Shown here: one piece after another, positions 1 to 64,000 of the stretch
Position numbering within the stretch: the stretch's first letter is position 1
Layout of the letters: every line of letters begins with the position of its first letter
Source: a virus
Length of the DNA: 64,000 nt
IMG/VR virus record: IMGVR_UViG_3300031746_000002
Coordinates: 74,901-138,900 of that record
Direction: 5' to 3' (one strand)
Position numbers and translations under genes: made by a program
The notes under the pieces: model-generated
Told to the model about the DNA's origin: nothing
The model's input: the letters and a program-made list of their open reading frames with translations, nothing else
Databases searched by the model: none

Positions 1-2
1 TA

Positions 3-185
3 ATGGCTGATATTAAACCACAATATCTTTGGTTGATTGAAAGAATGAAAAAATTAAAACATGGAACTATGATAATTCATATTCAAGATGGTGTACCAGT
101 TAAAACTTCAAAGGAAGAAAGTGTTGCTGATTTTACATTTCAGGAATATCTAAAAGATATAGAAAATGAAAAGGATAAAAAATAA
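3..185 (+). CDS. Small YezD/DUF2292-like protein
   Basis: 60 aa, with the LKHGTMIIHIQDGVPVK pattern typical of DUF2292/YezD. Confidence 0.5.
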   Translation: MADIKPQYLWLIERMKKLKHGTMIIHIQDGVPVKTSKEESVADFTFQEYLKDIENEKDKK

Positions 186-187
186 TT

Positions 188-1039
188 ATGCCAGTAGGAA
201 TTTATAAACGAACTAAAAAAAATAGCAATAAAGGAAAGCATCTTACTAAAGAATGGTGCGATCATATAAGAAAAGGTAACTTAAAAGCTATCAAAGAAGG
301 AAGACATAAATCTTGGAATAAGGGTTTAACAAAAGAAACAGATAAAAGATTAATGAATACAAGTAAAAATTTAAAAGGAAAAATTTCATGGAGTAAGGGA
401 TTAACTAAAGAAAATAATTCGAGTTTAAGACATATGAGTAAATTATTAAAAAATCATACTACTTGGAATAAAGGATTAAAAAAAGATACCGACAAAAGAG
501 TAAAAAATAGTGCAGAAAAATTAAGTAAAAAACTAATAGGACGAAAACTTTCTAAAAAGCATTGTATAAATATAGGTAAAGCAAGAATTGGTAAGCATCC
601 GTCTATAAAAATAAGAAAAAATATGATAAAAGCTACAGCTAAAAGAATTTTTGAAGGAAAACAGAAACTTGGTACTAATGGTAAATATTCTAATGTCGTT
701 ACTTATTTTTATTCAAAGAAAAATAATAAAACGTTTAGGACTGTTTCTAAAAACTATGAATTGAAATGTATTAAACATCTAGAAAATGATAATAATATAG
801 TTAGTTATGATATGAATTGCTTAGCAATCAGATATTTTTATAAACAAAAATGGCATAACTATTTTCCTGATTTTATAGTAAAAGTTAAAAAAGGGAAAGA
901 TATAATAATTGAATGTAAACCAAGTAATCATTTAAATGATGAGCAAGTCAAAATTAAGATAAAAGCAGCAAAAAAATATTGTAAGAAAAACAATACGATA
1001 TTTAAAGTTTGGACAGATGAAACAAAGGAAACCAAATGA
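188..1039 (+). CDS. Free-standing homing endonuclease (NUMOD3-like repeats + TnsA-like PD-(D/E)xK domain)
   Basis: Three W[NS]KGLxK repeats, FYSKKN motif, YFPDF...IIECKP; paralogous to 16295 and 62123. Confidence 0.75.
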   Translation: MPVGIYKRTKKNSNKGKHLTKEWCDHIRKGNLKAIKEGRHKSWNKGLTKETDKRLMNTSKNLKGKISWSKGLTKENNSSLRHMSKLLKNHTTWNKGLKKDTDKRVKNSAEKLSKKLIGRKLSKKHCINIGKARIGKHPSIKIRKNMIKATAKRIFEGKQKLGTNGKYSNVVTYFYSKKNNKTFRTVSKNYELKCIKHLENDNNIVSYDMNCLAIRYFYKQKWHNYFPDFIVKVKKGKDIIIECKPSNHLNDEQVKIKIKAAKKYCKKNNTIFKVWTDETKETK

Positions 1040-1203
1040 ACGAACTATATTATAAAAAAATTATTAAAATATTAAATCTTGATAGTTATGATACTGAAAA
1101 AATAGAAAATTTAATTAAACTATTTATAGACACAGATCCAGAGTTTAGTCCCACAATGTTTAGGCTTTGGGTTCGTAATAAATATTATTTAGGTGCAATA
1201 TGA
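1036..1203 (+). CDS. Hypothetical protein (55 aa, not in the ORF track)
   Basis: ATG overlaps the upstream stop, AAGGA upstream, fills the gap. Confidence 0.4.
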   Translation: MNELYYKKIIKILNLDSYDTEKIENLIKLFIDTDPEFSPTMFRLWVRNKYYLGAI

Positions 1204-1430
1204 AATCGACTAAAGCAATGAAAGAACTTGACAAACAAATTAGGAAAACTATTAAAGAAATTATTAAAGACTTTGTAGGGTCACATAACGATGAAGTTAC
1301 AAGAAGCAGAATAAATTTAAAAGTTACAGAAGTATTAAACAAATTTTATCCAAAGTGCAAAGTAAAGATTAAGTTGAAGTCTAAACGAAACAGCATATAC
1401 AAATTCGAAGTTAAAGTGACTGACCTGTAA
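1200..1430 (+). CDS. Hypothetical protein
   Basis: ORF with AGGTG upstream. Confidence 0.5.
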   Translation: MKSTKAMKELDKQIRKTIKEIIKDFVGSHNDEVTRSRINLKVTEVLNKFYPKCKVKIKLKSKRNSIYKFEVKVTDL

Positions 1431-1466
1431 ACAGAGGCATGCAGTAATAAGCTGACTGTAACGAGG

Positions 1467-1514
1467 AGGGCACTTCAAATAGTAGAAATACTATCTGGAG
1501 TGCCCTGTTTTTTT
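1467..1514 (+). terminator. Intrinsic terminator / attenuator hairpin
   Basis: AGGGCACTTCA/TGGAGTGCCCT stem with an inner ATAGTA-GAAA-TACTAT hairpin, then a T7 tract. Confidence 0.75.
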
Positions 1515-1925
1515 ATGAGACTATTTAAAAGAAAAAAACGATTTATAAAATTAGATTATAAATTTTTTGAAGACCAGCTTGAATATGATAAGTTTGTCGA
1601 AATACCAATGCCGATAGATAGCATATATGCATTAGCTGAAGACGCTAATGCATTACGTATATTACGAGAACGTCAAGATAAAAATAAGGAATATGTAGAA
1701 CTATTGAAACGATACATAAAACAAAAAAGATTTACCCCAATGCAAACATATGTAGTAACACTGCGTTTAGGATATACCAGAACTACATTCAAAAAAAAGT
1801 ACTATATTGGACCGCGAACAAATGCTCAAATAGCTACGATGCTAGGAATTAGTAAAGTGATGATAACTAAACACATCAAACGAGTTCGTGATAGAGTATC
1901 TCAGATTATCAAAAACAAGGGTTAA
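1515..1925 (+). CDS. Sigma70 region-4-like HTH transcription factor
   Basis: C-terminal TPMQTYVVTLRLG...TNAQIATMLGISKVMITKHIKR HTH; start placed at ATG 1515, after the hairpin. Confidence 0.55.
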   Translation: MRLFKRKKRFIKLDYKFFEDQLEYDKFVEIPMPIDSIYALAEDANALRILRERQDKNKEYVELLKRYIKQKRFTPMQTYVVTLRLGYTRTTFKKKYYIGPRTNAQIATMLGISKVMITKHIKRVRDRVSQIIKNKG

Positions 1926-1944
1926 CCAATAATATTATTATATA
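1919..1944 (+). promoter_or_regulatory. Putative late promoter/operator, copy 1
   Basis: GGGTTAACCAATAATATTATTATATA; 25/26 identical to 38331-38356; precedes the packaging block. Confidence 0.6.
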
Positions 1945-2023
1945 TTATAGATACAAAGAAATAGCACTACAATAATTGTAAACAATTGTAGTGAGCAGAA
2001 ACTGAGAGTGAGGTAAACGAACA

Positions 2024-2836
2024 ATGATAAATGAATCAACAGGGAAGACAATCAACGATTCAAAATATTCAGATGCAGTTATTTTAATGATCCAAAAAGG
2101 AATGTCAGATAGAGCTATTGCAAGTGAACTTAAGGAAAAATATAAATTCAAAGCAGATGGACGAACAGTAAAAGCTTTTAGAGATAATTTTGTTTTGTCA
2201 AATAAAGAAACACAGAAAAAGATTGCTGAATTAAAAAAGCAACGTGAAGAAAAGATAAAGAAAATACAAGAAGAGTTACCAACAAGAATTTTTGAGTCTA
2301 TAGAGTCTAGAAATAATCATATTAAAACATTGCAAGAACAAATTAAAGTAACTTCAAAAATTCAAGGCGAAATCCATGAATTCAGAAACCAGAAGCTTAG
2401 TGATATAAAAAGTATATATGAAAAGCTTGTAGCTGAATTACTTGCTTGGAAACCAGTAATTGATAAAGAAAAAGTTGAAGACAAAAAATCAAAGCAATTA
2501 ACTCAACTAAAAGATTTGGAAATTAAGCTAGAAGAATTAAAAAAGTTACCAGTTGAAAGAGCACTTACATTATATAGAGCAAACAATGATGCACAGATTA
2601 TGAAGTGCATCGATGAAATCAGAGTGCTTCAAGGTGAGATTGAGCAATACACACAACTTTATGATTTACAAGGATTAATAGACTTCGTAGCAAAAAAGGT
2701 AATCGATATTGTTGGAATGTTAATAATCCCAGAAATAGATAAAAATAAAGTAAGCATTGTAGTACCTCGGTTTAAAGCGGAAGTATCTAAAGCAATAGAT
2801 GAGATAAAAGAAAAAACGATGCTGGAGGCAAAATGA
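2024..2836 (+). CDS. Putative terminase small subunit
   Basis: N-terminal HTH (GMSDRAIASELKEKY) plus long coiled coil; first gene of the terminase block. Confidence 0.4.
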   Translation: MINESTGKTINDSKYSDAVILMIQKGMSDRAIASELKEKYKFKADGRTVKAFRDNFVLSNKETQKKIAELKKQREEKIKKIQEELPTRIFESIESRNNHIKTLQEQIKVTSKIQGEIHEFRNQKLSDIKSIYEKLVAELLAWKPVIDKEKVEDKKSKQLTQLKDLEIKLEELKKLPVERALTLYRANNDAQIMKCIDEIRVLQGEIEQYTQLYDLQGLIDFVAKKVIDIVGMLIIPEIDKNKVSIVVPRFKAEVSKAIDEIKEKTMLEAK

Positions 2837-3042
2837 AAACTAAAGAATATACAGTACCTATAGTAGCAGGTCTTCTTCAAACAGCAGCAAATCAAATTGA
2901 AGATGCATTATTAAACGATAACCGAATAACCGAGGATAATAGAGAACTACTGAAAAAATTATATCGTAGTACACAAACATCAAGTTGTTTAGCTAATCAG
3001 TTATCTCAAAACCTCAAAACACAAAAGGAGAAAATAAAATGA
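2833..3042 (+). CDS. Hypothetical protein
   Basis: GGAGG SD, translationally coupled. Confidence 0.55.
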   Translation: MKTKEYTVPIVAGLLQTAANQIEDALLNDNRITEDNRELLKKLYRSTQTSSCLANQLSQNLKTQKEKIK

Positions 3043-5669
3043 AATGGTTATCTAGAATAACAGCAGTTGCAACTGAAGTTGAAGAGGTAACAAAAGAAGT
3101 ATATAGACGTACGTTTGAAGATATGGCAAAGCGCTACATTGAACTCAATAAAAAAATGGAAGAGTCAGAAGCATTAATAGAACAAGCAATAGAAGAGATC
3201 AATGCAAGACTTGAAATAGCAAAGCTTACTGAAGTTACTGAAAAAGAAGAAAATATACTTAAAGCAATGCTCTATAAATTAGAGGAGCATAAAAAATCTA
3301 TAGATGGTTGGGAATTAAAATTAGCTCAAGCAAAAAAGAAATCACTCAAATCAAAAGACTTCATAGAAGAAATAACCGAAACATTTACTGAAATTAATCC
3401 TGCCTATAAGCAAATGATAGAATTCATTGCTTCAAAACATACAGAATATCCAGAACTAGATGATATTGATACTTATAAAATAACTCTTAAAAAAGAAAAG
3501 AAAGCCGGACTTAAGATAAATGCTGCTTTTGTAGAAAAATTTAAAGCAGCATTGGGTAAGTTCATAAACTGGTTAAAAGATAAATGGGACAGCATAATTG
3601 GAAAGATAGATAAAAAATATGCTGACATTGAAGATGCTATGAAAGAATTAGAAAATGCCCCGATGTTGGTAGTTAAAGAAGCTTCAATAGAAAAAGAAGC
3701 AAAATCAATAACAATTGAAGAATATAAAGCTGGAATAGTTGATGCTGTTGAAAGAGCATTTCCAGGAAAAACTTTTAGTATTGGTGTTTCTAGTATTTTA
3801 ACAGATCAGAATTTTCATACTCCTTTAGAGGCATTAGTTGAAGCTGGAATATGTGCAAAGCCAACAAGCAAATATGATTTTATGGCTATCATTGATGCAG
3901 ACAAAAAAGAAGCAGATGATTTAACGACAGTAATAGCTGATCATGATAATAAAATAGGTTATATAGGAATGGGTGGGGATAAAGTTGTTTTAGAAGAAAC
4001 AGCTTCATTAAAAAAAGAAGCAAGAGATTGGAAATATAAAGTTTACATTCCTGTTAATGCAGATAAATATGAAGACCCAACTGATGAAGGTGCATTAGAA
4101 CTTGCAAAAATAGCAGTCAATGAAATTACAAGAATACTTTCTACTGTTCCTGCTGAAAAAGATGATCTTAAAGATCAGTTAGAAAGTGTTAAGATGGAAT
4201 TTGAAGATGTTGTAGCAGTCGAAGATTTCGATGCAGCTTTAGAAACATTATATGATATGGGAGATAGTGAATCTATTTGGATAGAGACATATGAAAAGAA
4301 AGGTTCATTAAGTAAAGAAGCAGAAGAAAAAACTTTTGAAATTCCAACAGGCAATGCTCAGCTAGTATATAGTATAGATGGCATAGTAGGTGAAGAGTTT
4401 GAAGTTGATAGAGGAGGCACAATGCTTCCTATTGGAAAATATAAAGTTGTTACAAAACCAAAAGTTGATGTAGAACATTCTGGACCCTGGGGAACTTATT
4501 CAACTATCCTTGTTGAAAGAATTGCAGGGAATAGAGTTACATTGAAAAAGAAAGCAGGAGCAGTATGTAAAGAATGCGGCAAAGATATGATGGACCCAAC
4601 AGCAAAATCATGTACTTATCCTAAAATTAAGATTGATGGGGAAATCTATAATAGAGACACAGAATATTTTGATGTAAATGAAAGATGTCATGATTGTAAC
4701 ATAGTAAATAAAAAAGGAAACATACATCATTTTGGCTGCGATATTGAAAGATGTCCAAAATGTAACGGTCAAATTATAAGCTGTGAATGCAAAAAAGAAT
4801 TTCTTATTGGTCCAGATGGACAGGAAAGCAAAGCATCAATGAAAAAAGAAGCAACATCATATACTGATTTCTTAACAAACCGCGGAACTGAAATTAAACA
4901 GGCTATTAAGCAGTTAAATGAAATTCATAAAATATATGATAGTCTTTCTGAAGAAATTCTTGATAAAGCTCATGACAAAGTAGCAGGAATATATGATAAA
5001 AATGTTCCAGATTATATAGAAGATTGGGTTGCTGATGGAGATGCAGACGTTGATAGTATTGCTAGTTTAGCACTTAGTAATCAGGACAATTATGGAACAG
5101 AAAAACAAATGATATTATATGCTATAGAAGATTTTTATAACGTGATTATGAGAGGTAGAAAAGAATCTTCATTGAGAAAGAAAGCAGATAGTTATAATCC
5201 TTATATGTATACCTCTCCAACTGGTCCAGCTACTTCAGATGCTAAAACTAATCATAAGAAATATATGGTTAAATTTAAAGAAGCTGATGGGTCATGGAAA
5301 TTCTCTACAATGGAAGATGATCTTGAAGCAGCTAAGTCACAGGCACAAGAAATATATAATAATGAAAAGAAGAAATCAAAGGTAATTGATACTACTACAA
5401 GCAATGTTATCTTTGTTATAGGTGCTGAAAATAGTGAAACACTTAAACGTTATGCAAGTTTAGATGCTGATATTGATGCAATGGAAAAAAATGAACATAA
5501 AAAACATGTTGAAGGATTTAAAAAAGCAGCATCTTTACAAGCTAACATAGAAAAAGAAGTATATCAATGTGATAATTGTCATATCAGGCTTGGTAGATTT
5601 ATAAAGCAGCTTCCAGACAGTTGCCCACGCTGTGGAAAGCAAGTAAAATTTGACAATGTAATAAGGTAG
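3039..5669 (+). CDS. Modular polyprotein with MKWL leader and LxKxA linkers (putative internal head protein)
   Basis: MKWLSRITA; linkers ASIEKEA, ASLKKEA, GSLSKEA, TLKKKA, ASMKKEA, SSLRKKA; Cys-rich Zn modules. Confidence 0.7.
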   Translation: MKWLSRITAVATEVEEVTKEVYRRTFEDMAKRYIELNKKMEESEALIEQAIEEINARLEIAKLTEVTEKEENILKAMLYKLEEHKKSIDGWELKLAQAKKKSLKSKDFIEEITETFTEINPAYKQMIEFIASKHTEYPELDDIDTYKITLKKEKKAGLKINAAFVEKFKAALGKFINWLKDKWDSIIGKIDKKYADIEDAMKELENAPMLVVKEASIEKEAKSITIEEYKAGIVDAVERAFPGKTFSIGVSSILTDQNFHTPLEALVEAGICAKPTSKYDFMAIIDADKKEADDLTTVIADHDNKIGYIGMGGDKVVLEETASLKKEARDWKYKVYIPVNADKYEDPTDEGALELAKIAVNEITRILSTVPAEKDDLKDQLESVKMEFEDVVAVEDFDAALETLYDMGDSESIWIETYEKKGSLSKEAEEKTFEIPTGNAQLVYSIDGIVGEEFEVDRGGTMLPIGKYKVVTKPKVDVEHSGPWGTYSTILVERIAGNRVTLKKKAGAVCKECGKDMMDPTAKSCTYPKIKIDGEIYNRDTEYFDVNERCHDCNIVNKKGNIHHFGCDIERCPKCNGQIISCECKKEFLIGPDGQESKASMKKEATSYTDFLTNRGTEIKQAIKQLNEIHKIYDSLSEEILDKAHDKVAGIYDKNVPDYIEDWVADGDADVDSIASLALSNQDNYGTEKQMILYAIEDFYNVIMRGRKESSLRKKADSYNPYMYTSPTGPATSDAKTNHKKYMVKFKEADGSWKFSTMEDDLEAAKSQAQEIYNNEKKKSKVIDTTTSNVIFVIGAENSETLKRYASLDADIDAMEKNEHKKHVEGFKKAASLQANIEKEVYQCDNCHIRLGRFIKQLPDSCPRCGKQVKFDNVIR

Positions 5670-5672
5670 GCT

Positions 5673-8591
5673 ATGCCACGCAAAGCAAATATTAGAGGTG
5701 TTGATTTTATAAAACCAAAGAAAACAAAAGAAAAATCACTCTTCGATTCTTTTGATAGATCAGTAGAAGCAAAGAGCAGCAACTTAGGAATATATTGGGA
5801 AGAAAATCCTGTTGGAATTAGAGAATTTGTAACAAGCTTTGACCATATGGGAATACCCAATGGTTTGAGTGATGAACAGTACGAACCATTAGAATTTTTA
5901 TTTGGAAATGAACCAAAGAAAATTTTTGATAATGGTAACACAACAGGAATTGAAGAGTGGGGCAAAGGATGTATAAGCGGTGATGCTAAAATTAGGGATG
6001 TAGAAACAGGAACAGAATATACTATTGAACAACTATATAAATTAAAAAAAGAAATAACAGTACAATGTATTGATGAAGAAAATAAAATTAGAATATCGCA
6101 AGCATCAGTTCCTTGGATTAAAGGAATAGATGATTTATATGAAGTAAAAACAAAATTGGGAAAATCAATTAAAGTAACTAAAGAACATAGATTTAAAACA
6201 CAAAATGGCTGGAAACAATTAAAAGATCTTAGAGTTGACAGCGTTATATTAGATGACAATGATAAAGTAGAATGTAAGTTATGTGGAGAATATGTAAAAT
6301 CGATTCCAAACCACTTACAATGGAATCATCCAGATATAAAGTTAAATGATTATAAATTATTATTTCCTAAAGCAAAGGTATTATCAGATACATGGAAAAA
6401 ATCATGTGGCAGAGCTGGAAAGAAACATTGGGCATTTGGAAAAAAACATCTTAATTCTGGTATAGGATTTGTTAAATATAATAAATCGAGAACTGGTAAA
6501 ACATTTAATGAATATTTTGGTAAAGAAAAAAGTAAGCAAATAAAAGAAAAAATAAAAAATACAGTAAATAAAAATAATAGTCTTTTAACATTAGCTGAGT
6601 CTAAAAAAAAATATGGACGATCTGGTAAAAAACATCATAATTGGAAAGGCGGCATTAGTTATACTTATAAAATCGGTGATACTTATTTAGGAACATTTGG
6701 AAAAAAGCTTCATGAATATATTAGGAAAAGAGATAAAAATCATTGTAAGTTTTGTAAGAAACCAGTTAAAAATAAATTCAAAGGTGATATACATCATATA
6801 AATTATAACAAACTAGATGGTAGATTAGAAAATTTAATATTACTTTGTAAAAGCTGTCATTGTAAAACGCAATATGGTTTACGAAAAGTATGGATCGAAA
6901 AATGTTTAAATAAGATAATTAAACCCAAATGGGACACTATAACATCTATTACATTTTGGAAACATGATAAATATTATGATTTGGAAGTTGAAAAATATCA
7001 TAATTATTTAGCAAATGGTTTATATAACCATAATTCAGGGAAAGATTTAATAGCAGCAATTGGCTTATGTTATATCACACATGTTTTGCTTTGTTGTTCA
7101 GACCCACAGAAGTTGTTAGGAATAGGCGATATATCTGGGGAACCAATTGACTTTGTAAATGTAGCAACAAATGCAGACCAAGCATCAACAGTATTCTTTA
7201 CAAAGTTTACTGAAAGAGTAAAGCGTTGGAAATGGTTAAAGGATAAATATAATTTTAAAGTATCAGGACGAAGTTTAAATGCATTGACTACTAATAAGAA
7301 TAAGGAAATAAATTTATTCAATGATGATGTAGTAATAACATCAAACGGTATTTTATTTCCAAAGATGATAAGAGCATTCAGTGGTAACTCAGAGCAAGAA
7401 GCCCAGGAAGGTAAGAACTATTTAGTATTCATATTAGATGAAGCCAGCGGCTTTGCAGAGACAAAGACATTAAGTGCAGAGAAGATATATAAATCATTAA
7501 AGAGTTCAGCAAGAACAAGGTTTGGTGATAAGTGGAAATGCTTCATACTTTCATTTCCAAGATATAAAGATGATTTCATAGAAGTAATGCACAAAAAAGC
7601 AAAGAAACATTTGCATTGGCACACAGCAAAATTAGCAACATGGCAAGTAAAACCACCACATTGTTTCAGCGGCAAATGGTTTGAATATGAAGGACATAGA
7701 ATTCCATTAGAATACAAAGAAGATTTTGATGATGATCCAAGAGATGCAAAAGCAAAGTTCTTATGTATTCCGCCAGATGCAATTAATCCATTTATAGAAG
7801 AACAGGAAAAGATAGAGCTTTGTATAAATAAACAACGAAAGCAAATGTTCACATGTTATGATTCTCAGAAAGATAATTACGTACAGAAGAAACTAACGTT
7901 AGCACCTTGGATTAGAGTATTGCCAGCACATACTTATACATTGACTATAGACTTAGGAGTTAGTCAATGTAGTTGCGCATTATCATTGCATCATAAAGAA
8001 ATAAAAGGAAATATAGATATAATAGTACAAGACCTTGTAACAAGATGGGAGCCTATACCAAAGAAAGGATTGAGAGTAGATTTCTTTAATGTAGGTTCAA
8101 CCATTTCAATGCTTGTAAAAACATTGGGAGTAAAACAAGTAAGAGTATTCTTTGACCAATGGCAGAGTGAATTACTAATAAACATTTTAAAGAAGATAGG
8201 TATCAATGCTTTAATATATTATTTGGGTTATGAAAACTATCAAGACTTAAGAGAAAGAATTTATACAGGCAGAATAGACCTGCTTGATTATGCACCACAA
8301 ACAAAAGAGTTAAAAGAGATTTCATTAATTAAAGGTAATAAAGTAGACAGACCAGAAAATGGAACAAAGGATATTTGCGATACAGTAGCTGGTGCAATTT
8401 ATGTTCTAACAAAATATGATGAAGAGCATAGAGATAATAGGAAAGATAAAAGAGCACTGCTAGCAAAATTAAATGACGGTGAATTTATTGGATCTAATAT
8501 TTCTGAAATTGATGGTGAAGGAAATTATATTAAGCAAGAAGAAAATGCATTTGAAGGCGCAATCAGCGTATGGGATATTGCTGGTAAATAA
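5673..8591 (+). CDS. terL: Terminase large subunit (intein-containing)
   Basis: Walker A WGKG|SGKD after splicing, Walker B FILDEA, coupling motif LSFP, nuclease TIDLG...FDQWQS...KDICD. Confidence 0.9.
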   Translation: MPRKANIRGVDFIKPKKTKEKSLFDSFDRSVEAKSSNLGIYWEENPVGIREFVTSFDHMGIPNGLSDEQYEPLEFLFGNEPKKIFDNGNTTGIEEWGKGCISGDAKIRDVETGTEYTIEQLYKLKKEITVQCIDEENKIRISQASVPWIKGIDDLYEVKTKLGKSIKVTKEHRFKTQNGWKQLKDLRVDSVILDDNDKVECKLCGEYVKSIPNHLQWNHPDIKLNDYKLLFPKAKVLSDTWKKSCGRAGKKHWAFGKKHLNSGIGFVKYNKSRTGKTFNEYFGKEKSKQIKEKIKNTVNKNNSLLTLAESKKKYGRSGKKHHNWKGGISYTYKIGDTYLGTFGKKLHEYIRKRDKNHCKFCKKPVKNKFKGDIHHINYNKLDGRLENLILLCKSCHCKTQYGLRKVWIEKCLNKIIKPKWDTITSITFWKHDKYYDLEVEKYHNYLANGLYNHNSGKDLIAAIGLCYITHVLLCCSDPQKLLGIGDISGEPIDFVNVATNADQASTVFFTKFTERVKRWKWLKDKYNFKVSGRSLNALTTNKNKEINLFNDDVVITSNGILFPKMIRAFSGNSEQEAQEGKNYLVFILDEASGFAETKTLSAEKIYKSLKSSARTRFGDKWKCFILSFPRYKDDFIEVMHKKAKKHLHWHTAKLATWQVKPPHCFSGKWFEYEGHRIPLEYKEDFDDDPRDAKAKFLCIPPDAINPFIEEQEKIELCINKQRKQMFTCYDSQKDNYVQKKLTLAPWIRVLPAHTYTLTIDLGVSQCSCALSLHHKEIKGNIDIIVQDLVTRWEPIPKKGLRVDFFNVGSTISMLVKTLGVKQVRVFFDQWQSELLINILKKIGINALIYYLGYENYQDLRERIYTGRIDLLDYAPQTKELKEISLIKGNKVDRPENGTKDICDTVAGAIYVLTKYDEEHRDNRKDKRALLAKLNDGEFIGSNISEIDGEGNYIKQEENAFEGAISVWDIAGK
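5970..7034 (+). mobile_element. Intein (355 aa) with HNH endonuclease
   Basis: Starts CISGD, block B VTKEHRF, ends YYDLEV...NGLYNHN followed by Ser+1; internal CKFC...DIHHINYNK...NLILLCKSCH. Confidence 0.93.
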
Positions 8592-8602
8592 AGGAGGAAA
8601 TA

Positions 8603-10261
8603 ATGTTAACAAAGCAAGCAATAATAAATGACCTTAAAAAGATTTTGGCTTATTCAACCCAGAAACTTAGTGCTATGTCATTAGATGATATAGAAGAAGA
8701 ATTTGGAAATTTGTATGATACTATAAAATGGTCAAAAAAGAATGTAACTGCTGAACAGCTGAAAACAATAATACTTGATATAAACAAAAGATTCAATGTT
8801 GAAGATATAGAACAAAAACTAGAAGATATATTTGATAAAATTGATAGTGTTATTAGCAGAGCTGCTTCATTAGAAAAGAAAGCAGCTATTGATAACTTGA
8901 TGGAATTGATGGATCGAGACTTTGAAATCACTGATGCAGACATGGTTGAATTAAAAGAAGATGAAATTGAATTCGTATTAAAGCACCCAGCAAAATTTGA
9001 TATGAAAGCAAATGAAATTAAAAGTCTAGAAGATAAGTTAAAGCGGCTTAGGGCATCATTGAAAAAAGAAGCAATACTCAGTGTTGGTACTGAAGTAGAA
9101 ACTCTTGATGGTTCTGGAGTAATAACTAAAGTTAAAGATATGGGATTGAACGATTCTTATTATACTGTAAAATTAGAAAATGGGGAAGAGCATGATTATT
9201 ATCCTGATGCTAAAGAAGTATGGCTTAAAGCTACATTAGAAAAAGAAGCAGGATTAGGAAAGCATATTGCAGAAACATTAGAAGCAGCTGGAATTAATGT
9301 AGCTTTTGAAATGAGTGAGGATGGAATTATAGTTGAAGATGAAAAGGATGCAAAGAAAGTAATGAAAGTTCTTGATGACTCTGGTAGCTTTGGACCCACA
9401 GCATATAATAATGAAACTAAAGAAATTATGATAGGAGAGTATAAAGAAAAGAAATCTTTATTAAAAAAAGAAGCTTCAAAATATACACGTTGGGCATCAA
9501 CTGATAGCCAAGAAGAAGCCATTGAAACTATAGAAGAAACACTTAATCTATTAGGTATTAAACTTGGCGGAGGAACTGCTATAGGTAAATCACCACAAAC
9601 TGTGATTTTAGATATTAAATATCAAGACGGTGCAATAAGTGTTAATGCTGAAGGTGAAGTTAAATTATTCGGTGATGATGTTACTGGCATAATTAATGAA
9701 AAAGATGGCATAGCAGATAAATTAAAAGAAAATGGTATTGAAGTTAAAGAATCAACTGAAGCTAATCCAAACTATGAAATCAAAACAGGTTCTGCTAATG
9801 AGCTTAAAGAAATAGAAGCAAGCATCAGGAAGAACCACCCAAACATTACAGACCTTGAAGTAGGAAGGCAGATGAGGGATATTATAACAGTAGCAAAAGG
9901 GAAAGCTACAGATAAGAAAGTTATTGCAAGATTAACAACAGCAGAAATCAGTAACATGTTTCCAGAATTTGATAAGACAGGAGGGGTATGGCAAGTGGAA
10001 GAAAAAAATGGTAAGAAGACAATCATACGACCTGACATTAAAGCTATTGAAGAAGCAGTAGAAAACAAAGGGCATATCAGAAAGGTTAATGATATAGTCC
10101 TTTATGATGATGGAAGTCCAGATAGCAAAATGTTTGAAGTCCAGATAAAAGAAATCCTTGATGGCGGCAAATACAAGGTTATAGCAATGCAAACAGGTAA
10201 AGAATTCACAGCAGTGGAATCACAGCTCCTAGATGAGTCAAAAATTGAAGAGCTAATGTAA
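8603..10261 (+). CDS. Modular protein with LxKxA linkers
   Basis: MLTKQA, ASLEKKA, ASLKKEA, ATLEKEA, SLLKKEA separate unrelated modules, including SH3-like ones. Confidence 0.7.
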   Translation: MLTKQAIINDLKKILAYSTQKLSAMSLDDIEEEFGNLYDTIKWSKKNVTAEQLKTIILDINKRFNVEDIEQKLEDIFDKIDSVISRAASLEKKAAIDNLMELMDRDFEITDADMVELKEDEIEFVLKHPAKFDMKANEIKSLEDKLKRLRASLKKEAILSVGTEVETLDGSGVITKVKDMGLNDSYYTVKLENGEEHDYYPDAKEVWLKATLEKEAGLGKHIAETLEAAGINVAFEMSEDGIIVEDEKDAKKVMKVLDDSGSFGPTAYNNETKEIMIGEYKEKKSLLKKEASKYTRWASTDSQEEAIETIEETLNLLGIKLGGGTAIGKSPQTVILDIKYQDGAISVNAEGEVKLFGDDVTGIINEKDGIADKLKENGIEVKESTEANPNYEIKTGSANELKEIEASIRKNHPNITDLEVGRQMRDIITVAKGKATDKKVIARLTTAEISNMFPEFDKTGGVWQVEEKNGKKTIIRPDIKAIEEAVENKGHIRKVNDIVLYDDGSPDSKMFEVQIKEILDGGKYKVIAMQTGKEFTAVESQLLDESKIEELM

Positions 10262-10266
10262 GTCAT

Positions 10267-10425
10267 ATGAAAATACCTGAATGGGTATTAAAATTGAGCA
10301 GAAGACTCCAGGAACGATATGGCGATGATGTAGGGAAGGTATTATTTATTGCTATAGGATTAATTGTAATAATAGCATTATTCGTATACATGCAATTCAC
10401 AGTTTACAGCATACTATCTAAATGA
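10267..10425 (+). CDS. Small membrane protein (not in the ORF track)
   Basis: 52 aa with hydrophobic stretch VLFIAIGLIVIIALFVYM. Confidence 0.4.
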   Translation: MKIPEWVLKLSRRLQERYGDDVGKVLFIAIGLIVIIALFVYMQFTVYSILSK

Positions 10426-10437
10426 GGAGGAAACAGT

Positions 10438-11658
10438 ATGGAATTCATTAAAAGCAACACAGACCTTGTTGATAACCAAAGATCTGAGGAAACAGAAAAT
10501 GGAGACCCAGTATTAAATGCACTTAAAAAGAAAGCAGGCAGCACAGGTGATTACAATGTAACAAGATGGTTGTCTGATAGAAGCTTTGCAGGAACAAACA
10601 CAAAGCAAGAAATCATTGAGCTCGACAGACAGCTTATAAAAATGATAAACGAAAAAATGTTCGGTTATAAATATATAGAAGAATATCTGTCAACAGTAGG
10701 CTACCAGAAAGCATTGATACGTGCAAGGTTTAAAGTTTTAACAGGTGCAGATTATGAGGACTTTATGCCTTATGCAAAGTTCTTAAAGACTCCTCCAACA
10801 ATTCCTGGAATTAACTACGGCTGGGGAGTAAGTAAAGATTCTAAGTACGAACATTATTTCATTCAGCCATATTATCTGGGATATTCTATCTGGGGGCAAA
10901 AGGGTTATCTTGATAGGAAAGAAGTCAATGCATTTCTTACACTGGAACTTGCACAGAAAGCAATGGAGAAACTAGTAAAAGAATTTATCTATTATGATGT
11001 AATTGTAGATGTACCAGCAACACAGAAACCAGTATTACTTACAGAGCCAGTTGGTACATATGAAAGAGGGCAGAGAAAACAAGAACAGCAAGACATTGCA
11101 ATGAAGAAAGCAATGTTAGAAATTCAAGCCGATAGTGATGCAGATGAAGAGCCTTCACCCGAAGAAACAGCGAAAAAGGAGGAAACGATGGAAGAGGCTG
11201 ATAAGAGGAAACAAATTCCATTTGACTCAATTCGAAAAGAACTTACTCCTCATGATATGTTTGAAAATGAGAAACAAGAAGTTTCTGGAGATATAGTTCC
11301 AAAGACAATAAAGAAAGTTGTTGATTACATAAAAGCAAAAGATGAAGCTATCACTGCTTATGTAGTTACAATAGATAGTTTCAAATATAAGCAAGAGGAA
11401 CTTGAGTCTATCATAAAGAATGTTACTCCTGCTATAGAAGAGGAAAAGGTTGAAGAGTATTTCACATCAAACGCAGTAATTACAGTAGTGATTAATATAC
11501 AGAATAAGAAAGCATCAACAGGCAACATGAAACAAGGCTACATGGTTTTCACAGTTTTTAATGGTGATGTAGTTAGTGATGATACATTCAAAGGTGAAGA
11601 CGATAAGATATATGGTCTTACTGAAGCTGGACTAGATCAGTACTTCAGTATAAGATAA
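10438..11658 (+). CDS. Hypothetical head-associated protein
   Basis: GAGGAGG SD; lies between TerL and portal; ALKKKA motif about 30 aa from the N-terminus. Confidence 0.55.
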   Translation: MEFIKSNTDLVDNQRSEETENGDPVLNALKKKAGSTGDYNVTRWLSDRSFAGTNTKQEIIELDRQLIKMINEKMFGYKYIEEYLSTVGYQKALIRARFKVLTGADYEDFMPYAKFLKTPPTIPGINYGWGVSKDSKYEHYFIQPYYLGYSIWGQKGYLDRKEVNAFLTLELAQKAMEKLVKEFIYYDVIVDVPATQKPVLLTEPVGTYERGQRKQEQQDIAMKKAMLEIQADSDADEEPSPEETAKKEETMEEADKRKQIPFDSIRKELTPHDMFENEKQEVSGDIVPKTIKKVVDYIKAKDEAITAYVVTIDSFKYKQEELESIIKNVTPAIEEEKVEEYFTSNAVITVVINIQNKKASTGNMKQGYMVFTVFNGDVVSDDTFKGEDDKIYGLTEAGLDQYFSIR

Positions 11659-11684
11659 ATTGGAACAACGATAAGGAGATTACA

Positions 11685-13616
11685 ATGGCAAAGTTAGAAG
11701 ATTTTAGTGAAGCACAAAAAAAACGTGCTATAGAACGTTTGGAAAAATTAAATCCTTTAAGTCTTAAAAGGCCTTTACATAAGGGTGAAGAAAATATAGC
11801 TTCTAAAGTAGAGGAACAAATATTTAAAAGACAGGCAGCATTGAAAAGAGAAGCTGGAGACTCTTATTCATTTTCAATGGATTCTACAGCAGGTGTTTCA
11901 AGAGTACCCATTCTATTTGTAGACCCACTATTTGACCCAGTCTTGTTGTTATTTCCTACAGGCGATCTTGAACAATTAAATAAACGGTTACGACATTATT
12001 ATATGTATCATTATTTAGTAGGGAATTTAATAGACCTACACAGCGAATTTCCATTGTCTGATCATGTGCTTGAATGTGAAGATGATAGCATAAAGAAATA
12101 TTACAATGATTTCAAAGACAGAATAGGTGCATTAGATATAATGACACAACAGTTAAGAGGTTATCATTTATTGGGAGAAGCAGTACATTATGGGAACTGG
12201 GATAACAATAACTTTGAATGGGAAAGCTTCACACAGTTCCAGCCAGAAGATATAGAATTGATGGATACGTTTGTAAGTCAACCAGTATTCTTCTTGAAAG
12301 TAAAGAAAGACTCTGAAATAGGAAAGATAGTAAACAACACTTCAGATATGGTAGCAAGAGCAATCACTGAATTACTTCCAGATAAATTAGTATCAGCAGC
12401 AAGGACAGGAAGAAGGGTGCATCTCGATTCAAGCCGAGTTTTGTACTTTGCTAATAAGCCAGAAGGAAGTATGAAGCGTGGACATTCATTGCTTAAAAGA
12501 TGTTTGAAAGATCTAGTGCATGAAGATAGGTTAAGGTTACTTCAACAGAGTTTTATTGAAAGACATTCAAAGCCAATTAAGATATTTAAAGTGGGTTCAA
12601 AAGAACTTGGTTGGATCCCATCAGACAGGCATATGGTGAAACTGCAGAAGTTACTTGCGCAAGCAGCAAATGACCCTGATTTCAATTTAATATATCACCC
12701 ATTCTTAGAGGTTGATTATGTAGGGACAAAAGAAAAGATCACAAACCTCAGTGAAGAATTCGATGATGTACAGAAAAAGATTATGGTAGGATTATTTGCT
12801 AATGATGCATTAGTGCATGGGGAAGCCACTACTTACGCATCTAGTACTGTTCAGCTTAAAATCATAATGTATAGATACTTAGCACAGAGGGCGAAGCTGG
12901 AGAACCTTTGGAAGTATAGAGTGTATCTACCATTAGCAATGAAGAGGGGATTTGTAAGAAGGAGTAAAGCAGAGATAGATCACAATCTACGAATTAATAG
13001 TAAGCTTGATAAATATATAAAGGTTAAAGGACAGGATAGATTAATTGAAGCAGAATTTGTAACAGGTTCTCAAGGACAGAGACTTAATGGTGATGATGGT
13101 AAACCTTTATTAAGGATAGGGAATTCTGTTTATAGAGGCAGTGAATATGATAAATATATAATCCCAGAATATATTTGGCAGAAGAGGAACTTAGTAGACA
13201 GTTCATCTGAAAGGGACATGTTAAGACAACTTAGAGATAATAGTGAAATTCCATTTGAGATGATTGCAGATGCAATGGGTTGGGATATGAAGCATATTGA
13301 AGACATGCTTAAGAAAGAACAGTCAACAGTATTTGATCCAAAATACCGTGCAATAGTAGATGAAAAAACAAAAGATGATGATGCTTATAAAGAGCAGATA
13401 CTTTTAAAGAAGACTCCAGAAGAGGCATTGAAAGAATTAGAAAGACAAAAGCAGAAAGAGAAAGCACCAGTGGTTGAACAAGAAACAGCAGAACAACCTG
13501 AATTAAAAATTCCTGCTAAAGAAGAGACCCCAGAATTACCGCCAGAAGAGGGCGAAAAGAAAGAACCAAAGAAACCCCGAACACCAGTAGGTGGCGAGGA
13601 AACGATAAAGGAATAA
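11685..13616 (+). CDS. Portal protein
   Basis: Position after TerL, 643 aa; LIDLHSEFP, LLGEAV..G.W and GHSLL.RCLK.L...D.LR portal-like motifs; acidic/Pro tail; AALKREA near the N-terminus. Confidence 0.8.
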   Translation: MAKLEDFSEAQKKRAIERLEKLNPLSLKRPLHKGEENIASKVEEQIFKRQAALKREAGDSYSFSMDSTAGVSRVPILFVDPLFDPVLLLFPTGDLEQLNKRLRHYYMYHYLVGNLIDLHSEFPLSDHVLECEDDSIKKYYNDFKDRIGALDIMTQQLRGYHLLGEAVHYGNWDNNNFEWESFTQFQPEDIELMDTFVSQPVFFLKVKKDSEIGKIVNNTSDMVARAITELLPDKLVSAARTGRRVHLDSSRVLYFANKPEGSMKRGHSLLKRCLKDLVHEDRLRLLQQSFIERHSKPIKIFKVGSKELGWIPSDRHMVKLQKLLAQAANDPDFNLIYHPFLEVDYVGTKEKITNLSEEFDDVQKKIMVGLFANDALVHGEATTYASSTVQLKIIMYRYLAQRAKLENLWKYRVYLPLAMKRGFVRRSKAEIDHNLRINSKLDKYIKVKGQDRLIEAEFVTGSQGQRLNGDDGKPLLRIGNSVYRGSEYDKYIIPEYIWQKRNLVDSSSERDMLRQLRDNSEIPFEMIADAMGWDMKHIEDMLKKEQSTVFDPKYRAIVDEKTKDDDAYKEQILLKKTPEEALKELERQKQKEKAPVVEQETAEQPELKIPAKEETPELPPEEGEKKEPKKPRTPVGGEETIKE

Positions 13617-13734
13617 ACGATGAATGGTATACTCATTCCTGTTGTAACAATCATAATTGGTAGTGATGGTAAAGAATATACGACAGTTAGAACAATATTC
13701 TATACAGCTGATTATTCAACTCGTAATTGGTTAG

Positions 13735-13980
13735 ATGAGGACTGCTATGAAATTAATAATCAAGAGCCATGAGGGTGAATTTGAAGTTGATACATCAGAC
13801 ACAATAACAATTGGAGAATTAGTAGAAGTAGCAAGAAAACATTTCAAGCTTCAAAAACGCGGACATTATGTGTTAGGTAAGTTCAATCACGTATCCGTTG
13901 AATTTATGGCTTCATCAAGATTATCAGAGTTATGTTTAAAAGATAATGATGTGTTAATCTTTGAAAACTATACAAGTTAA
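13735..13980 (+). CDS. Ubiquitin-like (beta-grasp) protein
   Basis: MKLIIK...FEVD.SDTITIGELVE...RLSELCLKDNDVLIF pattern; no C-terminal GG. Confidence 0.5.
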   Translation: MRTAMKLIIKSHEGEFEVDTSDTITIGELVEVARKHFKLQKRGHYVLGKFNHVSVEFMASSRLSELCLKDNDVLIFENYTS

Positions 13981-13988
13981 CAAAAAAG

Positions 13989-13998
13989 GCTTAATAAT
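13989..13998 (+). promoter_or_regulatory. GCTTARTAAT motif, copy 1
   Basis: Recurs at 20533, 29258, 32284 and 35002, each time just upstream of an SD. Confidence 0.45.
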
Positions 13999-14021
13999 AA
14001 GATAAGCATAGGAGGGATTCA

Positions 14022-14267
14022 ATGAGTCAGGTTGAAGAAAGAGTAAAAGACTTGATTGATGAATTGTCAGGAATAAGTGGAAATGAAATAGTTTCTACTG
14101 ATCGTATTGAAGAAGATTTATGCATTGATGAATTAGATAAAGTAGAATTGATGATGTCTATTGAAGATGAATTTGTGCTAGATGGAATATCAGATGAAGA
14201 TACTGAGAAAATAAAAACAGTGCAAGACTTAGTGGATTATGTAGAGAAGAATAAACAAGATGAATAA
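14022..14267 (+). CDS. Acyl carrier protein-like, lacking the attachment Ser
   Basis: VEERVK...EDLCIDELDKVELMMSIEDEF..ISDED.EKIKTVQD aligns with AcpP; DSL reads DEL. Confidence 0.85.
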   Translation: MSQVEERVKDLIDELSGISGNEIVSTDRIEEDLCIDELDKVELMMSIEDEFVLDGISDEDTEKIKTVQDLVDYVEKNKQDE

Positions 14268-14918
14268 TAGAATGACTGCATCAGAATACCTTAATACTCA
14301 TTGCCCTTGCGGAATGAAACTTGATAGTACTTCTACCATTCCTTCTTATCTTCAAACTATATATCATAATAATGAAATAGTTTATGCAATTTGTATGCAT
14401 GGGCATGTAGTAATTGATAAACTAAATAAAGGAGAGAACAATGAAAATCGAAACAAGGAAGAAGCGGACATTCAAAGCACATGAAGAAACAGTAATTGTA
14501 TTAGAGTCATTTGATGAAATAGCATTCATGAGGGATATAGTCGATGCATATATCTTTACAACTACAAGCGATGAACTGCAGCCCACAGCAACAAGAGAAA
14601 GATTCGTTAATGATTTAAAAGCTCTTTGCGAATCAAAACTAAAAGAATAACATGCAACTTACTCATTGTTTAAATTGCACAAAGAAAATTCCTAAGTCAA
14701 AGCAGAAACAAGGACTTCGGATATACTGCACTAAATGCAGTAAGATAGTAAATAAAAAACAGATTAGTAAAAGGGTTATGAAGTTTTATATATTTCACCC
14801 TGAAAAGAAATATAGATGGTGTAAAGTTTGTCAATCATATGGAATGCGACGTAAGATTAAAGATGGAATTAAAATATATCATTGCAAAAATTGTAATGAG
14901 ACATGGAGCAGAAAATGA
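14260..14918 (+). other. Three small hypothetical genes (14260-14484, 14441-14650, 14652-14918), two Cys-rich
   Basis: ORF track; CxxC pairs. Confidence 0.5.
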
Positions 14919-15325
14919 AAACAATAACATCAGATATAATCATTGATCTAATTGCAATAGGATTAGTATTAACAACTGTAACATTAGTTGGCTGTATTCA
15001 TCGACCAGCAACAACTATCACTACTACTGTAAGTACAGGAGCAGTGCATGTTGATGTGCCTATAAACAATACAGGGGTTGACGCCAGTTCAGCAACAATA
15101 AATGCTAATGATAATAAGGTAGGGGTCAATGATAACAAAGCAGGCGTCAATGATAACGTAGTAAAGGATAATAAGGTTTATATAGAACACATAGTTTATG
15201 TCCCATCAGCTACTGTAGTAGGAGTAATAGGAACATTGAAACCGTGGCAGTTCATTTTTATTGTGTTAGTTTTAGCTGTAGTTGGTATAATATGTTTTAT
15301 GATTTATATTAATAAAAAAAAATAA
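14903..15325 (+). CDS. Putative lipoprotein with C-terminal transmembrane helix (unimolecular-spanin-like architecture)
   Basis: Hydrophobic leader ending LVGC; C-terminal FIFIVLVLAVVGIICFMIYI-NKKK. Confidence 0.45.
   Translation: MEQKMKTITSDIIIDLIAIGLVLTTVTLVGCIHRPATTITTTVSTGAVHVDVPINNTGVDASSATINANDNKVGVNDNKAGVNDNVVKDNKVYIEHIVYVPSATVVGVIGTLKPWQFIFIVLVLAVVGIICFMIYINKKK
15107..15178 (+). repeat. Imperfect 21-nt tandem repeat (NDNKxGV)
   Basis: aatgataataaggtaggggtc / aatgataacaaagcaggcgtc / aatgataacgtagtaaag / gataataaggtt. Confidence 0.7.
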
Positions 15326-15335
15326 AGGAGGATTT

Positions 15336-15587
15336 ATGGTAAGAGGAAAGTTTGTAGTTACACAGATCAACATTTATAAAGGAAGTAAAAAAGAAGGAGA
15401 CAAGTGGGTTGAATGCGAAGGTAGGACAATTTATTTAAGTCCAGTAATGGAAGGATCAAAAGAGAATGAAATATTTGGCAATGCAAGTCCATGTGGAAAA
15501 ATTGAAATATCTATTTTAAATTCAGATGCATTTAATCAGTTTGAATGGAATAAAGAATACTATGTCGATTTTACAAAGGCAGAATAA
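15336..15587 (+). CDS. Conserved small phage protein
   Basis: VRGKF...EN..F..ASPCGKIEI.I.N..A...F...KEYYVDFT pattern; AGGAGG SD. Confidence 0.55.
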   Translation: MVRGKFVVTQINIYKGSKKEGDKWVECEGRTIYLSPVMEGSKENEIFGNASPCGKIEISILNSDAFNQFEWNKEYYVDFTKAE

Positions 15588-15833
15588 ATGAAAGTAAAAG
15601 TTTGCGTTACTATTCCTTCAAATCTTTATATCTTAATGGAAGCATTCAGAAAAAAGATTAAGATGACAAGAAGTAAGTTCATTGAAAAAGCAATCAACAA
15701 TTTCTTGGGCCCTACATATGACATAAAAGAATTGAAGAAATGGAAGAAAGTTTACAAAGCATTAGAGAAAGACGATATAATAACCAGCAGGGAAATGATG
15801 AAGATAGTAAACAAAACATTACCAAAGAAATAA
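15588..15833 (+). CDS. Ribbon-helix-helix (CopG/antitoxin-like) protein
   Basis: KVCVTIPSNL...MTRSKFIEKAI. Confidence 0.7.
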   Translation: MKVKVCVTIPSNLYILMEAFRKKIKMTRSKFIEKAINNFLGPTYDIKELKKWKKVYKALEKDDIITSREMMKIVNKTLPKK

Positions 15834-15890
15834 ATGTTTACCCGATACAAAAATATAAATAAAAAAACTAGGGTAAAAAAGGAGAACAAA

Positions 15891-16202
15891 ATGGAAACAG
15901 ATGCAGAAATTATTAAAGGGTTAGAAATGAAGAACAAGAAGTTAGTAGAGCGAAATGATGAACTACAAAAAGAAAAGCAAGATTTACAAGCAACAGTAGA
16001 TGAGTTATATGTACCATTAGCATTTGAGTATAAAGAAGGAAGAAAAACATTGCTAATAAAACTTGGATCAAAAGAACGTGGTTGGTTTCCAAGCGGTAGA
16101 CATTTTGCAGCAGCACAGAAACAATTCAAAGCTTGTATGTTGGATAAGAAATTCAATATCATATTATATCACTATGCTATTGAAACACAAATAGTAGAAT
16201 AA
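15891..16202 (+). CDS. Coiled coil + portal-segment-like protein
   Basis: AGGAG SD before ATG 15891; the C-terminal half aligns with an internal portal segment (KxGSKExGWxPSxRH). Confidence 0.7.
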   Translation: METDAEIIKGLEMKNKKLVERNDELQKEKQDLQATVDELYVPLAFEYKEGRKTLLIKLGSKERGWFPSGRHFAAAQKQFKACMLDKKFNIILYHYAIETQIVE

Positions 16203-16203
16203 A

Positions 16204-16278
16204 CGGGGTATAGCTCAGTTGGCTAGAGCACACGGTTTGGGGCCGTGGGGTCCGTCAGTTCGAATCTGACTACCCCGA
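16204..16278 (+). tRNA. tRNA-Pro (TGG), CCA not encoded
   Basis: Acceptor CGGGGTA/TACCCCG, D-arm GCTC/GAGC, anticodon stem CACGG/CCGTG with loop TTTGGGG, T-loop TTCGAAT. Confidence 0.95.
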
Positions 16279-16294
16279 TTTAAAAGGAAGATTT

Positions 16295-16939
16295 ATGCCA
16301 AAAGGACAAATTGCTTGGAATAAAGGATTAACAAAAGAAACAGATGAGCGAGTTGCATTAATAGGAAAAAGCTCGGGTAGGACAAGAATAGGAATGGTAG
16401 GATCGTTTAAAGGAAAACATCATTCTAAACAATCACGTAAAAAAATTAGTAAGAAAATGATGGGTATGGTACATTCTAAAGAACGTCGTTTAAATGAAAG
16501 TAAAGGATATAATCATTCTGAGCAGCATCGTCTTAAAATAAGTATAGCAGCAGCTAAACAAGCTATACAAAATAAACAAGATCATAAATGGAGTTGGGGT
16601 AAATCGGGTTGGTTTTATTCTAAAAAGAATAATAAAAGATTTAGATATTTATCTAGTATTGAATTACAATGTTTAAAATTTTTAGAAAGTAAAGAAGATG
16701 TTTTAAAATATCAAACTAATCCATTAAGAATACTTTATACATATCAAATGCAACAAAGAAATTATATACCCGATATTTTGGTTGAATATAATAATGGTAA
16801 AAAAATATTAATAGAAGTAAAGCATAATAAAGGTTTGAAGAATAATATAGTTCAAATTAAAGCAAAAGCAGCTATAAAATATTGTAAAGAAAATAATATG
16901 GAATATAAATTTTATACAGAGTCTAAATTGCTGATGTAG
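16295..16939 (+). CDS. Free-standing homing endonuclease (NUMOD3-like + TnsA-like)
   Basis: AWNKGLTKETD, GKHHS, FYSKKN, YIPDI...LIEVK. Confidence 0.75.
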   Translation: MPKGQIAWNKGLTKETDERVALIGKSSGRTRIGMVGSFKGKHHSKQSRKKISKKMMGMVHSKERRLNESKGYNHSEQHRLKISIAAAKQAIQNKQDHKWSWGKSGWFYSKKNNKRFRYLSSIELQCLKFLESKEDVLKYQTNPLRILYTYQMQQRNYIPDILVEYNNGKKILIEVKHNKGLKNNIVQIKAKAAIKYCKENNMEYKFYTESKLLM

Positions 16940-16944
16940 CTTAT

Positions 16945-17523
16945 ATGAAAAGTAAACTTATAGAAGATGATTTTATAGATAACATTCCGCATGAGCAGAA
17001 TAAAATAGGTGCAAAAATGAGTGCTGATATAATTAAGGAAATCATAATAATCAGACAATGCAGTAAATGTGGATCATTAGATGTAACACCAGTTCCTGGC
17101 GATAATGTAATGTATACATGTAATGAATGTAGTGAAGAGATGGTACCTACAGAAACAACAAAAGAAGAACTTAAAAAAGAGGAGACGAAAATGGTAAAGG
17201 AAGAAAAGAAAGGTTGCAGTGAATGCGGCGATAAAGTTCTTGCTAAAGGATTATGCAGCAAACATTACTATTCGCCTGCATCAGTGCTTTTAATGGATGT
17301 GCAAAAAGGTGGTGTTGGACATAATCCTGTGCCTGCAGGACAATGCCCTATAGCAAAACCTGGTGATAAGATTAGGATTAAGCAAGTCGATGAAGTTGGC
17401 AGATATAAATTACTTCCTGTAAAAACTTGTGCTACATGTATACATATGCATGTTTGTTTTATACTTCAAGCAAATAAAAAAATAGATATACATGAAGTAG
17501 TATGCGAAAATCATAAGGAGTAA
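16945..17523 (+). CDS. Multi-zinc-ribbon protein
   Basis: CSKC, CNEC, CSEC...AKGLCSKHY, CATC. Confidence 0.55.
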   Translation: MKSKLIEDDFIDNIPHEQNKIGAKMSADIIKEIIIIRQCSKCGSLDVTPVPGDNVMYTCNECSEEMVPTETTKEELKKEETKMVKEEKKGCSECGDKVLAKGLCSKHYYSPASVLLMDVQKGGVGHNPVPAGQCPIAKPGDKIRIKQVDEVGRYKLLPVKTCATCIHMHVCFILQANKKIDIHEVVCENHKE

Positions 17524-17528
17524 CGAAA

Positions 17529-18032
17529 ATGAAAAAACGAAAAGTAGGATTTGAAAAATATTTAACAGAAACTTTAGATGCAGACATAGAAAGCAAAGAA
17601 TTGTTTTTAAAGTTGTTTTACAAGCAACCTGTTACAACACAATTAGCAATGTTTCGTAAAGGAATGGGGTTATCCCAAGTAACATTAAGCAACAAAGCAA
17701 AGTTAAAACAATCAGGTGTAGCTAGGTTTGAGAAAGCAGAAGCAAATCCAAGAGTACAAACTATAGAAAAAATAGCAAAAGCATTGGGAGCTAAAGTAAT
17801 TTTGGCTACTCCACGAATGATCGATGTTTTAATTAACAAGGAATTATTGGCACAAGGCGAAGCATATTTTTCTAGTATAGTTTTTGGTAAGAAAAATATT
17901 AAACTTGAAGATTATGTTTCTGATAAATTTAAAAAACCAGCAGATAAAAAACGGTTAGATAAAGAGTATTGTCTAGCAAAGAAAGAACTCGAAAGAGTAG
18001 AAGCAAAGAATAAAATTAAAAGGAGGAAGTAA
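17529..18032 (+). CDS. XRE-family HTH protein
   Basis: RKGMGLSQVTL...KQSGVARFE...NPRVQTIEKIAKALG. Confidence 0.85.
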   Translation: MKKRKVGFEKYLTETLDADIESKELFLKLFYKQPVTTQLAMFRKGMGLSQVTLSNKAKLKQSGVARFEKAEANPRVQTIEKIAKALGAKVILATPRMIDVLINKELLAQGEAYFSSIVFGKKNIKLEDYVSDKFKKPADKKRLDKEYCLAKKELERVEAKNKIKRRK

Positions 18033-18035
18033 ACA

Positions 18036-18239
18036 GTGAAAGGAAAAGTCAAATGGTTCAATGAGTCCAAGGGTTATGGGTTCATCACAAGAGCAGATGA
18101 AGGTGGAGATGTATTCGTGCATTACAGCAGTCTTATTACTGACGGTTTCAAAACATTAGCTGAGGGACAAAATGTTGAGTTTGAAACTGAAGACACAGAG
18201 AAAGGATTAAAAGCAGTTAACGTTAAAGTTCTTAGCTAA
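18036..18239 (+). CDS. csp: Cold-shock protein
   Basis: [23 protein letters not shown] (RNP1/RNP2); GTG start. Confidence 0.95.
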
Positions 18240-18270
18240 TCGAAAAGAAAAACGATAAAAGGAGTAACCG

Positions 18271-18561
18271 ATGGCTTGGAAAAAAATAGTAGCTGAAAAG
18301 GCAGATAAGTTTTTTGCTATTCACAGCAAAAGACCCAATGTAGTTATTAATCCTTCTGTAACAGAACAAGAATTTATAAATGAGCATAAACATATTTATA
18401 ATCTTTTTGAGCCAGCAGAAGCAACGATACAAATGCAGAGGGTTATCAAATCATTTCATGATGGGGATTATACGATTTATGGAATGAGAGCTATTAAGCT
18501 TCCAGAACATGGGAATGATACTGTTGGGTATCAAAATTTTGATGGCTCTGTGAATACATAA
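18271..18561 (+). CDS. Hypothetical protein
   Basis: AGGAG SD. Confidence 0.55.
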   Translation: MAWKKIVAEKADKFFAIHSKRPNVVINPSVTEQEFINEHKHIYNLFEPAEATIQMQRVIKSFHDGDYTIYGMRAIKLPEHGNDTVGYQNFDGSVNT

Positions 18562-18564
18562 ATG

Positions 18565-18627
18565 GCAAGGCAAACCTCTATTGTTTTTTGACTGATTTCA
18601 ATAGAATGATTTGCCTTGCGCCTTTTG
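18565..18627 (+). terminator. Long hairpin, probable terminator or processing site
   Basis: GCAAGGCAAA/TTTGCCTTGC plus TCTATTG/CAATAGA stems; T-rich tail. Confidence 0.55.
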
Positions 18628-18640
18628 TTGAATTATTTTG

Positions 18641-18669
18641 TTTACGTTTTCACCGAAATATGGTATAAT
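18641..18669 (+). promoter_or_regulatory. Sigma70-type early promoter, copy 1
   Basis: TTTACG-17 bp-TATAAT; spacer TTTTCACCGAAATATGG. Confidence 0.8.
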
Positions 18670-18707
18670 ATAACTAAGGAAACAAGATAAACCGAAAGGA
18701 GCAAAAC

Positions 18708-20522
18708 ATGGAAATAGAAAAAGTGGTGAAACAGTTACTAAAAGCAAAGGAAGCTTATTACAATGAAACACCTATAATGTCAGATAATGAGTTTGATAAG
18801 TTAGAAGACCAGCTCAAAGCAGCAGACCCAAACAATGAATACTTTTCAGTAGTAGGAATTCCAACCGAAGGAAAGAAAATCAAACATTCAATCCCAATGC
18901 TTTCAATGAATAAAGTTAAAACAGCTAAAGAAGCAGTCAACTGGTTTGAAAAATTAAATGTTGAAAGCAATGTTGTAATGGAACCAAAGATAGATGGGGC
19001 AAGCGGGGAAATCTTTTACAGAAATGGAAAGCTCGAATATGTTGCAACAAGAGGAGATGGTGGAGAAGGAAGGGACATCACTCATGCAGCAAAGTATCTT
19101 TCAACAATACCAAAGACAATCAGTGCAAAATGTAATGTTTATGTAAGAGGCGAATTCTACTTTCCTAAAAATAATCCAGTAGTAAAATCAAAACTCAGAA
19201 ACAATGCATCAGGAATATTGAACAGGAAAACAGACCTTGAAAATCTTAAGTATCTCAAATTCGTTGCTTATCAGTTATTTGGAATTCCTCAGAAAACAGT
19301 AAGTGATAGTTTAATAGATTTAAGAGCACTGGGATTTAACATCATCTCATATAACATAAAGGATATAAGCAAACTGGAAGCAGAGTACAAATTTTATTTA
19401 GATGTTTTAAGGGATGAATGGGAATATGAAACAGATGGAATGGTACTTGTAATAAATGAAATAGGACTTCATGAAGAAATAGACAGCAGGTGGAAAGTAG
19501 AACATCATCATCACTATGCAATGGCATTGAAACCACCTTCAGAAGGAAAAGAAACACAACTGATGGGAATAAGTTGGGGAGTAACAAGGTATGGAAGTAT
19601 AATCCCAGTAGCAGTGCTTGACCCAATAGAAGTTGGTGGAGTAGAAATAAGTAGAGCAGCTTTAAATAACTATCAATACTTATTGGATTTGAAATTAAAC
19701 ATCGGTGATAAGCTGTACATAGAAAGAGCAAACGATGTAATACCTCATGTATCAGAGAATAGAAGCGGCTCAACAAAGTCAAACATAACATTGAAATATT
19801 GCCCATACTGCAATTCAACATTAGTCAGAGATGGAATTCATCTTAAATGCGTTAATAAAGATTGTGGCGAACAAAAGATACAGCAGATAATATTCTGGTG
19901 CAGTAAAGCAGAAATGGAAGGAGTTAAAGAAGGAACAGTAAGAAAACTATATGATACTACAGCAATTCGAAACATCAAAGATTTATATCATTTAACAAAG
20001 CATGATTTAGCAATTATACCAGGGTTTGCACTTACAAGCATTACAAAGATATTAAATGAAATAGAGAAATCAAGAACTGTTACATTTGCAAAGTTCATTG
20101 AAAGATTAGGCATCCCAATGGTAGGAATTAAAGCAGTAGAAAGTCTTGGTATAGAAACATTAGAAGATTTCATGCATTTCAATGATGACACTTATAGGAC
20201 AGGTCAAGAAGTAATGGACTGGACTTCTAAGCATATGGGAATGTTTAAGTTATTGCTCGAGGAGTTACATATCATAGACAAGGTAAAGATCGAAAAGAAG
20301 TCATCCAGGGGAACAGTGTGTATGACTGGTACAGGACCCAAAGCAAGGAAAGAACTCATTGCAGATATAAATAATAAAGGATATGAATTTGTGGACCACA
20401 TTACAAATGATTTAGGAATTCTTATTTGCGAAGATATTAATGGGAATAGCAGCAAACTACAGAAAGCAAAGAAGTGTGGAATTACGTTAATGAGTTATGA
20501 AGAGTTCTTCACTGAAAGTTAA
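18708..20522 (+). CDS. ligA: NAD-dependent DNA ligase
   Basis: AYYN...SD.EFD, EPKIDG, TRGDG, VRGE, ERANDVIP, CPYC...C..DC Zn finger, C-terminal BRCT. Confidence 0.95.
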   Translation: MEIEKVVKQLLKAKEAYYNETPIMSDNEFDKLEDQLKAADPNNEYFSVVGIPTEGKKIKHSIPMLSMNKVKTAKEAVNWFEKLNVESNVVMEPKIDGASGEIFYRNGKLEYVATRGDGGEGRDITHAAKYLSTIPKTISAKCNVYVRGEFYFPKNNPVVKSKLRNNASGILNRKTDLENLKYLKFVAYQLFGIPQKTVSDSLIDLRALGFNIISYNIKDISKLEAEYKFYLDVLRDEWEYETDGMVLVINEIGLHEEIDSRWKVEHHHHYAMALKPPSEGKETQLMGISWGVTRYGSIIPVAVLDPIEVGGVEISRAALNNYQYLLDLKLNIGDKLYIERANDVIPHVSENRSGSTKSNITLKYCPYCNSTLVRDGIHLKCVNKDCGEQKIQQIIFWCSKAEMEGVKEGTVRKLYDTTAIRNIKDLYHLTKHDLAIIPGFALTSITKILNEIEKSRTVTFAKFIERLGIPMVGIKAVESLGIETLEDFMHFNDDTYRTGQEVMDWTSKHMGMFKLLLEELHIIDKVKIEKKSSRGTVCMTGTGPKARKELIADINNKGYEFVDHITNDLGILICEDINGNSSKLQKAKKCGITLMSYEEFFTES

Positions 20523-20532
20523 TTGATATTGG

Positions 20533-20542
20533 GCTTAATAAT
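20533..20542 (+). promoter_or_regulatory. GCTTARTAAT motif, copy 2
   Basis: Intergenic, preceded by AAGTT. Confidence 0.45.
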
Positions 20543-20566
20543 ATAAGGAAAGGAAGAAAAATAGAA

Positions 20567-22006
20567 ATGAACGGTAAAACACAAAATATAATAGACATGT
20601 ATTTAAGCAGAAAATATAAACCTTTTTATATTGATAATATTATGTATGGTAGAACTTTTACAAGAATAATGAAGCGTAATTTGAAAAATATCAAATCTGA
20701 CCCAGGTGATGAAATTTATAAAAATGATTTTGATATGAAGTGGAATATACAAGGGGTTAATTACTTATCCAAAAAAGATTTAGAAAGCATCGCTTATTCA
20801 ATTATATGGTGGGTAAATCTTGAAGGTGGTGGAACTCGTCTTACAAATCATGCTGACTCTGTAAGGGAAAGATTTACAAAAGATGCTTTGAAATGGTATA
20901 AAAAGCACAGTAAGATTAAGAAGATAAAAGAATATCCATTTGAAGTATATCTTATGGATGCTATTTGTAGGTTAGCATTGTTTGCTTTAAAACAAAAAGA
21001 ATTAATGATACGAAAGAAGTTAATAGCTTAAGGAGGAAACTATGATAAGAATACAAGCTGAAATTCCATACACAGAAGAAATTAAGACACTGAGGCTTAC
21101 AAGGAACCCATTCTATTACGGAATAGGTTTCTATACAGATACTGATGGAGTCGAATGGGATATACCAGCAATGGGAAATAATGGAACTGTGCGTTATGTA
21201 TGTGCAAGGAAGGTGGATCATAACATGCCTTATTACAGCACCTGTTCCTGGGGGAATTCATATGGTAATCACCAATGGATACCGTATTACGTTGAAATAA
21301 TAGAAGTGAAGGAGGACTCGTGGTTCATAAAAGTATTAAAAGGGTTTATAGAATATGTGACCAAGCTAAAAGTTGCACTAGCTGCAAAGCTACTAAGGAA
21401 TGCCACAAGCTAGATGATATTATCAGGAAGTTAGACCCTGATAATCAATTCAATCTTTTATCTGCAGAACTCAGTGAAATGGAGAAGGGATATAAGCGAC
21501 TTCAAATAGTAGTTAATAATTATAAGCAGCTTAAAAAATTGCTTGATGTAATGGATAACGGAGTTTAAAATGAAAGACAATGAAGAGGAAGTAATATGTA
21601 GTATCTGTGGAGAAACATTCATTCGTAAAATAAATATAGAAGATGTTGGGCATCCCGATATATGCAATGAATGCAGAGGTGAAGATCTTTCAGAAGGGAA
21701 TGGTGATTGGTAATGGGAATGCATATTAACAAGCCAGTGATAGTACTTAATCTTTTATTAGCAGAAAGAGAAGTTGAAATTGATGGGATAGTAATGGCTA
21801 TCCGCGAATTTAATAAAGTAAAGAAGATATGTACACCAGCTACAACTAATTCAGGCGATAAAATATTTGTACCAGTAGATATGCCAATGGATCTATTCAT
21901 TAAACTTTGTGAAGCAATACCCGATGATAAATTATTCTTGATGACAGCAGGTAAAGCACTGCAAGATATGGCAGAAGAGAAAAGAAAGAAGAGGAGTAAG
22001 AAATGA
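20567..22006 (+). other. Run of hypothetical genes (20567-21031, 21042-21413, 21320-21568, 21707-22006)
   Basis: ORF track, tightly packed; no family recognised. Confidence 0.5.
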
Positions 22007-22180
22007 AAATATTTAAAATCATCGTATACATATTTTATTCTATAATTTGTATAGCAGAAGGCTTATTAGTTAATAAGGTAGCAGATCATAGCCAGCATTT
22101 GGCTTGGGGTTTACTAGTAACATTTATACTGTTGCTTATCAGTACAGAATTAGTAGAATTAACAAGGAAATTGAAATGAA

Positions 22181-22330
22181 GGAGTTACGAGACATCTCCG
22201 AAATTGGCGAAAGCCGTATGGGCGAAATACCCGTTAATCAAATAGTCTCCGCGTCAGGGATGAAGAAAGGTGGGACTAGTAGTGTCCATCCTCTAAAGAG
22301 TGTGTAATAACTCATCTGCAATGCCTGACG
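22181..22330 (+). ncRNA. Candidate structured ncRNA
   Basis: GC-richer intergenic segment with GAGAC/GTCTC, GGC-GAAA-GCC, ATGGG/CCCGT and CGTCAGG/CCTGACG stems. Confidence 0.5.
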
Positions 22331-22363
22331 TAGTTTGGTAGAGATAATAAGGAAAAATAGAAT

Positions 22364-23473
22364 ATGGATTTTAAAATAGGCGATCATGTAAAATGGGAAT
22401 GTAAAATCTGTGATTGCATGCATGCTGGAGTTATAATAGATATACATGTTGATGGAATAAATATTGATAAGGAAGAAATCAAAATGGCGAAGATTAGATT
22501 AGGTGAAGATCTTGAAATGATAAGTGGAACTATTATAGAAGCATATACAGGAGATTTAACAAAGGAGTGAGAAATGAAAATTAAAACGAAGTATAATATA
22601 GGAGATCATATAATATACCTTTATCATAGTAAGAAAAAGCATGGGTTGATTGTAGCTATTAAAATTGATCTAGAACAACGAATATTATATAGAGTTTATT
22701 ATAATGCTACACATGCATGGGTTTATGAAAGCCAAATAGAAGGAGTGGAATACCAATGATAATAAATAAACTAACAAAGATTTGTCATGGACAATGGTCA
22801 TTAGATGATATAGCAAGAAGAGCAGTATATTTTCCAACACTCACTGAATGCACATTTGAATGTGATTTTGGAATTATACATGTGAAGGAAGAATTATATG
22901 ATGCTTTTCTAAAAGCAATATTTGCATTACCAGAAGAAGATAGAAAGAAATTAAACATCTCATTTGAAGAGTCACGACCAGATGTTGCATTTACACCACC
23001 ATTTAATTACGAAAGATTTAGATATGATAATGTTACAAAAGGAGTAGTGAAATTTTAAAGGAGGAACGATGGCTAGTAATTCAATACCAGACGATGTTGT
23101 ATTCAGTACATGCAAACCAGGGAAAGGCGCAGAAACTTGCAGATATTTAGCTATGGGCTCAGAAGGATTTGAATGTTTAAAGAAAACAGATCTCAAATGG
23201 AATTTAGATGCAAGAGTAGCAGCTGATAATATAGTAGCACGCGGAGATAACTGTGAAGGAAGATAAATGATTTCTTATTATGTAGATGATAAAACAGGTA
23301 AAGATATTAATCGTCGAAAAGGAAAGAACCCTAAGAAACCGTGGAAGACTTGGCAATATGCAGTAGATCATATAACAATAATTCCTTGTATATTAAGGTT
23401 TAAACCAAAATACCCTGTTAAATATATAACAGCTACTTTTGATTTGAACAATCTAAAAAGGAGGAAACGATGA
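22364..23473 (+). other. Run of five small genes (two SH3/KOW-like, one Cys-rich, one with a YYVD..TG.D...PWKT motif)
   Basis: FKIGDHV, YNIGDHI; ORFs at 22364, 22574, 22756, 23069, 23267. Confidence 0.5.
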
Positions 23474-23976
23474 GAAAATTAGGTTGGGTATTAGTTGTGT
23501 TAAGTATTGTGCTGTTTACTGTTTATGGGTTTGGTGCATTATCAGTACATAACAGGGTAATGAATTCAAGCTTAGGTTATTGGAATTTAGCAGACAAGTC
23601 AAGTACGCTAGAAGCAAAATGCGATAACATTGACAAGTTCGTTGCAGCTATTAATAAGGAAACATTTACAACTAACAATGCATGGCTTTATCCCAATATC
23701 AATAATAGCATTGAATATAATAAAGCGGCATTACTAACATTACAGAAGAGACTACATGAAATAAAAAGGCTGGATCCGAATTCACTTGCATACGCTACAA
23801 GTATTCAGCAGATAACAGCGCAAGAACAAGGTGAAGCTCAATATATGATAGGTGAAATTTATGGATGCTTATATAAAGCAACATACCCAATGTATTGGGG
23901 CTGGTTATCTGCATTGATACTTACTTTATATAGCATTATTTTTATAGTTGGATGTGTTTTTTGTAATTGGGATTAA
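23470..23976 (+). CDS. Membrane protein (N- and C-terminal TM helices)
   Basis: Two hydrophobic segments; AGGAGG SD. Confidence 0.6.
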   Translation: MRKLGWVLVVLSIVLFTVYGFGALSVHNRVMNSSLGYWNLADKSSTLEAKCDNIDKFVAAINKETFTTNNAWLYPNINNSIEYNKAALLTLQKRLHEIKRLDPNSLAYATSIQQITAQEQGEAQYMIGEIYGCLYKATYPMYWGWLSALILTLYSIIFIVGCVFCNWD

Positions 23977-23984
23977 TTATTCTA

Positions 23985-24013
23985 TTTACGTTTTCGCTGA
24001 AATATAGTATAAT
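23985..24013 (+). promoter_or_regulatory. Sigma70-type early promoter, copy 2
   Basis: TTTACG-TTTTCGCTGAAATATAG-TATAAT. Confidence 0.8.
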
Positions 24014-24606
24014 GTAATTAAAGGAAAACGATAAATAGGAGGAAATGAAAATGATTAAAGTAAGACCGGAATCACAGGCATGGAATGTTTTGGTAGATCT
24101 TTGGGAGCAAGAGGAACAGCATCCTGGTATATTTGATAAAGAAAGAAAAGAAAGAAGAAAAGGTGCTGCATGGAAGAATAGTAATATTTGTAAATCTATA
24201 GAAAGACATAAAAAATAAAATAGGAGGAACGATGAAATATAGCGAAGGTTTTTTTAAGAAAGCAGAATCTTATGCTAATGAATGTTTATTGGGATGTTTG
24301 AAAAGAAAGCATTATTATTCAATTGATTGCGAAGTTCCTGATGAGCTAGGGATTAAATGTCCTTTTATAAAAGTTTGTAAGCACATAAAAAAGTTGATTA
24401 AATAATAAAGGAAAACAGAAATGAAAACAAAAGAAAAGAAACAAGAAGTAGCTAAAGCAAATCAAGAGACTCATGATAAGCTTACACCACAGCAGAAGAT
24501 AGCAAAGCTGGATGCAAAGTTTGGTGTAGGAAAAGGTGCAAAGAAAGAACGAGCAAGATTGATAGCATTATATATTGGTTTAAATCATCTATAATATAAA
24601 GGATAA

Positions 24607-24715
24607 GCCTGGAGACATGGTGAAAATCCATCTGGATGAGAAGCAAAACAATACGCTCCTCGGCAATCGTCTAGTAAGGTTCACAGCCTGTGAACAAATA
24701 TAGAGGACACCAGGC
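24607..24715 (+). ncRNA. Candidate multi-branched structured RNA
   Basis: GCCTGG/CCAGGC closes ATGG/CCAT, CTGGATGA/TCGTCTAG and GTTCACA/TGTGAAC arms in a ~300 nt gap with no ORF in the track. Confidence 0.45.
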
Positions 24716-24896
24716 ACCATCAAAATGAGGATAGTAATATATAAGCACCCATTGCAATTAAAGATTTCAATTAATAAGTTCGGCAGAGGAATTGCTGTCT
24801 TTTTCTTTGGATTAAGCTTATATATTTATATGTACGGCAATACTGAAAGAGATAAGGTTCTATGGTATACAATGTTAACATGGTAAGGAGAAAACA

Positions 24897-25115
24897 ATGG
24901 GAAATGTATTTAGCTGGTTTAAACATGTAATGGGAATAGGCAGGTGGGAGAAACCAAAGACTGATGCAGTGATAGAGAAATTAATTGCAAAAACAAGAGG
25001 TCCAAGTGTGGATCAGAAAACAGCGGATTATAATAAGATGCTAAAACATCGAAGGGAAAGAGTAAAGTTTGCTAGAAGGACAAGGAAGATAAACATTGCA
25101 TTGGAGAAACAATAA
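24897..25115 (+). CDS. Hypothetical protein
   Basis: AAGGAG SD. Confidence 0.55.
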   Translation: MGNVFSWFKHVMGIGRWEKPKTDAVIEKLIAKTRGPSVDQKTADYNKMLKHRRERVKFARRTRKINIALEKQ

Positions 25116-25470
25116 CTCATGATAAAAAAGAAACGACCAGACTATAGAGGCTTCATGCTACATCTAAAGGATTTAGATAAATATGGAATTGCGTATGGAA
25201 TAAATGATTTGATAGAACTGGCAAATAAGTACAGAACACCAATTCCAAGGTTTATAGGGAGAAGGACACCGAAACTGCTTATGGTAAAAAGATAATGAAA
25301 CCTAAATTAACTGTTAAGATATTAAGGGATAAGATAGGAATGGCTAGAATACATATAGACAGTGCTAAGGCTGTTATGCATTGCGCAACAATAAAGTTTC
25401 ATGATGCAGAATACGAATATAATATATTACGAAAAAGATTAAAAGCAATGATAAGTAAAAGGAAAAACAA

Positions 25471-25911
25471 ATGAAAATCTGCATTGTAGGAAGTTATAAA
25501 TGGAAAGATGAAGATATTAAAGTTGCAAAGAAAGTAATTAAGTTGATCTTTGATGTTATAGAAAAATACAATGATGTAATAATCATATCAGGTGAATGTC
25601 CAAAAGGCGGAGTAGATATTTGGGCAAAAGAAGAGGCTGAAAACAGGGAAATGGAATATCAGGGGTTTTATCCTAAAGGTAATTCAAAAATGTTCTACAT
25701 GCAACGTAACAAGAAGATGGCACTTACTTGTGATGCTTTATTCAGAATAGCTTCACGTGCAAGTACTACATATGGAAGTGGAATAACAATGAAATGGGCA
25801 GCAGAGCAGAAGAAACCTTTTTATAACATAATCGTAGCAAATTATATCAATACTGATGAAATTAAAAAAGGCATTAGAAAAATATTAGACTCAATAACAG
25901 AGAGGAAATAA
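25471..25911 (+). CDS. SLOG/YspA-like protein
   Basis: KICIVGS, IISGECPKGGVDIWA..A, RNKKMA, SG.T. Confidence 0.75.
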   Translation: MKICIVGSYKWKDEDIKVAKKVIKLIFDVIEKYNDVIIISGECPKGGVDIWAKEEAENREMEYQGFYPKGNSKMFYMQRNKKMALTCDALFRIASRASTTYGSGITMKWAAEQKKPFYNIIVANYINTDEIKKGIRKILDSITERK

Positions 25912-27594
25912 TGGTTAAGAATAAGAGAACAAAGAAAAAGAAATCATATGAAGTTATTATAGCTATGGTATTAACAACAAAAATGAAAGATGGTGAAAGA
26001 ACAACAATACCCATAACACACTACGATGATAGTGATCTAGACAAGCTACAAGCTATAGTAATTAAACATGTCAACTGTATATTTAAGAAAGGAAAAGAGA
26101 TATGGAGAAAATAAATGGGCAGGTGTATTTATAGATATAGTGTAAAAATATATTATCCAAAAATTCATATGGTACAACTTTGTCAATTAAAAGAAGCAGC
26201 GTATGGTGGCGATTATAATAAGACAGCATGTAATAGTATAAAGAAAGATTGTCCAATTCTTAGAATGGTTAATAGAGTGGAAGAGATAAGGAGAACAAAT
26301 GATAATAACAAACAATGATATTTTGGGATTGTGTTTACTTGGGTTAGTAATAGTAATTTTTGGAATGGGAAGTGGAGGAGGTGGTGGAGGATGTGGAGTT
26401 AATCCTCCTCCTAAAACACCGAGACCAGCAAATCCACCGCAAGGACAAGAGACAAGAATAATAACATCAATAGGTGATAACAAAATAGCGCACCAAGAAA
26501 TGAGAACTTTACAACCACCTCCAGCTACAAAGGAGAAACAATAAGAAAAACGAAATAGCAGAACAAGAGGATAGTATGGAATTTTTTGGTTTAATATTTA
26601 AAATAGTCTTTAGTATATTTGCACTGATTATACTCTATTATATATCTAACTATTTTTTAGGTCCAGTTCTATTTTATCTATTTGAAACTGAAGATAATTT
26701 ATTCTGGTTTGTAGTGGTAGGATTAATAGCTGTATTTTGCTGGAAAAAGGAGGGATAAATGTTATTAGCGGATTGTCTTGGTAAAAGGATTTTGTATGAT
26801 GTTAGATATAGTGAATATGGTATAGATGAAGCAACAGTAGTTGAAATATCTCCCAACAAAGAATATGCACGTTTAAGACATCCTAATGGAAACTTTACTT
26901 GGGAAAGAATAGAAACTTGGAATGGAAAACATCATGTAGTAGATACATTGATAATAAAGAATGGTGCACTATCAATACAAAAGATTATGCATGTGATGAG
27001 AACAGGTAAACCTTTAAAGGAGAAAAAGTAATGGAAACATTGCGTATATTAATGAAGGATCCAGGCATGGCAATATTCTTAATCATATTAGGAATATGTG
27101 CTATTGGGTGCATCATAGGAATATTCTATTCAATATTAAGGAACGACCCAGAAAGACCGTTCTAAAGGAGAAATAACATGGATTATATGGGAATGGATCC
27201 AGCTTTCGTTTGGTATAGCTTCTCATTCTTTATATTTTTAATAATAGTGTTTAGTAGTGCTATGGTTTACTGCAAGCATAGAACAGAAAAAGGTCTTGCA
27301 AGATATTTAATTGTTTATCCTATTTTTTTAACAATCGCTGCAGGTTGGTGCTACCTACAAGCAGGAATACCAGTATTTGTTAGTAGCGATAGTCTTACAT
27401 TATTTTGTGCTGGCTTCTTTTTTATAGGGGGATTTATAGTATTCATGGTTATTTATAACCAGATGAAAAAAGATTTAGGTCCTAGAATTGATATTAAAAT
27501 TAAATCAAATACACAACGGGATAATAAAGGAAGATTTAAGAAGCAGAACAAAATGACTGCAGATGAAATTGCAAGTATAGATACAATAGATTAA
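25911..27594 (+). other. Run of small genes, several with TM helices (26299 is Gly/Pro-rich; 27178 has 3 TM)
   Basis: ORF track; hydrophobic segments. Confidence 0.5.
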
Positions 27595-27604
27595 AGGAGA
27601 AACA

Positions 27605-28348
27605 ATGGGAATGTATGATAATGTAACAGGCAAATGTCCCTACTGCGGAAAAGAGTTTTATACACAAACAAAGTTATTTGGGTCGATGATGATGAATTAT
27701 ACAATAGGCAGCCGGATATTTGAAAACTCATTAGCGCTTTATGCATCAGTATTACTTAAGGATGTTTGCTTTGAATGCAGGCAGCCAATAGTTATGATGA
27801 TTGAAAACAACATAATAACAGCATTTAAAAAAGTAACTGAAGAAAAACCAATGTATATTGAAGGACCGTGGGGCAGCTTTGAAAAGAATGAAGAAGCTAA
27901 TGCTGTAGACAATGATGGCAACCCAATTAAAACAGGGTTCAGCGGAGGAACAGTATCAAGTGTAATAGATGCTCCATTAGACAGTCATATCATAGACGTA
28001 ATAAAAGAAAGAATACGGTGCATTGATTTTGGACACCATGATATAAATAGCTTCTGTACTGAAAAAGAGTTCTTAAATAACTTATTAATATTAAATGAAC
28101 GAGCAGCTAAGCTACCAGCACATAGCTTACCGCCAAAAGAGATATATGATGTATTACATGCAGCAGAAGAGAATGGAATAAATATCCCACTTACAGTTGA
28201 TGAATGGTGGAAGAAAGAAACGGAGATAAACGAAATGAACAAAGGATTTACATTGCCTGAACTGGTAATTACAACGGTGATAGTAATAGTTATAGGGTTC
28301 TTATTCTGGAAGTTTGTATTGACTACAGTAATTAAATTGATAATGTAA
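27605..28348 (+). CDS. Zn-ribbon protein with C-terminal prepilin-like segment
   Basis: MGMYD...CPYCG...QTK; ends MNKGFTLPELVITTVIVIVIG... Confidence 0.6.
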   Translation: MGMYDNVTGKCPYCGKEFYTQTKLFGSMMMNYTIGSRIFENSLALYASVLLKDVCFECRQPIVMMIENNIITAFKKVTEEKPMYIEGPWGSFEKNEEANAVDNDGNPIKTGFSGGTVSSVIDAPLDSHIIDVIKERIRCIDFGHHDINSFCTEKEFLNNLLILNERAAKLPAHSLPPKEIYDVLHAAEENGINIPLTVDEWWKKETEINEMNKGFTLPELVITTVIVIVIGFLFWKFVLTTVIKLIM

Positions 28349-28680
28349 TGAAGATACGAAATAAAAAACAATATTTCAAAGAATATAATTGTGAGAAAGA
28401 GCTTAAACAATTCTGTAAATATGTATTCAAAGATTTAGAACTTAAGGGCTGGAAAGTTAAGAAAGCAAAAGATAGTTACTGTAACCAAAGAACAAAAACT
28501 ATCACATTAGCTGAATATCACTTTGCAGGATTATATCTTTTTGATGCTAAGATATTCTTTCTGCATGAAGTAGCACATATATTTACATATCCGAAAGATC
28601 ATTGGCATGGAGATTTATGGCAAAATAGATACAAAGATCTAGTTTTTAAATTCATCATACATGAAGGAGAAGTATATTAA
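28348..28680 (+). CDS. SprT-like zinc metallopeptidase domain protein
   Basis: FLHEVAH...HGDLW. Confidence 0.7.
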   Translation: MKIRNKKQYFKEYNCEKELKQFCKYVFKDLELKGWKVKKAKDSYCNQRTKTITLAEYHFAGLYLFDAKIFFLHEVAHIFTYPKDHWHGDLWQNRYKDLVFKFIIHEGEVY

Positions 28681-28693
28681 AAGGAGGAGTAAC

Positions 28694-29038
28694 ATGTGGA
28701 TAACTAGGAAATATATTCAAGAACATGAAGACACAATCTTTGTATTTGGAGACAATGTAGAAGGTTATGGGAATGGAGGACAAGCAGCAGAGGCACGTGG
28801 AGAAAATAATGTAATAGGCATTCCAACTAAATGGAGTCCCAGGGAATTCTTCAAAGATGAAGACTATGATAAGGTAATACCCATTATTGATGCAGCATTC
28901 CAACAGATTAAATATCAACTGAACATAATGGGATTTAATATAGTATTCTTTCCAGACATCGGCAAAGGACTTGCAGAGCTTCCAAAGAGAGCACCCAAAA
29001 TCTACCAATATATTAAGGATAAGATAGAGAGCTTCTAA
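28694..29038 (+). CDS. Conserved phage protein, macrodomain-like
   Basis: IFVFGDN..G.G.GGQA..ARGE.N.IGIPTK and IG.GLA.L motifs; AGGAGG SD before ATG 28694. Confidence 0.5.
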   Translation: MWITRKYIQEHEDTIFVFGDNVEGYGNGGQAAEARGENNVIGIPTKWSPREFFKDEDYDKVIPIIDAAFQQIKYQLNIMGFNIVFFPDIGKGLAELPKRAPKIYQYIKDKIESF

Positions 29039-29257
29039 TGCCCAATCCAGAATTAGGTCAAGTTGTCCAAGCCACTCATTTCAAATGTCCCAAGTGTAAA
29101 ACAGATAGATTCATTCTAGATAAGATGGGTTTAATCTGCACTATATGTAAGGCATTCTTTAGTGCAGCATATATCAATTACGATAATGATAACCAACAAA
29201 ACGGAGTAGATATTTATGCTGATAATATAAACCAAGCTGAAAGTTCGACGAAATAAA

Positions 29258-29267
29258 GCTTAATAAT
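29258..29267 (+). promoter_or_regulatory. GCTTARTAAT motif, copy 3
   Basis: Intergenic, preceded by AAGTT. Confidence 0.45.
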
Positions 29268-29287
29268 TAAATGGGAAGGATAAGAAG

Positions 29288-29956
29288 ATGGTATCTATTA
29301 AACTAACAAAAGAAGAATATGAGCTTTTGAAAAGTCCAGAGATGCAGAAATATTATATATTTAAAAAAAGTAAAGCATCACACCAGCAATGTTTAAATGC
29401 AGCTCTTACTGAATTAAGCTGGGGTAAATTCATGCAGCCCAATCATATAGATAAAACAAGATTTCCTTATCCTTTATTAAAAGAAGCACATGGGGGATTT
29501 GATTATACACGTTTTGCTGTAATGATAGATATTAAATCAACAACTATAAATGTTAAATATGTAGCAAAATATTTTCAATGCTCTATTGATGCAGGACAAA
29601 TAGATCAAAAATGTGAGATATATGTTTTTATATTTGTAAACATTGAAACTTTAACTTGTATAATTGCTGGATATATTTTAAAGAAAGATTTTATTAAGAA
29701 AGCAAGGATAATTAATCCCGGTGAATTATTAGGTAATAAAAAGCCAGCAGTTAGAAAAAGCTATACTGTTGAAGTACAAGATTTGATATTAATAGAATCA
29801 CCAAGGAATTTTAGTATTGAGATGAAAGCATTAAGTAAAAAATTAGGTTATTATAAGAAATGGAAAGAGAATCATGATTTACATCTTAATTTAACAAAGA
29901 TGAAATCTAAAACAATGCATGCAATAGATTATGATGATGAAGATGATGAGGAATAA
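29288..29956 (+). CDS. Putative PD-(D/E)xK nuclease-like protein
   Basis: E...GGFD...IDIKS. Confidence 0.4.
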   Translation: MVSIKLTKEEYELLKSPEMQKYYIFKKSKASHQQCLNAALTELSWGKFMQPNHIDKTRFPYPLLKEAHGGFDYTRFAVMIDIKSTTINVKYVAKYFQCSIDAGQIDQKCEIYVFIFVNIETLTCIIAGYILKKDFIKKARIINPGELLGNKKPAVRKSYTVEVQDLILIESPRNFSIEMKALSKKLGYYKKWKENHDLHLNLTKMKSKTMHAIDYDDEDDEE

Positions 29957-29959
29957 ACA

Positions 29960-30241
29960 ATGTCAAAACCAGAAAGAGTTCATATAACAAAGAAAATTAT
30001 AAATGAAGCAGTTGGACGTTTTAAAAAAATTGTAGCTGGCAGGTTATACCAAAAGGGATCAGGTGCTTTCATAAACAATCATGAAACTCTTGGCATTATT
30101 ACTGAAGAATATTATGAGTTGATAGAAGCAGTAAAAACAGATGATGATGAAAAAGTATTACATGAATTACAAGACATAGGCGTTGCTTGCATTTTAGGTT
30201 GGATAGGTATAGTATTAGGATGGAGGGAAATAGATAAATGA
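29960..30241 (+). CDS. MazG-like all-alpha NTP pyrophosphatase domain protein
   Basis: GIITEEYYELIEAV...HELQDIG. Confidence 0.55.
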   Translation: MSKPERVHITKKIINEAVGRFKKIVAGRLYQKGSGAFINNHETLGIITEEYYELIEAVKTDDDEKVLHELQDIGVACILGWIGIVLGWREIDK

Positions 30242-30791
30242 AAACAATATACAAGTATGTAGTACCTCATGATGGCACTGAAATACAAATGCCAATAGGT
30301 GCAGAGATATTAACTGTTGCAATGCAAGTAGGTGAAATATACATCTGGGCAATAGTTGATACTGATAATAAATTTGAAACAAGAAAATTTATAGCCCAAG
30401 CTACAGGAAGAGAAATGCCAGAAGGCAAATTAAAATATATAGGAACTGTATTTATAGGGACTATGCTTATGGAGTTGGTGTTTCATGTGTTTGAGAAGCT
30501 GAAGGAGTTACAGTGAAAAAAGAAATAATGAATTTTAAAGATGCTATTAACATACTTAAAAATCTTACTGTTAATGATAAGAACGAATCTATAGATATAG
30601 GTATAAATCAATATGACGGTATTTATGAGCATGGTGAATTACATATAGATTTTGGTTTAGGAAATAGTTTTGAAGAAGCAGTAATTAGTGCTGCTAAGGA
30701 AGTAATAAGAAAATATCCAGAATATTCAAAATATTTAAGAATGCCAAATGATAAAATTTTAGAAAATTTTGAAAAGTTTAACTTGAGATAA
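30238..30791 (+). other. Two hypothetical genes (30238-30516, 30513-30791)
   Basis: ORF track, coupled starts. Confidence 0.55.
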
Positions 30792-30800
30792 GGAATTGCA

Positions 30801-31214
30801 ATGAGAAAAGCAATTGACATATGTGTTATCCCTTGGCATGAACGTTGGGCAGTCAAGAAGGACTCCTGCAAGCGACCAATAGTTACTTGCCAATATAAAT
30901 ACCAAGCAATTCATATTGCTGAAGAGCTGACCATCTGCGATAGGATGCCGACATCAGTAAAGATAGGATTAGATGATAGGTTATTCAATAGGGCTAAAAT
31001 CCATTATTTAGTAAGTTATAAAAAAGGAAAGATAGTAAGAACTGGTGTACATAAGTTGGTAAAGAAATTAGCACCAGCATTTGCTGCACCGCTTCGGATA
31101 AGATTGGATTATCAAGGAATTGCTAAAAGGTTGGTTCGTTCATTTAAGAAATTTAAAAGTAAGCTTCCAGTATACGATAAAGATCTGCCGAAACGAAAAA
31201 GGAGCAAACGATGA
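30801..31214 (+). CDS. DUF2188-like N-terminus fused to a major-capsid-like segment
   Basis: V.P...RWAVK...K.QAI..A; C-terminal LAPAFAAPLRIRLDYQGIAKR...PVYDKD aligns with the MCP. Confidence 0.65.
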   Translation: MRKAIDICVIPWHERWAVKKDSCKRPIVTCQYKYQAIHIAEELTICDRMPTSVKIGLDDRLFNRAKIHYLVSYKKGKIVRTGVHKLVKKLAPAFAAPLRIRLDYQGIAKRLVRSFKKFKSKLPVYDKDLPKRKRSKR

Positions 31215-31684
31215 GAAACGAACAAGAAACAATCGAACAGTATAGAAAAGAAGAGAAAGAAGTATTTAGCTTTGCAGAGGACTTGCTTGAATTCGTAACC
31301 TTTGAAGCGGCTAAAGAATTCATAGAACCAAAGCTTCTTAAAGATTATGAAAGCGGCAAAGAGAAGTGGACATTTACAAAACCTACAAGAGCAAATATAT
31401 TAAAGAAAATAAGGGACTACATGGAATTCGCATTAGGGAAAGCAGAAGACCACAGAGGATTATCAGCGGAAAGATCTATAGAACATTTCAAACATTGGGT
31501 CTGGCTGCTTGGCGATAAGGATTATAAAGTAATTAATTGGGAGAACTATACCAATTATGGTACACCAATATTAAAACAAATCTGCGAAGTATATGAAATA
31601 GACTTTCCTGAAGACAATCATAAATTAGTGAGTATGTCACAAGGAAAGAAATGCGACATTGAGTGCGAAGGATGTGGAGAATGA
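31211..31684 (+). CDS. Conserved hypothetical phage protein
   Basis: FALGKAEDHRGLSAERS..HF..WVWLLG; C-terminal Cys cluster. Confidence 0.6.
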   Translation: MRNEQETIEQYRKEEKEVFSFAEDLLEFVTFEAAKEFIEPKLLKDYESGKEKWTFTKPTRANILKKIRDYMEFALGKAEDHRGLSAERSIEHFKHWVWLLGDKDYKVINWENYTNYGTPILKQICEVYEIDFPEDNHKLVSMSQGKKCDIECEGCGE

Positions 31685-32061
31685 AACAAAAAACTATAGC
31701 AGTAGATTTCGATGGAGTACTAGCATCATATAATGGCTGGAAAGGTTTTGATGTATTGGGACGACCCGATGCTTATATCATTACATTGTTACATGATTTA
31801 CACCAAGAGGGTTGGAAAATAATAATCTTCACAACACGACAAGATACCCCTACATTAAGGGAATGGTTAAAGATATATGAAGTACCATTTAATGAAATAA
31901 ATAGAAACTCAGATAATCCTGAATGTACATCTATCAAACCTATCTATGATATTATATTAGATGATAGAGCAATAAACTATCACGGGCAAAATGTTAGTGA
32001 AATAAAAGATCAGATAGCGGAAGTATTAGCAAACGATGAGAAACGAAAAGATAAAGAATGA
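31681..32061 (+). CDS. HAD-superfamily phosphatase-like protein
   Basis: AVDFDGVL, FTTR, KP.YD..LDDRA. Confidence 0.8.
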   Translation: MKQKTIAVDFDGVLASYNGWKGFDVLGRPDAYIITLLHDLHQEGWKIIIFTTRQDTPTLREWLKIYEVPFNEINRNSDNPECTSIKPIYDIILDDRAINYHGQNVSEIKDQIAEVLANDEKRKDKE

Positions 32062-33675
32062 CAAAAGTTAAATTACAATTTATGGTAGCAGATTTAGATA
32101 GGGTTGCTTATGTTCCTAATAGGGTCAAGATAAAAATTACAGACCCTGAAGCAATATGTATTACAGGCATGTTGGGTGAAAGCGGCAGGAAGCTTGTCAA
32201 GCAAGGAATATATTTTTACTTCACAAAAAGACTGGCTAACAAACTTATCAGAATGGGTGTCGCTGAAAAGGTAGAATAAAAAAGCTTAGTAATAAAATAA
32301 GGGAGCAATAAAATGATTTACATATCTACAGGAACAGTTGCTATGAGCCAAGATGCAAGACAGTTCTGGATTACTGCAGGAAGTATAGGAATAGTTCTTG
32401 TAGTAATTCTTGCACTTATAGGAGTTGGTTTTTTAATAAGCAAAACAATTAAAAACGCTTAAGGAGAAACAAATGAAACAATCAGCATGGAAAAAATTAG
32501 TAGAACTTATTAATTCATTTAATACTACACCGCTTATGCACCCAAGAGTATCAAGGAAATATATAATGAAGACTTTGCAACCTTGCAAAGGATGTACTTT
32601 AGACAATTATAAACTGATACTTATGAAGTTAGGATATCTTAAGAAGGTACATGCAGGTGTTTATGAAATAATGAATAGAATACCAATGAGTCTTACAAGT
32701 GAAGAAGCATGGAAGCAATGCGGCTATCACAAAGGAAAACGAAATGCCAGAAGCAGAAAGAGTAAAATCAACAGGTAAATATAGCTATACCATAATGTTT
32801 TGTAATGCTGCTTATGGCAGGGAATTTAATATAAGAGCAAATAATATATTTTCTGCAATTAAGAAAGGGACAGACGTTATAAAGAAAAGAATAGCAAAGA
32901 TAAATCCAGAGTTTGAAAAAGACGGACAGGATATCCCATTAAGAATATGGAGAGATTGGGAATAAGGAGAAACAAATGAAACTTGGAATTGAAGTAGATT
33001 TAAAGAGGTTAGAAGACGGTAAATGGCATGTGATGGATGTTCAATATCTTAGTGTTAATCCAGACGAGAAAGAAAATCAAGAGAAAGATTTATTATTTCA
33101 AGGTATAGCATCACATCTTAAAGCTACAACATTTAGTCATAGGATAGTTCCAGATGTGCCGGAGACCAAATGAATAAGAAATTATCTAGAACTAATGAGT
33201 TAAGAAAAGAAAGTGGTAAAGTAACTAGCAATGATGAATTGGTAGCATTCTTATATGTGCTTATGCGGGACCATCTTCCTTGCGGACAAGTAGAACAAAT
33301 AATCCAAGATAATATTCTTGCGCAGAAAGAAGAAAAGATTACATTTAGTAATGGCTATCTTGCAAACTATGCTAAAAATTTAGCTAACATTTTAAGGAGG
33401 AACAAATGAACAGAACAGATTGGGTTGACATTTTTGTTAAATTGTTATTAGCGGGGTTAAGTGCAGTTGTATTGGGCGTTGCAGGTAAAACTATAGAGGC
33501 TATTCCTAAATTAGCAATTTATAATGGAATTAAACATGCATGGGAATATCTAGTTTGGATAGTGCCTATAAGTATTCCTAATGCGTTGCTTTCAATAGGT
33601 GGCTGGATAATAATAGCAGCTGTTATTTCATTGATTATTTTGTTAATGATAAACATCATAAAAAAGCATATATAA
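32058..33675 (+). other. Run of small hypothetical genes
   Basis: ORFs at 32058, 32473, 32699, 32976, 33170, 33406 (TM). Confidence 0.5.
32284..32293 (+). promoter_or_regulatory. GCTTARTAAT motif, copy 4
   Basis: GCTTAGTAAT, intergenic. Confidence 0.4.
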
Positions 33676-33694
33676 AAATAAATAAACTTTCCTA

Positions 33695-33723
33695 TTTACG
33701 TTTTCGTCGAAATATAGTATAAT
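33695..33723 (+). promoter_or_regulatory. Sigma70-type early promoter, copy 3
   Basis: TTTACG-TTTTCGTCGAAATATAG-TATAAT. Confidence 0.8.
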
Positions 33724-33770
33724 ATAATTAAGGAAAAGGAACAAAGACAAAACGATAAAGGAGGAAAGCA

Positions 33771-34571
33771 ATGGAACTCAAACTGGAAAACGGAAAAGTG
33801 GTGGAATTAAGTAGAGAAGATTTAATAAAACAGTTAAATCAAAAGACAGAAGAATTAAAGCAGCTTAATTTAAAGCAACGCGAAATAGATGTTAGATCGC
33901 ATGCAATCCTCGATAGTTTATTACCTCAGTTAAAATCATATTTTGTTGGACTTCCTCAAGCAGTTAAAATCGCAATAGAAGATTCAAGGATAAGATTCGG
34001 GATGCAAAAACCAGATAAGGATTATGATACTGGAATATTTGATTTGAATATCAGTCATACATATTCAGAACCAGAAGTTGTAAATATATACCTTAATTAT
34101 TATACAACGATGACAGATATCAATGATTCATTTGAGCTGATAAGATTAGAAGCACTTGGTGTTTTTGCTAACACGCTTAGAGATGTAACTTTTATAGGTA
34201 AAGTTACAGAAGGGTATAAAGCATATTGGAAGTTCGGCAATGAAAACTATGTTTCAGTTCATTCAGTTACTGAAAGCATCAAGAAGCTTCAAAAGCAAAT
34301 TAAAGAAATAAATTTCAAAGCAAAGTTAGTTCTTGGTGTAATATTTAATACTGAAAATAATTCACATGTTCCATTTTACTTTGGTGAAAGAAGTTATTTC
34401 TACGCTGATACAATAGAAATCATAAAGATAAACGCTAAGTCAGTTAAAGTTAAATACAAAAATCCAAGATATGAAGGTGAACAGATAATAGATAGGGACT
34501 GGATGGAACGCATATTTAATAAAATAGAAGAAGTTAAGAAAATTAAAGTAATCACAAAGGATATGGTGTAA
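33771..34571 (+). CDS. Hypothetical early protein
   Basis: AGGAGG SD directly after the promoter. Confidence 0.6.
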   Translation: MELKLENGKVVELSREDLIKQLNQKTEELKQLNLKQREIDVRSHAILDSLLPQLKSYFVGLPQAVKIAIEDSRIRFGMQKPDKDYDTGIFDLNISHTYSEPEVVNIYLNYYTTMTDINDSFELIRLEALGVFANTLRDVTFIGKVTEGYKAYWKFGNENYVSVHSVTESIKKLQKQIKEINFKAKLVLGVIFNTENNSHVPFYFGERSYFYADTIEIIKINAKSVKVKYKNPRYEGEQIIDRDWMERIFNKIEEVKKIKVITKDMV

Positions 34572-34573
34572 CA

Positions 34574-35879
34574 ATGGTTAGTATTGAACTTACAATAGCA
34601 CATATAGAGCATTGTAAAAACTGGAACATGAGTTGTTATGAATGCGAATATAGTGGTGGTGATACTGGTTGTTATGACAGTGTAGAAATCAATGGTAAGA
34701 CAAAGTATCCTAAAGATTTAACAAAGGAAGATATAAAACAGTTAACAAAGGAGCCTAAATGAAACTACAGATAGATGCGAAAAAGAATGAGCAGGGCGAA
34801 TATATATTCCAAGGGCAACCTATTCATATAGGAGACGACCTGATACCCCGACAATTAAGGTCTACTAAGGGTAAAGTATTTATAAAACATATTAAAGGTA
34901 TAGAAGACTCACCCAACGTTAAAGGCGTTATATTAGTAGACATAGAAGAAATTGAACTAACAACTGAACAAACAGTGCAACTATTAAAGTTAATGAAAAA
35001 GGCTTAATAATTAAATAAGGATAAACAAATGAAATGTAAAGCAACACTTATAACAAGCCATTTCAATATGCCAAGAGAGGAACCTTGCCAGAATGAAGCA
35101 AAGACAAAGGAAGGATATTGTTTAATACACGATGCAGCTAGAATGGAACAACGACGTTTAAAGAATTTAAAGAAACGTGAAATAACAATGGAAAGAAAGC
35201 ATAAATTATACATAGCTTATTTAACAACTAAACAAAGGAATAACAAATGAAATATCAACCAGGCGATAGAGTGGAATTCAAAAGTTTTCCAGACAATAAG
35301 AAGGGTGAAATCATTGAAATAAGAAATGATAAATATGGTGAGCGATATCTTATTGATGGCGATAATAGAATGGGTTATAGTAGAAAAGAAGATGAAGTCA
35401 TAAGACTCATCAGGAAGAAAAAATGAAACATATATTTATTATTTACGATGGAAGAGCAGCTGGTGGAGATACTGAAGATGCAAGTGTATATGAATCTTGT
35501 GATACATTACAGGAAGCACAGAAAGATAGAAAAGAAATGTTTCCTGATGGTGTAATTTATCGTTATGATATAAATGGCAAAGAGATGACAAATGAAACGT
35601 TCATGAATAATTAAAAGGAATAACATGAGCATCATATATAAAGAAAATAAAAAATTGATTGATAGAATAATTTCTGATATTTTGAAAACAAGAGATGCTG
35701 AAGGATTTAATAGTATAGCATTTATTCATAGATCAGATTGTGAAGTTATATCTCGTAAAATATTAATTAAAGAAAATATCCTATTGGATAAAATTATGGA
35801 TATTGAAGATGCTGTTTGGTATAAAATTTTAGATAAAAGAGATAAAATGAGAGCGAATCTAGACAAGGAGAATTATTAA
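34574..35879 (+). other. Run of small hypothetical genes
   Basis: ORFs at 34574, 34759, 35029, 35423, 35625. Confidence 0.5.
35002..35011 (+). promoter_or_regulatory. GCTTARTAAT motif, copy 5
   Basis: Overlaps the stop of the 34759 ORF; preceded by AAGTT. Confidence 0.45.
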
Positions 35880-36322
35880 TGGATAAAATTAAATACATAG
35901 TATTAGAACATTCAGCTGATATTCTTATTGAAGTAGAAGGTAAGACACTTGGTGAATTGTTCAGGAATGCAGCGATAGGAATGTGCGAAGAAGTATTAGA
36001 TAACAACACAGTACATTATGAATTCGTTTGTATAGGTGGTTTATTATATTGTGAAAATATTGAATATGGTGAAATCAATGTATTTGATAATATAGAGAAT
36101 GCATTAAAGAATTTTCTTGATCGTGTTAAAGAAATATTATATGATAAAAGAATGTATCCGCAAAATATTCAATTTGATGTGAATGGAATTTCATTATATA
36201 AAACTTTATTAAATCCTGAAGCAGTTTTCTGCGATGAAATAAAAGCAGTCACATTACATATGATGAAGATTACTAGGAGCGAAGATGGTATCTGGAGAAC
36301 TAAAGTATTATTTGATGTATAG
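35879..36322 (+). CDS. Archease (RtcB cofactor family)
   Basis: LEHSADILIEVEGKTLGELFRNAA.GM...EIKAVTLH...VLFDV. Confidence 0.85.
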   Translation: MDKIKYIVLEHSADILIEVEGKTLGELFRNAAIGMCEEVLDNNTVHYEFVCIGGLLYCENIEYGEINVFDNIENALKNFLDRVKEILYDKRMYPQNIQFDVNGISLYKTLLNPEAVFCDEIKAVTLHMMKITRSEDGIWRTKVLFDV

Positions 36323-36330
36323 GAGGAACA

Positions 36331-37651
36331 ATGGATATAAAGAAAATATTAGAAAAATTTGAACAAGATATGCATGAAGCAGGAATGGAGAGAAAATTAG
36401 GAAATAGAATAACAGGTAAAGACAAAGCATATAAAGAAGCTATAGAAGCAATTGAAGAATATGGCAAAGAACGCCGTAATAGTGGCTATCCAGATGCAAA
36501 GGACGATATATAATGCCAGAAAATAATAAAGTAAAGATTACTATAGTACTTGAAGCTGAAGTTGATGCTGATGGTAACTATAAAGCACTATCAATTGAAG
36601 AGTCTGAAACTAAAAGACTTAACGAACAGAAGCAAAAGGATAGCGAAGGGTTTAAAGTAATATATGAAGACATGATAAAGAAGTTTGCTAAGTCAGGATT
36701 ATTCAAAGCTTGGGTTGATGATTTTATAAAGGAGCAAAAATGACAGTTAAAAATATGATACTTAAAAAATTTGAAGATGAATGGTCAAAAATAATGGTAA
36801 TCAAAATGCAAGAGAAGTTTGGCTATACTCATGCTTTTAAAATATCTTTTGATTATGAAAAACAAAAAAGAACAATAGAATGGGGCGATGTTGATATAAG
36901 CACAACGATGCAAAAGAAATGGAAGCATTATGCAGAAGGATTAAATGATAGTTTAAGTGCAATGTTGATTATGTTAAAAGAAATAAAAACATAAAGGAGG
37001 AAACAAATGAAAATAGATAAAGATTTTCCAGATTTCTTAAAGAGCTTAGCAGAGTTCTTTGGGCCAATGCTGGGAATAATAGCTATCATTGTTGTATTGG
37101 CTATTATAAATCCTATTATACTTTTCATATCTTTAATCTTAGCTGCTATATTTAGTGCTTTAGGAATAATGTGGGAAGGTTTTAAAGATATGAAAGAGGG
37201 GCGTTATCACAGTTTCACTGGTGGTTTTGGAGTTAATGTAAATAACGTTAATGAAATTGCAGATAGTATTGCAAATAAAATAAAGGAAAAGAAATGATAA
37301 ATGGAAATGATATAGTCTTAATACTCATCTTAGTGGTACTCATTGAAATCATGATAGAGGTATGCCACATTGAAAAGATTTTGAAAGGGGAAAACAATGA
37401 CAAAGAAAATGAAGAACAGAATGGTAACAAAGTTTCCACTAAAAGTATTGAAAGCAAAAGCGAAGAATAAGCATGAGTTTATTTTGCCAGAATACAAAGT
37501 TAATTTCGCTGACTTGGAACATATTGAATTTGAATTGAGAATGACAGGCATTGATTTGGGTTTGGTTGATAATAAGATTATACGTAAAAGAGTTAAACAC
37601 GCTTTAGAAACAATTAGCAGAATATATAAAAGCAATGAAATCAAAAAGTAA
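36331..37651 (+). other. Run of small hypothetical genes
   Basis: ORFs at 36331, 36513, 36740, 37007 (TM), 37397. Confidence 0.5.
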
Positions 37652-37654
37652 TCC

Positions 37655-37683
37655 TTTACTTTTTCACCGAAATATAGTATAAT
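37655..37683 (+). promoter_or_regulatory. Sigma70-type early promoter, copy 4
   Basis: TTTACT-TTTTCACCGAAATATAG-TATAAT. Confidence 0.78.
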
Positions 37684-37701
37684 GAAGTAAAGGAGGAAAC
37701 A

Positions 37702-38154
37702 ATGAAACTAAAAAATGAATTCATGAATGTAGAAGTAAGCAAAGACAAAACAAGAGGGGAAAAACGAATAATGCCAGCGAATAAAGATAGAAAACCAGAT
37801 TACATATCTCCACAAGGCAGAAAATTTTATCTTCAAAAGATTTCTACAAATTATGCTAAAGATTTGGGATTGCAAAGAGTTCAAGTCTTTAATGTAGACA
37901 ACATGCGAATAATAGTTCAAGATGGAAAAGTAGTTTATGAGAATAGTAGTATAGAAATGATAGGGGCTCATTTAGATATTATGAGTTTAAATAAAAAGGA
38001 GGCAGTCATGGCGCAAGGAAGATGTATGAAGTGTAAGAAACAAGTTGAAATCAAGAACGGAGTTGAAGTAACAATGAAGAACGGTAGACCTGCAATGAAG
38101 GGCGAATGCCCAATCTGCGGCACAAAAGTATTCTGCATTCTTAAAAAGAAGTAA
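37702..38154 (+). CDS. Hypothetical protein with C-terminal DUF5679-like Zn ribbon (own start at 38008)
   Basis: AGGAGG + ATG 38008: CMKCKK...MKNGRPAMKGECPICGTKVF. Confidence 0.65.
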   Translation: MKLKNEFMNVEVSKDKTRGEKRIMPANKDRKPDYISPQGRKFYLQKISTNYAKDLGLQRVQVFNVDNMRIIVQDGKVVYENSSIEMIGAHLDIMSLNKKEAVMAQGRCMKCKKQVEIKNGVEVTMKNGRPAMKGECPICGTKVFCILKKK

Positions 38155-38161
38155 ATCATAC

Positions 38162-38228
38162 GAGGCAAGGAAAGTGAAAGTGGGCTTTAGGTTACCAATG
38201 GGTCCATAACGACACTTTCCTTGTCCTC
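38162..38228 (+). other. Long imperfect RNA hairpin at the end of the accessory region
   Basis: GAGGCAAGGAAAGTG/CACTTTCCTTGTCCTC with inner TGGGC/GTCCA. Confidence 0.6.
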
Positions 38229-38330
38229 CATATGCCTATCCTATACATACCCAGCATACAGCCAGACCTCGTAGGCTCAATCTTTTCAACAATCTAACAT
38301 ATTACCATTCGAATCAAAATTCGTCAAACT

Positions 38331-38356
38331 GGGTTAACTAATAATATTATTATATA
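38331..38356 (+). promoter_or_regulatory. Putative late promoter/operator, copy 2
   Basis: GGGTTAACTAATAATATTATTATATA, upstream of the head block. Confidence 0.6.
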
Positions 38357-38361
38357 AATAT

Positions 38362-38780
38362 ATGGCTATTCTATCAGATAATGAAATTGCAGAGCTGCAA
38401 GATAACATATTAGCATCAATGAACCGTGCATTACGGGAATTAAACTTTATTAAAAGGCTACTCGATGAATACGACATTGATGCTTCATCTATTAAAAACA
38501 ACATAGCTCAAGCTGAAGGGCTAAAAAAAGAACTGTTACATAAAATCGAAGTACATAATGAAGAGCAGGAGGAAAGCTAATGTTTGAAAGAAAAGGAACA
38601 CCCGAAAAGATTATTGGCTTAGTTAAATTTAATGAAAAGAAAGCTACTGAAATTAAATGTCCATTTTGCGCAGCAATCGTTGGATGTGAAAATTGTGGAA
38701 TTAAAAAAGTAGGCGAATTGAAAGTGATAGGCCGAATACAAGTAAGATGTCCTTCCTGTGGTAAAGAATTCGAAATATAA
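38362..38780 (+). other. Two small genes (coiled coil 38362-38580; Zn ribbon 38580-38780)
   Basis: CPFC...CPSC. Confidence 0.55.
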
Positions 38781-38799
38781 AAAAGGGAGAATATAAATC

Positions 38800-41253
38800 A
38801 TGCTGAAATCGGGATATAATCAAGGCGTAGGCTTTTACAGGCAAGCAGAACTTCAAATCATATCTACACTCACTAAGCAAGGCGACTGGCAAAACTTCTT
38901 AAATAAAGAATCATCCTTCTTAAAAAAAGCTGCATTTGAATACGACCCAGAAAATTTCTTATACTTTAGAGCTAGAGCAATTTCAGGCGGAGAGAAACAT
39001 GGCCCAAATGGTAATGGAGATTATTTTCCGTGGAAAGAATTACTCGCCTCATACGATACCTTTATAGGAAAAGGTTTCTACTTAGATCACAAATCAGATA
39101 ATATAGAGAATGCAAAAGGAATTATTCTTGATGCATTTCCTGTGGAACCAGATGAATATATTGAATGCTTAGTTGCTGTTGATAGAAAATTAGCTCCAGA
39201 TGTTTGTAGGCAAATCGAATCAGGAATTCTTAATGCAGTATCAATGGGTTGTTTGGCACAATCTGCTGAATGCTGCATTTGTCATAATGTAGCTCATAAT
39301 GAAGCACAACTTTGCGATCATATGAGACCAGGTCATGCTGCTTATGTTAAAGGTAGAGAATATTCAGGGCAAGTAAAAGCTGATATGAAATTGTGGCAAG
39401 ATAAAACAGCATTTGAAATAAATAAACAAATCATATTTACAGAGTTAAGTGGAGTAACAACTGGTGCAGATAAAGGTGCTCATATATTTGAAATTATAGC
39501 AGCAGAGTTAAAAGAAAAAGTAGAGCAGCTATTAAATCATTTCAAACGATATCAAGCATTAAAACAAGGAGTTGATATGGATAAGAAAACTATAAGTGAA
39601 GCTAAGCTGAAAATGCTTGCAGAAATATTAAATGTATTTGAAGAAAAGCAGAAAGGTGCTACATCAGAGGAAATGATAAAAGCACTTGGTTCGCTTAAAG
39701 AAGAAATAGCTGGAAAGCTGGGTACACTTGATAAACAGATAGAGGATTTTGTCATTGCAAAGTTTGATGAGATACTTAATGATGAAGATCAAGGCGAAGG
39801 CCCAATAATTAATGAAGCTATAGGAACTATTGACCCAGCCAAAGCTGCGACAACTGGCGATGCGGCTGCATCTGTAGTAGTTGACCCAGCCGGTAAGACT
39901 CAAGCAGAGCTTGATAAGGATGCAATATCTGAAGAAGAAGTAAAGAATAAAGAAAAAGAAGACAAAGAAAAGAAAGTAAAAAAGATGAAAAAAGAAATGC
40001 CAAAGCTTAAATCATTAATTGAAAATATAGTAAGACGAATAGTGAAGGGCGAAGATATCGAGAGGCTAGAGAAAAAAGAAACCGAAACAGGAACTGAATT
40101 AGAAATAGCACTCGGTGATGGTTATGTCCTGAAACAATGCAAGGATGTACCCAAGTTATTAGCACAGCTTTTTGACAGAGACCAAGCGACTGGAGTATAC
40201 ATTGAATTGCTTGATCCCAAAGGCGAAATGTCAGAGGCTGATAAAGTTGTACATTACAGAAAAAGATTAATGTTAGAAGTACCAGCAGTACAATCTGAAT
40301 TAAAGGAGGAAGCAGCAATGGAACAAAAAAATGCACATTTTAAAATTGATTATGAAGATGCACAGTCAGGGTCATTGAGGGATAACTATTTTGTAGCTTC
40401 AGAAAATGGAGAAGAGAAAAGGGTTAAGGCTACTTATATTATACCTTTAGATATCCAGAAAAAAATTGAAGCTAAAGAACTGGAAGATATAATTTCAGTT
40501 GAAGAAAGTATTGAGCAAATGACAAAAGAATGCGGCGGAACAATGGACGGTTTCAGACAGTTTGTGAAATCAGCCAAAAGGGAAGCATTTTCTAGGGCTG
40601 CAAAAGAACTAATAACTTCAGTCAACCCTGCAGAAATGCCAGCACCTCCAAAGAAACAATTTGGTAAGGTTACAAAGTCAGTCAATGAAGCTGAAGAAGC
40701 TGCTGATAAGAAAGACATACCAGGCACATCAGGTGGTTCAGCTGGTAAAAGGGTAAAGGATTTTTATAGCAGGCTGCCGAATGCTGGTCCTGGCGGAGAA
40801 GATATCGTTAAAGCTATTAATCCCCAGAGCGCTCTTCTTGTTGAAGAGAATAAGAAAATAGCAGCAGACCTTAAGAAATCACAGGATGATTTAGCTGCTA
40901 GAGAAGCAGAGCTTAACTCATTGAAACAAAAAGAAACAGTAAGAGCAAGTTCAGAAACAATAGCAATGGTATTAAATGAAATCAACCAGAAACTTGGCAT
41001 AGAAGTTGGCAAGGACAGGACCAAGATACTGGTAAATGCATTAGCCCAAATGGACCAGGATAACCTGTTAAAGGTGAAATCATTCATAGGGCTGCTGACA
41101 GACAAAGAGGTAAACGAAATCGAAATCGAAGAAGAGACAGGTAATCTACCTCAGATTACTGCAAGTGCAGAAGGATCTGCTGGGGTTGAAATGGTTGAAA
41201 ACCTCAAAGATGCAATGGTAGCAAGAGAAAAATCCAAGTATGTAAAGAAGTAA
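38800..41253 (+). CDS. Prohead protease fused to scaffold
   Basis: NGNGDYF, FYLDH (His), GIILDA, VSMGC (Ser), C..C..C.H Zn site, FTELS; acidic coiled-coil C-terminal region; upstream of the MCP. Confidence 0.8.
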   Translation: MLKSGYNQGVGFYRQAELQIISTLTKQGDWQNFLNKESSFLKKAAFEYDPENFLYFRARAISGGEKHGPNGNGDYFPWKELLASYDTFIGKGFYLDHKSDNIENAKGIILDAFPVEPDEYIECLVAVDRKLAPDVCRQIESGILNAVSMGCLAQSAECCICHNVAHNEAQLCDHMRPGHAAYVKGREYSGQVKADMKLWQDKTAFEINKQIIFTELSGVTTGADKGAHIFEIIAAELKEKVEQLLNHFKRYQALKQGVDMDKKTISEAKLKMLAEILNVFEEKQKGATSEEMIKALGSLKEEIAGKLGTLDKQIEDFVIAKFDEILNDEDQGEGPIINEAIGTIDPAKAATTGDAAASVVVDPAGKTQAELDKDAISEEEVKNKEKEDKEKKVKKMKKEMPKLKSLIENIVRRIVKGEDIERLEKKETETGTELEIALGDGYVLKQCKDVPKLLAQLFDRDQATGVYIELLDPKGEMSEADKVVHYRKRLMLEVPAVQSELKEEAAMEQKNAHFKIDYEDAQSGSLRDNYFVASENGEEKRVKATYIIPLDIQKKIEAKELEDIISVEESIEQMTKECGGTMDGFRQFVKSAKREAFSRAAKELITSVNPAEMPAPPKKQFGKVTKSVNEAEEAADKKDIPGTSGGSAGKRVKDFYSRLPNAGPGGEDIVKAINPQSALLVEENKKIAADLKKSQDDLAAREAELNSLKQKETVRASSETIAMVLNEINQKLGIEVGKDRTKILVNALAQMDQDNLLKVKSFIGLLTDKEVNEIEIEEETGNLPQITASAEGSAGVEMVENLKDAMVAREKSKYVKK

Positions 41254-41290
41254 GAAACACAAAAATCCAAGAAAGGGAGGATGTAAGAAC

Positions 41291-41800
41291 ATGGTTAATG
41301 TTGATAAAGACATTTTGAATGACCCGACAAAAACAGTGAAAGCAGGCGAAGCCATAACTTCCGGAATACCATTGACAATAAGCGCTGCAGTAGATGCGTA
41401 TATTGGCCAGCTGATACTTCCAGGAGCGGAATCAAGAATTTATGGTGTAGCTCTCTTTGATCAGAACGCATATAGGAATCAGGTGATGGACACAACTGGT
41501 GGACTGTATGGTTCAGGTAAAGGAACAGTAGAAATTCAAGGTATCGTTTCTATTGGTAGGACAGTGTATCATGACCCAGATGGTACTCCTCACAATGTAG
41601 ATGTATATGATGTAACAAAGACATTTGCTTATCTCGATCTCGTAGGGATAGCAATAGTCGATGGAGTTCCAGTAGTGACAAACGCGTACAGCGATGCAGA
41701 TACAATCTTCGGGTATGTTGTAGGTATTCCTGAAGATCATACAAAGGGTACACCGCTTCAAATTCTTTTAGTACCTAATGCGAATGAACCAACAGCATAA
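41291..41800 (+). CDS. Putative head decoration/cement protein
   Basis: 169 aa, beta-rich, between protease and MCP. Confidence 0.6.
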   Translation: MVNVDKDILNDPTKTVKAGEAITSGIPLTISAAVDAYIGQLILPGAESRIYGVALFDQNAYRNQVMDTTGGLYGSGKGTVEIQGIVSIGRTVYHDPDGTPHNVDVYDVTKTFAYLDLVGIAIVDGVPVVTNAYSDADTIFGYVVGIPEDHTKGTPLQILLVPNANEPTA

Positions 41801-41969
41801 AGTAAATACTTTACTCTTAGTTAAAGAGTTGAAGCAAAGAGTGTTACTCAATAATTTGAGTTAGATGACCACTCCCCCGATAAAAAGAAAAAACGATTAA
41901 CAGAGTTCGAATTACAGGAGTATGAAGTTGAAACAAAAAATCGTTATATGAAAGGGAGGAACAGAGGTC
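41801..41969 (+). promoter_or_regulatory. Structured leader upstream of the major capsid gene
   Basis: ACTCTT/AAGAGT, ACTCAA/TTGAGT and AACGATT/AATCGTT inverted repeats. Confidence 0.35.
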
Positions 41970-42923
41970 ATGTATACACAAAAACAAATCGATCAAATAA
42001 TTAACGGCATAGTCCAGTTGTCCGACTCAGTTCGTGGCGCTGGATTACAGAGGCAAGCAGGTTTAAGTTCAGTACCAGCTCCAGAACTAGAACAATGGTT
42101 CGAGCAGACATTTGATGGTCCAAACGGACTCAAGAGAATAGCGTATGCATTCAAAGAGCCGTTGAAGATAGTAATGGATTATCAGGGTGTAGGCAGGAGA
42201 ATACTGAAAGTTGACGACATGCCAGTAGGCGAAATCCCGGCGTATGATAAAGATATTCCGGAATTTGCAGCAGTCCGAATGGCACAGCGCGGCGCACCAC
42301 CGCAGGTTGAGTGGGAACTTGAAAGGCTTGCAATACCAACAACTAAAATCATGGTCAATGATAAAGTTGACTATGAAGAAATTCAAATCAGAAGGTACCC
42401 TGTATTTGACAGAGCAAAAGAAAGAACAGGTATCGCAATTGCAATAGCAGAAGACAGGGAAATATTCCAGCTTCTGGAAACAGCAGCACTTGTAGGACCC
42501 AATGATAGCATCGACATTGGTACTGACCCATTCTCAAAGACAGCATTTGCAGAAGCATTTGGTATAATCACTGGTAACCAGCTTGCAGCTGGAGCCATAC
42601 TGATGCATCCAAAAGATTATGCAGATATTTTGACATGGAACAGTACTGATCTTGACCAAGTAACGTTGAATGAAATAATTTCAACGGGAGCAGCAGGAAG
42701 CATATGGAATATGCCGTTCATAGTTTCAACAAAGATGCCAATAGGCGTAGCATATGCAGTTACAACGCCTGATAAGCTTGGTAGGATTCCTGAAAGGAAG
42801 CCAGTAGAACTGAAGATATTTGACTATGTTCCAAAGGCACATTATGCATTCATGGCTTGGGAACAGGTTGGATTTGGCTGCCATAACACGCAAGGTGTCG
42901 TCAAGATTTACAGATCAGCGTAA
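41970..42923 (+). CDS. Major capsid protein (HK97 fold)
   Basis: 317 aa; DYQGVGRR, IAIAEDREIF, ILMHP.DY.DI, WEQVGF...N..GV; followed by a strong terminator. Confidence 0.85.
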   Translation: MYTQKQIDQIINGIVQLSDSVRGAGLQRQAGLSSVPAPELEQWFEQTFDGPNGLKRIAYAFKEPLKIVMDYQGVGRRILKVDDMPVGEIPAYDKDIPEFAAVRMAQRGAPPQVEWELERLAIPTTKIMVNDKVDYEEIQIRRYPVFDRAKERTGIAIAIAEDREIFQLLETAALVGPNDSIDIGTDPFSKTAFAEAFGIITGNQLAAGAILMHPKDYADILTWNSTDLDQVTLNEIISTGAAGSIWNMPFIVSTKMPIGVAYAVTTPDKLGRIPERKPVELKIFDYVPKAHYAFMAWEQVGFGCHNTQGVVKIYRSA

Positions 42924-42953
42924 AAGATGGCCTGAGTAGTAAATAATATCAAT

Positions 42954-42989
42954 GTAGGAGAGGTAGTAAATCTACCTCTCCTACTTTTT
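42954..42989 (+). terminator. Rho-independent terminator
   Basis: 13-bp perfect stem GTAGGAGAGGTAG/CTACCTCTCCTAC + T5. Confidence 0.9.
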
Positions 42990-43064
42990 AAAATGAATAA
43001 CACAGGTAGTTACCTTTAATATAGTTTGCAAAGCAGTAAAATAGATAAAAGGAGGAACGAACAA

Positions 43065-43520
43065 ATGAAAGTAAAAACAACAAGAACAAAGGGATTTATT
43101 ATTCAAGGGACAGGCGGTTGGTCAATTCACCCTGGAGAAGTTAGAGTTATTAGTACAGTACAGCAGAAGAATCCTAAGTTTGAACATTTAATTGACATCG
43201 GAGCATTAGTAGTTGTATCAGAAAAAACACCAGTTGCAAAACCAGCAATAACTAAAGGAAAGAAAGATGTAGTTATTGGTAATGCAAAAGAAAGTAAAGA
43301 GTTTCAAACTGATGCAAAAGGTGCAGTAGTAGCCGGTGTTAATGATATACCAACAGGACCAAGAAAGAAAACAGTTGATGAATTAGCTAATGGACCTTCT
43401 CCTGATGATGATGAAGATGAAGGAACACCAGCTCCAAAAAATACGGAGGGTGCACTACCAAAAAAAGCGAAGGGCCCAAGGACTCCAACTTCAAGGAAAG
43501 TAAGAATAGCCCAGAAGTAA
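43065..43520 (+). CDS. Post-capsid protein, upstream frame
   Basis: AGGAGG SD before ATG 43065; low-complexity tail. Confidence 0.65.
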   Translation: MKVKTTRTKGFIIQGTGGWSIHPGEVRVISTVQQKNPKFEHLIDIGALVVVSEKTPVAKPAITKGKKDVVIGNAKESKEFQTDAKGAVVAGVNDIPTGPRKKTVDELANGPSPDDDEDEGTPAPKNTEGALPKKAKGPRTPTSRKVRIAQK

Positions 43521-43555
43521 TCTTTGAAGATGAAGATACTGGTGATGGGCCTTCA

Positions 43556-43861
43556 TTGATTGTTAATGGCGAAGAGAAAACTCTTGGAACTATCAGCAAA
43601 GAAATTGGCAACCAGATAAAACAATCAATTGACAAAGTAGACAATGATGCTATTGATATAGAGAAACATTATCAAGAGGTGAAGGCCCTAAAGCAGCCAA
43701 AAGGCAAAGTAAAAGAATTTTTAGATATGCCTTTGATGACACTTAAAACAGAAATAACAAAATGTAAAGATGTTAAGCTTCTAAAGAAAATAGCTGATGC
43801 AACAATTGATGATAATGTAATAAGCCTTTGCGACCAACGTATTAAAGAATTAAAACATTGA
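43556..43861 (+). CDS. Probable -1 frame continuation of the 43065 ORF
   Basis: No SD at TTG 43556; frame is open from 43421 across A-rich slippery sites. Confidence 0.55.
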   Translation: MIVNGEEKTLGTISKEIGNQIKQSIDKVDNDAIDIEKHYQEVKALKQPKGKVKEFLDMPLMTLKTEITKCKDVKLLKKIADATIDDNVISLCDQRIKELKH

Positions 43862-43880
43862 TGATAGGAGAAACGATAAA

Positions 43881-44357
43881 ATGAATCGAGATAATAACAT
43901 TATGCATTTCCGCGTTTATCGTCGGGAAAAAGGAAACATAGTTTTTTGTTGGAACAATGAAAAACTAACCGACGATCAGCGAAGTAACGTAGGTATTTTT
44001 GTTGAACAAAATGGTGAGTGGAAAGTAGTTATTCATCACTTAGTAGACTCATTACAATATCCAAGAATTGCAACAGAAAGTAAACAGATTATTGGAGCTG
44101 TAGTGAAGGAAAGTGAGAACCAACTAGTTTCTACGAAACCCTACGACTTCGTTCTAAGACTGGGGAAAAAAGAACCAGTAGAAGGGTACAAAACAGTTTT
44201 TCCAGAAAACGACTTGAAAGAGACTAGCGACGATAAAAAGAAAGATGTCCATTTAAGGTTATGGGACAGCAACGAAAAAGTCTGGAGAAAAGCTGAAGGC
44301 AAATTTAATAAGGACGGAAAATTTTGCCTACTTACACTGCCCAGCAACGAAGCGTAG
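43881..44357 (+). CDS. Hypothetical structural protein
   Basis: AGGAG SD; lies in the head block. Confidence 0.55.
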   Translation: MNRDNNIMHFRVYRREKGNIVFCWNNEKLTDDQRSNVGIFVEQNGEWKVVIHHLVDSLQYPRIATESKQIIGAVVKESENQLVSTKPYDFVLRLGKKEPVEGYKTVFPENDLKETSDDKKKDVHLRLWDSNEKVWRKAEGKFNKDGKFCLLTLPSNEA

Positions 44358-44404
44358 TTCTTCTATAGTCTAAAGTAATATGAATTAATGGAGGAACTAC
44401 CAAT

Positions 44405-45166
44405 ATGTCAACCAGAGTCAAGTGGCTCATCCCTGCTATCATCCAAGCAGATGTTCAATATAATAAAATAAGATTATTCCGTGCAAATACAGAACAGTCT
44501 GCACAAGAGGCTGGCGGTTATGAATTAAAGAAAACTGTTGATATTCAAACAGGTGGTGTTTATAATACATATGTAGATGATGACACAACAGATAATGGAA
44601 AGAATAAATATTATTACATCAGGTTTTTTAAATCAGTTCAAGTAGTTGAAAGCGATATATACCTTACATTCTTCGAAATCACCCCGCGAGAGTTACGAAT
44701 TATTAATCAAGCATACACATTCATGCCAACAAAACTTCAAGGAATACTAGTTCAAGAAGATTACAGAGCTGGTATAAAATTAGCAATTGATGCATTCAAT
44801 GTTGTTCCTCCTATAACACAATTCGATATTAATGGCTATCCTTATTATGGTTATGAAATATTTTTAGCACTGGGTACATGTGTATTTACAGTACTATATA
44901 AATATATGTATATAGCATTTAAAGATTTCCAATTTACTGATAGTGGATTATCATTTAATGTAGCACGCGGTGAAAAGATAAATACTGTTGTAGATAAATT
45001 AATGGGAATATATAATCCTTTATTAAAAGCAGCTAAGTTAGATCTGATGAGTGAAATTCAAATGGGCAGTGGATTAGGTACATTCCAGCTGCCTATTTCT
45101 ATGGGTGGGAGAATTTCAGCAGGACTATTAAATGTGCTTGACGTATTCACACATTTCAGTCAATAA
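44405..45166 (+). CDS. Putative head-tail adaptor/neck protein
   Basis: Position; AID.FN..PP.T.F and FQFTDSGLSF motifs; helical C-terminal half. Confidence 0.5.
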   Translation: MSTRVKWLIPAIIQADVQYNKIRLFRANTEQSAQEAGGYELKKTVDIQTGGVYNTYVDDDTTDNGKNKYYYIRFFKSVQVVESDIYLTFFEITPRELRIINQAYTFMPTKLQGILVQEDYRAGIKLAIDAFNVVPPITQFDINGYPYYGYEIFLALGTCVFTVLYKYMYIAFKDFQFTDSGLSFNVARGEKINTVVDKLMGIYNPLLKAAKLDLMSEIQMGSGLGTFQLPISMGGRISAGLLNVLDVFTHFSQ

Positions 45167-45177
45167 GGAGTACTAAG

Positions 45178-45564
45178 ATGGAATGGTTAAAAAAGATTGC
45201 TAAGGCAAAATATGAAAAGGACGACATTGTAATTCTTGATGATAAGACACAAGGAAAAATAGAAGATATACGATCTGAAAGAGTATGGCAAAAAGTTGTT
45301 TATGTCTATGATCTTAAAATACTCGATGGCCCAGATAAAGGAAAAAAATTGGAGAATGTAAATGAAAGAGCAATAGTTAAGAAAGCATCATTACATAAGA
45401 AAGCAGAAGAGACTGATGCTGAAAGAGCTTCAGGTATTATAATGCTCGCATTAGACAATTTTAGTGATGGAAAATTAAAAATTACAAAAAAGGGTCCTCA
45501 GATTTTAAAAGTTGAAACACCAGATGGGTTTAAATTTGAAATAAATATTGCATTAATATATTAA
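45178..45564 (+). CDS. WL-leader protein, two modules
   Basis: MEWLKKIA; ASLHKKA. Confidence 0.7.
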   Translation: MEWLKKIAKAKYEKDDIVILDDKTQGKIEDIRSERVWQKVVYVYDLKILDGPDKGKKLENVNERAIVKKASLHKKAEETDAERASGIIMLALDNFSDGKLKITKKGPQILKVETPDGFKFEINIALIY

Positions 45565-45573
45565 GGAGCTAAC

Positions 45574-45801
45574 ATGAACTGGTTAAATAGAAAGGCAATG
45601 CAAACTGTTACTGTAGAAATTTCATCTCATGAATTTAGTAAAATTATAACTAAATTACAAAAGCTTACTAATAAGCCAATTAATTTTGATAAGGCAATAA
45701 AAATCATTGTTCAAAATTTTCTTAATAAGCATTTTCAAATAGAACAATTTGATGAAACAGATATTCAATGGCTGAAAGATGATATAGATAAAATGGTATA
45801 A
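45574..45801 (+). CDS. WL-leader protein
   Basis: MNWLNRKA. Confidence 0.7.
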   Translation: MNWLNRKAMQTVTVEISSHEFSKIITKLQKLTNKPINFDKAIKIIVQNFLNKHFQIEQFDETDIQWLKDDIDKMV

Positions 45802-45811
45802 GGAGAATAAC

Positions 45812-46255
45812 ATGAAATGGTTAAAAATAGAATCTCAGCCAGAAGCATCAGTAATGTTAAATGAAAACCAATATAATCGCATTACAGATTTTATTGGTAA
45901 TTTAGCATTAACACTTAAACAGGATAAAGCTTGGGATAAATCAATTGAAGATGCAATTAATGAACTTAAGAAAAGACTGGACAAAAAAGTAGTTGTTACT
46001 GAGACTATTCAAAACAGTTTAAATAAAGAAGCAGCTGGTGAAAGAGCTAATGTTCTTAAAGCGCTTGAAAAGATGAAAGCATCGTTGGAAGATTTGTATG
46101 AACTTGGAAATGTGTTGGTTCCACAAATGAAAGAAATTGGGTTAGAGTATAATACAACAGATATGTTTCAAAAGCAGATAGTAAATGTAATAGGATTACG
46201 AATCATAGATATATTAGAAGATATTACTGAAGATGTACGACATCTAGAAATGTAA
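45812..46255 (+). CDS. WL-leader protein, two modules
   Basis: MKWLKIES; NSLNKEA. Confidence 0.7.
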   Translation: MKWLKIESQPEASVMLNENQYNRITDFIGNLALTLKQDKAWDKSIEDAINELKKRLDKKVVVTETIQNSLNKEAAGERANVLKALEKMKASLEDLYELGNVLVPQMKEIGLEYNTTDMFQKQIVNVIGLRIIDILEDITEDVRHLEM

Positions 46256-46263
46256 GGTATATA

Positions 46264-47625
46264 ATGAAATGGTTAGACAAGCAATCATCAATACTAGATT
46301 ATGGAAAGCCGGGACTAGACGAAGCAGTCTGGGACCCGACGAGTGATTTTAAACTATATCCAGAACATAAGATACAAATTCTTAAAAGACTCTATGATTA
46401 TTTAGAAGCAAATAAATATACACATCATAATGAATGGATATTAACAGGCAGAATAGTTGGTTCGTTAACAAGTTGGAGATATAGTTCATGGACAGACATT
46501 GACTGTCATTTCATTATAAGCTATGGTAAGTTTGGTGAAGTAGAACTTAATGGAACACATGATACAGAAACAATTCAAGAGTCATTGAATGAAATTCAGA
46601 AAAGTCTTAATCGACATAATGTTCCAACACTGGGAAATACACGGCATCCAATAGAATATTATTTTGAAAACCGTGATGACCTTACTGAAGCTGAATTAAA
46701 ACGGTTGAAACTTATAGCAGCAAAAGCAGTTGTTAAGGACGGTGAATATAATTTTGACCCAAAAGATTTTACAGTCAAGAATGATAAATGGACAGTGCCT
46801 GCAAGAAAGATAGATGTAGATTATGATTATGAAGAAATATATAAAAATCTTATTCCTGTTGTAGAAGAAACAATGGAAGAGTTTGATATTTCATTGGGTA
46901 AGATAGATAGGAAGATAACGCAGGTAGAATATTTGGATGATTCGCTTAAAGCATTTAGCAATGACCAAAAGAAGTTATTCAAAGAAAAGATAGAAAAGAA
47001 GCTTGATGAAATTGAAGCTGAAATTCATAATCTTATTAAAACAGGTGAAGCGGCCCATGAGAAAAACAAGGAAGAATTCTTAGCAGATGATTTTGAAGAA
47101 GGCGGAATAGGGAACCTCACATTTAAGTGCCTTCAGAAATATGGATATTATTATATTTTAGTTAAATTGAAAGAGCTGCTTGGAGAAGATAAAGAAGTAA
47201 CAATGGAAAATGTAGATGAGGTAAAAGATATCGTTGAAACAAGGAGGGAAAGCAAAATGGAATGGTTAAATATTAAAGCAGGCGGATTAAACCAAAAAAC
47301 AATAGACTCTGTTGATATAACAGATTTAGAAACAAAAGTTATGGGAATAGTTGGAACAGAAGTTAAATTTAAAAAATCTCTTAGCAATAAGGGAAATTTA
47401 GAACTTGAAAGTCAAGACTTAGTTAATAAAGCTGGTGTCATGAGTCCAGTTTTTAAAACATTGAAAATAGAAACATTCAATACAGAATACAGTGCTAAAG
47501 AAGATGTTATATGGATAACACTTGATTTTCGTTTTGAATTAAAAAATGGTGGGTCTAATGGTGTTCATTTATTAACAGCATGGTATAACTTTGATACTAA
47601 TGATTGGACATTCAGAGAGGAATAA
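46264..47625 (+). CDS. WL-leader Pol-beta-superfamily nucleotidyltransferase + second module
   Basis: MKWLDKQS; IVGSLTS..Y...TDIDCH, HPIEYY; internal SD + MEWLNIKA at 47257. Confidence 0.75.
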   Translation: MKWLDKQSSILDYGKPGLDEAVWDPTSDFKLYPEHKIQILKRLYDYLEANKYTHHNEWILTGRIVGSLTSWRYSSWTDIDCHFIISYGKFGEVELNGTHDTETIQESLNEIQKSLNRHNVPTLGNTRHPIEYYFENRDDLTEAELKRLKLIAAKAVVKDGEYNFDPKDFTVKNDKWTVPARKIDVDYDYEEIYKNLIPVVEETMEEFDISLGKIDRKITQVEYLDDSLKAFSNDQKKLFKEKIEKKLDEIEAEIHNLIKTGEAAHEKNKEEFLADDFEEGGIGNLTFKCLQKYGYYYILVKLKELLGEDKEVTMENVDEVKDIVETRRESKMEWLNIKAGGLNQKTIDSVDITDLETKVMGIVGTEVKFKKSLSNKGNLELESQDLVNKAGVMSPVFKTLKIETFNTEYSAKEDVIWITLDFRFELKNGGSNGVHLLTAWYNFDTNDWTFREE

Positions 47626-47626
47626 T

Positions 47627-48208
47627 ATGAACTGGTTAAACATCAAAGCAAAGAACGATATCCTTTATAAAATAACATTCGATGGTAAGGAATATTATAA
47701 ACGTGCAGATTCTGAAAGCCAAGCATTCAGATATTTCGTTGCATCAAAAATAAAAGAAAGTACTGATGGAATATTCTGGTTCAATCGAAATAGTTATAAT
47801 AAAGACATGATAGGATTAGCAGTTAAGAAACTTATGGAATCTGATGTCAAAATTGAGATTGTCAAGGAGGCGAGTATGAACTGGAATAAAAGAGAAGCAA
47901 ATGAACTAAGCAATAAAGAAATAAAAGATTGTATAAAGGCAATGAGTAAAGAAGAATTAGAAGAAAACCTTATTTATTTAGTTAATGAAATGAGTGATGA
48001 AGATACAAAAGAATTTTTAGGATTAGAAATGAAAGCTGTATTATTAAATAAAAAAGCAGACGAAGAGAAAAAGAAAATACATGTAGAAAAATTACAGGAA
48101 GATGCATATAATTGGTGGAACAACCTTGATGATGGTACAACACAAAAAATAATTACTGAATTATATATGAAAGAAAATAATATTACTGATAAAGATGTTG
48201 ACTGGTAA
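47627..48208 (+). CDS. WL-leader protein, three modules
   Basis: MNWLNIKA at 47627; internal MNWNKREA; LLNKKA. Confidence 0.7.
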   Translation: MNWLNIKAKNDILYKITFDGKEYYKRADSESQAFRYFVASKIKESTDGIFWFNRNSYNKDMIGLAVKKLMESDVKIEIVKEASMNWNKREANELSNKEIKDCIKAMSKEELEENLIYLVNEMSDEDTKEFLGLEMKAVLLNKKADEEKKKIHVEKLQEDAYNWWNNLDDGTTQKIITELYMKENNITDKDVDW

Positions 48209-48219
48209 AGGAGATTAAC

Positions 48220-48777
48220 ATGAAATGGTTAAAGATAAATGCAGATGTTACACCTTCACAAGTCTTTGATGAACTAACAGCAGACATGATTGAGGGAATA
48301 ATTAAGTATCATGAAAGATGGTACAAAAAAGAAGAACCAATTAAAATGGAAACAGTTGATAAATATATATTAGGTTATATGGGTGATATAAAATCTGCTG
48401 TAGTTGAAGGGTTAAAAAAGAAGGGAATTAAAATTGAGGGAGGTTTGAATATGAATTGGAATAAAAGAGAAGCACAGGAAAAAACAGTGTATTCAAAAAT
48501 AATTGATATATTTGGAAGGGAAGCAAAAGTTATAGCTTTTTATTATCCTGATGAGTTGAAAGATATGACTCGTATTCATGCACGTATTGATTGCAGAATA
48601 GATACACCCAAAGAACAATATGCATCACAGACTATAGTTCTATATACTATCCCTGTAATAATAATTACAAAAGATACTGAAGTAAGGAAGAATTATTTTG
48701 AAAAAGGATATAAAGTTTTTGAAATTATTGAACAGGCTGAAAAATACATAACAGATTTTGCAGAAGGACTTGAATAA
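48220..48777 (+). CDS. WL-leader protein, two modules
   Basis: MKWLKINA; internal SD + MNWNKREA at 48451. Confidence 0.7.
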   Translation: MKWLKINADVTPSQVFDELTADMIEGIIKYHERWYKKEEPIKMETVDKYILGYMGDIKSAVVEGLKKKGIKIEGGLNMNWNKREAQEKTVYSKIIDIFGREAKVIAFYYPDELKDMTRIHARIDCRIDTPKEQYASQTIVLYTIPVIIITKDTEVRKNYFEKGYKVFEIIEQAEKYITDFAEGLE

Positions 48778-48788
48778 AGGGAGGAATA

Positions 48789-51700
48789 ATGAATTTTAAT
48801 CTAATTGGGTTAATAAAGCAGGCAAGTAATGCAATATTTGCTAATAAGGGAAAAGAAGAAGCACTAAAAGAATGGGCGCAAGATAAATTTGTAAAAGAAA
48901 CAAAAGAAGGTGTCACATATGATTTTGACTGGGCTGAAATTAAGAAAGAAGGACAGTCGATTGAGATGACAGACAAGCAGATAGATAATGTAATCGAGAA
49001 ACTGAAGAAGGTATCTTCATTGAAAGTGGAAGCAGGCAAACAAATTGTAAAAATATATTATAAAGATCATGTTGAAATGAGAGGCACAGGAATTACTAAA
49101 GTTGAGATTGATGGAGAGCAAGAAACAGCAGACAGATTTTTTGAAAGTTTATTAGAGAATATTTCTGCTGACTTACCAGAATTTTCAGATGAAGATGTTC
49201 ACATATACGTTGGAAACTTAACGCTTTGGACATATGATATTATGTTTGATGCGCAGCCAGAAGTTGATTTGGATAAATATGAGAAATGGCTTGATGAAAA
49301 TTATAAGATAGAATTTATAAAAGAGACCGAAACTTCATTAAAACAATCTTGGCTCGAAACAGAAGAAGCAGTTGGGCCAGATACAGAATATGCTGCAATT
49401 AGATTTCCTGAAGAAGTATCGCAAGGACTTGTTTTTAGGCTTCCTAAAGATTTTGCTTATAATAAAAAAGACCCGCAGGCTGGTCATGAAGTTACAGTTC
49501 AATTATCCTATCCAGAAACAGCAGAAATATTACGGCTCAATGATGATGGCACTATAAATATTAAGATAAAGTATAATGGAGATATTGTCAAAAATTTAAA
49601 TCCAAAAGAATTAAAAGCATCGTTAGAAATAGAAGCATCAGCATACACTGATTTTGTAAAGAGTTATTATAAGGAACATGAAGGTGCAAAGCCTGGAGAT
49701 AAAAAAACAATGCAAGAAATAGGCAAGGCATGGAAAGCATGGAAAATAAAGCATCCTAAAAAGAAAGCATGGTTAAGTAACAAAGCTTATGGTAAATTTC
49801 AAATAGGTGATCAAGTTATAGATGATAATAATGACATAGGTTATGTTAGTGAAGTTAATACAAATAATACATATGATATTGAATATACAAAACTTGATAA
49901 CTTAAAAAGAATTGAAACTGTTCCTGAAGACGAATTAAAAAAAGTAGAATCGAGATTAACCAAAGCAGACTATGAAGAATTTCCTACATATTTTACAGGA
50001 AATGATTTACATCTTACGTTGAGTGCTGAGTCTGTTCCTGATAAAATAAATGATATTGAACAAACAATTTGGGATAGTGATAATCAACAAGCAACAGATG
50101 AATGGGATAGAGAAGCAGAAAAAGTTTTAGATTTAGCTGGTAAAGAATATTGGGAAGAAGCTTTTAAGAATGATCCAAGAGTTGAAGAGATAGTTAGCTT
50201 CGGAATAGAATTAATGAAAAGATATAATATTCCATATCCAAAAAGAAAAGGTTCATTTAATAAAGAAGCAGCTACAAAATCAATAGATGAAATGTCCAAA
50301 GATGAAGCAAAGGAATTATGGAAATCATATGGCGGAGATTTTGATAAATGTGTAAAGAAGGCAGGTAGCTGGGCAAAATCACCAGAGTCATACTGTGCAG
50401 CACTCGCAAAGAAGGCTACAGGTAAAACACCAAAAGAATTAGCTGCATGCCCAGAATGTGGATTGAATATTGAAGCTTCAGCATATACTGATTTTGTAAG
50501 TAAATATTTTAAGTCTCATCCTGGTGCAAAGTTTAAAGATATTGCGAAAGCATGGAGAGCTGGTAAAAAACCATCTAAGAAAGAAGCACCAAAAGAGAAA
50601 GCTCCAGAAAAAGAAGAAAAGAAAGCATGGTTAACTAAAGCAGATGTTGATGATATTCCATCAGCTATCACAAGAGATACGTTGCATTTAGATGCAGATA
50701 AAGAAAAAGCAAGAAAAAGAGAAGAATTTGGATTTCTTCCAATATATGAAATTGGAGATAAAGTAGAAGATATGTATAGCAAACCTGGTAGGAAGGGAAA
50801 GATTTTAGAATTTTCATCAGAAGGAACAGTATTAATAAAATGGGATAATGGTGAAAAGTCTTATCAAGATATGGGTGATATTAAAAAGGCATCATTGCAT
50901 TTGGATGCTGATGATGAATTAAAGATTGGTGATAAAGTAGAATGGAAAGAAGATGTTAGTCAATTACACGATATAGCAGACATGCAAGAATATTGTGGAA
51001 AAGTATTATCAATTAAACCTGGTAGAGGAATGAGTCCCATTGTTGAAGTGAAATTAGAAGACTCTGGTGAAATAGTAGATGTAGAAAGAAATTTCTTGCA
51101 TAAAGTTAAAGCATCATTAAATAAAAAAGCATATCATCCAAGTTGGGAAGATTATAAATATTCTAAAGATCCAAAAGAAGTAGAATTATACAACAAGATT
51201 AAAGAGCAAGCAACTAAAGCAATGGATGATATTGTTAAGATATTGCAAGCAAAGAACTTAGTTGTTAAACGAGTAAGTTTTAAAAAAGTAATTGTAGAAC
51301 AGAAAGATTTATTTGATGGATTTCTTACTATTGAAGTACATGATATGGCATCTAAAATTTCTGATGAATTTGATGAAAATGCAGAACCAATGATTTCAAT
51401 GGATTCAATAGTAGTTCCTAAAGGTGAAACTGATAGAAGAAAATGGAAAGGTGATGTTGCTTCTGCTATGAGTATATCTGAATTTGAAAAGAAACTAGAT
51501 GAACAGTTAGAATATGTACAAAGTGTAACTAAAGAATCACCAATGCATCGCTGGATGGAAAAAGCATCATTGAATAAAGAAGCAAAGATAAAGAAATTAC
51601 CCAATGGCAAATATCGAGTAATGGCAGAAACTGGCAGGAATATGGGAACATACGATACTGAAAAAGAAGCAAAGGAAAGATTGCAACAAATTGAGATGTT

Positions 51701-54700
51701 TAAACATATGAAAAAAAAGAAATCATGGTTAAGTAAAAAAGCATTAGATAGAACAGAATGGGATTTAATAAATGAAGCAGTTGCTGATGTTATTGCTAAT
51801 TTTAAAAAAATAACAAAAATAGAACCGTGGAAAACTATAGATCCTAAAGGACAATTTTATCAGGAGGTAGTTAATAAAACATATCCTACAATTATAGAGT
51901 ATTTAAAGAAAAATTTTCCTGATATAATTGAAGACGGTAAAATTAAATATGAAGAATTTTTATATAGGATGGATGAGGAATTAATGTCATATGCAGACCA
52001 AGCAGTTGAAATGTATAAACAAGAACATGGAATATATCCTGAACCGGCTTTATTAAGAAAACAAGCATTTATCCCAGGTAAAGAAGCATTAGTAGTTCTT
52101 GAAGATTTTAACAAAGACCAGAAACAAATATACCCTGATGCTGCTGATACAGGAATAGTAACAAAGGATAAAGAAGGAACATATCAAGAAGTAGATGCCA
52201 AAATACAGAAAGCATTAGATGAGCTACTTGAAATATATAAAGCAGATATTAGTGAATATACTGGTGGAAAGCACTGGGAAATATTTATTCCTGTTGAAGA
52301 AGATGGAAAATATCTTGCAGGATATTATGTATCAGTTAGTAAAAATACAGACAAAGCAAGAGGTATAGAGTTCTTTAGCATCGATATCATGCATGAAAGA
52401 AGGGAAAACGTTAATGTTAATGATTTCTATAAAAAGACAGCTTGGTTAAAAAAAGCAGCTAATGATTATTCAAAAGCTGAGAAAAGTAAAAATAAAATAA
52501 TAGAACAATTACAGCAAAGAGCAAACACTAAAGGTATTCGTGAAAACTGGGGAGACAAAGAACTTAGACAATACCAAGATTGGTTGGAAACTTTAAATTT
52601 AACATATGCAGAAAAATCTAGTTTATATGTTGCACTATCACAAGCACTCAGTTCTATGACTGAAACAAAAGCTTCATTAAAACATAAAGCAGATGATGAA
52701 CTTTCAGCAGAAGATAAAACTGTAATCGCTAAGGGAAAAGAAATACTTGAGAAAATGAAAAAAGAAAATGTTGATATACTTGATATCGATGCTTATGAAC
52801 CTACAGGAGATATAATGATGCTAGTAGGTGAGGGCATTGCTGATGCTATAAATTCGCATGGTAAAAACTTCTTTGAATGGGATATTAAAATGGGAAAAAT
52901 TAATATTCCTGATGAAGTTAGAACTAAAATCAATGATGATAAATTAAATCGAATATATCAAGATGAAGCGCAATTAAATGTAAAGACATTGGGCGATGAA
53001 ATTGTAGATGGATATTCTTGGGCAGAAGATTGGTATCAAGAAGGCAGGATGGGTGGTTGGTTCTGTATTGAAGCTGATTTCAATGAATTGGTTAGTGATA
53101 TTAATAGTTATCAAATATTTGTAGATGATTTAGAGAAAGCTGTAGAAGATAAAGATATTACAACAGTACAAAAATATTTAGATAAGGATATTAAAGAAGC
53201 AATAATACTTTCAGAGAAGATTTCAAAGCAGATTAAAGCTATTGAAGATAACTTAACAGAAATTAATAGTGATGTAGAAGCAATGTTAAAAGGTTTTAAA
53301 GAAGAAATGGAAAGTGTTAAATTCTGGAAAGAGTATTATGATGAAGAAACAAAATCTTCATTAAAGAAAGAAGCTGCTGCAATGGATGATGCAAAAGAAG
53401 CTGTTGATGAAATTTTAGAAGGAATGAAAAGTATTCCTTTACATCAAGGTACTTGTGATGTAACAGAGATAATGAATTTTCATGAAATAGCAGAAGGAGC
53501 AGGATTGACAGAAGAAGAGTATGATAATTTAATTGATTATGCTCAAGGAAAACTTAATAAAAAAATTAAAAAAATATATTATTCTTCATTAAATAAATCT
53601 GCTGAGAAAGGTGAATATTATCTTAGTAAGGGTTATGATATATACGAAGATGATGATGGTAATACAATTTATTTTGATTCGCATGAAGATGCAAAACGAT
53701 ATATGGCTGATAATGAATTGATAGGGTGGTCAATTACTAGAGAAGGATTTCCTTCTGAAAGTTCATTAAATAAAAAAGCGAAGAAAGTGCATATGATAAA
53801 GGACCTGAATGTTGAATGCACAGTTGTTGATGAGCTTGGCAATGGCAAAAAGAAACAATGTGAATACATAGACCCGATCACAAAGAAATTAAGAAAGACT
53901 TGGTTTCCAAGTGAAATGATTTCTTATATTGAAATCGATGAGAATAAACCGCCAATTGAAAAGGCTTCATTGGAGAAAAAAGCAGATAAACTTCAAATAG
54001 GCGATAAGGTATTTGTTAAACCTGGAAATTATAAAGTAATTCAATATAGTACTACAGATGAACCAGTTTATTCAAATGAAATTCGTAATATTGAAAAAGA
54101 AGAAATTGGATTTATCAAGGAAATTTTGCTAAATGATTTAATCAATATAGAACTTAAAGAAGATGGAACTATCATTGAATCTGCAGAAGGCTTATTTGTT
54201 AAGGCATCTAAGCATCAGCTAGATTATTTATATGAAGGAGACAAGGTTGTACTACTTAAAAATATTAAAAATAAAAAGAAAGATGATGTTGGTGAAATAG
54301 AAGATGTTCATGAAGGATCTGAACCTGATTATGATATATACAATGTAAAATTTCCTGATGGAACAATTTTAGAAGATTTAGAAATCAGCAAAGACTTTAA
54401 AGATGCTTCTGGAAAACAAGCTTCATTGAAAAAAGAAGCAGCACTCACATCAAACGAAAAATCAAGTATTTTAACTTTAGCAGATGCAGCAGAAAAAGCA
54501 GGTCTTATTGCTATGGAAGAAATAGTCGAATTTGTACTTGGTGGATTATCTGAAGAAACTAAAGAAAAGATAGCAGACCATGAATATAAAATGATAAGCG
54601 ATTTAATTAAAGGAATTCCTGCTAAAAGTGAATTAATAATTGAAGGCGCAGATATATCTCAGCTTTATGAGGAATCATATCTGAAACATATAAAAGAACT

Positions 54701-55091
54701 TACAGATAAAGGAATGCCAGAAGATGAAGCAATTATAGAAGCACTCGAAGTAGTATTTCCAGAATTACTTGAACAAGCAAGAAAACAAAATTCTGAAAAG
54801 AGTGTAATTGAACATGTAAGAAAAAAGCTTCACCCAAAAGCAGAATTGAATATGGAAGAGATTTCAAAGCAGTTAGGTATTCCTATAGAAAATATAATTA
54901 CTATAAATATACCAAACTGTGAAGAATATATTTTAAAAGAACATGGGCTTGATGTATTGAATATGCTTACTTTTAGACTTCATGCTTCTTTGGATGAAAC
55001 TATAAAACAATTTAATATGGTTAAAGAGGAAGCAGAAACAGTAGAAGCATTGTATGACAAATACGAACATTTTTATTCAAAGGAGAAATAA
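48789..55091 (+). CDS. 2100-aa modular polyprotein (about 20 or more modules)
   Basis: About 20 (S/W)LxKxA-type linkers separate SH3/KOW-like, HMG-box-like and other small modules. Confidence 0.75.
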   Translation: MNFNLIGLIKQASNAIFANKGKEEALKEWAQDKFVKETKEGVTYDFDWAEIKKEGQSIEMTDKQIDNVIEKLKKVSSLKVEAGKQIVKIYYKDHVEMRGTGITKVEIDGEQETADRFFESLLENISADLPEFSDEDVHIYVGNLTLWTYDIMFDAQPEVDLDKYEKWLDENYKIEFIKETETSLKQSWLETEEAVGPDTEYAAIRFPEEVSQGLVFRLPKDFAYNKKDPQAGHEVTVQLSYPETAEILRLNDDGTINIKIKYNGDIVKNLNPKELKASLEIEASAYTDFVKSYYKEHEGAKPGDKKTMQEIGKAWKAWKIKHPKKKAWLSNKAYGKFQIGDQVIDDNNDIGYVSEVNTNNTYDIEYTKLDNLKRIETVPEDELKKVESRLTKADYEEFPTYFTGNDLHLTLSAESVPDKINDIEQTIWDSDNQQATDEWDREAEKVLDLAGKEYWEEAFKNDPRVEEIVSFGIELMKRYNIPYPKRKGSFNKEAATKSIDEMSKDEAKELWKSYGGDFDKCVKKAGSWAKSPESYCAALAKKATGKTPKELAACPECGLNIEASAYTDFVSKYFKSHPGAKFKDIAKAWRAGKKPSKKEAPKEKAPEKEEKKAWLTKADVDDIPSAITRDTLHLDADKEKARKREEFGFLPIYEIGDKVEDMYSKPGRKGKILEFSSEGTVLIKWDNGEKSYQDMGDIKKASLHLDADDELKIGDKVEWKEDVSQLHDIADMQEYCGKVLSIKPGRGMSPIVEVKLEDSGEIVDVERNFLHKVKASLNKKAYHPSWEDYKYSKDPKEVELYNKIKEQATKAMDDIVKILQAKNLVVKRVSFKKVIVEQKDLFDGFLTIEVHDMASKISDEFDENAEPMISMDSIVVPKGETDRRKWKGDVASAMSISEFEKKLDEQLEYVQSVTKESPMHRWMEKASLNKEAKIKKLPNGKYRVMAETGRNMGTYDTEKEAKERLQQIEMFKHMKKKKSWLSKKALDRTEWDLINEAVADVIANFKKITKIEPWKTIDPKGQFYQEVVNKTYPTIIEYLKKNFPDIIEDGKIKYEEFLYRMDEELMSYADQAVEMYKQEHGIYPEPALLRKQAFIPGKEALVVLEDFNKDQKQIYPDAADTGIVTKDKEGTYQEVDAKIQKALDELLEIYKADISEYTGGKHWEIFIPVEEDGKYLAGYYVSVSKNTDKARGIEFFSIDIMHERRENVNVNDFYKKTAWLKKAANDYSKAEKSKNKIIEQLQQRANTKGIRENWGDKELRQYQDWLETLNLTYAEKSSLYVALSQALSSMTETKASLKHKADDELSAEDKTVIAKGKEILEKMKKENVDILDIDAYEPTGDIMMLVGEGIADAINSHGKNFFEWDIKMGKINIPDEVRTKINDDKLNRIYQDEAQLNVKTLGDEIVDGYSWAEDWYQEGRMGGWFCIEADFNELVSDINSYQIFVDDLEKAVEDKDITTVQKYLDKDIKEAIILSEKISKQIKAIEDNLTEINSDVEAMLKGFKEEMESVKFWKEYYDEETKSSLKKEAAAMDDAKEAVDEILEGMKSIPLHQGTCDVTEIMNFHEIAEGAGLTEEEYDNLIDYAQGKLNKKIKKIYYSSLNKSAEKGEYYLSKGYDIYEDDDGNTIYFDSHEDAKRYMADNELIGWSITREGFPSESSLNKKAKKVHMIKDLNVECTVVDELGNGKKKQCEYIDPITKKLRKTWFPSEMISYIEIDENKPPIEKASLEKKADKLQIGDKVFVKPGNYKVIQYSTTDEPVYSNEIRNIEKEEIGFIKEILLNDLINIELKEDGTIIESAEGLFVKASKHQLDYLYEGDKVVLLKNIKNKKKDDVGEIEDVHEGSEPDYDIYNVKFPDGTILEDLEISKDFKDASGKQASLKKEAALTSNEKSSILTLADAAEKAGLIAMEEIVEFVLGGLSEETKEKIADHEYKMISDLIKGIPAKSELIIEGADISQLYEESYLKHIKELTDKGMPEDEAIIEALEVVFPELLEQARKQNSEKSVIEHVRKKLHPKAELNMEEISKQLGIPIENIITINIPNCEEYILKEHGLDVLNMLTFRLHASLDETIKQFNMVKEEAETVEALYDKYEHFYSKEK

Positions 55092-55093
55092 TT

Positions 55094-55339
55094 ATGAAAT
55101 GGTTAACTGCAAAAGATGAAGAGAACAAAGAACTTGCAATGGGAATTAAAGTAGAAAAAGAACATGAAGCAACTATTAAACAGATTATTGACGATGTAGA
55201 AAATGATAAGGTACAACCGATAGAAAAGTATCAGGAGCTAATTGCAAAGGACCATCTTAAAGAATCAGATATCTATTACACTGAACTTAACAAGATGGAA
55301 AAGAAATTAGAAAAGAAAAAAGAAGAGGTAGAGGAATAA
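55094..55339 (+). CDS. WL-leader protein, DUF5661-like
   Basis: MKWLTA; ELAMGIKVEKEH...IAKDHLKE...YYTEL.KME. Confidence 0.65.
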   Translation: MKWLTAKDEENKELAMGIKVEKEHEATIKQIIDDVENDKVQPIEKYQELIAKDHLKESDIYYTELNKMEKKLEKKKEEVEE

Positions 55340-55995
55340 TGGCAGTCATAAGGAAGTACGTTATTTCATCTGTAATTAAAGCATTGAAATATGATCCTGA
55401 GAGTCATAATCTTGAAATAGAATTTAAATCAGGTGGGAAATACAGATATAGTAATGTTGAAGAAGAAGAATTTACTACATTCGCAAAAGCAGTTTCAAAA
55501 GGGAAATATTTTAATAAGAACATTAAGAACGGTTATGAATATGAAAGAATTTCAAGTCTAATTCATGGAGGTAATACAATGAACTGGTTAACAAGGAAAG
55601 CAAAAGCAGAAGATGAAGTATACTTCTTAGTAAGTACTAGTTGTGATGTAGTAGAAGATAGTTTTGAAAAGGGTGAAATAAGTGATTGGCGAAATACGAT
55701 GTTTGAAAAAGAAAATAAAAAGTTTGATACAATCGATCATCTAGTCGAATATCTTTATAGCAACTATGGACTTTCAAAAGATAAATCAGAGTATACAGCA
55801 GATGATGGTCAGCTCACAACTAGTATTATGCAGGATGAAGACGGAAACTCAATTGGTGAAGTTGATAATAAGCTTAAACAATGGAAAGAAGGCAAAGCAA
55901 GATTGTGGAATGCTTATTATATAATGCACATAGAAATTGTTAAAACAAATGAAATAACTACTGAAGAACTACGCAAACTCGGTTTCACAGGATAA
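55339..55995 (+). CDS. KTSC domain + WL-leader module
   Basis: SSVI..LKYD....LEIEFKSGG.YRY.NV...SKGKYFN..IK; internal SD + MNWLTRKA at 55579. Confidence 0.8.
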   Translation: MAVIRKYVISSVIKALKYDPESHNLEIEFKSGGKYRYSNVEEEEFTTFAKAVSKGKYFNKNIKNGYEYERISSLIHGGNTMNWLTRKAKAEDEVYFLVSTSCDVVEDSFEKGEISDWRNTMFEKENKKFDTIDHLVEYLYSNYGLSKDKSEYTADDGQLTTSIMQDEDGNSIGEVDNKLKQWKEGKARLWNAYYIMHIEIVKTNEITTEELRKLGFTG

Positions 55996-56024
55996 TTAGT
56001 AAAATTGAACCAAAGGAGGGAATT

Positions 56025-56267
56025 ATGCCAGGATCAAAATTTAATCTATGGAAGACCGTTGGAAAAATCCTTCAATCGTTTGGACTTTTCCTGCTTCCAC
56101 AATTAGGAAATGTATTGGGAACATTGAATCCTACAGACGGTTCTATCTTAGGGTTTATAACTCATGTATTTCCTAAGCTTGACCCGACAATCGGCATGGT
56201 GTTATCAGCACTTATATTAGGTGCTATTAACGCTCTTAAGCATTGGGACGATGGAAAAACGAAGTAA
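56025..56267 (+). CDS. Small membrane protein (holin-like)
   Basis: Hydrophobic segments and charged C-terminus; AGGAGG SD. Confidence 0.4.
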   Translation: MPGSKFNLWKTVGKILQSFGLFLLPQLGNVLGTLNPTDGSILGFITHVFPKLDPTIGMVLSALILGAINALKHWDDGKTK

Positions 56268-56305
56268 CTGAATTTAATAAAACTGTAAATAGGGAGGTGA
56301 ACAAA

Positions 56306-56677
56306 GTGAAAATAAGTTATATTATAATCGCAGTATTGCTTTTAGCAGTAATGGCAGTTCCGGTTCATGCTGCATTACCAACGAATATAGGAAGTTATAG
56401 TGTAATTACTACTACAACATCAGTAACAACATTTCTACCTGCTAAACAGGTTTTAATATTGTTAGATATTTATGCAGTAACTACATCTACTTATACAGTG
56501 GGTAATATAGTACTGTCAGATGCTACTGGGGCAAATTCGATTACCTTAAGTGTATTACCAAATAAAAGTAAGACAAGGAGTGTTATGCCAAGCATAACTC
56601 CCTTAAAGTTTGGTAATGGTTTTAATATACAACCAAAAGGTACTGGAGTTTCAGCAATACCTGTTTATTTAAAATAA
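56306..56677 (+). CDS. Secreted protein with signal peptide
   Basis: GGAGG + GTG 56306; KISYIIIAVLLLAVMAVPVHA|A. Confidence 0.6.
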   Translation: MKISYIIIAVLLLAVMAVPVHAALPTNIGSYSVITTTTSVTTFLPAKQVLILLDIYAVTTSTYTVGNIVLSDATGANSITLSVLPNKSKTRSVMPSITPLKFGNGFNIQPKGTGVSAIPVYLK

Positions 56678-56680
56678 TTA

Positions 56681-56720
56681 TTGGAGGGTTAGGTTAACTC
56701 CAACTAACCCTCTAATTTTT
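56681..56720 (+). terminator. Rho-independent terminator
   Basis: TTGGAGGGTTAG/CTAACCCTCTAA + T5. Confidence 0.75.
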
Positions 56721-56870
56721 AGCAAAGGAGACTTAGTTGAATTCACCACATGCAACATGCGCATTATTACAGTTTAAAGAAGGATTAAGAACTATAAAAA
56801 CGCATATTGATTCGCGTCCAAAGATAAAAGTAATAGCTTCAAATAAACAAAAGAAGAACGGTAAGAAATA

Positions 56871-59800
56871 ATGGAAAACAATTTTATAACTTGTCAGAAC
56901 TGCCAAAAGCAGGTTGATTTGAATATTACACCAGAGATAGCAATGGGTGCAACAAGATGTCCTCATTGTAATTCTGTGTTTGATAATAATGGAAGTATAA
57001 TAAAGATAGCAACACAACCTTCATTTAAAGAGGGTGATAGAGTAATGGACATTAGGGACAGTTCAATTGGAACTGTTAAAAATATCCAACTACCATTTGA
57101 ATTCGGTTCAGCACAATACAATGTGAAGTTTGATAATGAAATGAAAAATGATGTTGATGAAAAATATCTTCGCTTAATTAAAGGAGGACAAGTGAATAGT
57201 TGGTTATCTAAAAAGATAGAAAGTAAGCTGCAGGGAATTGGCGTTATAGCAAAAAGAGTTCCACCATTGAGAGAATGGAGAGAACGCAAACATGATTTCA
57301 TAACTGTATATCACCCTGACAGATATATGACATTCAAAGAATTTGTTACTAATAACTGGGATATATATGGTTTTGATTTTGATATAGATAAACAAGTAAT
57401 ATGGCCGCTTAAAGGAACTTCAACAGAAAAATTGGTTAAAGATTTAAAAGAAGATGGTATAGATACTAAAGTAATGACAATGAGTTATGAAGACATGTTC
57501 GGTGATTATTATAGATTATTTAAAATACCAGTACCACAAAGAGCTTCTTTGCCAACAATTGCTGTAGAAAAAGCATTAGAGAAAAAATTTATTCAAGTGC
57601 TTGATGATGGGACAGAAGCAGATTTTCCTATTGATAATATTGCTGATAAGTTTAGACCGCTTGTTGATGAAATGAAAATTGGTGAATTAATGAGTCTTGG
57701 ACCATTGAAGATTAAAAGAATTGCAGAAACAAAAGCTTTATTAAAGAAAGAAGCAGTAGATGTAAAAACACTTGAGGGCAGAAAATTTAAAGACAGAAAT
57801 TCTGGTGAAATACTTACATTCCAGTATGAGCACAGACATCCAATAACCAGGGATATAGTAAATATAGTATTTGAAGATAAAGATGGAGTAGAAGTCGCCC
57901 TGCGGTCATGGGATGAGGTGGATATACAACCCTTAGAGACCAAAAAGGGTTCATTAAATAAACAATCAGATTTAGGAGGAATATCTAATTCAGTATTAGT
58001 AGTTATAGAGGATAATAAAGAATTTAGTCCTGAAGGGATAGAACATTGGGCAAAAGAAGAAAATATAAACATAGATGAATTAAATAGAACATTGGCATAT
58101 CTTTTAGAGACACAAATGATTAATAAAAAAGATAACATATATTCAATAACAGCGCAGGGTAAACAATATTTAAAAGATACTGGATTTATAAAAAATGTAG
58201 CTTCATTAGAAAGAAAAGCAGCTTTAGAGAACCTTGCAGTAGTATCTCGAAAATTCTCAGGACTTCTTGTAGGCATAGCACAATATGCTCTTACAAATTT
58301 ATTGAATGAAGAAGACCCACAGATAAAAACTGCAAGTGCTAGTTATAATAGCCAAGTTTCATTGATGGATATTCATACAGATGTAAACAAAATAACGCCA
58401 GTAATTTCAAGCGTGACAGCTACTTATAAAAATATGATTATAGAAGCTGCTTTAAATTATGGCGATTTCACTATAAGCTGTTATGCACCTACCCGCGATG
58501 AAGCTCATGAATGGATAGAAAAGCTTGAAACAAAAATGCTTAATGAAAATCAATACAGAGGCAAATGCTTATATGCAGAAAATGGAAACATATCATTTCA
58601 TCAAGTACCTGAAGTTGTATGGGATGATATAATTCTTGATGCAAATATTAAGAGTGATATTCGAATGAACACAATTGCATTTCTTGGGGATAAGAGACTA
58701 GCTGATACTGGTGTATTTAAAAGAGGCATTGTAATGTATGGACAGCCAGGAACAGGTAAAACATCAGTAGTGAAAGCTATCTTCAATGAATTAAATGAAA
58801 AAGGTGTTAGCAGAGTATATGTTACATCAGAGTCATTCAGACAGATGAGTGCTAGTAGTTTATTTAGTCTATTACCTTATTTAGGAAAAGCGGTAATAGC
58901 TTTTGAAGATATAGATATGATAGGGACATCAAGAGATATTATGTCAATGTCTGGAAATGGAATATTGGGTGATTTATTAACTAACCTTGATGGAATGAGA
59001 AATTATAATGAGCAAATAGTTATTCTAGCTTCAACGAATAAGATGTCAATGCTTGATGAAGCTCTGGCAGACAGACCTGGAAGATTTGATAGAAAAGTTG
59101 AGATAACACTTCCAACAAAAGAAAATCTGACAGCACTATATAAAAAGTTTTCAGGATTAACAGTTTCTAGCGATATCATTAATCTATCTGAAGGCTTTAC
59201 AGGATCGCATGTAGTTGAAACTGTAAACACTGCAAAAATATTAGCAGCACATGATAATAAGAAAATAGATGATTGTATGATAGAAGCTTGCAACATCATT
59301 AGGGATAATTTCTTCGTTGGACAAAAACAATCACAAATCAAAACTGCAGCTTTACATAAAATTGGAATAGTAGAAAGAGGCGAACAATATAAATCATTAA
59401 ATGATGCTGATAAAATCGATCCTATCTTTATACCAGGCAATACAGAAATATGGTACGCAAAAAGTATTAGCACTGCAAACAGAATGTATGATGAAGAAAA
59501 AATGCCATTCTCAAAAGAAACATTTAAAGACACACATATGTTATTAGGGAAAGTTTCATCTACAGATTTAGATGAAATATTCCAGAAGATGCAAGGTGAG
59601 TATTGGTCTCCAAGAGGTGAAGCATTTACAATGATAGGTGATAGTGAAACAGACCATACATCAATGAGTGTTGGTGATGCTATAAAAATTGGAGATGTAA
59701 TTAGTATAGTTGCACCAGAAGGATTTAAACCATTAGCTGAATTAAAAAAAGAAACGAAATGGTTGGGATTTAAATTTAATCCTGGAGATAAAGTTGAATT

Positions 59801-60530
59801 AATCAGCGGGGATTATCAAGGAAAAGCAGGTACAGTTATAAGATATGAAGATGATTATGTATTAGTTAGGACAGAAGAAAAAGAAATAAAATGTCAGCCA
59901 GAAACATTGAAAAAATTATCTTCATTAAATAAACAAGCAAAAGTTACCATTGAAGAAACAGTAGTTGATTTAGACCCATTAGAAGCAAGGATATATAATG
60001 ATTTAATACTTAAAAGCAAAGTATCTCCAAAGAAAGCACTTGAGATAATGTGGAATACTCTTGAAGGAGACTATACACAACTCAGCCCAGCACTATTAAA
60101 ATATGTTCAAGATCATTTAGAAAAGAAAAGTTGGTTAAACAAAAAAGCAGCAGATCGAAAAGAACTTAGCGATACTGTATATGATGATAGTGATTTTGAT
60201 GGGGATTTCAAAATTAATGAAGATAATTATGTAATTGAAATTTTAGAAAAATTATTTGATAAAGACTATTATAAAGAAATAGAAGCTACTGAAAATATAC
60301 CAACTAAAGAAATGCAATCAATAATAGATGACATTGTAGATTATTATGAAGAAATTTCAGATATTGTAACTGATTTTGATAACTGGGAAGATAATATAAT
60401 AGATGGATATGTTGAAAGTAGTTCTTTACGAGACTCAGCTGATAATGAGATTTATGATATTCAAAAGAGTATTCTCCCATTAGAGAAGAAATTAGTAACT
60501 ATGATTTATGATTTCGTAGAAAAGAAATAA
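56871..60530 (+). CDS. Modular polyprotein containing AAA+ ATPase, YodL-like and SH3/KOW modules
   Basis: GQPGTGKT, AFEDID, STN, DRPGRFD; HTSMSVGD; linkers LLKKEA, GSLNKQS, ASLERKA, SSLNKQA, SWLNKKA. Confidence 0.8.
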   Translation: MENNFITCQNCQKQVDLNITPEIAMGATRCPHCNSVFDNNGSIIKIATQPSFKEGDRVMDIRDSSIGTVKNIQLPFEFGSAQYNVKFDNEMKNDVDEKYLRLIKGGQVNSWLSKKIESKLQGIGVIAKRVPPLREWRERKHDFITVYHPDRYMTFKEFVTNNWDIYGFDFDIDKQVIWPLKGTSTEKLVKDLKEDGIDTKVMTMSYEDMFGDYYRLFKIPVPQRASLPTIAVEKALEKKFIQVLDDGTEADFPIDNIADKFRPLVDEMKIGELMSLGPLKIKRIAETKALLKKEAVDVKTLEGRKFKDRNSGEILTFQYEHRHPITRDIVNIVFEDKDGVEVALRSWDEVDIQPLETKKGSLNKQSDLGGISNSVLVVIEDNKEFSPEGIEHWAKEENINIDELNRTLAYLLETQMINKKDNIYSITAQGKQYLKDTGFIKNVASLERKAALENLAVVSRKFSGLLVGIAQYALTNLLNEEDPQIKTASASYNSQVSLMDIHTDVNKITPVISSVTATYKNMIIEAALNYGDFTISCYAPTRDEAHEWIEKLETKMLNENQYRGKCLYAENGNISFHQVPEVVWDDIILDANIKSDIRMNTIAFLGDKRLADTGVFKRGIVMYGQPGTGKTSVVKAIFNELNEKGVSRVYVTSESFRQMSASSLFSLLPYLGKAVIAFEDIDMIGTSRDIMSMSGNGILGDLLTNLDGMRNYNEQIVILASTNKMSMLDEALADRPGRFDRKVEITLPTKENLTALYKKFSGLTVSSDIINLSEGFTGSHVVETVNTAKILAAHDNKKIDDCMIEACNIIRDNFFVGQKQSQIKTAALHKIGIVERGEQYKSLNDADKIDPIFIPGNTEIWYAKSISTANRMYDEEKMPFSKETFKDTHMLLGKVSSTDLDEIFQKMQGEYWSPRGEAFTMIGDSETDHTSMSVGDAIKIGDVISIVAPEGFKPLAELKKETKWLGFKFNPGDKVELISGDYQGKAGTVIRYEDDYVLVRTEEKEIKCQPETLKKLSSLNKQAKVTIEETVVDLDPLEARIYNDLILKSKVSPKKALEIMWNTLEGDYTQLSPALLKYVQDHLEKKSWLNKKAADRKELSDTVYDDSDFDGDFKINEDNYVIEILEKLFDKDYYKEIEATENIPTKEMQSIIDDIVDYYEEISDIVTDFDNWEDNIIDGYVESSSLRDSADNEIYDIQKSILPLEKKLVTMIYDFVEKK

Positions 60531-60541
60531 GGAGAAAGTTA

Positions 60542-60772
60542 ATGCGTGAAATAAAATCGCTTGAGTACAGAATTAAATTAATCCAGCGGTTACATGCAGA
60601 AAAATATCATATTGAAGTACTCAATGATATTGGTAATTATGAATATGTATTTTCTTGTAATAAAGTAAATGGTAAAGTTTTATCACATAGAATTCATATA
60701 ACGTATGATGAAATAGGGCTTCTTCCAGATAACATAATAGACCCAGTGCTTTATTTAATGCAGATAGTTTAA
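60542..60772 (+). CDS. Hypothetical protein
   Basis: AAGGAG SD. Confidence 0.55.
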   Translation: MREIKSLEYRIKLIQRLHAEKYHIEVLNDIGNYEYVFSCNKVNGKVLSHRIHITYDEIGLLPDNIIDPVLYLMQIV

Positions 60773-60809
60773 GAGATGTTAAAAATATTATATTGGGAGC
60801 GAAAGTGTA

Positions 60810-62126
60810 ATGTTAGAACGATTTAAAGAAGGATATAAAGGAATATTCGGAATTAATGACCATGAGTCAAAAAGACATCATTGGGACCTTCGATTGGAGG
60901 CTCCTAATGGTTCTTTGAAGGAATATAAAAAGAAACGAACAGAGGAGTCCCCAGAGCACCCTGGGACTGATACAAAGACTACTTTAGTTAGCTGGGCATT
61001 ACCAAAGCACCATTTACCAAAGGATAAAGAAAAATTGATGTTAGTATTAGTTGAAGATCATCCTGTTGAATATATTACAAAACAGAAGTACCCAATGGAA
61101 ATTCCTGCTGGATTATATGGTGCAGGTAGAATAGAACTTGAAGATGAAGGAACATATGAAGTTATTATGTCTTCAAAAGAATCTATGATAATTAAATTAA
61201 ATGGTAAGAAACATAAAGGAACATATAATATCATTAGTACTGGTGGGGATAAATTCCTAATTACAGAACATAAAGGAGATAGTAAAATGGAAAAGAAAAC
61301 TAGTTTAAAAGTTAATAGGATTGTAGATGACTCTGGTAAAGTGTTGTTTATTGCAGCTAATGATTATACAAGAAATACTTTTATAAATGTTTATAGCAAG
61401 ACTGTTATAAATGAAACAGAATGGTTAGATGCTATAGTTGGATTTCAAAAATCTTCTGATATAGAAAAAGGAAAAGCAAAAGTTATGAAATTTAATGAAC
61501 TTAAAATAGGTGATGAATTTTCTTTTGCTAGTGACACTTCAATGATTTATACATTAGACTATATCAGTGAAGGTACAGCTTATGTTACTACAAAAAAAGG
61601 AACTAAAACAACTACAGATAAACTTGATATTAAAAAACGTGCTGATGATAAGGTATTTAAAATCATAGCAGACATAGCTGTAAAGAAAAAAATAAAATAT
61701 TTTCAGCAAGAACCTTTGAAAACTATGGAAGATTATCCAGAGTTTCTAAAAACTATTAATCCAAGAATGCAAGCTGAATTAGAAACAATGGCAAACGGAT
61801 TATATAAAGAAGCTTCAGGTTTATGGAATTCAATTAAGACTATAGTTGATTTAATCAGTCCTTTTATAGGTTGGTTTGTAAAAAATCCGAAATTAAAGCA
61901 AGCTTATAATTTGCTTGTAGAAGTTATTCGTGAAAAACAAGCTATTTATGGTGATAATATTATAACTATAACAGCAGAAGAATATTTAAAGAAAAAATAT
62001 TCACATTATAATAAAGATTTATTTGAAGAGTTAGAATCATATTTACTTGATAAAGGACGGTCGTTTGACAGTTATACTGAAAATGATATAAAGGCAATAA
62101 TTTCTTGCAGAAAAATTAAGGATTGA
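60810..62126 (+). CDS. LigD-type 3'-phosphoesterase domain + additional modules
   Basis: HHWDLRLE, LVSWALPK, VEDHPVEY, IPAGLYGAG. Confidence 0.8.
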   Translation: MLERFKEGYKGIFGINDHESKRHHWDLRLEAPNGSLKEYKKKRTEESPEHPGTDTKTTLVSWALPKHHLPKDKEKLMLVLVEDHPVEYITKQKYPMEIPAGLYGAGRIELEDEGTYEVIMSSKESMIIKLNGKKHKGTYNIISTGGDKFLITEHKGDSKMEKKTSLKVNRIVDDSGKVLFIAANDYTRNTFINVYSKTVINETEWLDAIVGFQKSSDIEKGKAKVMKFNELKIGDEFSFASDTSMIYTLDYISEGTAYVTTKKGTKTTTDKLDIKKRADDKVFKIIADIAVKKKIKYFQQEPLKTMEDYPEFLKTINPRMQAELETMANGLYKEASGLWNSIKTIVDLISPFIGWFVKNPKLKQAYNLLVEVIREKQAIYGDNIITITAEEYLKKKYSHYNKDLFEELESYLLDKGRSFDSYTENDIKAIISCRKIKD

Positions 62127-62779
62127 TAATGCCAAAAGGAATTTATAAAAGAACTAAAAAACATAATGATAATATAAGTAAAGGACTTATGGGTAAAACT
62201 AAAGGAATAAAATTTACTAAAAAACATTGCAAAAGTTTAAGTAAAGCAAGACAGATATTATTAAAAAAACAAGGATATTTAAATTCACCAAAAACTATAA
62301 AAAAGCATATAAAATCAATTAAAATAACTAATGATAAAAAAAGAAAATTATATAATGGATATGCGCAACCACCAGAGCAAAGAGAAAAAATAAGTGCTAA
62401 TAATATTAAACGTGCTTTACACGGTCTTGGTAGTTGGGGATATAAAGGTGATTTCTTTTCTATGAAGAATAATTGTTTAATTCATTATACTTCATCTGGT
62501 GAGTATGGATTTTATATGGCATTGGAATATTTAGATGATGTAATAAAATATGAAGTACAACCATTTGGAATAAAATATTGGTTTAATAACAGCTTTCATC
62601 ATTACATGCCAGATGTTCTAGTTTATTTTAAAGACAGAACTAAACAATTAATAGAAATTAAACCAGCATTTTTATTAAAAGACAAACAAGTTATAGCTAA
62701 AGCAAAAGCAGCAATGGTGTATTGTAAACAAAATAATATGGAATATAAATTTTATACTGAAAATGGATTTATAAATTAA
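62123..62779 (+). CDS. Free-standing homing endonuclease (NUMOD3-like + TnsA-like)
   Basis: MPKGIYKRTK, FFSMKN, YMPDV...LIEIKP, KAKAA..YC..NNMEYKFYTE. Confidence 0.75.
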   Translation: MIMPKGIYKRTKKHNDNISKGLMGKTKGIKFTKKHCKSLSKARQILLKKQGYLNSPKTIKKHIKSIKITNDKKRKLYNGYAQPPEQREKISANNIKRALHGLGSWGYKGDFFSMKNNCLIHYTSSGEYGFYMALEYLDDVIKYEVQPFGIKYWFNNSFHHYMPDVLVYFKDRTKQLIEIKPAFLLKDKQVIAKAKAAMVYCKQNNMEYKFYTENGFIN

Positions 62780-62794
62780 AAAAGGAGATAAATT

Positions 62795-63421
62795 ATGAAA
62801 TGGATTAAAGAAAGTAAGACCCTGAATAAAATCGAGTCTAAGATTTCTAAAGAAAAACCAACATCAATACCACCAGTTGGACAAAAATGGGCTTGGAGTA
62901 ATGACGATCAAGAATGGATTTTAGTTACTGCTTCAATAGAAAATCATTTTAAAATAGGAGATCCTGTTTGTTTGCTAAATGAAAATGAAATAACAGGAAA
63001 AGTTGTTGGTATACATGGTGAATTTTTAAAAATTGACTTAGGGACTATTCCGCGTAAAATATCTAGATACCATTATTCAAAATTAATTTTAGCTGATGAT
63101 ATAGCAGAACTCCCAAAGAAAACTGTTGAAGATAAACAGGTATCATTTGCAGAATATATGCGAAAACGTGAAGCTGCTAGGAAGATACTTGCTATCATCC
63201 TTGATAAAATTAAATTCGTTGGGATTAAAAAAGAAACGCCAGTTACTACAGATAAAGAAAGTGACATGCAACCTGTGTTTAATATAAATGCATCTGTCAG
63301 AAAAAAAGGAACAATCTTGACTGGAAAAATAACAGATATTAAAAATGATAATTCAATTACTGTAAAATGGAATAATGGAAATGAAACTACAAATTGGCTT
63401 TTAGAACTCGAAAGAGTATAA
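62795..63421 (+). CDS. WL-like leader protein with SH3-like modules
   Basis: MKWIKES; FKIGDPV; G.IT.I.....VKW.NG. Confidence 0.6.
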   Translation: MKWIKESKTLNKIESKISKEKPTSIPPVGQKWAWSNDDQEWILVTASIENHFKIGDPVCLLNENEITGKVVGIHGEFLKIDLGTIPRKISRYHYSKLILADDIAELPKKTVEDKQVSFAEYMRKREAARKILAIILDKIKFVGIKKETPVTTDKESDMQPVFNINASVRKKGTILTGKITDIKNDNSITVKWNNGNETTNWLLELERV

Positions 63422-63438
63422 CTTAAAGGAGGCTTAAT

Positions 63439-64000
63439 ATGGCAGGCGAGAAGAAAATATTTCCGAGTGATGCAAGTTTACGTGGACCAGCAATTTTATT
63501 TGGACAAATAGGTGTTGAAGGTGAGGAAACATATTTGCCGATTAAAGTTTTAGAAAATGAGGATGGAACATGTACATTACAAACAAATATTACTATAGGT
63601 GAAGTTACTATTGGTGCTGTTAAAATAGAAGATGCCAACAGCAACAAAAAACTTGAAATCTTAGGCGACGGTGAAAATATTGCTGGTATTACAGGAGGAT
63701 TTCAAGGCATTACTATTATGGCATTAGATGTTGCTGGTAATAAAGTTTACTTTGCCAGAACAGAAACAATAGGTAGTAAATGGCGAATCTTAACTGATGC
63801 TACATTAAAAGATGGTGCTGGTAATGTATTGACATCAACATTAGTAGATACTAAACGAGCTCTTGATGTTAATATGGTAGCTGGTGATATTGAAATCGGT
63901 GCAGTAGAACTTAAAAATGCAGCCGATGATACAAGGGCTGTTATTAAAACTGATGGTACAGACAATGCTTTGGTTGTTATACAAAATAATGGTGCTAAAG
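63439..64000 (+). CDS. Putative structural protein (runs off the window)
   Basis: AGGAGG SD; open frame to the end; repeated IGAV.[IL] beta motif. Confidence 0.6.
   Translation, partial: MAGEKKIFPSDASLRGPAILFGQIGVEGEETYLPIKVLENEDGTCTLQTNITIGEVTIGAVKIEDANSNKKLEILGDGENIAGITGGFQGITIMALDVAGNKVYFARTETIGSKWRILTDATLKDGAGNVLTSTLVDTKRALDVNMVAGDIEIGAVELKNAADDTRAVIKTDGTDNALVVIQNNGAK

Follow-up and report, generated by a model that had tools for sequence, protein, structure and literature searches.

A short linker repeated through the head-region polyproteins of this large, uncultured phage is probably both a predicted cut site of the head protease and a joint for module exchange. The analysis centred on a window of 64,000 nucleotides (positions 74,901 to 138,900 of IMG/VR record IMGVR_UViG_3300031746_000002). 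The codon conservation of the linkers was confirmed as genuine, and by alignment with relatives module events are shown to be located at linkers. A dual role is favoured with moderate confidence: one element would serve as a protease signal in the protein and as an in-frame DNA repeat for module exchange, the codon conservation arising through turnover. An earlier sequence-only reading had interpreted the linkers as evidence of cassette shuffling, and as a whole that interpretation is partly supported.

Linker-bearing genes

Good linkers are confined to head-region genes. The genes concerned, with the portal gene for context, are as follows.

3039..5669 (+), 876-aa polyprotein with an N-terminal M-K-W-L tag, five Ser-type linkers and one Thr-type linker
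8603..10261 (+), linker-bearing protein of 552 aa, encoded between the terminase and portal genes
11685..13616 (+), portal protein (phrog_16240, E 2.5e-41)
38800..41253 (+), protein of 817 aa; assemblin-type prohead protease domain near the N-terminus (about aa 45-260)
41970..42923 (+), major capsid protein, in which aa 26-30 (L-Q-R-Q-A) form a linker-core motif
45178..48777 (+), six clustered small genes, each starting M-x-W-L, some with internal linkers
48789..55091 (+), polyprotein of 2100 aa with about 20 modules unrelated to one another
55339..55995 (+), 218-aa ORF of two fused modules; a Shine-Dalgarno, an ATG and a W-L tag lie in frame at 55579
56871..60530 (+), 1219-aa polyprotein with AAA ATPase, wHTH and KOW modules

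Only one paralogous pair was found among 57 module pieces, and a Pfam search of the 2100-aa chain found none of the typical polyvalent-protein domains. The phage encodes a RecA (291 bits). Several HNH or homing-type endonuclease genes are also present (TerL insert, 16295-16939 and 62123-62779).

Linker inventory and codon conservation

The linkers are of Ser, Trp, Leu and Thr type.

3681..3701 (+), Ser-type, GCT TCA ATA
4002..4022 (+), Ser-type, GCT TCA TTA
4302..4322 (+), Ser-type, GGT TCA TTA
4536..4556 (+), Thr-type, ACA TTG; followed by a Zn-ribbon module common to other phages' polyproteins
4833..4853 (+), Ser-type, GCA TCA ATG
5166..5186 (+), Ser-type, TCT TCA TTG
8864..8884 (+), Ser-type, GCT TCA TTA
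9053..9073 (+), Ser-type, GCA TCA TTG
9230..9250 (+), Thr-type, ACA TTA
9455..9475 (+), Leu-type, TCT TTA TTA
45385..45405 (+), Ser-type, GCA TCA TTA
46013..46033 (+), Ser-type, exception AGT TTA
47257..47280 (+), internal Trp-type; a gene fusion in which Shine-Dalgarno and ATG survive in frame
47627..47653 (+), M-N-W-L-N-I-K-A-K, an N-terminal tag at which variable cassette 1 has its left breakpoint
48038..48058 (+), internal Leu-type, GTA TTA TTA
49014..49034 (+), Ser-type; L001 homology stops at its final base
49332..49370 (+), Ser-type site, then Trp-type linker TGG CTC; L001 homology restarts here
49617..49637 (+), Ser-type, exception TCG TTA
49767..49787 (+), Trp-type, TGG TTA
50250..50270 (+), Ser-type, GGT TCA TTT
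50625..50642 (+), short Trp-type, TGG TTA
50676..50699 (+), Thr-type, of the rare L-H-L-D-A-D subtype; repeat on the left side of cassette 3
50889..50909 (+), Ser-type, L-H-L-D-A-D subtype; right repeat of cassette 3
51111..51131 (+), Ser-type, GCA TCA TTA
51564..51584 (+), Ser-type; the 45-aa module behind it occurs as a separate gene in many other contigs
51723..51743 (+), Trp-type (TGG); orthologous G001 linker is Ser TCG
52047..52067 (+), Leu-type (TTA); orthologous G001 linker is Ser TCA
52440..52457 (+), short Trp-type, TGG TTA
52671..52691 (+), Ser-type, GCT TCA TTA
53355..53375 (+), Ser-type; following module just 75.9% identical to L001
53583..53603 (+), Ser-type; left edge of variable cassette 4
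53760..53780 (+), Ser-type; L001 homology restarts here
53964..53984 (+), Ser-type, GCT TCA TTG
54420..54440 (+), Ser-type, GCT TCA TTG
55582..55602 (+), Trp-type, behind an in-frame ATG
57735..57755 (+), Leu-type, GCT TTA TTA
57948..57968 (+), Ser-type, GGT TCA TTA
58200..58220 (+), Ser-type, GCT TCA TTA
59919..59939 (+), Ser-type, TCT TCA TTA
60129..60149 (+), Trp-type, TGG TTA

The sequence-only reading had counted TCA in 23 of 25 Ser-type linkers. Checking all 25 sites in the sequence bore this out at every coordinate: TCA is the second codon at all 23 TCA starts, and the exceptions are TCG (49620) and AGT (46016). TCA makes up 34.2% of 2553 Ser codons genome-wide, 31.8% (81/255) in the linker-bearing genes minus their linkers, and 43% (48/111) of Ser codons preceding a TTR Leu; the respective binomial p-values are 2.6e-9, 5e-10 and 4.4e-7. 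Elsewhere in the genome, 62 of 162 Ser-Leu dipeptides use TCA. The excess thus holds in the comparison with codon and codon-pair usage that had been suggested, and the possibility raised with the shuffling proposal, that TCA-TTR is the generic Ser-Leu pair, does not apply (43% at most). The next residue had been described as Leu, encoded by TTA or TTG and never CTT. All 22 Leu codons are TTR (TTA 15, TTG 7, CTN 0; p = 1.2e-5 to 6e-5), but the remaining three sites carry Ile, Met and Phe. TCT, AGT and Leu-CTT are, as claimed, common in these genes outside the linkers (23.9%, 30.6% and 26.4%), and Trp-type sites are nearly all TGG TTA (15/16, p = 3.5e-4; the single exception, at 49350, is TGG CTC).

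Sharing of synonymous codons among the 25 sites is raised at position 0 (p<0.001), +1 (0.019), +4 (0.004) and +5 (0.018) and not at -1 (0.16) or in the flanks (0.56-0.69); the conserved DNA core therefore spans about 18 nt, beyond the Ser codon alone. The Ala codon preceding Ser is variable (GCT 7, GCA 7). Neighbouring linkers are slightly more similar than other pairs (66.5% vs 63.4%, p = 0.011).

If the sites had been picked by their DNA, the bias would be circular, and seven looser linker-like Ser-Leu sites left off the earlier list do carry other Ser codons (AGT at 5457; TCT at 5532, 9455, 54987, 57546 and 60423; TCG at 46082). A search by peptide alone, blind to codons (Ser, L/I/M/F/V, two unconstrained residues, E/K/Q/D, A/S), nevertheless found TCA at 22/26 Ser matches within linker-bearing genes vs 7/15 elsewhere (Fisher p = 0.015). 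A stricter pattern gave 13/13 in the close relative L001, and the bias recurs in the distant relative G001. These codon-blind counts come close to refuting chance or ascertainment, which is hardly credible as an explanation.

Another explanation is simple inertia, under which a few ancestral linkers would have had their TCN box frozen by selection on the peptide, a change from TCN to AGY needing two steps, with the third base not yet randomised and with recombination taking place at linkers but leaving their DNA unshaped. Box retention (24/25 Ser codons) accounts for part of the signal. The randomised Ala codon at -1 and the non-Ser codons at position 0 (Leu TTA 4/4, Thr ACA 2/2), each one base from TCA, also fit, as does the retention of the linker Ser as an amino acid in distant lineages, whatever its codon. 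The TCA excess, however, persists inside the TCN box (23/24 vs 57% expected, p = 2.6e-5), and the excess sharing at +1, +4 and +5, with none in the flanks, likewise argues against inertia alone, which is judged unlikely.

Module replacement in a close relative

L001 matches the window at 96.4-99.5% identity in five colinear blocks. Between the blocks lie three replacements by non-homologous sequence and one module of 190 bp.

47654..48043 (+), variable cassette 1; L001 has 280 unrelated bases instead
49035..49344 (+), variable cassette 2; L001 has 265 unrelated bases instead
50706..50895 (+), variable cassette 3, a 190-bp module missing in L001
53616..53757 (+), variable cassette 4; one module here vs two unrelated modules (387 bases) in L001

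For the eight L001 breakpoints the distances to the linker core are 3, 0, 0, 0, 6, 0, 12 and 5 nt; a share of 9.7% of the region is that near to one (P ~8e-9 for 8/8). This close-relative evidence comes from L001 only; run X2 has the same four junctions and may be from the same population. The 190-bp module is flanked by the only two L-H-L-D-A-D linkers, in place of which L001 has a single hybrid copy. The internal linker at 48038 corresponds in L001 to a gene start with Shine-Dalgarno, ATG and W-L tag. The Ser-type linkers unique to L001 carry TCA in 3/3 cases.

Point differences from L001 number 289 over ~16.4 kb, or ~0.3 per 18-nt linker; the 8 breakpoints, spread over 40 linkers, come to 0.2 each. 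A linker thus undergoes module events about as often as point changes, which suggests that most linkers are recent products of linker-by-linker recombination. The ends of allelic-divergence patches between the window and L001 do not coincide precisely with linkers; segmentation of the divergence by linkers beats random boundaries (p = 0.018), but boundaries shifted by 100-200 nt fit better, a point against the dual-role explanation.

In the dual-role explanation the ~18-21 bp in-frame repeat is the place of module insertion, deletion, replacement, fusion and splitting, a location that the comparison with relatives shows. The events would be homologous or short-homology crossovers between linkers, aided by the phage RecA or by host recombination, and any such crossover should preserve the reading frame. 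Turnover of this kind would best account for the conserved codons TCA-TTR...AAA-GAA/AAA-GCA, and a module would continue to move only as long as the linkers on both sides of it retain the common DNA form. The earlier claim that the linker is a recombination joint agrees with the breakpoints. DNA identity of the linkers may be what mediates the exchange, but selection for domain integrity alone could also leave the surviving breakpoints at module borders.

A dedicated site-specific system, in which a phage nuclease or recombinase recognises linker DNA and exchanges cassettes in integron fashion, would suit the short, sharply bounded core and the endonuclease genes of the phage. Against it, no tyrosine or serine recombinase or integrase was found in 138.9 kb of the record (estimated 68% complete), the linker DNA has no attC-like inverted repeat or hairpin, and no link was found between the phage nucleases and the linker. 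Such a system is regarded as quite improbable, and the 'integron-like' array of the sequence-only reading stands as an analogy only.

Distant lineages

As had been anticipated for relatives, module gain, loss and replacement occur at linkers and module order is permuted. In G001, whose capsid protein is about 49-50% identical, homologous modules occur in inverted order, in a different protein or as a gene of their own. Two unrelated polyproteins also contain the Zn-ribbon module (4539-4835), at 63-68% identity and directly behind their own linker.

G001 linkers use TCA in 8 of 9 cases and TCG in one, against a TCA background of 21.8% (p = 3.7e-5); within the TCN box about 34% would be expected, a further point against inertia. 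Orthologous modules of G001 are 35-37% identical in protein to those of the window, so at this distance and that of the capsid proteins synonymous sites should be saturated, which again disfavours inertia. Two linkers orthologous in G001 are each one base apart (TGG/TCG and TTA/TCA). The stricter codon-blind pattern gave TCA in 2/2 matches in L057 and 5/5 in L058. In L063, L086/L087, L066 and L075 the same Ala-Ser-Leu/Ile peptide has Ser encoded by TCT or TCG, and TCA is thus not universal; this counts against the dual-role explanation, as do the unfixed Ala codon before Ser and the seven looser sites with other Ser codons.

The recurrence of a linker-specific bias in a lineage with different codon usage would also be expected if the TCA-TTR core acted in translation or RNA, for example by pausing translation between domains, by supplying an out-of-frame stop or as a site of nuclease cutting or processing, and was selected without recombination; TCA-TTA-A and TCA-TTG-A do give a stop codon in a shifted frame. 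TCA is, however, the commonest Ser codon here (34%) and a minor one in G001 (22%), and so neither consistently 'fast' nor 'slow'. Both phages lack tRNA-Ser and tRNA-Leu(TAA), the linkers have no added RNA structure (mean MFE -2.28 vs -2.14 in controls), lineages with the same peptide freely use TCT or CTN, and TCT-TTA and AGT-TTA are common away from linkers. Codon-level selection of this kind is considered distinctly unlikely.

Prohead protease and the linker peptide

The linker peptide (small-Ser/Trp-Leu-x-Lys-Glu/Lys-Ala) is most likely the cut and targeting signal of the assemblin-type prohead protease. In 22 of the 23 relatives whose capsid-protein N-terminus is present in the alignment, the linker core (L/M/F/V, x, R/K, x, A) is found near aa 25-35 of that protein. 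ORFs starting M-x-W-L/I number 9 of 200, every one in the head region. Two internal Trp sites retain an in-frame Shine-Dalgarno and ATG.

The protease domain matches phrog_18299 (E 1.5e-17) and phage genes annotated as prohead protease. Its AlphaFold model (pLDDT 78.5) has T4 gp21 as best fold (5jbl; probability 0.99-1.0, TM 0.54-0.60, with Foldseek E-values above 0.001), and herpesvirus proteases are the next-best matches. H97, S148 and H174, one Ser and two His, are invariant across 19 homologues.

In the dual-role explanation the protease would recognise the peptide (small residue, Ser/Trp/Leu, Leu, x, Lys/Arg, Glu/Lys/Gln, Ala) and cut it, probably after the Ala, and the N-terminal M-x-W-L..K-A tag probably also steers cargo into the prohead. 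The polyproteins would then be strings of unrelated small head-cargo modules, freed within the capsid.

Comparison with known systems

Integrons are one-directional arrays of unrelated units with a repeated site where units are gained or lost, and by analogy the present arrays resemble them. They differ in that no integrase and no attC-like hairpin was found here and in that the units are fused in translation, whereas those of integrons are promoterless genes. Herpesvirus assemblins, animal-virus enzymes that cut scaffold proteins and not cargo arrays, generally cut between Ala and Ser. The protease fold of assemblin is of the Ser-His-His kind, and the PrV enzyme, once mature, terminates at Ala225 (PMC4498786).

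The internal proteins of T4, which carry a capsid-targeting sequence and are processed by gp21, are unrelated small cargo directed into the prohead core by a short conserved N-terminal signal, the one thing they have in common (PMC3012670). The nine ORFs with M-x-W-L..K-A and the gp21-like protease fold appear analogous. Unlike in T4, the signal is here also internal to long chains, up to about 20 times per protein, and the likely cut falls at Ala or Ser, whereas gp21 sites have Glu there. In the giant phages SPN3US (gp245) and phiKZ a short motif marks where a single head protease cuts, in many head and ejection proteins, and one protein may hold several such sites (PMC10052503). Of the 14 sites mapped there, 13 serve to remove N-terminal propeptides, and Glu is the last residue of the motif; the available text of that paper describes no module arrays or DNA-level conservation (PMC10052503).

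Polyvalent proteins, found in phages and conjugative elements, combine many unrelated domains in one phage polypeptide and are thought to be delivered to the host; their proteolytic release and recombinational variation were discussed by Iyer et al. 2017, who proposed built-in metallopeptidase domains for processing and in whose main text the word 'linker' does not occur (PMC5512222). Here, by contrast, the common linker appears to match the head protease's own site in the capsid protein. In the gp38 adhesins of T-even phages short conserved glycine-rich motifs separate readily interchanged segments, which are loops of one folded domain with the motifs as structural core (PMC3157838); here, the units are modules distinct from and unrelated to one another, and the motif is probably a site of cleavage.

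In the PeSL cassettes of T4-type phages, indels and replacements that distinguish two close phages are bounded by a short repeated functional DNA motif, and inter-motif recombination is the proposed cause (Arbiol et al. 2010; PMC2839356). The 190-bp module between two similar linkers fits such a picture of insertion and excision. PeSL, as that account presents them, are intergenic promoter-terminator units that move whole genes, whereas the motif in this phage is coding, in frame, and appears to move modules within one ORF.

Genome features

The window covers bases 74901-138900 of a virus record that is 138.9 kb long, with an estimated completeness of 68% and a G+C content of about 31%; 189 of its 200 ORFs lie on one strand, and the source runs holding this phage are sediment metagenomes. 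Linker-bearing genes surround the terminase, portal, protease and capsid genes of the window.

Head-region and linker-bearing genes (window coordinates)
3039-5669, linker-bearing gene
5673-8591, large terminase with HNH insert
8603-10261, linker-bearing gene
11685-13616, portal
38800-41253, 817-aa protein with the prohead protease as N-terminal domain
41970-42923, major capsid protein
45178-48777, cluster of small linker-bearing genes
48789-55091, 2100-aa linker-bearing ORF
55339-55995, linker-bearing gene
56871-60530, linker-bearing gene, 1219-aa chain

The HNH endonuclease segment of the large terminase (about residues 290-430, PHROG) could represent an intein or else a homing-type domain that was inserted. 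The head region is flanked by two ORFs, 16295-16939 and 62123-62779, each with matches to 'head closure' and 'endonuclease' PHROGs (phrog_218, phrog_15427); they are possibly paralogues of a nuclease-like kind. Genes for an NAD-dependent DNA ligase and for a LigD 3'-phosphoesterase-domain protein lie at 18708-20522 and 60810-62126, the LigD-type protein sitting immediately after the last polyprotein. The phage encodes a full-length RecA outside the window, at G000:C1:65259-66044 of its record (PF00154, 291 bits).

Module changes at linkers

Comparison with the sole near relative of the 2100-aa protein (86% identity across 76% of the length) demonstrated directly that gain, loss and replacement of modules, like their fusion and splitting, take place at the linker, a short in-frame motif classed as Ser-, Trp-, Leu- or Thr-type by its residue at position 0 and usually followed by Leu at +1. 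In the contig of this relative, L001 (16,989 bp), five blocks match window 43620-60751 at 96.4-99.5% identity, with four differences between them.

Differences between the window and L001 (window coordinates)
47654-48043, module replacement; 280 unrelated bases in L001
49035-49344, module replacement; 265 unrelated bases in L001
50706-50895, module of 190 bp in the window only; absent from L001
53616-53757, module replacement; 387 bases in L001, coding for two other modules

Measured on the junction sequences, the distances between the eight breakpoints and a linker core are 3, 0, 0, 0, 6, 0, 12 and 5 nt. The expectation that module breakpoints in relatives fall at the linker was thus borne out in this one close relative by all eight, each within 12 nt; the share of the region that close to any of the 40 linker cores is 9.7% (P about 8e-9). 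The 190-bp module is flanked by the only two L-H-L-D-A-D linkers, and L001 carries a single hybrid copy, as expected after crossing over between a pair of linkers. The internal Leu-type linker at 48038 of the window corresponds in L001 to a gene start, with Shine-Dalgarno sequence, ATG and M-N-W-L tag; one module is thus fused in the window and free-standing in L001. An in-frame Shine-Dalgarno sequence and ATG are still present at two internal Trp sites of the window. The linkers found only in L001 carry TCA (3/3) or TGG TTA (2/2).

Contigs of metagenome run X2 contained all four window/L001 junctions again, maybe from the same population, and were not counted as independent. Contigs of runs X3-X5 were short pieces only, with joints of 21-24 letters on one side and many loose ends, and count neither for nor against exchange at linkers. 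Some contigs in three runs (X2-X4) matched nothing but window 46984-47017 (about 33 nt), and their sequence differed to either side of it; other DNA thus shares this short word.

Identity per module between the window and L001 ranged from 75.9% to 100%. Divergence steps were rejected as a second test of crossover points, being imprecise at linkers: a piecewise divergence model with boundaries at linkers performed better than random boundaries (p = 0.018) and worse than one with its boundaries moved by 100-200 nt. Linkers therefore delimit only the non-homologous events, and ordinary allelic exchange between homologous modules runs past them.

Codon composition of the linker

The linker coordinates of the sequence-only reading were all correct when the sequence was read again, and its claim that the linker is conserved as DNA was upheld for this phage. 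The Ser codon is TCA at 23 of 25 linkers (p 5e-10 to 4e-7 across backgrounds), compared with 34.2% in the genome and 31.8% in the same genes minus linkers. The suspicion that TCA-TTR (TTR being TTA or TTG) is simply the generic Ser-Leu codon pair was ruled out, as TCA makes up 38% of 162 other Ser-Leu pairs and 43% of Ser codons before a TTR Leu. The linker Leu codon is TTR in 22/22 cases (p about 1e-5), and the Trp-type linkers are, as had been noted, nearly all TGG TTA (15/16). Synonymous codons are shared above expectation at linker positions 0, +1, +4 and +5 in a resampling test, which gave no excess at position -1 or in the flanks; the conserved DNA core of the linker is about 18 nt. The non-Ser variants at position 0 are TTA (4/4) and ACA (2/2), each a single base off TCA, and neighbouring linkers are slightly more similar than others (p = 0.011).

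A codon-blind peptide pattern found TCA in 22 of 26 Ser matches within linker genes and in 7 of 15 elsewhere; since it shows the same excess, the bias was not created by the choice of sites. Counter-evidence comes from seven looser linker-like sites with TCT, AGT or TCG for Ser, and from the Ala codon preceding Ser, which is split equally between GCT and GCA. Chance or ascertainment is an extremely improbable source of the bias.

Three candidate causes of the codon choice were rejected. Phage tRNAs for TCA or TTA were sought, and the record of this phage has only Leu-CAG, Gln and Pro, that of the distant relative G001 none. A hairpin formed by the partly complementary first and last linker codons gave no energy signal, with the two complementary tetramer pairs in only 5 and 7 of 25 sites. 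G+C content failed because the AT-rich lineages L086/L087 and L072-L076 are without fixed TCA.

Degenerate non-TCA linker-like sites (5457, 5532, 54987 and 60423) cluster within the final 25-45 residues of the three long polyproteins, as though each chain closed with a short, older tail piece or two. Along the 2100-aa gene (49617-54440) the codon before position 0 is mostly A-ending from 49620 to 51726 and T-ending at each of the eight linkers between 52050 and 54423. Local conversion, or array halves that differ in origin, might account for this switch; by hand estimate the runs are not clearly significant.

Distant relatives and module repertoire

Relatives of the capsid protein number 121, with identities of about 43-57%, and 24 of their loci were examined; a scan of viral contigs with this one protein as query found no relative. 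The record of one distant relative, G001 (110 kb, 28% G+C), was read whole. There, homologues of window modules follow one another in inverted order inside one polyprotein, belong to a different protein or form a free gene. At position 0, two orthologous linkers are one base away from their window counterparts (TGG in the window against TCG, and TTA against TCA). Although G001 prefers TCT among Ser codons (35.7%, with TCA at only 21.8%), its nine clear linkers comprise 8 TCA and 1 TCG, each after a T-ending codon (p = 3.7e-5). Inertia after common descent, by which linkers would simply retain an inherited spelling, is rather unlikely.

With a stricter codon-blind pattern, TCA was found in 2/2 and 5/5 linkers of loci L057 and L058; it was at background level in L063 (0/3), L086 (2/6), L087 (0/3), L066 (0/1) and L075 (0/1). 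Conservation of the linker as DNA, beyond the need of the product, is found in the window phage and G001 and is absent from L063 and L086/L087. Distant lineages retain the Ser before Leu as an amino acid regardless of codon, so that in cargo linkers it has some value for the protein itself. A translational or RNA role of the linker codons has a low probability, below that of inertia.

The 57 module pieces of the window include one paralogous pair, so the arrays consist of unrelated units. Pfam and PHROGs gave no families for most modules: the 2100-aa chain has about 20 modules and zero Pfam families at E <= 0.01, and the 1219-aa chain has AAA, wHTH and KOW domains (Pfam). A Zn-ribbon module at 4539-4835 has 63-68% identity to modules in the polyproteins of two other phages, where it stands directly after a linker with different neighbours. 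This Zn-ribbon-like, four-Cys/His-rich module is shared with proteins P0124 and P0125 (loci L086 and L087), whose phage contigs are unrelated in other respects. Linker 51564 is followed by a very widespread small domain, a 53-aa module (51567-51725) matched in 54 other metagenome contigs (L002-L055). Most of these have it as a separate gene, about 45 codons long and beginning with a Met of its own; a few have it at the head of a longer protein or within one.

Predicted protease site and capsid targeting

The protease domain matches the PHROG 'head maturation protease' (E 1.5e-17), and its model (pLDDT 78.5) suggests an assemblin fold of the T4 gp21/herpesvirus type. The three best PDB matches of the model are T4 gp21 chains (5jbl) and most matches listed after them are herpesvirus proteases, with probabilities up to 1.0, TM to target of 0.54-0.60 and no match at E <= 0.001; a PDB search with the protease sequence gave nothing meaningful. 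The candidate catalytic residues H97, S148 and H174 are invariant in 19 homologues. Assemblins have a Ser-His-His triad, and mature PrV assemblin terminates in Ala (PMC4498786). A literature search for a consensus of herpesvirus cut sites gave no result.

The motif L/M/F/V-x-R/K-x-A, preceded by a variable residue, occurs at about residues 25-35 in 22 of the 23 capsid proteins with an N-terminus in the alignment. This is the part of the chain where trimming of capsid proteins commonly takes place. As they carry the linker core motif there, the head protease probably reads Leu..Lys.Ala, with a predicted cut at Ala. M-x-W-L/I stands at the start of 9 of the 200 ORFs, none of them outside the head region; in most, ..K-A follows. 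This putative tag follows the T4-type pattern of a short conserved peptide on unrelated small proteins, ending in a predicted protease site. An internal variant with Asn replacing Leu, M-N-W-N-K-R-E-A, occurs in two neighbouring genes at 47876-47899 and 48451-48474.

Proposed origin and maintenance of the linker

The earlier proposal that modules are swapped by recombination through the linker holds for the events themselves; that recombination between linker DNA causes them we infer from the sharp homology breaks, the hybrid repeat bounding one module, the phage's own RecA and the event rate. Module events per linker are about as frequent as point changes, with 8 breakpoints in 40 linkers compared with 289 differences in about 16.4 kb. 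With turnover this high, recombination would have produced most linkers recently, and continued movement would be limited to modules whose linkers match, so that the DNA spelling would be held constant in lineages with active arrays and drift elsewhere. Such turnover would explain why the position-0 variants TTA and ACA are one base from TCA and why neighbouring linkers are slightly more alike. That linker recombination holds the spelling constant in this way is the favoured explanation, with somewhat better than even support.

In the 138.9-kb record, estimated 68% complete, neither a tyrosine recombinase integrase (PF00589) nor a serine recombinase (PF00239) was matched; a dedicated site-specific enzyme is very unlikely. 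Attempts to find attC-type imperfect inverted repeats at the linkers were negative, linker folding being no better than in controls (-2.28 vs -2.14 kcal/mol).

Beyond turnover through linker recombination, a broader model is put forward tentatively and is rather less probable. Dozens of unrelated mini-protein cassettes would form a shared pool, mobile between genomes, genes, and fused and free forms by general recombination via one in-frame DNA word of about 18 bp that encodes the predicted head-protease cut site. Its spelling would be kept by cassette-level drive, and each new combination would be automatically in frame, packaged and cut, an analogue of the integron at the level of protein domains. 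If linker-based exchange and cutting are real, one short sequence serves a phage that ships many small proteins along with its DNA in three ways: it keeps new module combinations in frame, brings them into the capsid and releases each piece. This would explain how cargo sets, likely of anti-defence tools, can turn over as fast as point mutation. The linker motif offers a handle for finding cargo modules in uncultured phages and a natural template for capsids that are to carry several foreign proteins.

Comparison with known systems

The likening of the array to an integron is an analogy based on module gain and loss at a repeated site; it is not an integron, having neither an integrase in the record nor attC-like structure. 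A literature search of main texts returned no description of a protease-site linker doubling as the DNA-level recombination joint of a domain array. The M-x-W-L/I tag on head-region ORFs is likened to the capsid-targeting sequence that T4 uses together with gp21; the T4 internal proteins are described as having only that sequence in common (PMC3012670). Among the closest systems are also the giant-phage head proteases, with multi-site cutting (PMC10052503), and the polyvalent proteins of Iyer et al. 2017 (PMC5512222). Motif-bounded shuffling is known from the PeSL cassettes (PMC2839356) and the gp38 glycine-rich motifs (PMC3157838) of T4-type phages. Phage mosaicism has long been ascribed to short homologous 'linkers' at the borders of modules, and the window linkers would provide a concrete case of this within reading frames. 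They have in common with the PeSL and gp38 type a repeated motif that bounds indels and replacements between close relatives.

Follow-up and report, generated by a model that had tools for sequence, protein, structure and literature searches.

The window analysed here (the whole stretch of DNA under study, i.e. the 64 kb at the end of an IMG/VR virus record of 138.9 kb) contains a gene for a small protein of 103 amino acids, P0001, whose C-terminal domain is, as judged from homology and predicted structure, an ancient paralogue of the clip of the phage portal protein and of the final turns of the stem helix that leads into it. A full portal combines wing, two-helix stem, clip and crown in one chain of about 400–800 amino acids and forms a dodecameric ring, of which the clip is the outward-facing base. 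Its sequence relationships place P0001 in a family of small accessory proteins that has not been described before. The completeness of the virus record was estimated at 68%; the window has a G+C content of about 32% and carries its long open reading frames (ORFs) nearly all on the plus strand, and its DNA was present in five sediment runs, all of them DNA (metagenomes).

The gene for P0001

The features of the gene and its immediate surroundings, with their basis, are the following:

15879–15884, plus strand: Shine-Dalgarno-like AAGGAG, 6 nt before the ATG of P0001 (read from the sequence)
15891–16202, plus strand: coding sequence of P0001, 103 amino acids, stop codon included (ORF and translation)
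15900–16019, plus strand: N-terminal long helix with heptad pattern, residues 4–43 (AF2, heptad score, 7-codon indel in the orthologue)
16020–16199, plus strand: clip-like domain, residues 44–103, conserved core of the family with strand, hairpin, helix and strand (BLASTP, hhalign, AF2)
16204–16278, plus strand: tRNA-Pro (UGG), starting 1 base after the stop codon of P0001 (ARAGORN)

With an ATG at 15891, a TAA stop codon at 16200–16202 and the AAGGAG upstream, the stand-alone ORF exists as the original prediction had described it. A longer reading from 15834 is not supported, because the orthologue on the JGI contig L017 begins at the same methionine as the one at 15891. A scan for promoters and terminators yielded 27 sites against 26.3 expected and is thus uninformative. 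The tRNA-Pro is a neighbour of the gene.

The L017 orthologue is 73% identical to P0001 (tblastn), and substitution rates were calculated for this one pair by the method of Nei-Gojobori:

Region; codons; dN; dS; dN/dS
Whole gene; 95; 0.163; 0.815; 0.20
Helix; 36; 0.266; 1.207; 0.22
Clip-like part; 59; 0.107; 0.647; 0.17

The sole indel between the two sequences comprises exactly 7 codons (one heptad), lies inside the helix and leaves the heptad register intact. Variants of the gene in two other sediment runs (X2 and X3) have intact frames with no stop codons. The nine changed codons of the X2 variant result in three amino-acid changes (M13E, V19I and E24A), all of them in the helix; the X3 variant has two differences in the clip-like part, both synonymous. 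At the level of codon comparison, these data establish the ORF as a real gene under purifying selection. The view that the diverged copy looks selected was thereby borne out, by the ratios for the whole gene and the clip-like part. On the 5.8-kb contig from run X2, the 11 nucleotides that differ within the gene are all confined to a patch of 53 nt that encodes part of the helix (15911–15963), and the remaining ∼240 nt of the gene (15964–16202) are identical; this mosaic pattern suggests a recombination patch.

Homology between P0001 and the portal

The portal gene of the window and the segment of it that concerns us here are:

11685–13616, plus strand: portal gene, 643 amino acids (phrog_16240 portal, E 2.5e-41; AF2 and Foldseek)
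12543–12734, plus strand: portal residues 287–350, homologous to P0001 42–103, end of first stem helix plus clip (hhalign ranges, AF2 secondary structure)

Foldseek matches the AF2 model of the portal to solved structures of the T4, lambda, HFTV1 and G20c portals (E around 1e-9; 155 chains at E ≤ 0.001), and the portal's nearest cultured relative is gp14 of Bacillus phage G, at 26% identity. In a pairwise BLASTP comparison, P0001 residues 44–102 aligned with portal residues 289–346 with 22 identities in 59 positions (37%), one gap and an E value of 2e-10. When the alignment of P0001 and 52 small proteins (A1, 53 members) was compared as a profile with that of 38 portals (A2), hhalign returned a probability of 98.7% and an E value of 2e-16 over 64 columns, with P0001 42–103 corresponding to portal 287–350. 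The peptides that had been aligned in the original prediction are residues 57–102 of the ORF and 302–346 of the portal (12588–12722); the coordinates were right, and the alignment is significant in both the pairwise and the profile comparison. The small-family profile also matched portal ORFs of other phage records, with E values down to 3e-17, which together with the hhalign result places the clip-like domain in homology with bona fide portals. In some of these portals the matches extended back to profile position 22–37, i.e. into the helix; on these alignments the C-terminal end of the P0001 helix has its homologue in the end of the first stem helix of the portal. P0001 matches no PHROG portal family and corresponds only to portal residues 287–350, and is therefore not a full-length portal. 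At the DNA level the likeness of the two genes is confined to one patch of 33 nt (82%), and the 58 aligned codons are 48% identical, which argues for an old homology at the protein level and not for a recent repeat.

Positions conserved in both the small family and the portals are F45, K57, G59, G64, W65, P67, H71, D85, N89 and H94. Two lysines in the helix of the clip-like domain (K77, 58%, and K80, 77%) are conserved in the small family but not in portals, and the small family has LDKK where portals read NDPD. The surface of P0001 is thus no faithful copy of that of the portal.

The family of small proteins

An exhaustive phmmer search with P0001 against 1.84 billion representatives gave 53 matches at E ≤ 1e-3, 52 of which are small proteins of 60–208 amino acids; the 53rd, of 1543 amino acids, matches the helix only and was left out of the family. 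No portal reached this library-wide threshold in the search. The conserved core of A1 reads ...GRPxLxVKLGDxxxGWIPxxxHF....K..K...LDKxYNILLxHY.I. No Pfam-A family and no PHROGs v4 family was common to more than one of the 53 members, two single members touching portal PHROGs at E values of 0.004–0.008. A word-indexed search with A1 returned 19 proteins and no new kind of member, and a search of the ESM Atlas returned only unnamed clusters of similar size. There was no match to P0001 by tblastn among 50,697 deposited phages, none in scans of IMG/VR with the single proteins P0001 and portal, and none in a contig search with alignment A4; in phage G, Rctr197k and LR745208 the family profile detected no stand-alone copy. 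An idea that the domain binds DNA was dropped, the family being not markedly basic (median net charge of the domain +2, as compared to +1 in portal segments).

Predicted structure

The AF2 model of P0001 has a pLDDT of 95.1 and consists of a helix (residues 4–43, pLDDT 94–98), a strand (52–58) with a hairpin, a second helix (69–81) and a final strand (88–94). In the portal model the order is helix 270–295, strand 298–303 with hairpin, helix 314–329, strands 333–336 and 341–346, helix 355–369 and a very long helix 384–421; the mean pLDDT of this model is 70.8, and only 56–77 across the clip stretch. The elements of P0001 parallel the stem-clip order of the portal model, the last two strands of the portal being represented by one strand in P0001. 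The AF2 models have the alpha/beta unit of three strands and one helix after a long stem helix that is given in the published description (PMC12847820). A stem-clip-stem topology has been described for YonE, the portal of SPbeta, where residues 270–325 are treated as the clip region (PMC12847820); the helix 270–295, the strand, helix and strands of 298–346 and the helix 355–369 of our portal model repeat it, in keeping with the original assignment of the segment to the clip by position. The profile of the 38 portals gave a weak match to YonE among the PDB sequences (E 0.027), which served as a hint to the domain border only and puts YonE 316 at about portal 358, just past the P0001-like segment. 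The assignment of the matched portal stretch to the end of the first stem helix and the clip is well supported by sequence homology and predicted secondary structure, and in its model P0001 resembles a first stem helix that runs into a clip and has no return helix after it.

No portal clip was retrieved in structure searches with the model of P0001, so that the clip assignment rests on sequence homology and predicted secondary structure. Foldseek found nothing in the PDB at E ≤ 0.001 and in BFVD a best E value of 0.098, with a few weak 'portal protein' rows; VIA-align (wide) found only look-alikes of the long helix (residues 1–42, Z up to 5.7). The two best, non-significant look-alikes in BFVD are R4TM87 and R4T8M0 (135 and 117 amino acids), both from haloarchaeal tailed viruses; R4T8M0 has 28% identity with P0001 over 58 columns, and the two may be distant members of the same kind.

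The N-terminal helix of P0001 is probably a coiled coil, as had been proposed at the outset. It has leucines at heptad spacing (11, 18, 25, 32 and 39), the second core position being mostly polar; its heptad periodicity has a p value of 0.03, and among the 43 members with at least 21 residues before the domain 24 are periodic at p < 0.05 (1000 shuffles each). The high pLDDT of residues 4–43 and the orthologue indel of exactly 7 codons agree with this. Matches of the helix to DivIC, ZapB and bZIP-type zippers in Pfam were weak (E 0.01–0.05) and all below the curated cut-offs. In the remaining 10 of the 53 the domain is preceded by fewer than 21 residues, and the helix is thus not universal; some of these members may be truncated ORFs.

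Age and origin

In a maximum-likelihood tree, one branch with an SH-aLRT of 99.9 parts the 53 small proteins from 38 portal segments; the tree was built on a domain of about 59 columns, which is few, and most of its inner forks are unresolved. P0001 is 38% identical to the corresponding segment of its own portal, which ranks third of 38 in identity, several other portals being at 36–38%. The claim that P0001 is a copy of this phage's own portal segment did not hold: it belongs to an old, separate family, and P0001 is no closer to the resident portal than to others. The single split and the identity ranking point to one old duplication, without ongoing exchange with the resident portal, and the ranking gives no sign of co-evolution or gene conversion with it. 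We infer that the direction was from portal to small protein, because the clip is integral to all portals.

Distribution and genomic context

Fifty-seven portal loci of the family were found in IMG/VR, and 50 records were searched with the A1 profile. Of the 43 that gave a match, 40 had it only inside the portal ORF (open frames of 432–1452 amino acids). Stand-alone ORFs were present in three of the 50 related records, as one copy in G001 and as a tandem pair of divergent copies in both G012 and G013; in these three the portal was matched as well. Among nine records at least 83% complete, one (G001) has a stand-alone copy. Most of the 50 records are fragments, so that absence is weak evidence for any single record. 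Overall, the distribution of the gene is sporadic and its character accessory. Several portals of the family carry inteins (P0021, P0030, P0039 and P0050, all with PF14528, and P0030 also with PF14890), and open frames of 1000–1450 amino acids, about twice the usual length, occur for the portals of G027, G036, G039, G042–G044, G046 and G047. The record G014 (300,445 bases, rated 98% complete) has two different portal genes, with matches at 115.5 kb (L033) and 264.6 kb (L074) in frames of 580 and 600 amino acids; this could mean that the assembly is chimeric or concatenated, or that the phage has two portals.

Only four genomes and two short contigs allow a view of the genomic context. The four contexts inspected are all from large environmental phages with portals distantly like that of phage G. 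In the window the gene lies 2.3 kb from the portal gene; in G001 this distance is about 25 kb, in G012 about 31 kb. Two family members share one ENA contig of 29 kb. In the window the gene lies in a stretch of about 25 kb with small ORFs and genes of DNA metabolism, between the portal and the genes for head protease and major head protein (38.8–42.9 kb), in the order RHH protein, P0001, tRNA-Pro and NUMOD3/TnsA-like endonuclease. On L017 the order is DUF5662, orthologue, a 78-amino-acid ORF, tRNA-Pro and tRNA-Thr. The G001 copy has small unknown ORFs around it and DUF5662 about 1 kb away, and the neighbours of the G012 copy are the second paralogue and an MmcB-like protein. No conserved neighbour emerged from the contexts compared (window, L017, G001, G012 and G013). 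DUF5662 was considered as a partner and rejected, being near in two contexts (L017 and G001) and absent from the examined parts of G000, G012 and G013.

Several other genes were observed alongside. The gene for the large terminase (TerL, 5673–8591, 972 amino acids) contains an intein with an HNH endonuclease (Intein_splicing, residues 112–454, E 7e-17; HNH, 358–397). The gene directly after the tRNA-Pro (16295–16939) combines a NUMOD3 motif with a TnsA-like PD-(D/E)XK N-terminal domain (E 1.8e-14), and by these domains its product looks like a free-standing homing endonuclease; in four sediment runs its first 70 bases draw a very large number of unrelated contigs, the behaviour expected of a repeated motif that is widespread. 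An 81-amino-acid ORF at 14022–14267 resembles acyl carrier protein, but its translation reads DELD where the phosphopantetheine site would be DSLD. An NAD-dependent DNA ligase is encoded at 18708–20522 (phrog_3869, E 3.6e-134). At 5036–7887 of L003 (G001), 1.5 kb downstream of the clip-like gene, at least eight adjacent small ORFs all start with MNW/MSW/MGW-(V/T/I)-K-K/T-A; from their sequences this run looks like a tandem family of paralogues with a conserved N-terminus.

Possible function

The packaging motor, and after it the tail, attaches to the clip, and host immunity uses this place for landing as well (PMC12847820). The domains at the N terminus of SpbK, a TIR protein of Bacillus, dock on the clip domains of YonE in the assembled ring, which activates SpbK, and the SpbK escape mutation A291P lies in the clip helix of YonE (PMC12847820). 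Portals are sensed by Avs4 and Avs11 (bioRxiv 10.64898/2026.01.04.697583), which upholds the premise, part of the original prediction, that STAND proteins of the Avs4 type sense portals; RAZR assembles around portal rings (PMC13017515). A study of the T7 portal and RelA/SpoT has no bearing on the clip as a binding site (PMC13483052).

P0001 keeps positions that are conserved in portal clips and therefore most likely still makes clip-type contacts; that it is a functional stand-alone clip paralogue working through such contacts we consider fairly probable. It would then imitate the portal clip in soluble form, probably as a multimer held together by its helix, and compete for the factors docking on the clip. 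The preferred target would be an immune sensor of the host that becomes active when it clusters on the 12 clips of a portal once assembled, in the way SpbK does on YonE; binding to a free clip would keep such a sensor occupied while giving it no ring platform. For a patchy accessory gene that has small ORFs around it and in some cases occurs as diverged duplicates, a role in counter-defence or competition is a better fit than one in core assembly. For this reason the immune decoy is ranked first, a competitor for terminase or neck proteins, or a regulator, second, and co-assembly or chaperoning of the portal third; decoy, packaging regulator and inhibitor of competing phages had been the roles suggested in the original prediction. 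The role of decoy, drawn by analogy with SpbK and YonE, is nevertheless doubtful when taken by itself. More doubtful again is the wider proposal that the family constitutes a new class of phage counter-defence, in which free clips would soak up sensors that cluster on rings (SpbK-like, possibly Avs4/Avs11- or RAZR-like) and tandem divergent pairs would be tuned to different sensors; a role other than decoy, competitor or regulator, portal co-assembly or chaperone, or remnant is about equally doubtful.

A soluble clip could also compete with portals for the large terminase or the neck proteins, and so time the packaging of its own phage or block that of co-infecting relatives. The clip is the docking site of terminase and tail machinery (PMC12847820), and the patchy accessory distribution and the tandem divergent copies fit competition between phages as well as they fit anti-defence. 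Yet nothing ties P0001 to terminase, the TerL gene lying 7 kb upstream with other genes between, and, unless its regulation were tight, a mimic able to bind the terminase of its own phage would come at a cost; we rate this reading, whether as packaging regulator or as weapon against rivals, as doubtful to unlikely. Clearly unlikely in our view is that P0001 is a component of assembly or of the virion, whose clip-like domain would join, cap or chaperone portal subunits through the old ring contacts, or whose own ring would stack in the manner of an adaptor. Its descent from the portal, the retention of nearly all positions conserved in portal clips and the presence of a portal of this family in all four genomes with a stand-alone copy agree with such a role, as does the AlphaFold model in which all four portal subdomains, the clip included, contribute contacts between subunits (PMC12847820). 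However, a protein found in one of nine records at least 83% complete would be an unusual structural or assembly protein, its gene sits among small non-structural ORFs away from the protease and major head genes at 38.8–42.9 kb, and the identity ranking shows no sign of co-evolution or gene conversion with the resident portal. Co-folding of P0001 (with A1) and the stem-clip-stem part of the portal (residues 255–385, with A2) gave an ipSAE of 0.00 in both runs, which had no controls and allow no verdict.

The gene might, finally, be the decaying remnant of a partial portal duplication, carried for instance by the neighbouring homing endonuclease. The gene with NUMOD3 and TnsA-like domains is indeed situated just downstream, and the phage is rich in selfish elements, with the HNH intein in TerL and inteins in several of the portal homologues. 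The results contradict such decay, which the original prediction had named as something that would refute it: the 52 small homologues form one old clade, and the frame of P0001 is intact, has a ribosome-binding site and shows a dN/dS of 0.20. No repeat with the portal gene is detectable at the DNA level. Furthermore, the L017 orthologue has no endonuclease adjoining it in the 620 bases downstream and a different gene order around it, and the copies in G001 and G012 sit among other genes with no endonuclease alongside in the DNA examined. The endonuclease is thus no constant companion of the copies, which removes the main argument for a relic of a selfish element, and we regard the remnant as highly improbable.

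Comparison with known systems

In the full-text literature searched, which leaves out most subscription papers, nothing was found on clips that stand alone, on decoys derived from portal fragments or on a 'mini-portal', nor on a mimic that a phage has built out of part of its own structural protein. If P0001 is a decoy, it would be the first counter-defence derived from part of the same structural protein that is sensed by immunity, and could serve in the search for clip-sensing defences of uncultured hosts. Should its role be to regulate the docking of terminase or the assembly of the portal, it would instead be a natural minimal clip and a useful reagent for studying contacts between motor and portal. 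Either way, about 50 clusters of 'hypothetical' small proteins obtain a name and an origin.

Ocr, a DNA mimic, and the nucleotide sponges are anti-defence proteins that work by mimicry or sequestration. Anti-defence of this kind in phages is mentioned in bioRxiv 10.1101/2023.04.06.535777 and 10.1101/2025.06.06.658234. The P0001 family resembles such proteins in being small, accessory, patchy and sometimes duplicated, and, by analogy, would occupy a host factor through likeness to its ligand, although in this family the anti-defence activity is only proposed. With leucine-zipper and coiled-coil modules (DivIC, ZapB, bZIP-like) the helix of P0001 shares the heptad leucines, weak Pfam matches and, in the orthologue, an indel of one heptad; it differs from them in that the Pfam matches are all below the cut-offs and the second core position is mostly polar.

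The closest relatives are the clip domains of portals (the phage's own portal, phage G gp14, T4 gp20, lambda gpB and SPbeta YonE), with which P0001 shares homologous sequence, the order of strand, hairpin, helix and strands after a long helix, and the conserved Gly, Gly-Trp-x-Pro, His, Asp, Asn and His positions. In contrast to the portals, P0001 lacks wing, crown, second stem helix and tunnel loop, has 103 amino acids instead of 643, is encoded by a gene of its own and falls in a separate clade, and its family has its own conserved lysines and LDKK in place of NDPD. As far as the literature searched, Pfam and PHROGs show, P0001 thus represents a known domain in a new and previously undescribed stand-alone family that evolves independently of the portal.

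Follow-up and report, generated by a model that had tools for sequence, protein, structure and literature searches.

The 64,000-nucleotide window analysed here belongs to a large, uncultured phage related to Bacillus phage G. It carries a short peptide motif that opens a series of small genes in the head block, recurs along four long proteins, where it links dozens of small modules, and is also present on proteins of the head itself. We suggest, with a probability of roughly 0.55 and on comparative grounds, that this motif is a cleavage and targeting site for the phage's prohead protease, cut after Ala, in a variant of the systems of T4 gp21 and phiKZ. No published description of such a linker code was found in the literature.

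In the mechanism that we favour, K-K-[AS]-[SW]-L-x-K-[KE]-A, in its looser form phi-x-[KR]-x-A, would be the recognition site of the phage's own prohead serine protease, with the scissile bond most likely directly after the Ala. At the N-terminus, as M-x-W-L-x-x-K-A, it would act as a T4-like capsid-targeting sequence which draws the protein into the assembling prohead and is then trimmed away, and its internal copies would mark where the modules of four long proteins (876, 552, 2100 and 1219 aa) and of several two-module proteins are severed. Under the same rule the major capsid protein (MCP) would lose 30 residues and the protease its leader and scaffold tail, and the portal would also be trimmed. 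Because the capsid protein, the portal and the head protease all carry the repeated motif, cleavage of the strings most likely takes place in the capsid, by the head protease. We infer from these patterns the binding by the protease, the scissile bond, the packaging and any role of the pieces after injection.

Nine genes, all of them within the window and in the head block, open with M-[KNE]-W-[LI]-x(1-4)-[AS], exactly those listed by the first-pass annotation. The ORF caller gives such a start to eight of 202 ORFs, and the ninth (47627) starts inside ORF 47591, at an ATG that has a Shine-Dalgarno sequence of its own. One of the nine is the long string at 3039; the others, together with a gene that carries the leader internally (55339), are:

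45178..45564, + strand, small gene, leader MEWLKKIA, internal site ASLHKKA
45574..45801, + strand, small gene with an MNWLNRKA leader
45812..46255, + strand, small gene, leader MKWLKIES, internal site NSLNKEA
46264..47625, + strand, gene whose MKWLDKQS leader is followed by a 339-aa module
47627..48208, + strand, gene with an MNWLNIKA leader and three more motif sites, one of them an internal Shine-Dalgarno sequence plus ATG (MNWNKREA)
48220..48777, + strand, gene with leader MKWLKINA and, at aa 78, an internal Shine-Dalgarno sequence, ATG and MNWNKREA
55094..55339, + strand, DUF5661 protein with an MKWLTA leader
55339..55995, + strand, KTSC domain, then an internal Shine-Dalgarno sequence, ATG, MNWLTRKA and a second module
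62795..63421, + strand, gene with an MKWIKES leader, whose homologue in a relative is a 255-aa protein

The 339-aa module of the gene at 46264 is, as a lead only, a candidate nucleotidyltransferase, and a second module follows an internal Shine-Dalgarno sequence, ATG and MEWLNIKA at aa 332. In two relatives DUF5661 is fused to the protease-scaffold protein behind NSSLNKKA. Four internal M-x-W sites retain a Shine-Dalgarno sequence, which indicates recent gene fusions.

The proteome of the whole 138.9-kb contig (44,619 aa) contains 25 strict matches to [SW]-L-x-[KR]-x-A, 22 of them in 14 carrier genes (6,853 aa) beside the head genes, where 200 within-protein shuffles averaged 0.28 matches and never exceeded 2; this carrier set was chosen post hoc, after the matches had been seen, but over the whole proteome, too, the 25 matches compare with only about 1.8 expected. 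The remaining proteome (37,766 aa) shows no excess, with three strict matches against 1.5 expected. Reversed and permuted control motifs were both absent from the carrier genes, and outside them gave one and six matches, respectively, where about 1.4 to 1.5 would be expected. Across the genome the plain [KR]-x-A triplet shows no enrichment (334 occurrences, 303 expected), the longer [SW]-L-x-K-x-A being the only enriched form, and the conserved stretch is long, at about nine residues. L-x-[KR]-x-A within the first 14 residues (four against 1.2 expected, shuffle maximum 5) is not significant. The recurring linker claimed by the first-pass annotation is thus a genuine enrichment, which the proteome-wide scan confines to the carrier genes beside the head genes and which composition alone does not produce there. 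Scanning with a position matrix yields 16-17 sites for the 2100-aa ORF, six for 3039, four for 8603 and five for 56871, close to the earlier counts of about 20 and of 4-7, and none at p<=1e-4 in TerL, ligase or 60810/62123, in keeping with the earlier remark that the motif was not seen as a domain linker in TerL, LigA or the accessory genes. The long strings are:

3039..5669, + strand, 876-aa string of about seven modules behind an MKWL leader, its six internal linker motifs ending in Ala at aa 221, 328, 428, 506, 605 and 716
8603..10261, + strand, 552-aa string of about five modules, starting MLTKQA, with four linker motifs (Ala at aa 94, 157, 216 and 291)
48789..55091, + strand, 2100-aa string of at least 18 modules with 16-17 matrix sites
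56871..60530, + strand, 1219-aa string with five matrix sites

Further sites in the 2100-aa string are ALLRKQA (aa 1087-1093) and, near the N-terminus, GLIKQA (aa 7-12). The 1219-aa string is ordered as a Zn-ribbon region, a winged helix (aa 396-443), an AAA ATPase (620-746) and a KOW motif (971-1009), and has linker motifs at 445, after the winged helix, and at 1018, after the KOW.

Comparison with relatives places the motif at module boundaries. In one relative (G001), aa 922-987 of the 2100-aa polyprotein correspond to a free 141-aa gene with an MNWL start. Moreover, aa 977-1165 and 1318-1541 match aa 229-407 and 9-249 of a single 782-aa protein of a relative, in which the two pieces stand in reversed order and are flanked by its own SSLNKKS and ASLQKQS. 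Among the 150 best of 387 HMMER matches, 53% of the starts and 57% of the ends fall at a motif, compared with 19% and 18% under random placement, and only 22 span a motif where 58 were expected (minimum 43 in 500 trials); these matches are not independent because one module family predominates. Ten free-standing homologues begin exactly one residue past ALLRKQA (Ala1093). In a widespread 53-aa module family phi-x-K-x-A, with an invariant Lys, directly adjoins the conserved domain, and in this family it may be no more than an element of the fold.

Some free-standing homologues keep the motif as a minimal N-terminal tag of 5-6 residues (MNKIA.., MIIKEA..), which exceeds what a cut site alone would need. 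This tag is an argument for a motif that only docks, binding scaffold, protease or the inner capsid surface and loading proteins in the manner of encapsulin cargo-loading peptides; its several copies would then provide multivalent anchoring and the chains would remain uncut. The conserved part of some nine residues agrees with such a role, as does its helical appearance in the AF2 model of the 8603 protein, a poor model (mean pLDDT 43.7) in which the motifs are drawn within helices, not loops. We nevertheless consider docking alone unlikely, because the motif stands at the expected maturation cuts (the MCP N-terminal extension, the protease leader and the scaffold) and the extension is wholly absent from the phage G MCP. 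The T4 capsid-targeting sequence combines docking and cutting, and docking therefore overlaps with the cleavage and targeting reading that we prefer.

The cleavage reading also draws on the head proteins themselves, where the motif marks, at positions kept in relatives, the classic gp21-type substrates (MCP N-terminus, scaffold, protease N-terminus and portal). The genes concerned are:

41970..42923, + strand, HK97-type major capsid protein whose 30-aa N-terminal extension closes with GLQRQA (aa 25-30, Ala30)
11685..13616, + strand, portal protein with AALKREA at aa 51-57 (PHROG portal, E 2.5e-41)
10438..11658, + strand, conserved 406-aa head-region protein adjoining the portal, with motif sites at aa 28 and 226
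38800..41253, + strand, prohead protease fused to a scaffold-like tail

The variants previously noticed in the portal, protease (SFLKKAA, aa 39-45) and MCP are all present, and the recurrence of the leader motif W-L-x-x-K-A in the MCP, scaffold, portal and protease sites is a likeness of sequence only. G-phi-x-[KR]-x-A-[SGA] occurs at a conserved position in all 12 aligned MCP N-termini, and the MCP site itself scores poorly against the linker matrix. The MCP of phage G is without the extension and begins at residue 32 of the present protein, two past Ala30; a cut after K-x-A would fit both this start and the starts of the free-standing homologues. The portal, the 10438 family and the protease N-terminus reach a matrix p of 5.5e-5. 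The second site of the 10438 protein (aa 226) aligns with KKSSLNKQS of a relative, which has a 130-aa insert there. In the scaffold tail of 38800 there is a conserved SAKREA (591-596), and an L-x-[KR]-x-A site is found in four of seven aligned scaffold regions, those of the closest relatives included.

The product of 38800 has a gp21/assemblin-fold domain (aa 48-235), and in the model residues 1-44 form a disordered leader which ends in SFLKKAA, the confident fold starting from about residue 48. His97 and Ser148 (in VSMG) are invariant in 44 sequences and are the candidate catalytic pair. The protease is matched by PHROG 18299, 'head maturation protease' (E 1.5e-17); Pfam gave no family at E<=0.01, the PDB profile sequence search no chain, and Foldseek alone no PDB match at E<=1e-3 (best 3e-3). 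The protease-scaffold gene lies 0.7 kb upstream of the MCP gene, and the gene order is the same in relatives. The earlier proposal that this protease cuts K-x-A polyproteins, released as effectors, seems plausible in its first half, to which the fold, the marked classical substrates, the module boundaries and the start positions all point; its second half is not supported.

The motif varies between lineages. Relatives have SSLNKQS with MNWLNKKS leaders, MKF.KLIK[AS] leaders, or WFKIA; head-region genes of phage G open with (M)KRLIKK[AS], and those of megaphages with the same protease family with M-x-[YF]-K-x-A. In two relatives the last residue is Ser in the linkers and Ala in the MCP site, so that linker and MCP motifs do not co-vary neatly.

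At the DNA level, the Ser-Leu codons of the motif are TCR-TTR in 15/17, 8/9 and 6/7 cases in three diverged genomes, compared with 65/195, 35/186 and 22/92, respectively, for other Ser-Leu pairs. A purely protein-level signal does not predict this conservation. Allowing up to two mismatches, TCATTRAAWAARRAAGCA has 27 matches, all on the + strand, where 0.69 are expected, and identical 18-mers are shared among different genes. The conserved synonymous positions and the shared 18-mers, along with the module order permuted at the motif between relatives and the four internal M-x-W sites with Shine-Dalgarno sequences, are what would be seen if the motif were a recombination joint, that is, a shared in-frame stretch of about 18-21 nt for the swapping, fusion and splitting of modules, whose peptide is a tolerated, uncleaved flexible or helical linker. 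We find this quite improbable as the whole explanation, since the Lys and Ala codons within the motif track genome usage, the peptide pattern is kept in relatives despite residue changes, and each of the 27 DNA matches lies within a gene, in frame and on its coding strand. In addition, the MCP, portal and protease sites retain the residues under different codons, which indicates selection on the peptide.

A recombination joint can be compatible with cleavage, and a two-level cassette joint is conceivable, if somewhat unlikely, in which the peptide is the cut and loading signal and the DNA (TCR-TTR-AAN-AAR-RAA-GCN) a crossover point for cargo modules. Modules would be swapped, fused and split within and between phages, and the capsid-cargo cassettes would be kept uniform through their own recombination. 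This would explain both the module permutations at the motif and the synonymous-codon conservation in three diverged genomes.

The content of the strings is largely without known families. A Pfam scan of the 52 split modules recognised only the winged helix, the AAA ATPase and the KOW motif, and the whole-protein scan added KTSC and DUF5661, so that HTH_45, AAA, KOW, KTSC and DUF5661 are the only families over whole proteins and modules. The view of the pieces as effectors for injection is therefore not supported, because most modules have no known family. An AAA ATPase and other cytoplasmic-looking modules would also be odd head cargo, and they could suggest that another protease, of the host or encoded by the phage, cuts the chains at the motif in the cytoplasm, without packaging; as the contig is 68% complete, another phage protease could lie outside it. 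We judge this very improbable, given that neither the 72 scanned proteins upstream nor those scanned in the window (34 proteins, 52 modules) showed another protease family, the sole 'peptidase' match being a U32 domain, and that the motif co-occurs in relatives with head genes and the same protease family.

The strings resemble the polyvalent proteins of Iyer, Burroughs, Anand, de Souza and Aravind (2017; PMC5512222), which are very long, made of unrelated shuffled domains and encoded near head genes, and which were proposed to be packaged and delivered; the shared trait here is the at least 18 modules of the 2100-aa ORF, permuted or free-standing in relatives. Their release was proposed to occur via in-chain zincin or other peptidase domains, and in PMC5512222 the word 'linker' is absent from the main text and 'prohead protease' appears in the reference list only. 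The polyvalent hallmarks (MuF, zincin peptidase, ParB, methylases, ADP-ribosyltransferases and the like) were not detected by Pfam in the whole proteins or the 52 modules.

A close likeness is to T4 gp21 with IPI-III and Alt, where a short leader common to unrelated small proteins beside the head genes ends in a motif also carried by capsid, scaffold and protease (compare PMC9026906). The T4 cut motif is (L/I)-x-E, whereas the present phage has L-x-K-x-A, probably cut after Ala; unlike in the T4 internal proteins, its motif is repeated inside long multi-module chains, and its protease forms one fusion protein with the scaffold. phiKZ gp175 and SPN3US gp245 extensively process the proteins of the head and inner body and those ejected, and many head proteins there, the portal and large internal proteins included, likewise have several copies of the protease motif (PMC10052503). 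The propeptides contain several sites, cleavage falls behind Glu, and almost every cut takes off an N-terminal propeptide (PMC10052503). In the present phage, by contrast, the motif separates folded modules along the whole chain, and the capsid lineage is phage-G-like, HK97-type without the delta domain. The maturation and release sites of herpesvirus assemblin differ in spacing and in the basic residue, and belong to a eukaryotic virus without cargo polyproteins.

If the cleavage and targeting reading is true, phi-x-K-x-A would be a readable rule for head entry and cut positions in phage-G-like phages and in the many megaphages sharing this protease, so that unknown genes could be sorted into head cargo by sequence alone in a large, mostly uncultured clade. 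It would also mean that a head protease of the T4 fold has shifted its specificity from Glu to Lys/Ala, and that many proteins may be delivered compactly from one gene.

The contig (IMG/VR phage, 138.9 kb, completeness estimated at 68%) ends in the window, its final 64 kb, which has a G+C content of about 31% and carries nearly all of its genes on the + strand. Bacillus phage G is the nearest cultured relative: the major capsid protein (MCP) is 30.9% identical to its gp27 and the protease domain 35.8% identical to gp19. No close relatives were found in IMG/VR through the MCP. The upstream 75 kb of the contig is occupied by tail, baseplate and replication genes, and a scan of 72 proteins encoded there revealed no further protease family. 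The head genes of the window are the following.

Head genes (window positions)
5673-8591: TerL, split by an intein that contains an HNH nuclease (Intein_splicing aa 112-454, HNH aa 358-397)
11685-13616: portal
38800-41253: head-maturation protease and long scaffold-like tail in one protein
41970-42923: HK97-type MCP

Inteins are also present in several protease homologues of the relatives. Four paralogues (window 188-1039, 16295-16939 and 62123-62779, and contig 28844-29719) share a C-terminal TnsA-like endonuclease domain; the PHROGs label for the family is "head closure", and NUMOD3 is present in one member. All four are dispersed over the genome and probably represent free-standing homing endonucleases. 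The window also holds a tRNA-Pro (TGG) predicted by ARAGORN at 16204-16278 and, at 24045-24591, three neighbouring 57-aa ORFs that have the appearance of a small tandem gene family.

The strict motif [SW]-L-x-[KR]-x-A was found 25 times in the 44,619 aa of the contig proteome, and 22 of these matches lie in 14 genes near the head genes (6,853 aa in total), here called carriers, where within-protein shuffles (200 rounds) gave a mean of 0.28 and a maximum of 2. The carriers were selected after the matches were known, and the excess over the whole proteome is still 25 against about 1.8. The remaining 37,766 aa contain 3 matches (1.5 expected). Reversed and permuted control motifs gave 0 and 0 in the carriers, one permuted control reaching 6 against 1.4 expected elsewhere; together with the shuffles these controls rule out chance or composition as the source of the motif. 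Moreover, nine genes start with M-[KNE]-W-[LI]. Both the recurrent motif with its leader form, pointed to by the first-pass annotation, and the enrichment in the head block, which it had put forward as a check, are borne out. A position matrix built from the linker sites extends the consensus to K-K-[AS]-[SW]-L-x-K-[KE]-A.

Matrix sites in the main carriers (genes named by window start)
48789, the 2100-aa ORF: 16-17 sites
3039: 6 sites
8603: 4 sites
56871: 5 sites

The plain K-x-A triplet, after which cleavage had been proposed, is not enriched in this genome and was rejected as the signal, and the excess of L-x-[KR]-x-A within the first 14 residues is not significant. De novo motif counting ranked the linker or leader first in two of four relatives (G002 and G003); in G001, G005 and this genome the top rank went to unrelated repeat proteins. 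The most over-represented short motif of this genome, S-F-x-R-S-D-H-K-H, is the centre of twelve 31-residue repeats in a 1110-aa protein encoded upstream of the window (contig 21691-25023), which is probably a His-x-His-repeat tail fibre.

An element at the DNA level, such as a promoter, terminator or binding site, could also recur in this way. This was ruled out, since the 27 places that match the DNA consensus (0.69 expected) all lie within genes, on the coding strand and in the reading frame. As read from the sequences, the motif is a peptide signal placed at module boundaries. In gene 56871 the Pfam domains stop where motifs start: a winged helix (aa 396-443) is followed by a motif at 445 and a KOW domain (aa 971-1009) by one at 1018, and no motif lies inside its AAA domain. 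The single-sequence model of 8603 (mean pLDDT 43.7) is too poor to place linkers or tell loops; its sole fairly confident block, aa 221-280, lies between two motifs.

Relatives gathered through the protease (59 loci, and four whole records) carry the same modules in other arrangements. Residues 922-987 of the 2100-aa polyprotein correspond to a free 141-aa gene in G001, starting MNWL. In a 782-aa protein of the same relative, aa 229-407 resemble polyprotein aa 977-1165 and aa 9-249 resemble aa 1318-1541, in reversed order, with G001's own SSLNKKS (231) and ASLQKQS (413) at the borders of the two pieces. A HMMER search with polyprotein aa 700-1899 returned 387 proteins at E<=1e-3, many of them free-standing and small. 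Among the best 150, which are non-independent and dominated by one 53-aa module, 53% of the matches start and 57% end at a motif (19% and 18% under random placement), and a motif is crossed by 22, where 58 would be expected. For the module at aa 1094-1216, ten free-standing homologues start exactly one residue after ALLRKQA.

Four further copies of the M-x-W leader are internal to ORFs, and in each the ATG is preceded, at a distance of 6-9 nt, by a Shine-Dalgarno sequence of the GGAGG type.

ORFs with an internal Shine-Dalgarno sequence and ATG before an M-x-W leader
46264-47625: copy at aa 332
47591-48208: copy at aa 96
48220-48777: copy at aa 78
55339-55995: copy at aa 81

Because these internal copies keep their Shine-Dalgarno sequences, the N-terminal leaders and the internal joints are one and the same element, captured at various steps of gene fusion. 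The second modules of these ORFs could also be synthesized separately by internal initiation.

The motif also reaches the head proteins. In the protease (38800) the fold is immediately preceded by SFLKKAA, at the end of a disordered stretch (residues 1-44). In 12 aligned MCP N-termini, G-phi-x-[KR]-x-A-[SGA] (phi, hydrophobic) is all that is conserved N-terminal to the capsid fold; in this phage the site is GLQRQA, ending at Ala30, and the MCP of phage G, which has no N-terminal extension, starts at the equivalent of residue 32. The scaffold region contains an L-x-[KR]-x-A site conserved in position among the closest relatives, and beyond the carriers the matrix scores highest in the portal, in the 10438 family and at the N-terminus of the protease. 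Prohead proteases of studied phages cut such proteins (MCP, scaffold and protease). In SPN3US, head proteolysis also covers the portal and multi-site propeptides, as described in PMC10052503. The DUF5661 protein has a leader here; in two relatives it forms part of a fusion with the protease-scaffold, where NSSLNKKA precedes it. The form of the motif differs from lineage to lineage. In phage G, leaders of the (M)KRLIKK[AS] type are found on gp9, gp10, gp13, gp17, gp20, gp38 and gp53.

Motif variants by lineage
Relatives: SSLNKQS with MNWLNKKS leaders
Relatives: MKF.KLIK[AS] leaders
Relatives: WFKIA
Phage G: (M)KRLIKK[AS]
Megaphages of 200-470 kb: M-x-[YF]-K-x-A

The head protease is likely to be the reader of the motif, and the cut probably falls after the Ala. 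Herpesvirus assemblins also cut after Ala. The earlier proposal of a capsid-cargo polyprotein stands in part: the motif does occupy module joints and conserved sites of head proteins. Its description of the released pieces as "effectors" was a guess, as among 52 split modules Pfam recognised only HTH_45, AAA and KOW.

A whole-protein Pfam scan added KTSC and DUF5661, and a comparison with the ESM Atlas found viral NTP_transf_2 clusters similar to the N-terminal module of 46264 (score 0.96), a candidate lead. One module, (S/T)-(A/S)-Y-T-D-F...G-K-A-W-K, occurs twice in the 2100-aa ORF (about 49638-49787 and 50460-50590) and once in 3039 (about 4854-4960), each copy directly behind a motif; its look of an HMG box, by eye only, was discarded for want of a Pfam match. 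Among these cargo-like genes a 438-aa protein without the motif (60810-62126) has a LigD-type 3'-phosphoesterase domain at aa 56-142. The phi-x-K-x-A stretch of the widespread 53-aa module directly adjoins the conserved domain and may belong to it. No match to this module was found in cultured phages; the same protease family occurs in 17 of 28 records with the module family, and in 6/7 of those at least 90% complete. At three megaphage loci (L079, L088 and L103) a 220-250-aa protein with the 53-aa "KLPNGKYRV" module is encoded about 2.5 kb upstream of the protease genes. It is a conserved protease neighbour in 200-470-kb phages, with relatives in at least 284 viral stretches.

The Ser of the motif shows a marked codon bias in three diverged phages.

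TCA or TCG at the motif Ser, and genome-wide TCA+TCG share of Ser codons
This genome: 16/19; 37%
G001: 10/10; 28%
G002: 7/8; 32%

At motif Ser-Leu pairs TCR-TTR is used in 29/33 cases, and at other Ser-Leu pairs of these phages in only 122/473, which rules out codon-pair context as the cause for Ser-Leu pairs. The TTR excess at Leu alone is significant in this genome only (21/21 against 66%); in G001 and G002, where TTR is common anyway, it is not. Motif Lys codons match genome usage, and the MCP, portal and protease sites lack the Ser bias. No phage tRNA matching the biased codons was found, the contig tRNAs being Leu-CAG, Gln and Pro only; tRNA-Leu (CAG) and tRNA-Gln (TTG) are encoded upstream of the window. 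Programmed frameshifting at A-runs was set aside by reasoning, motif position 5 being too variable for a slippery site. Recombination that copies joints would account for the TCR-TTR bias and is the basis for regarding the motif as a "cassette joint", a reading we consider unlikely.

The system would work in the manner of gp21 and the T4 capsid-targeting sequence, and of the head proteolysis of phiKZ and SPN3US. Three features set it apart: the motif, the probable cut after Ala, and the recurrence of the motif as the joint between modules, in chains that reach at least 18 of them. "Polyvalent proteins" (PMC5512222) are alike in architecture; their hallmark domains are missing here by Pfam, and the word "linker" is absent from the main text of that paper. 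No published account of the motif was found in the literature searched, including passages of PMC10052503, PMC12484599, PMC5646251, PMC5694885 and PMC5512222. The supplements of PMC12484599 list annotations, and per-protein virion detection was not found in them under the identifiers tried. A cultured relative, phage G, gives a place to test this reading of the motif.
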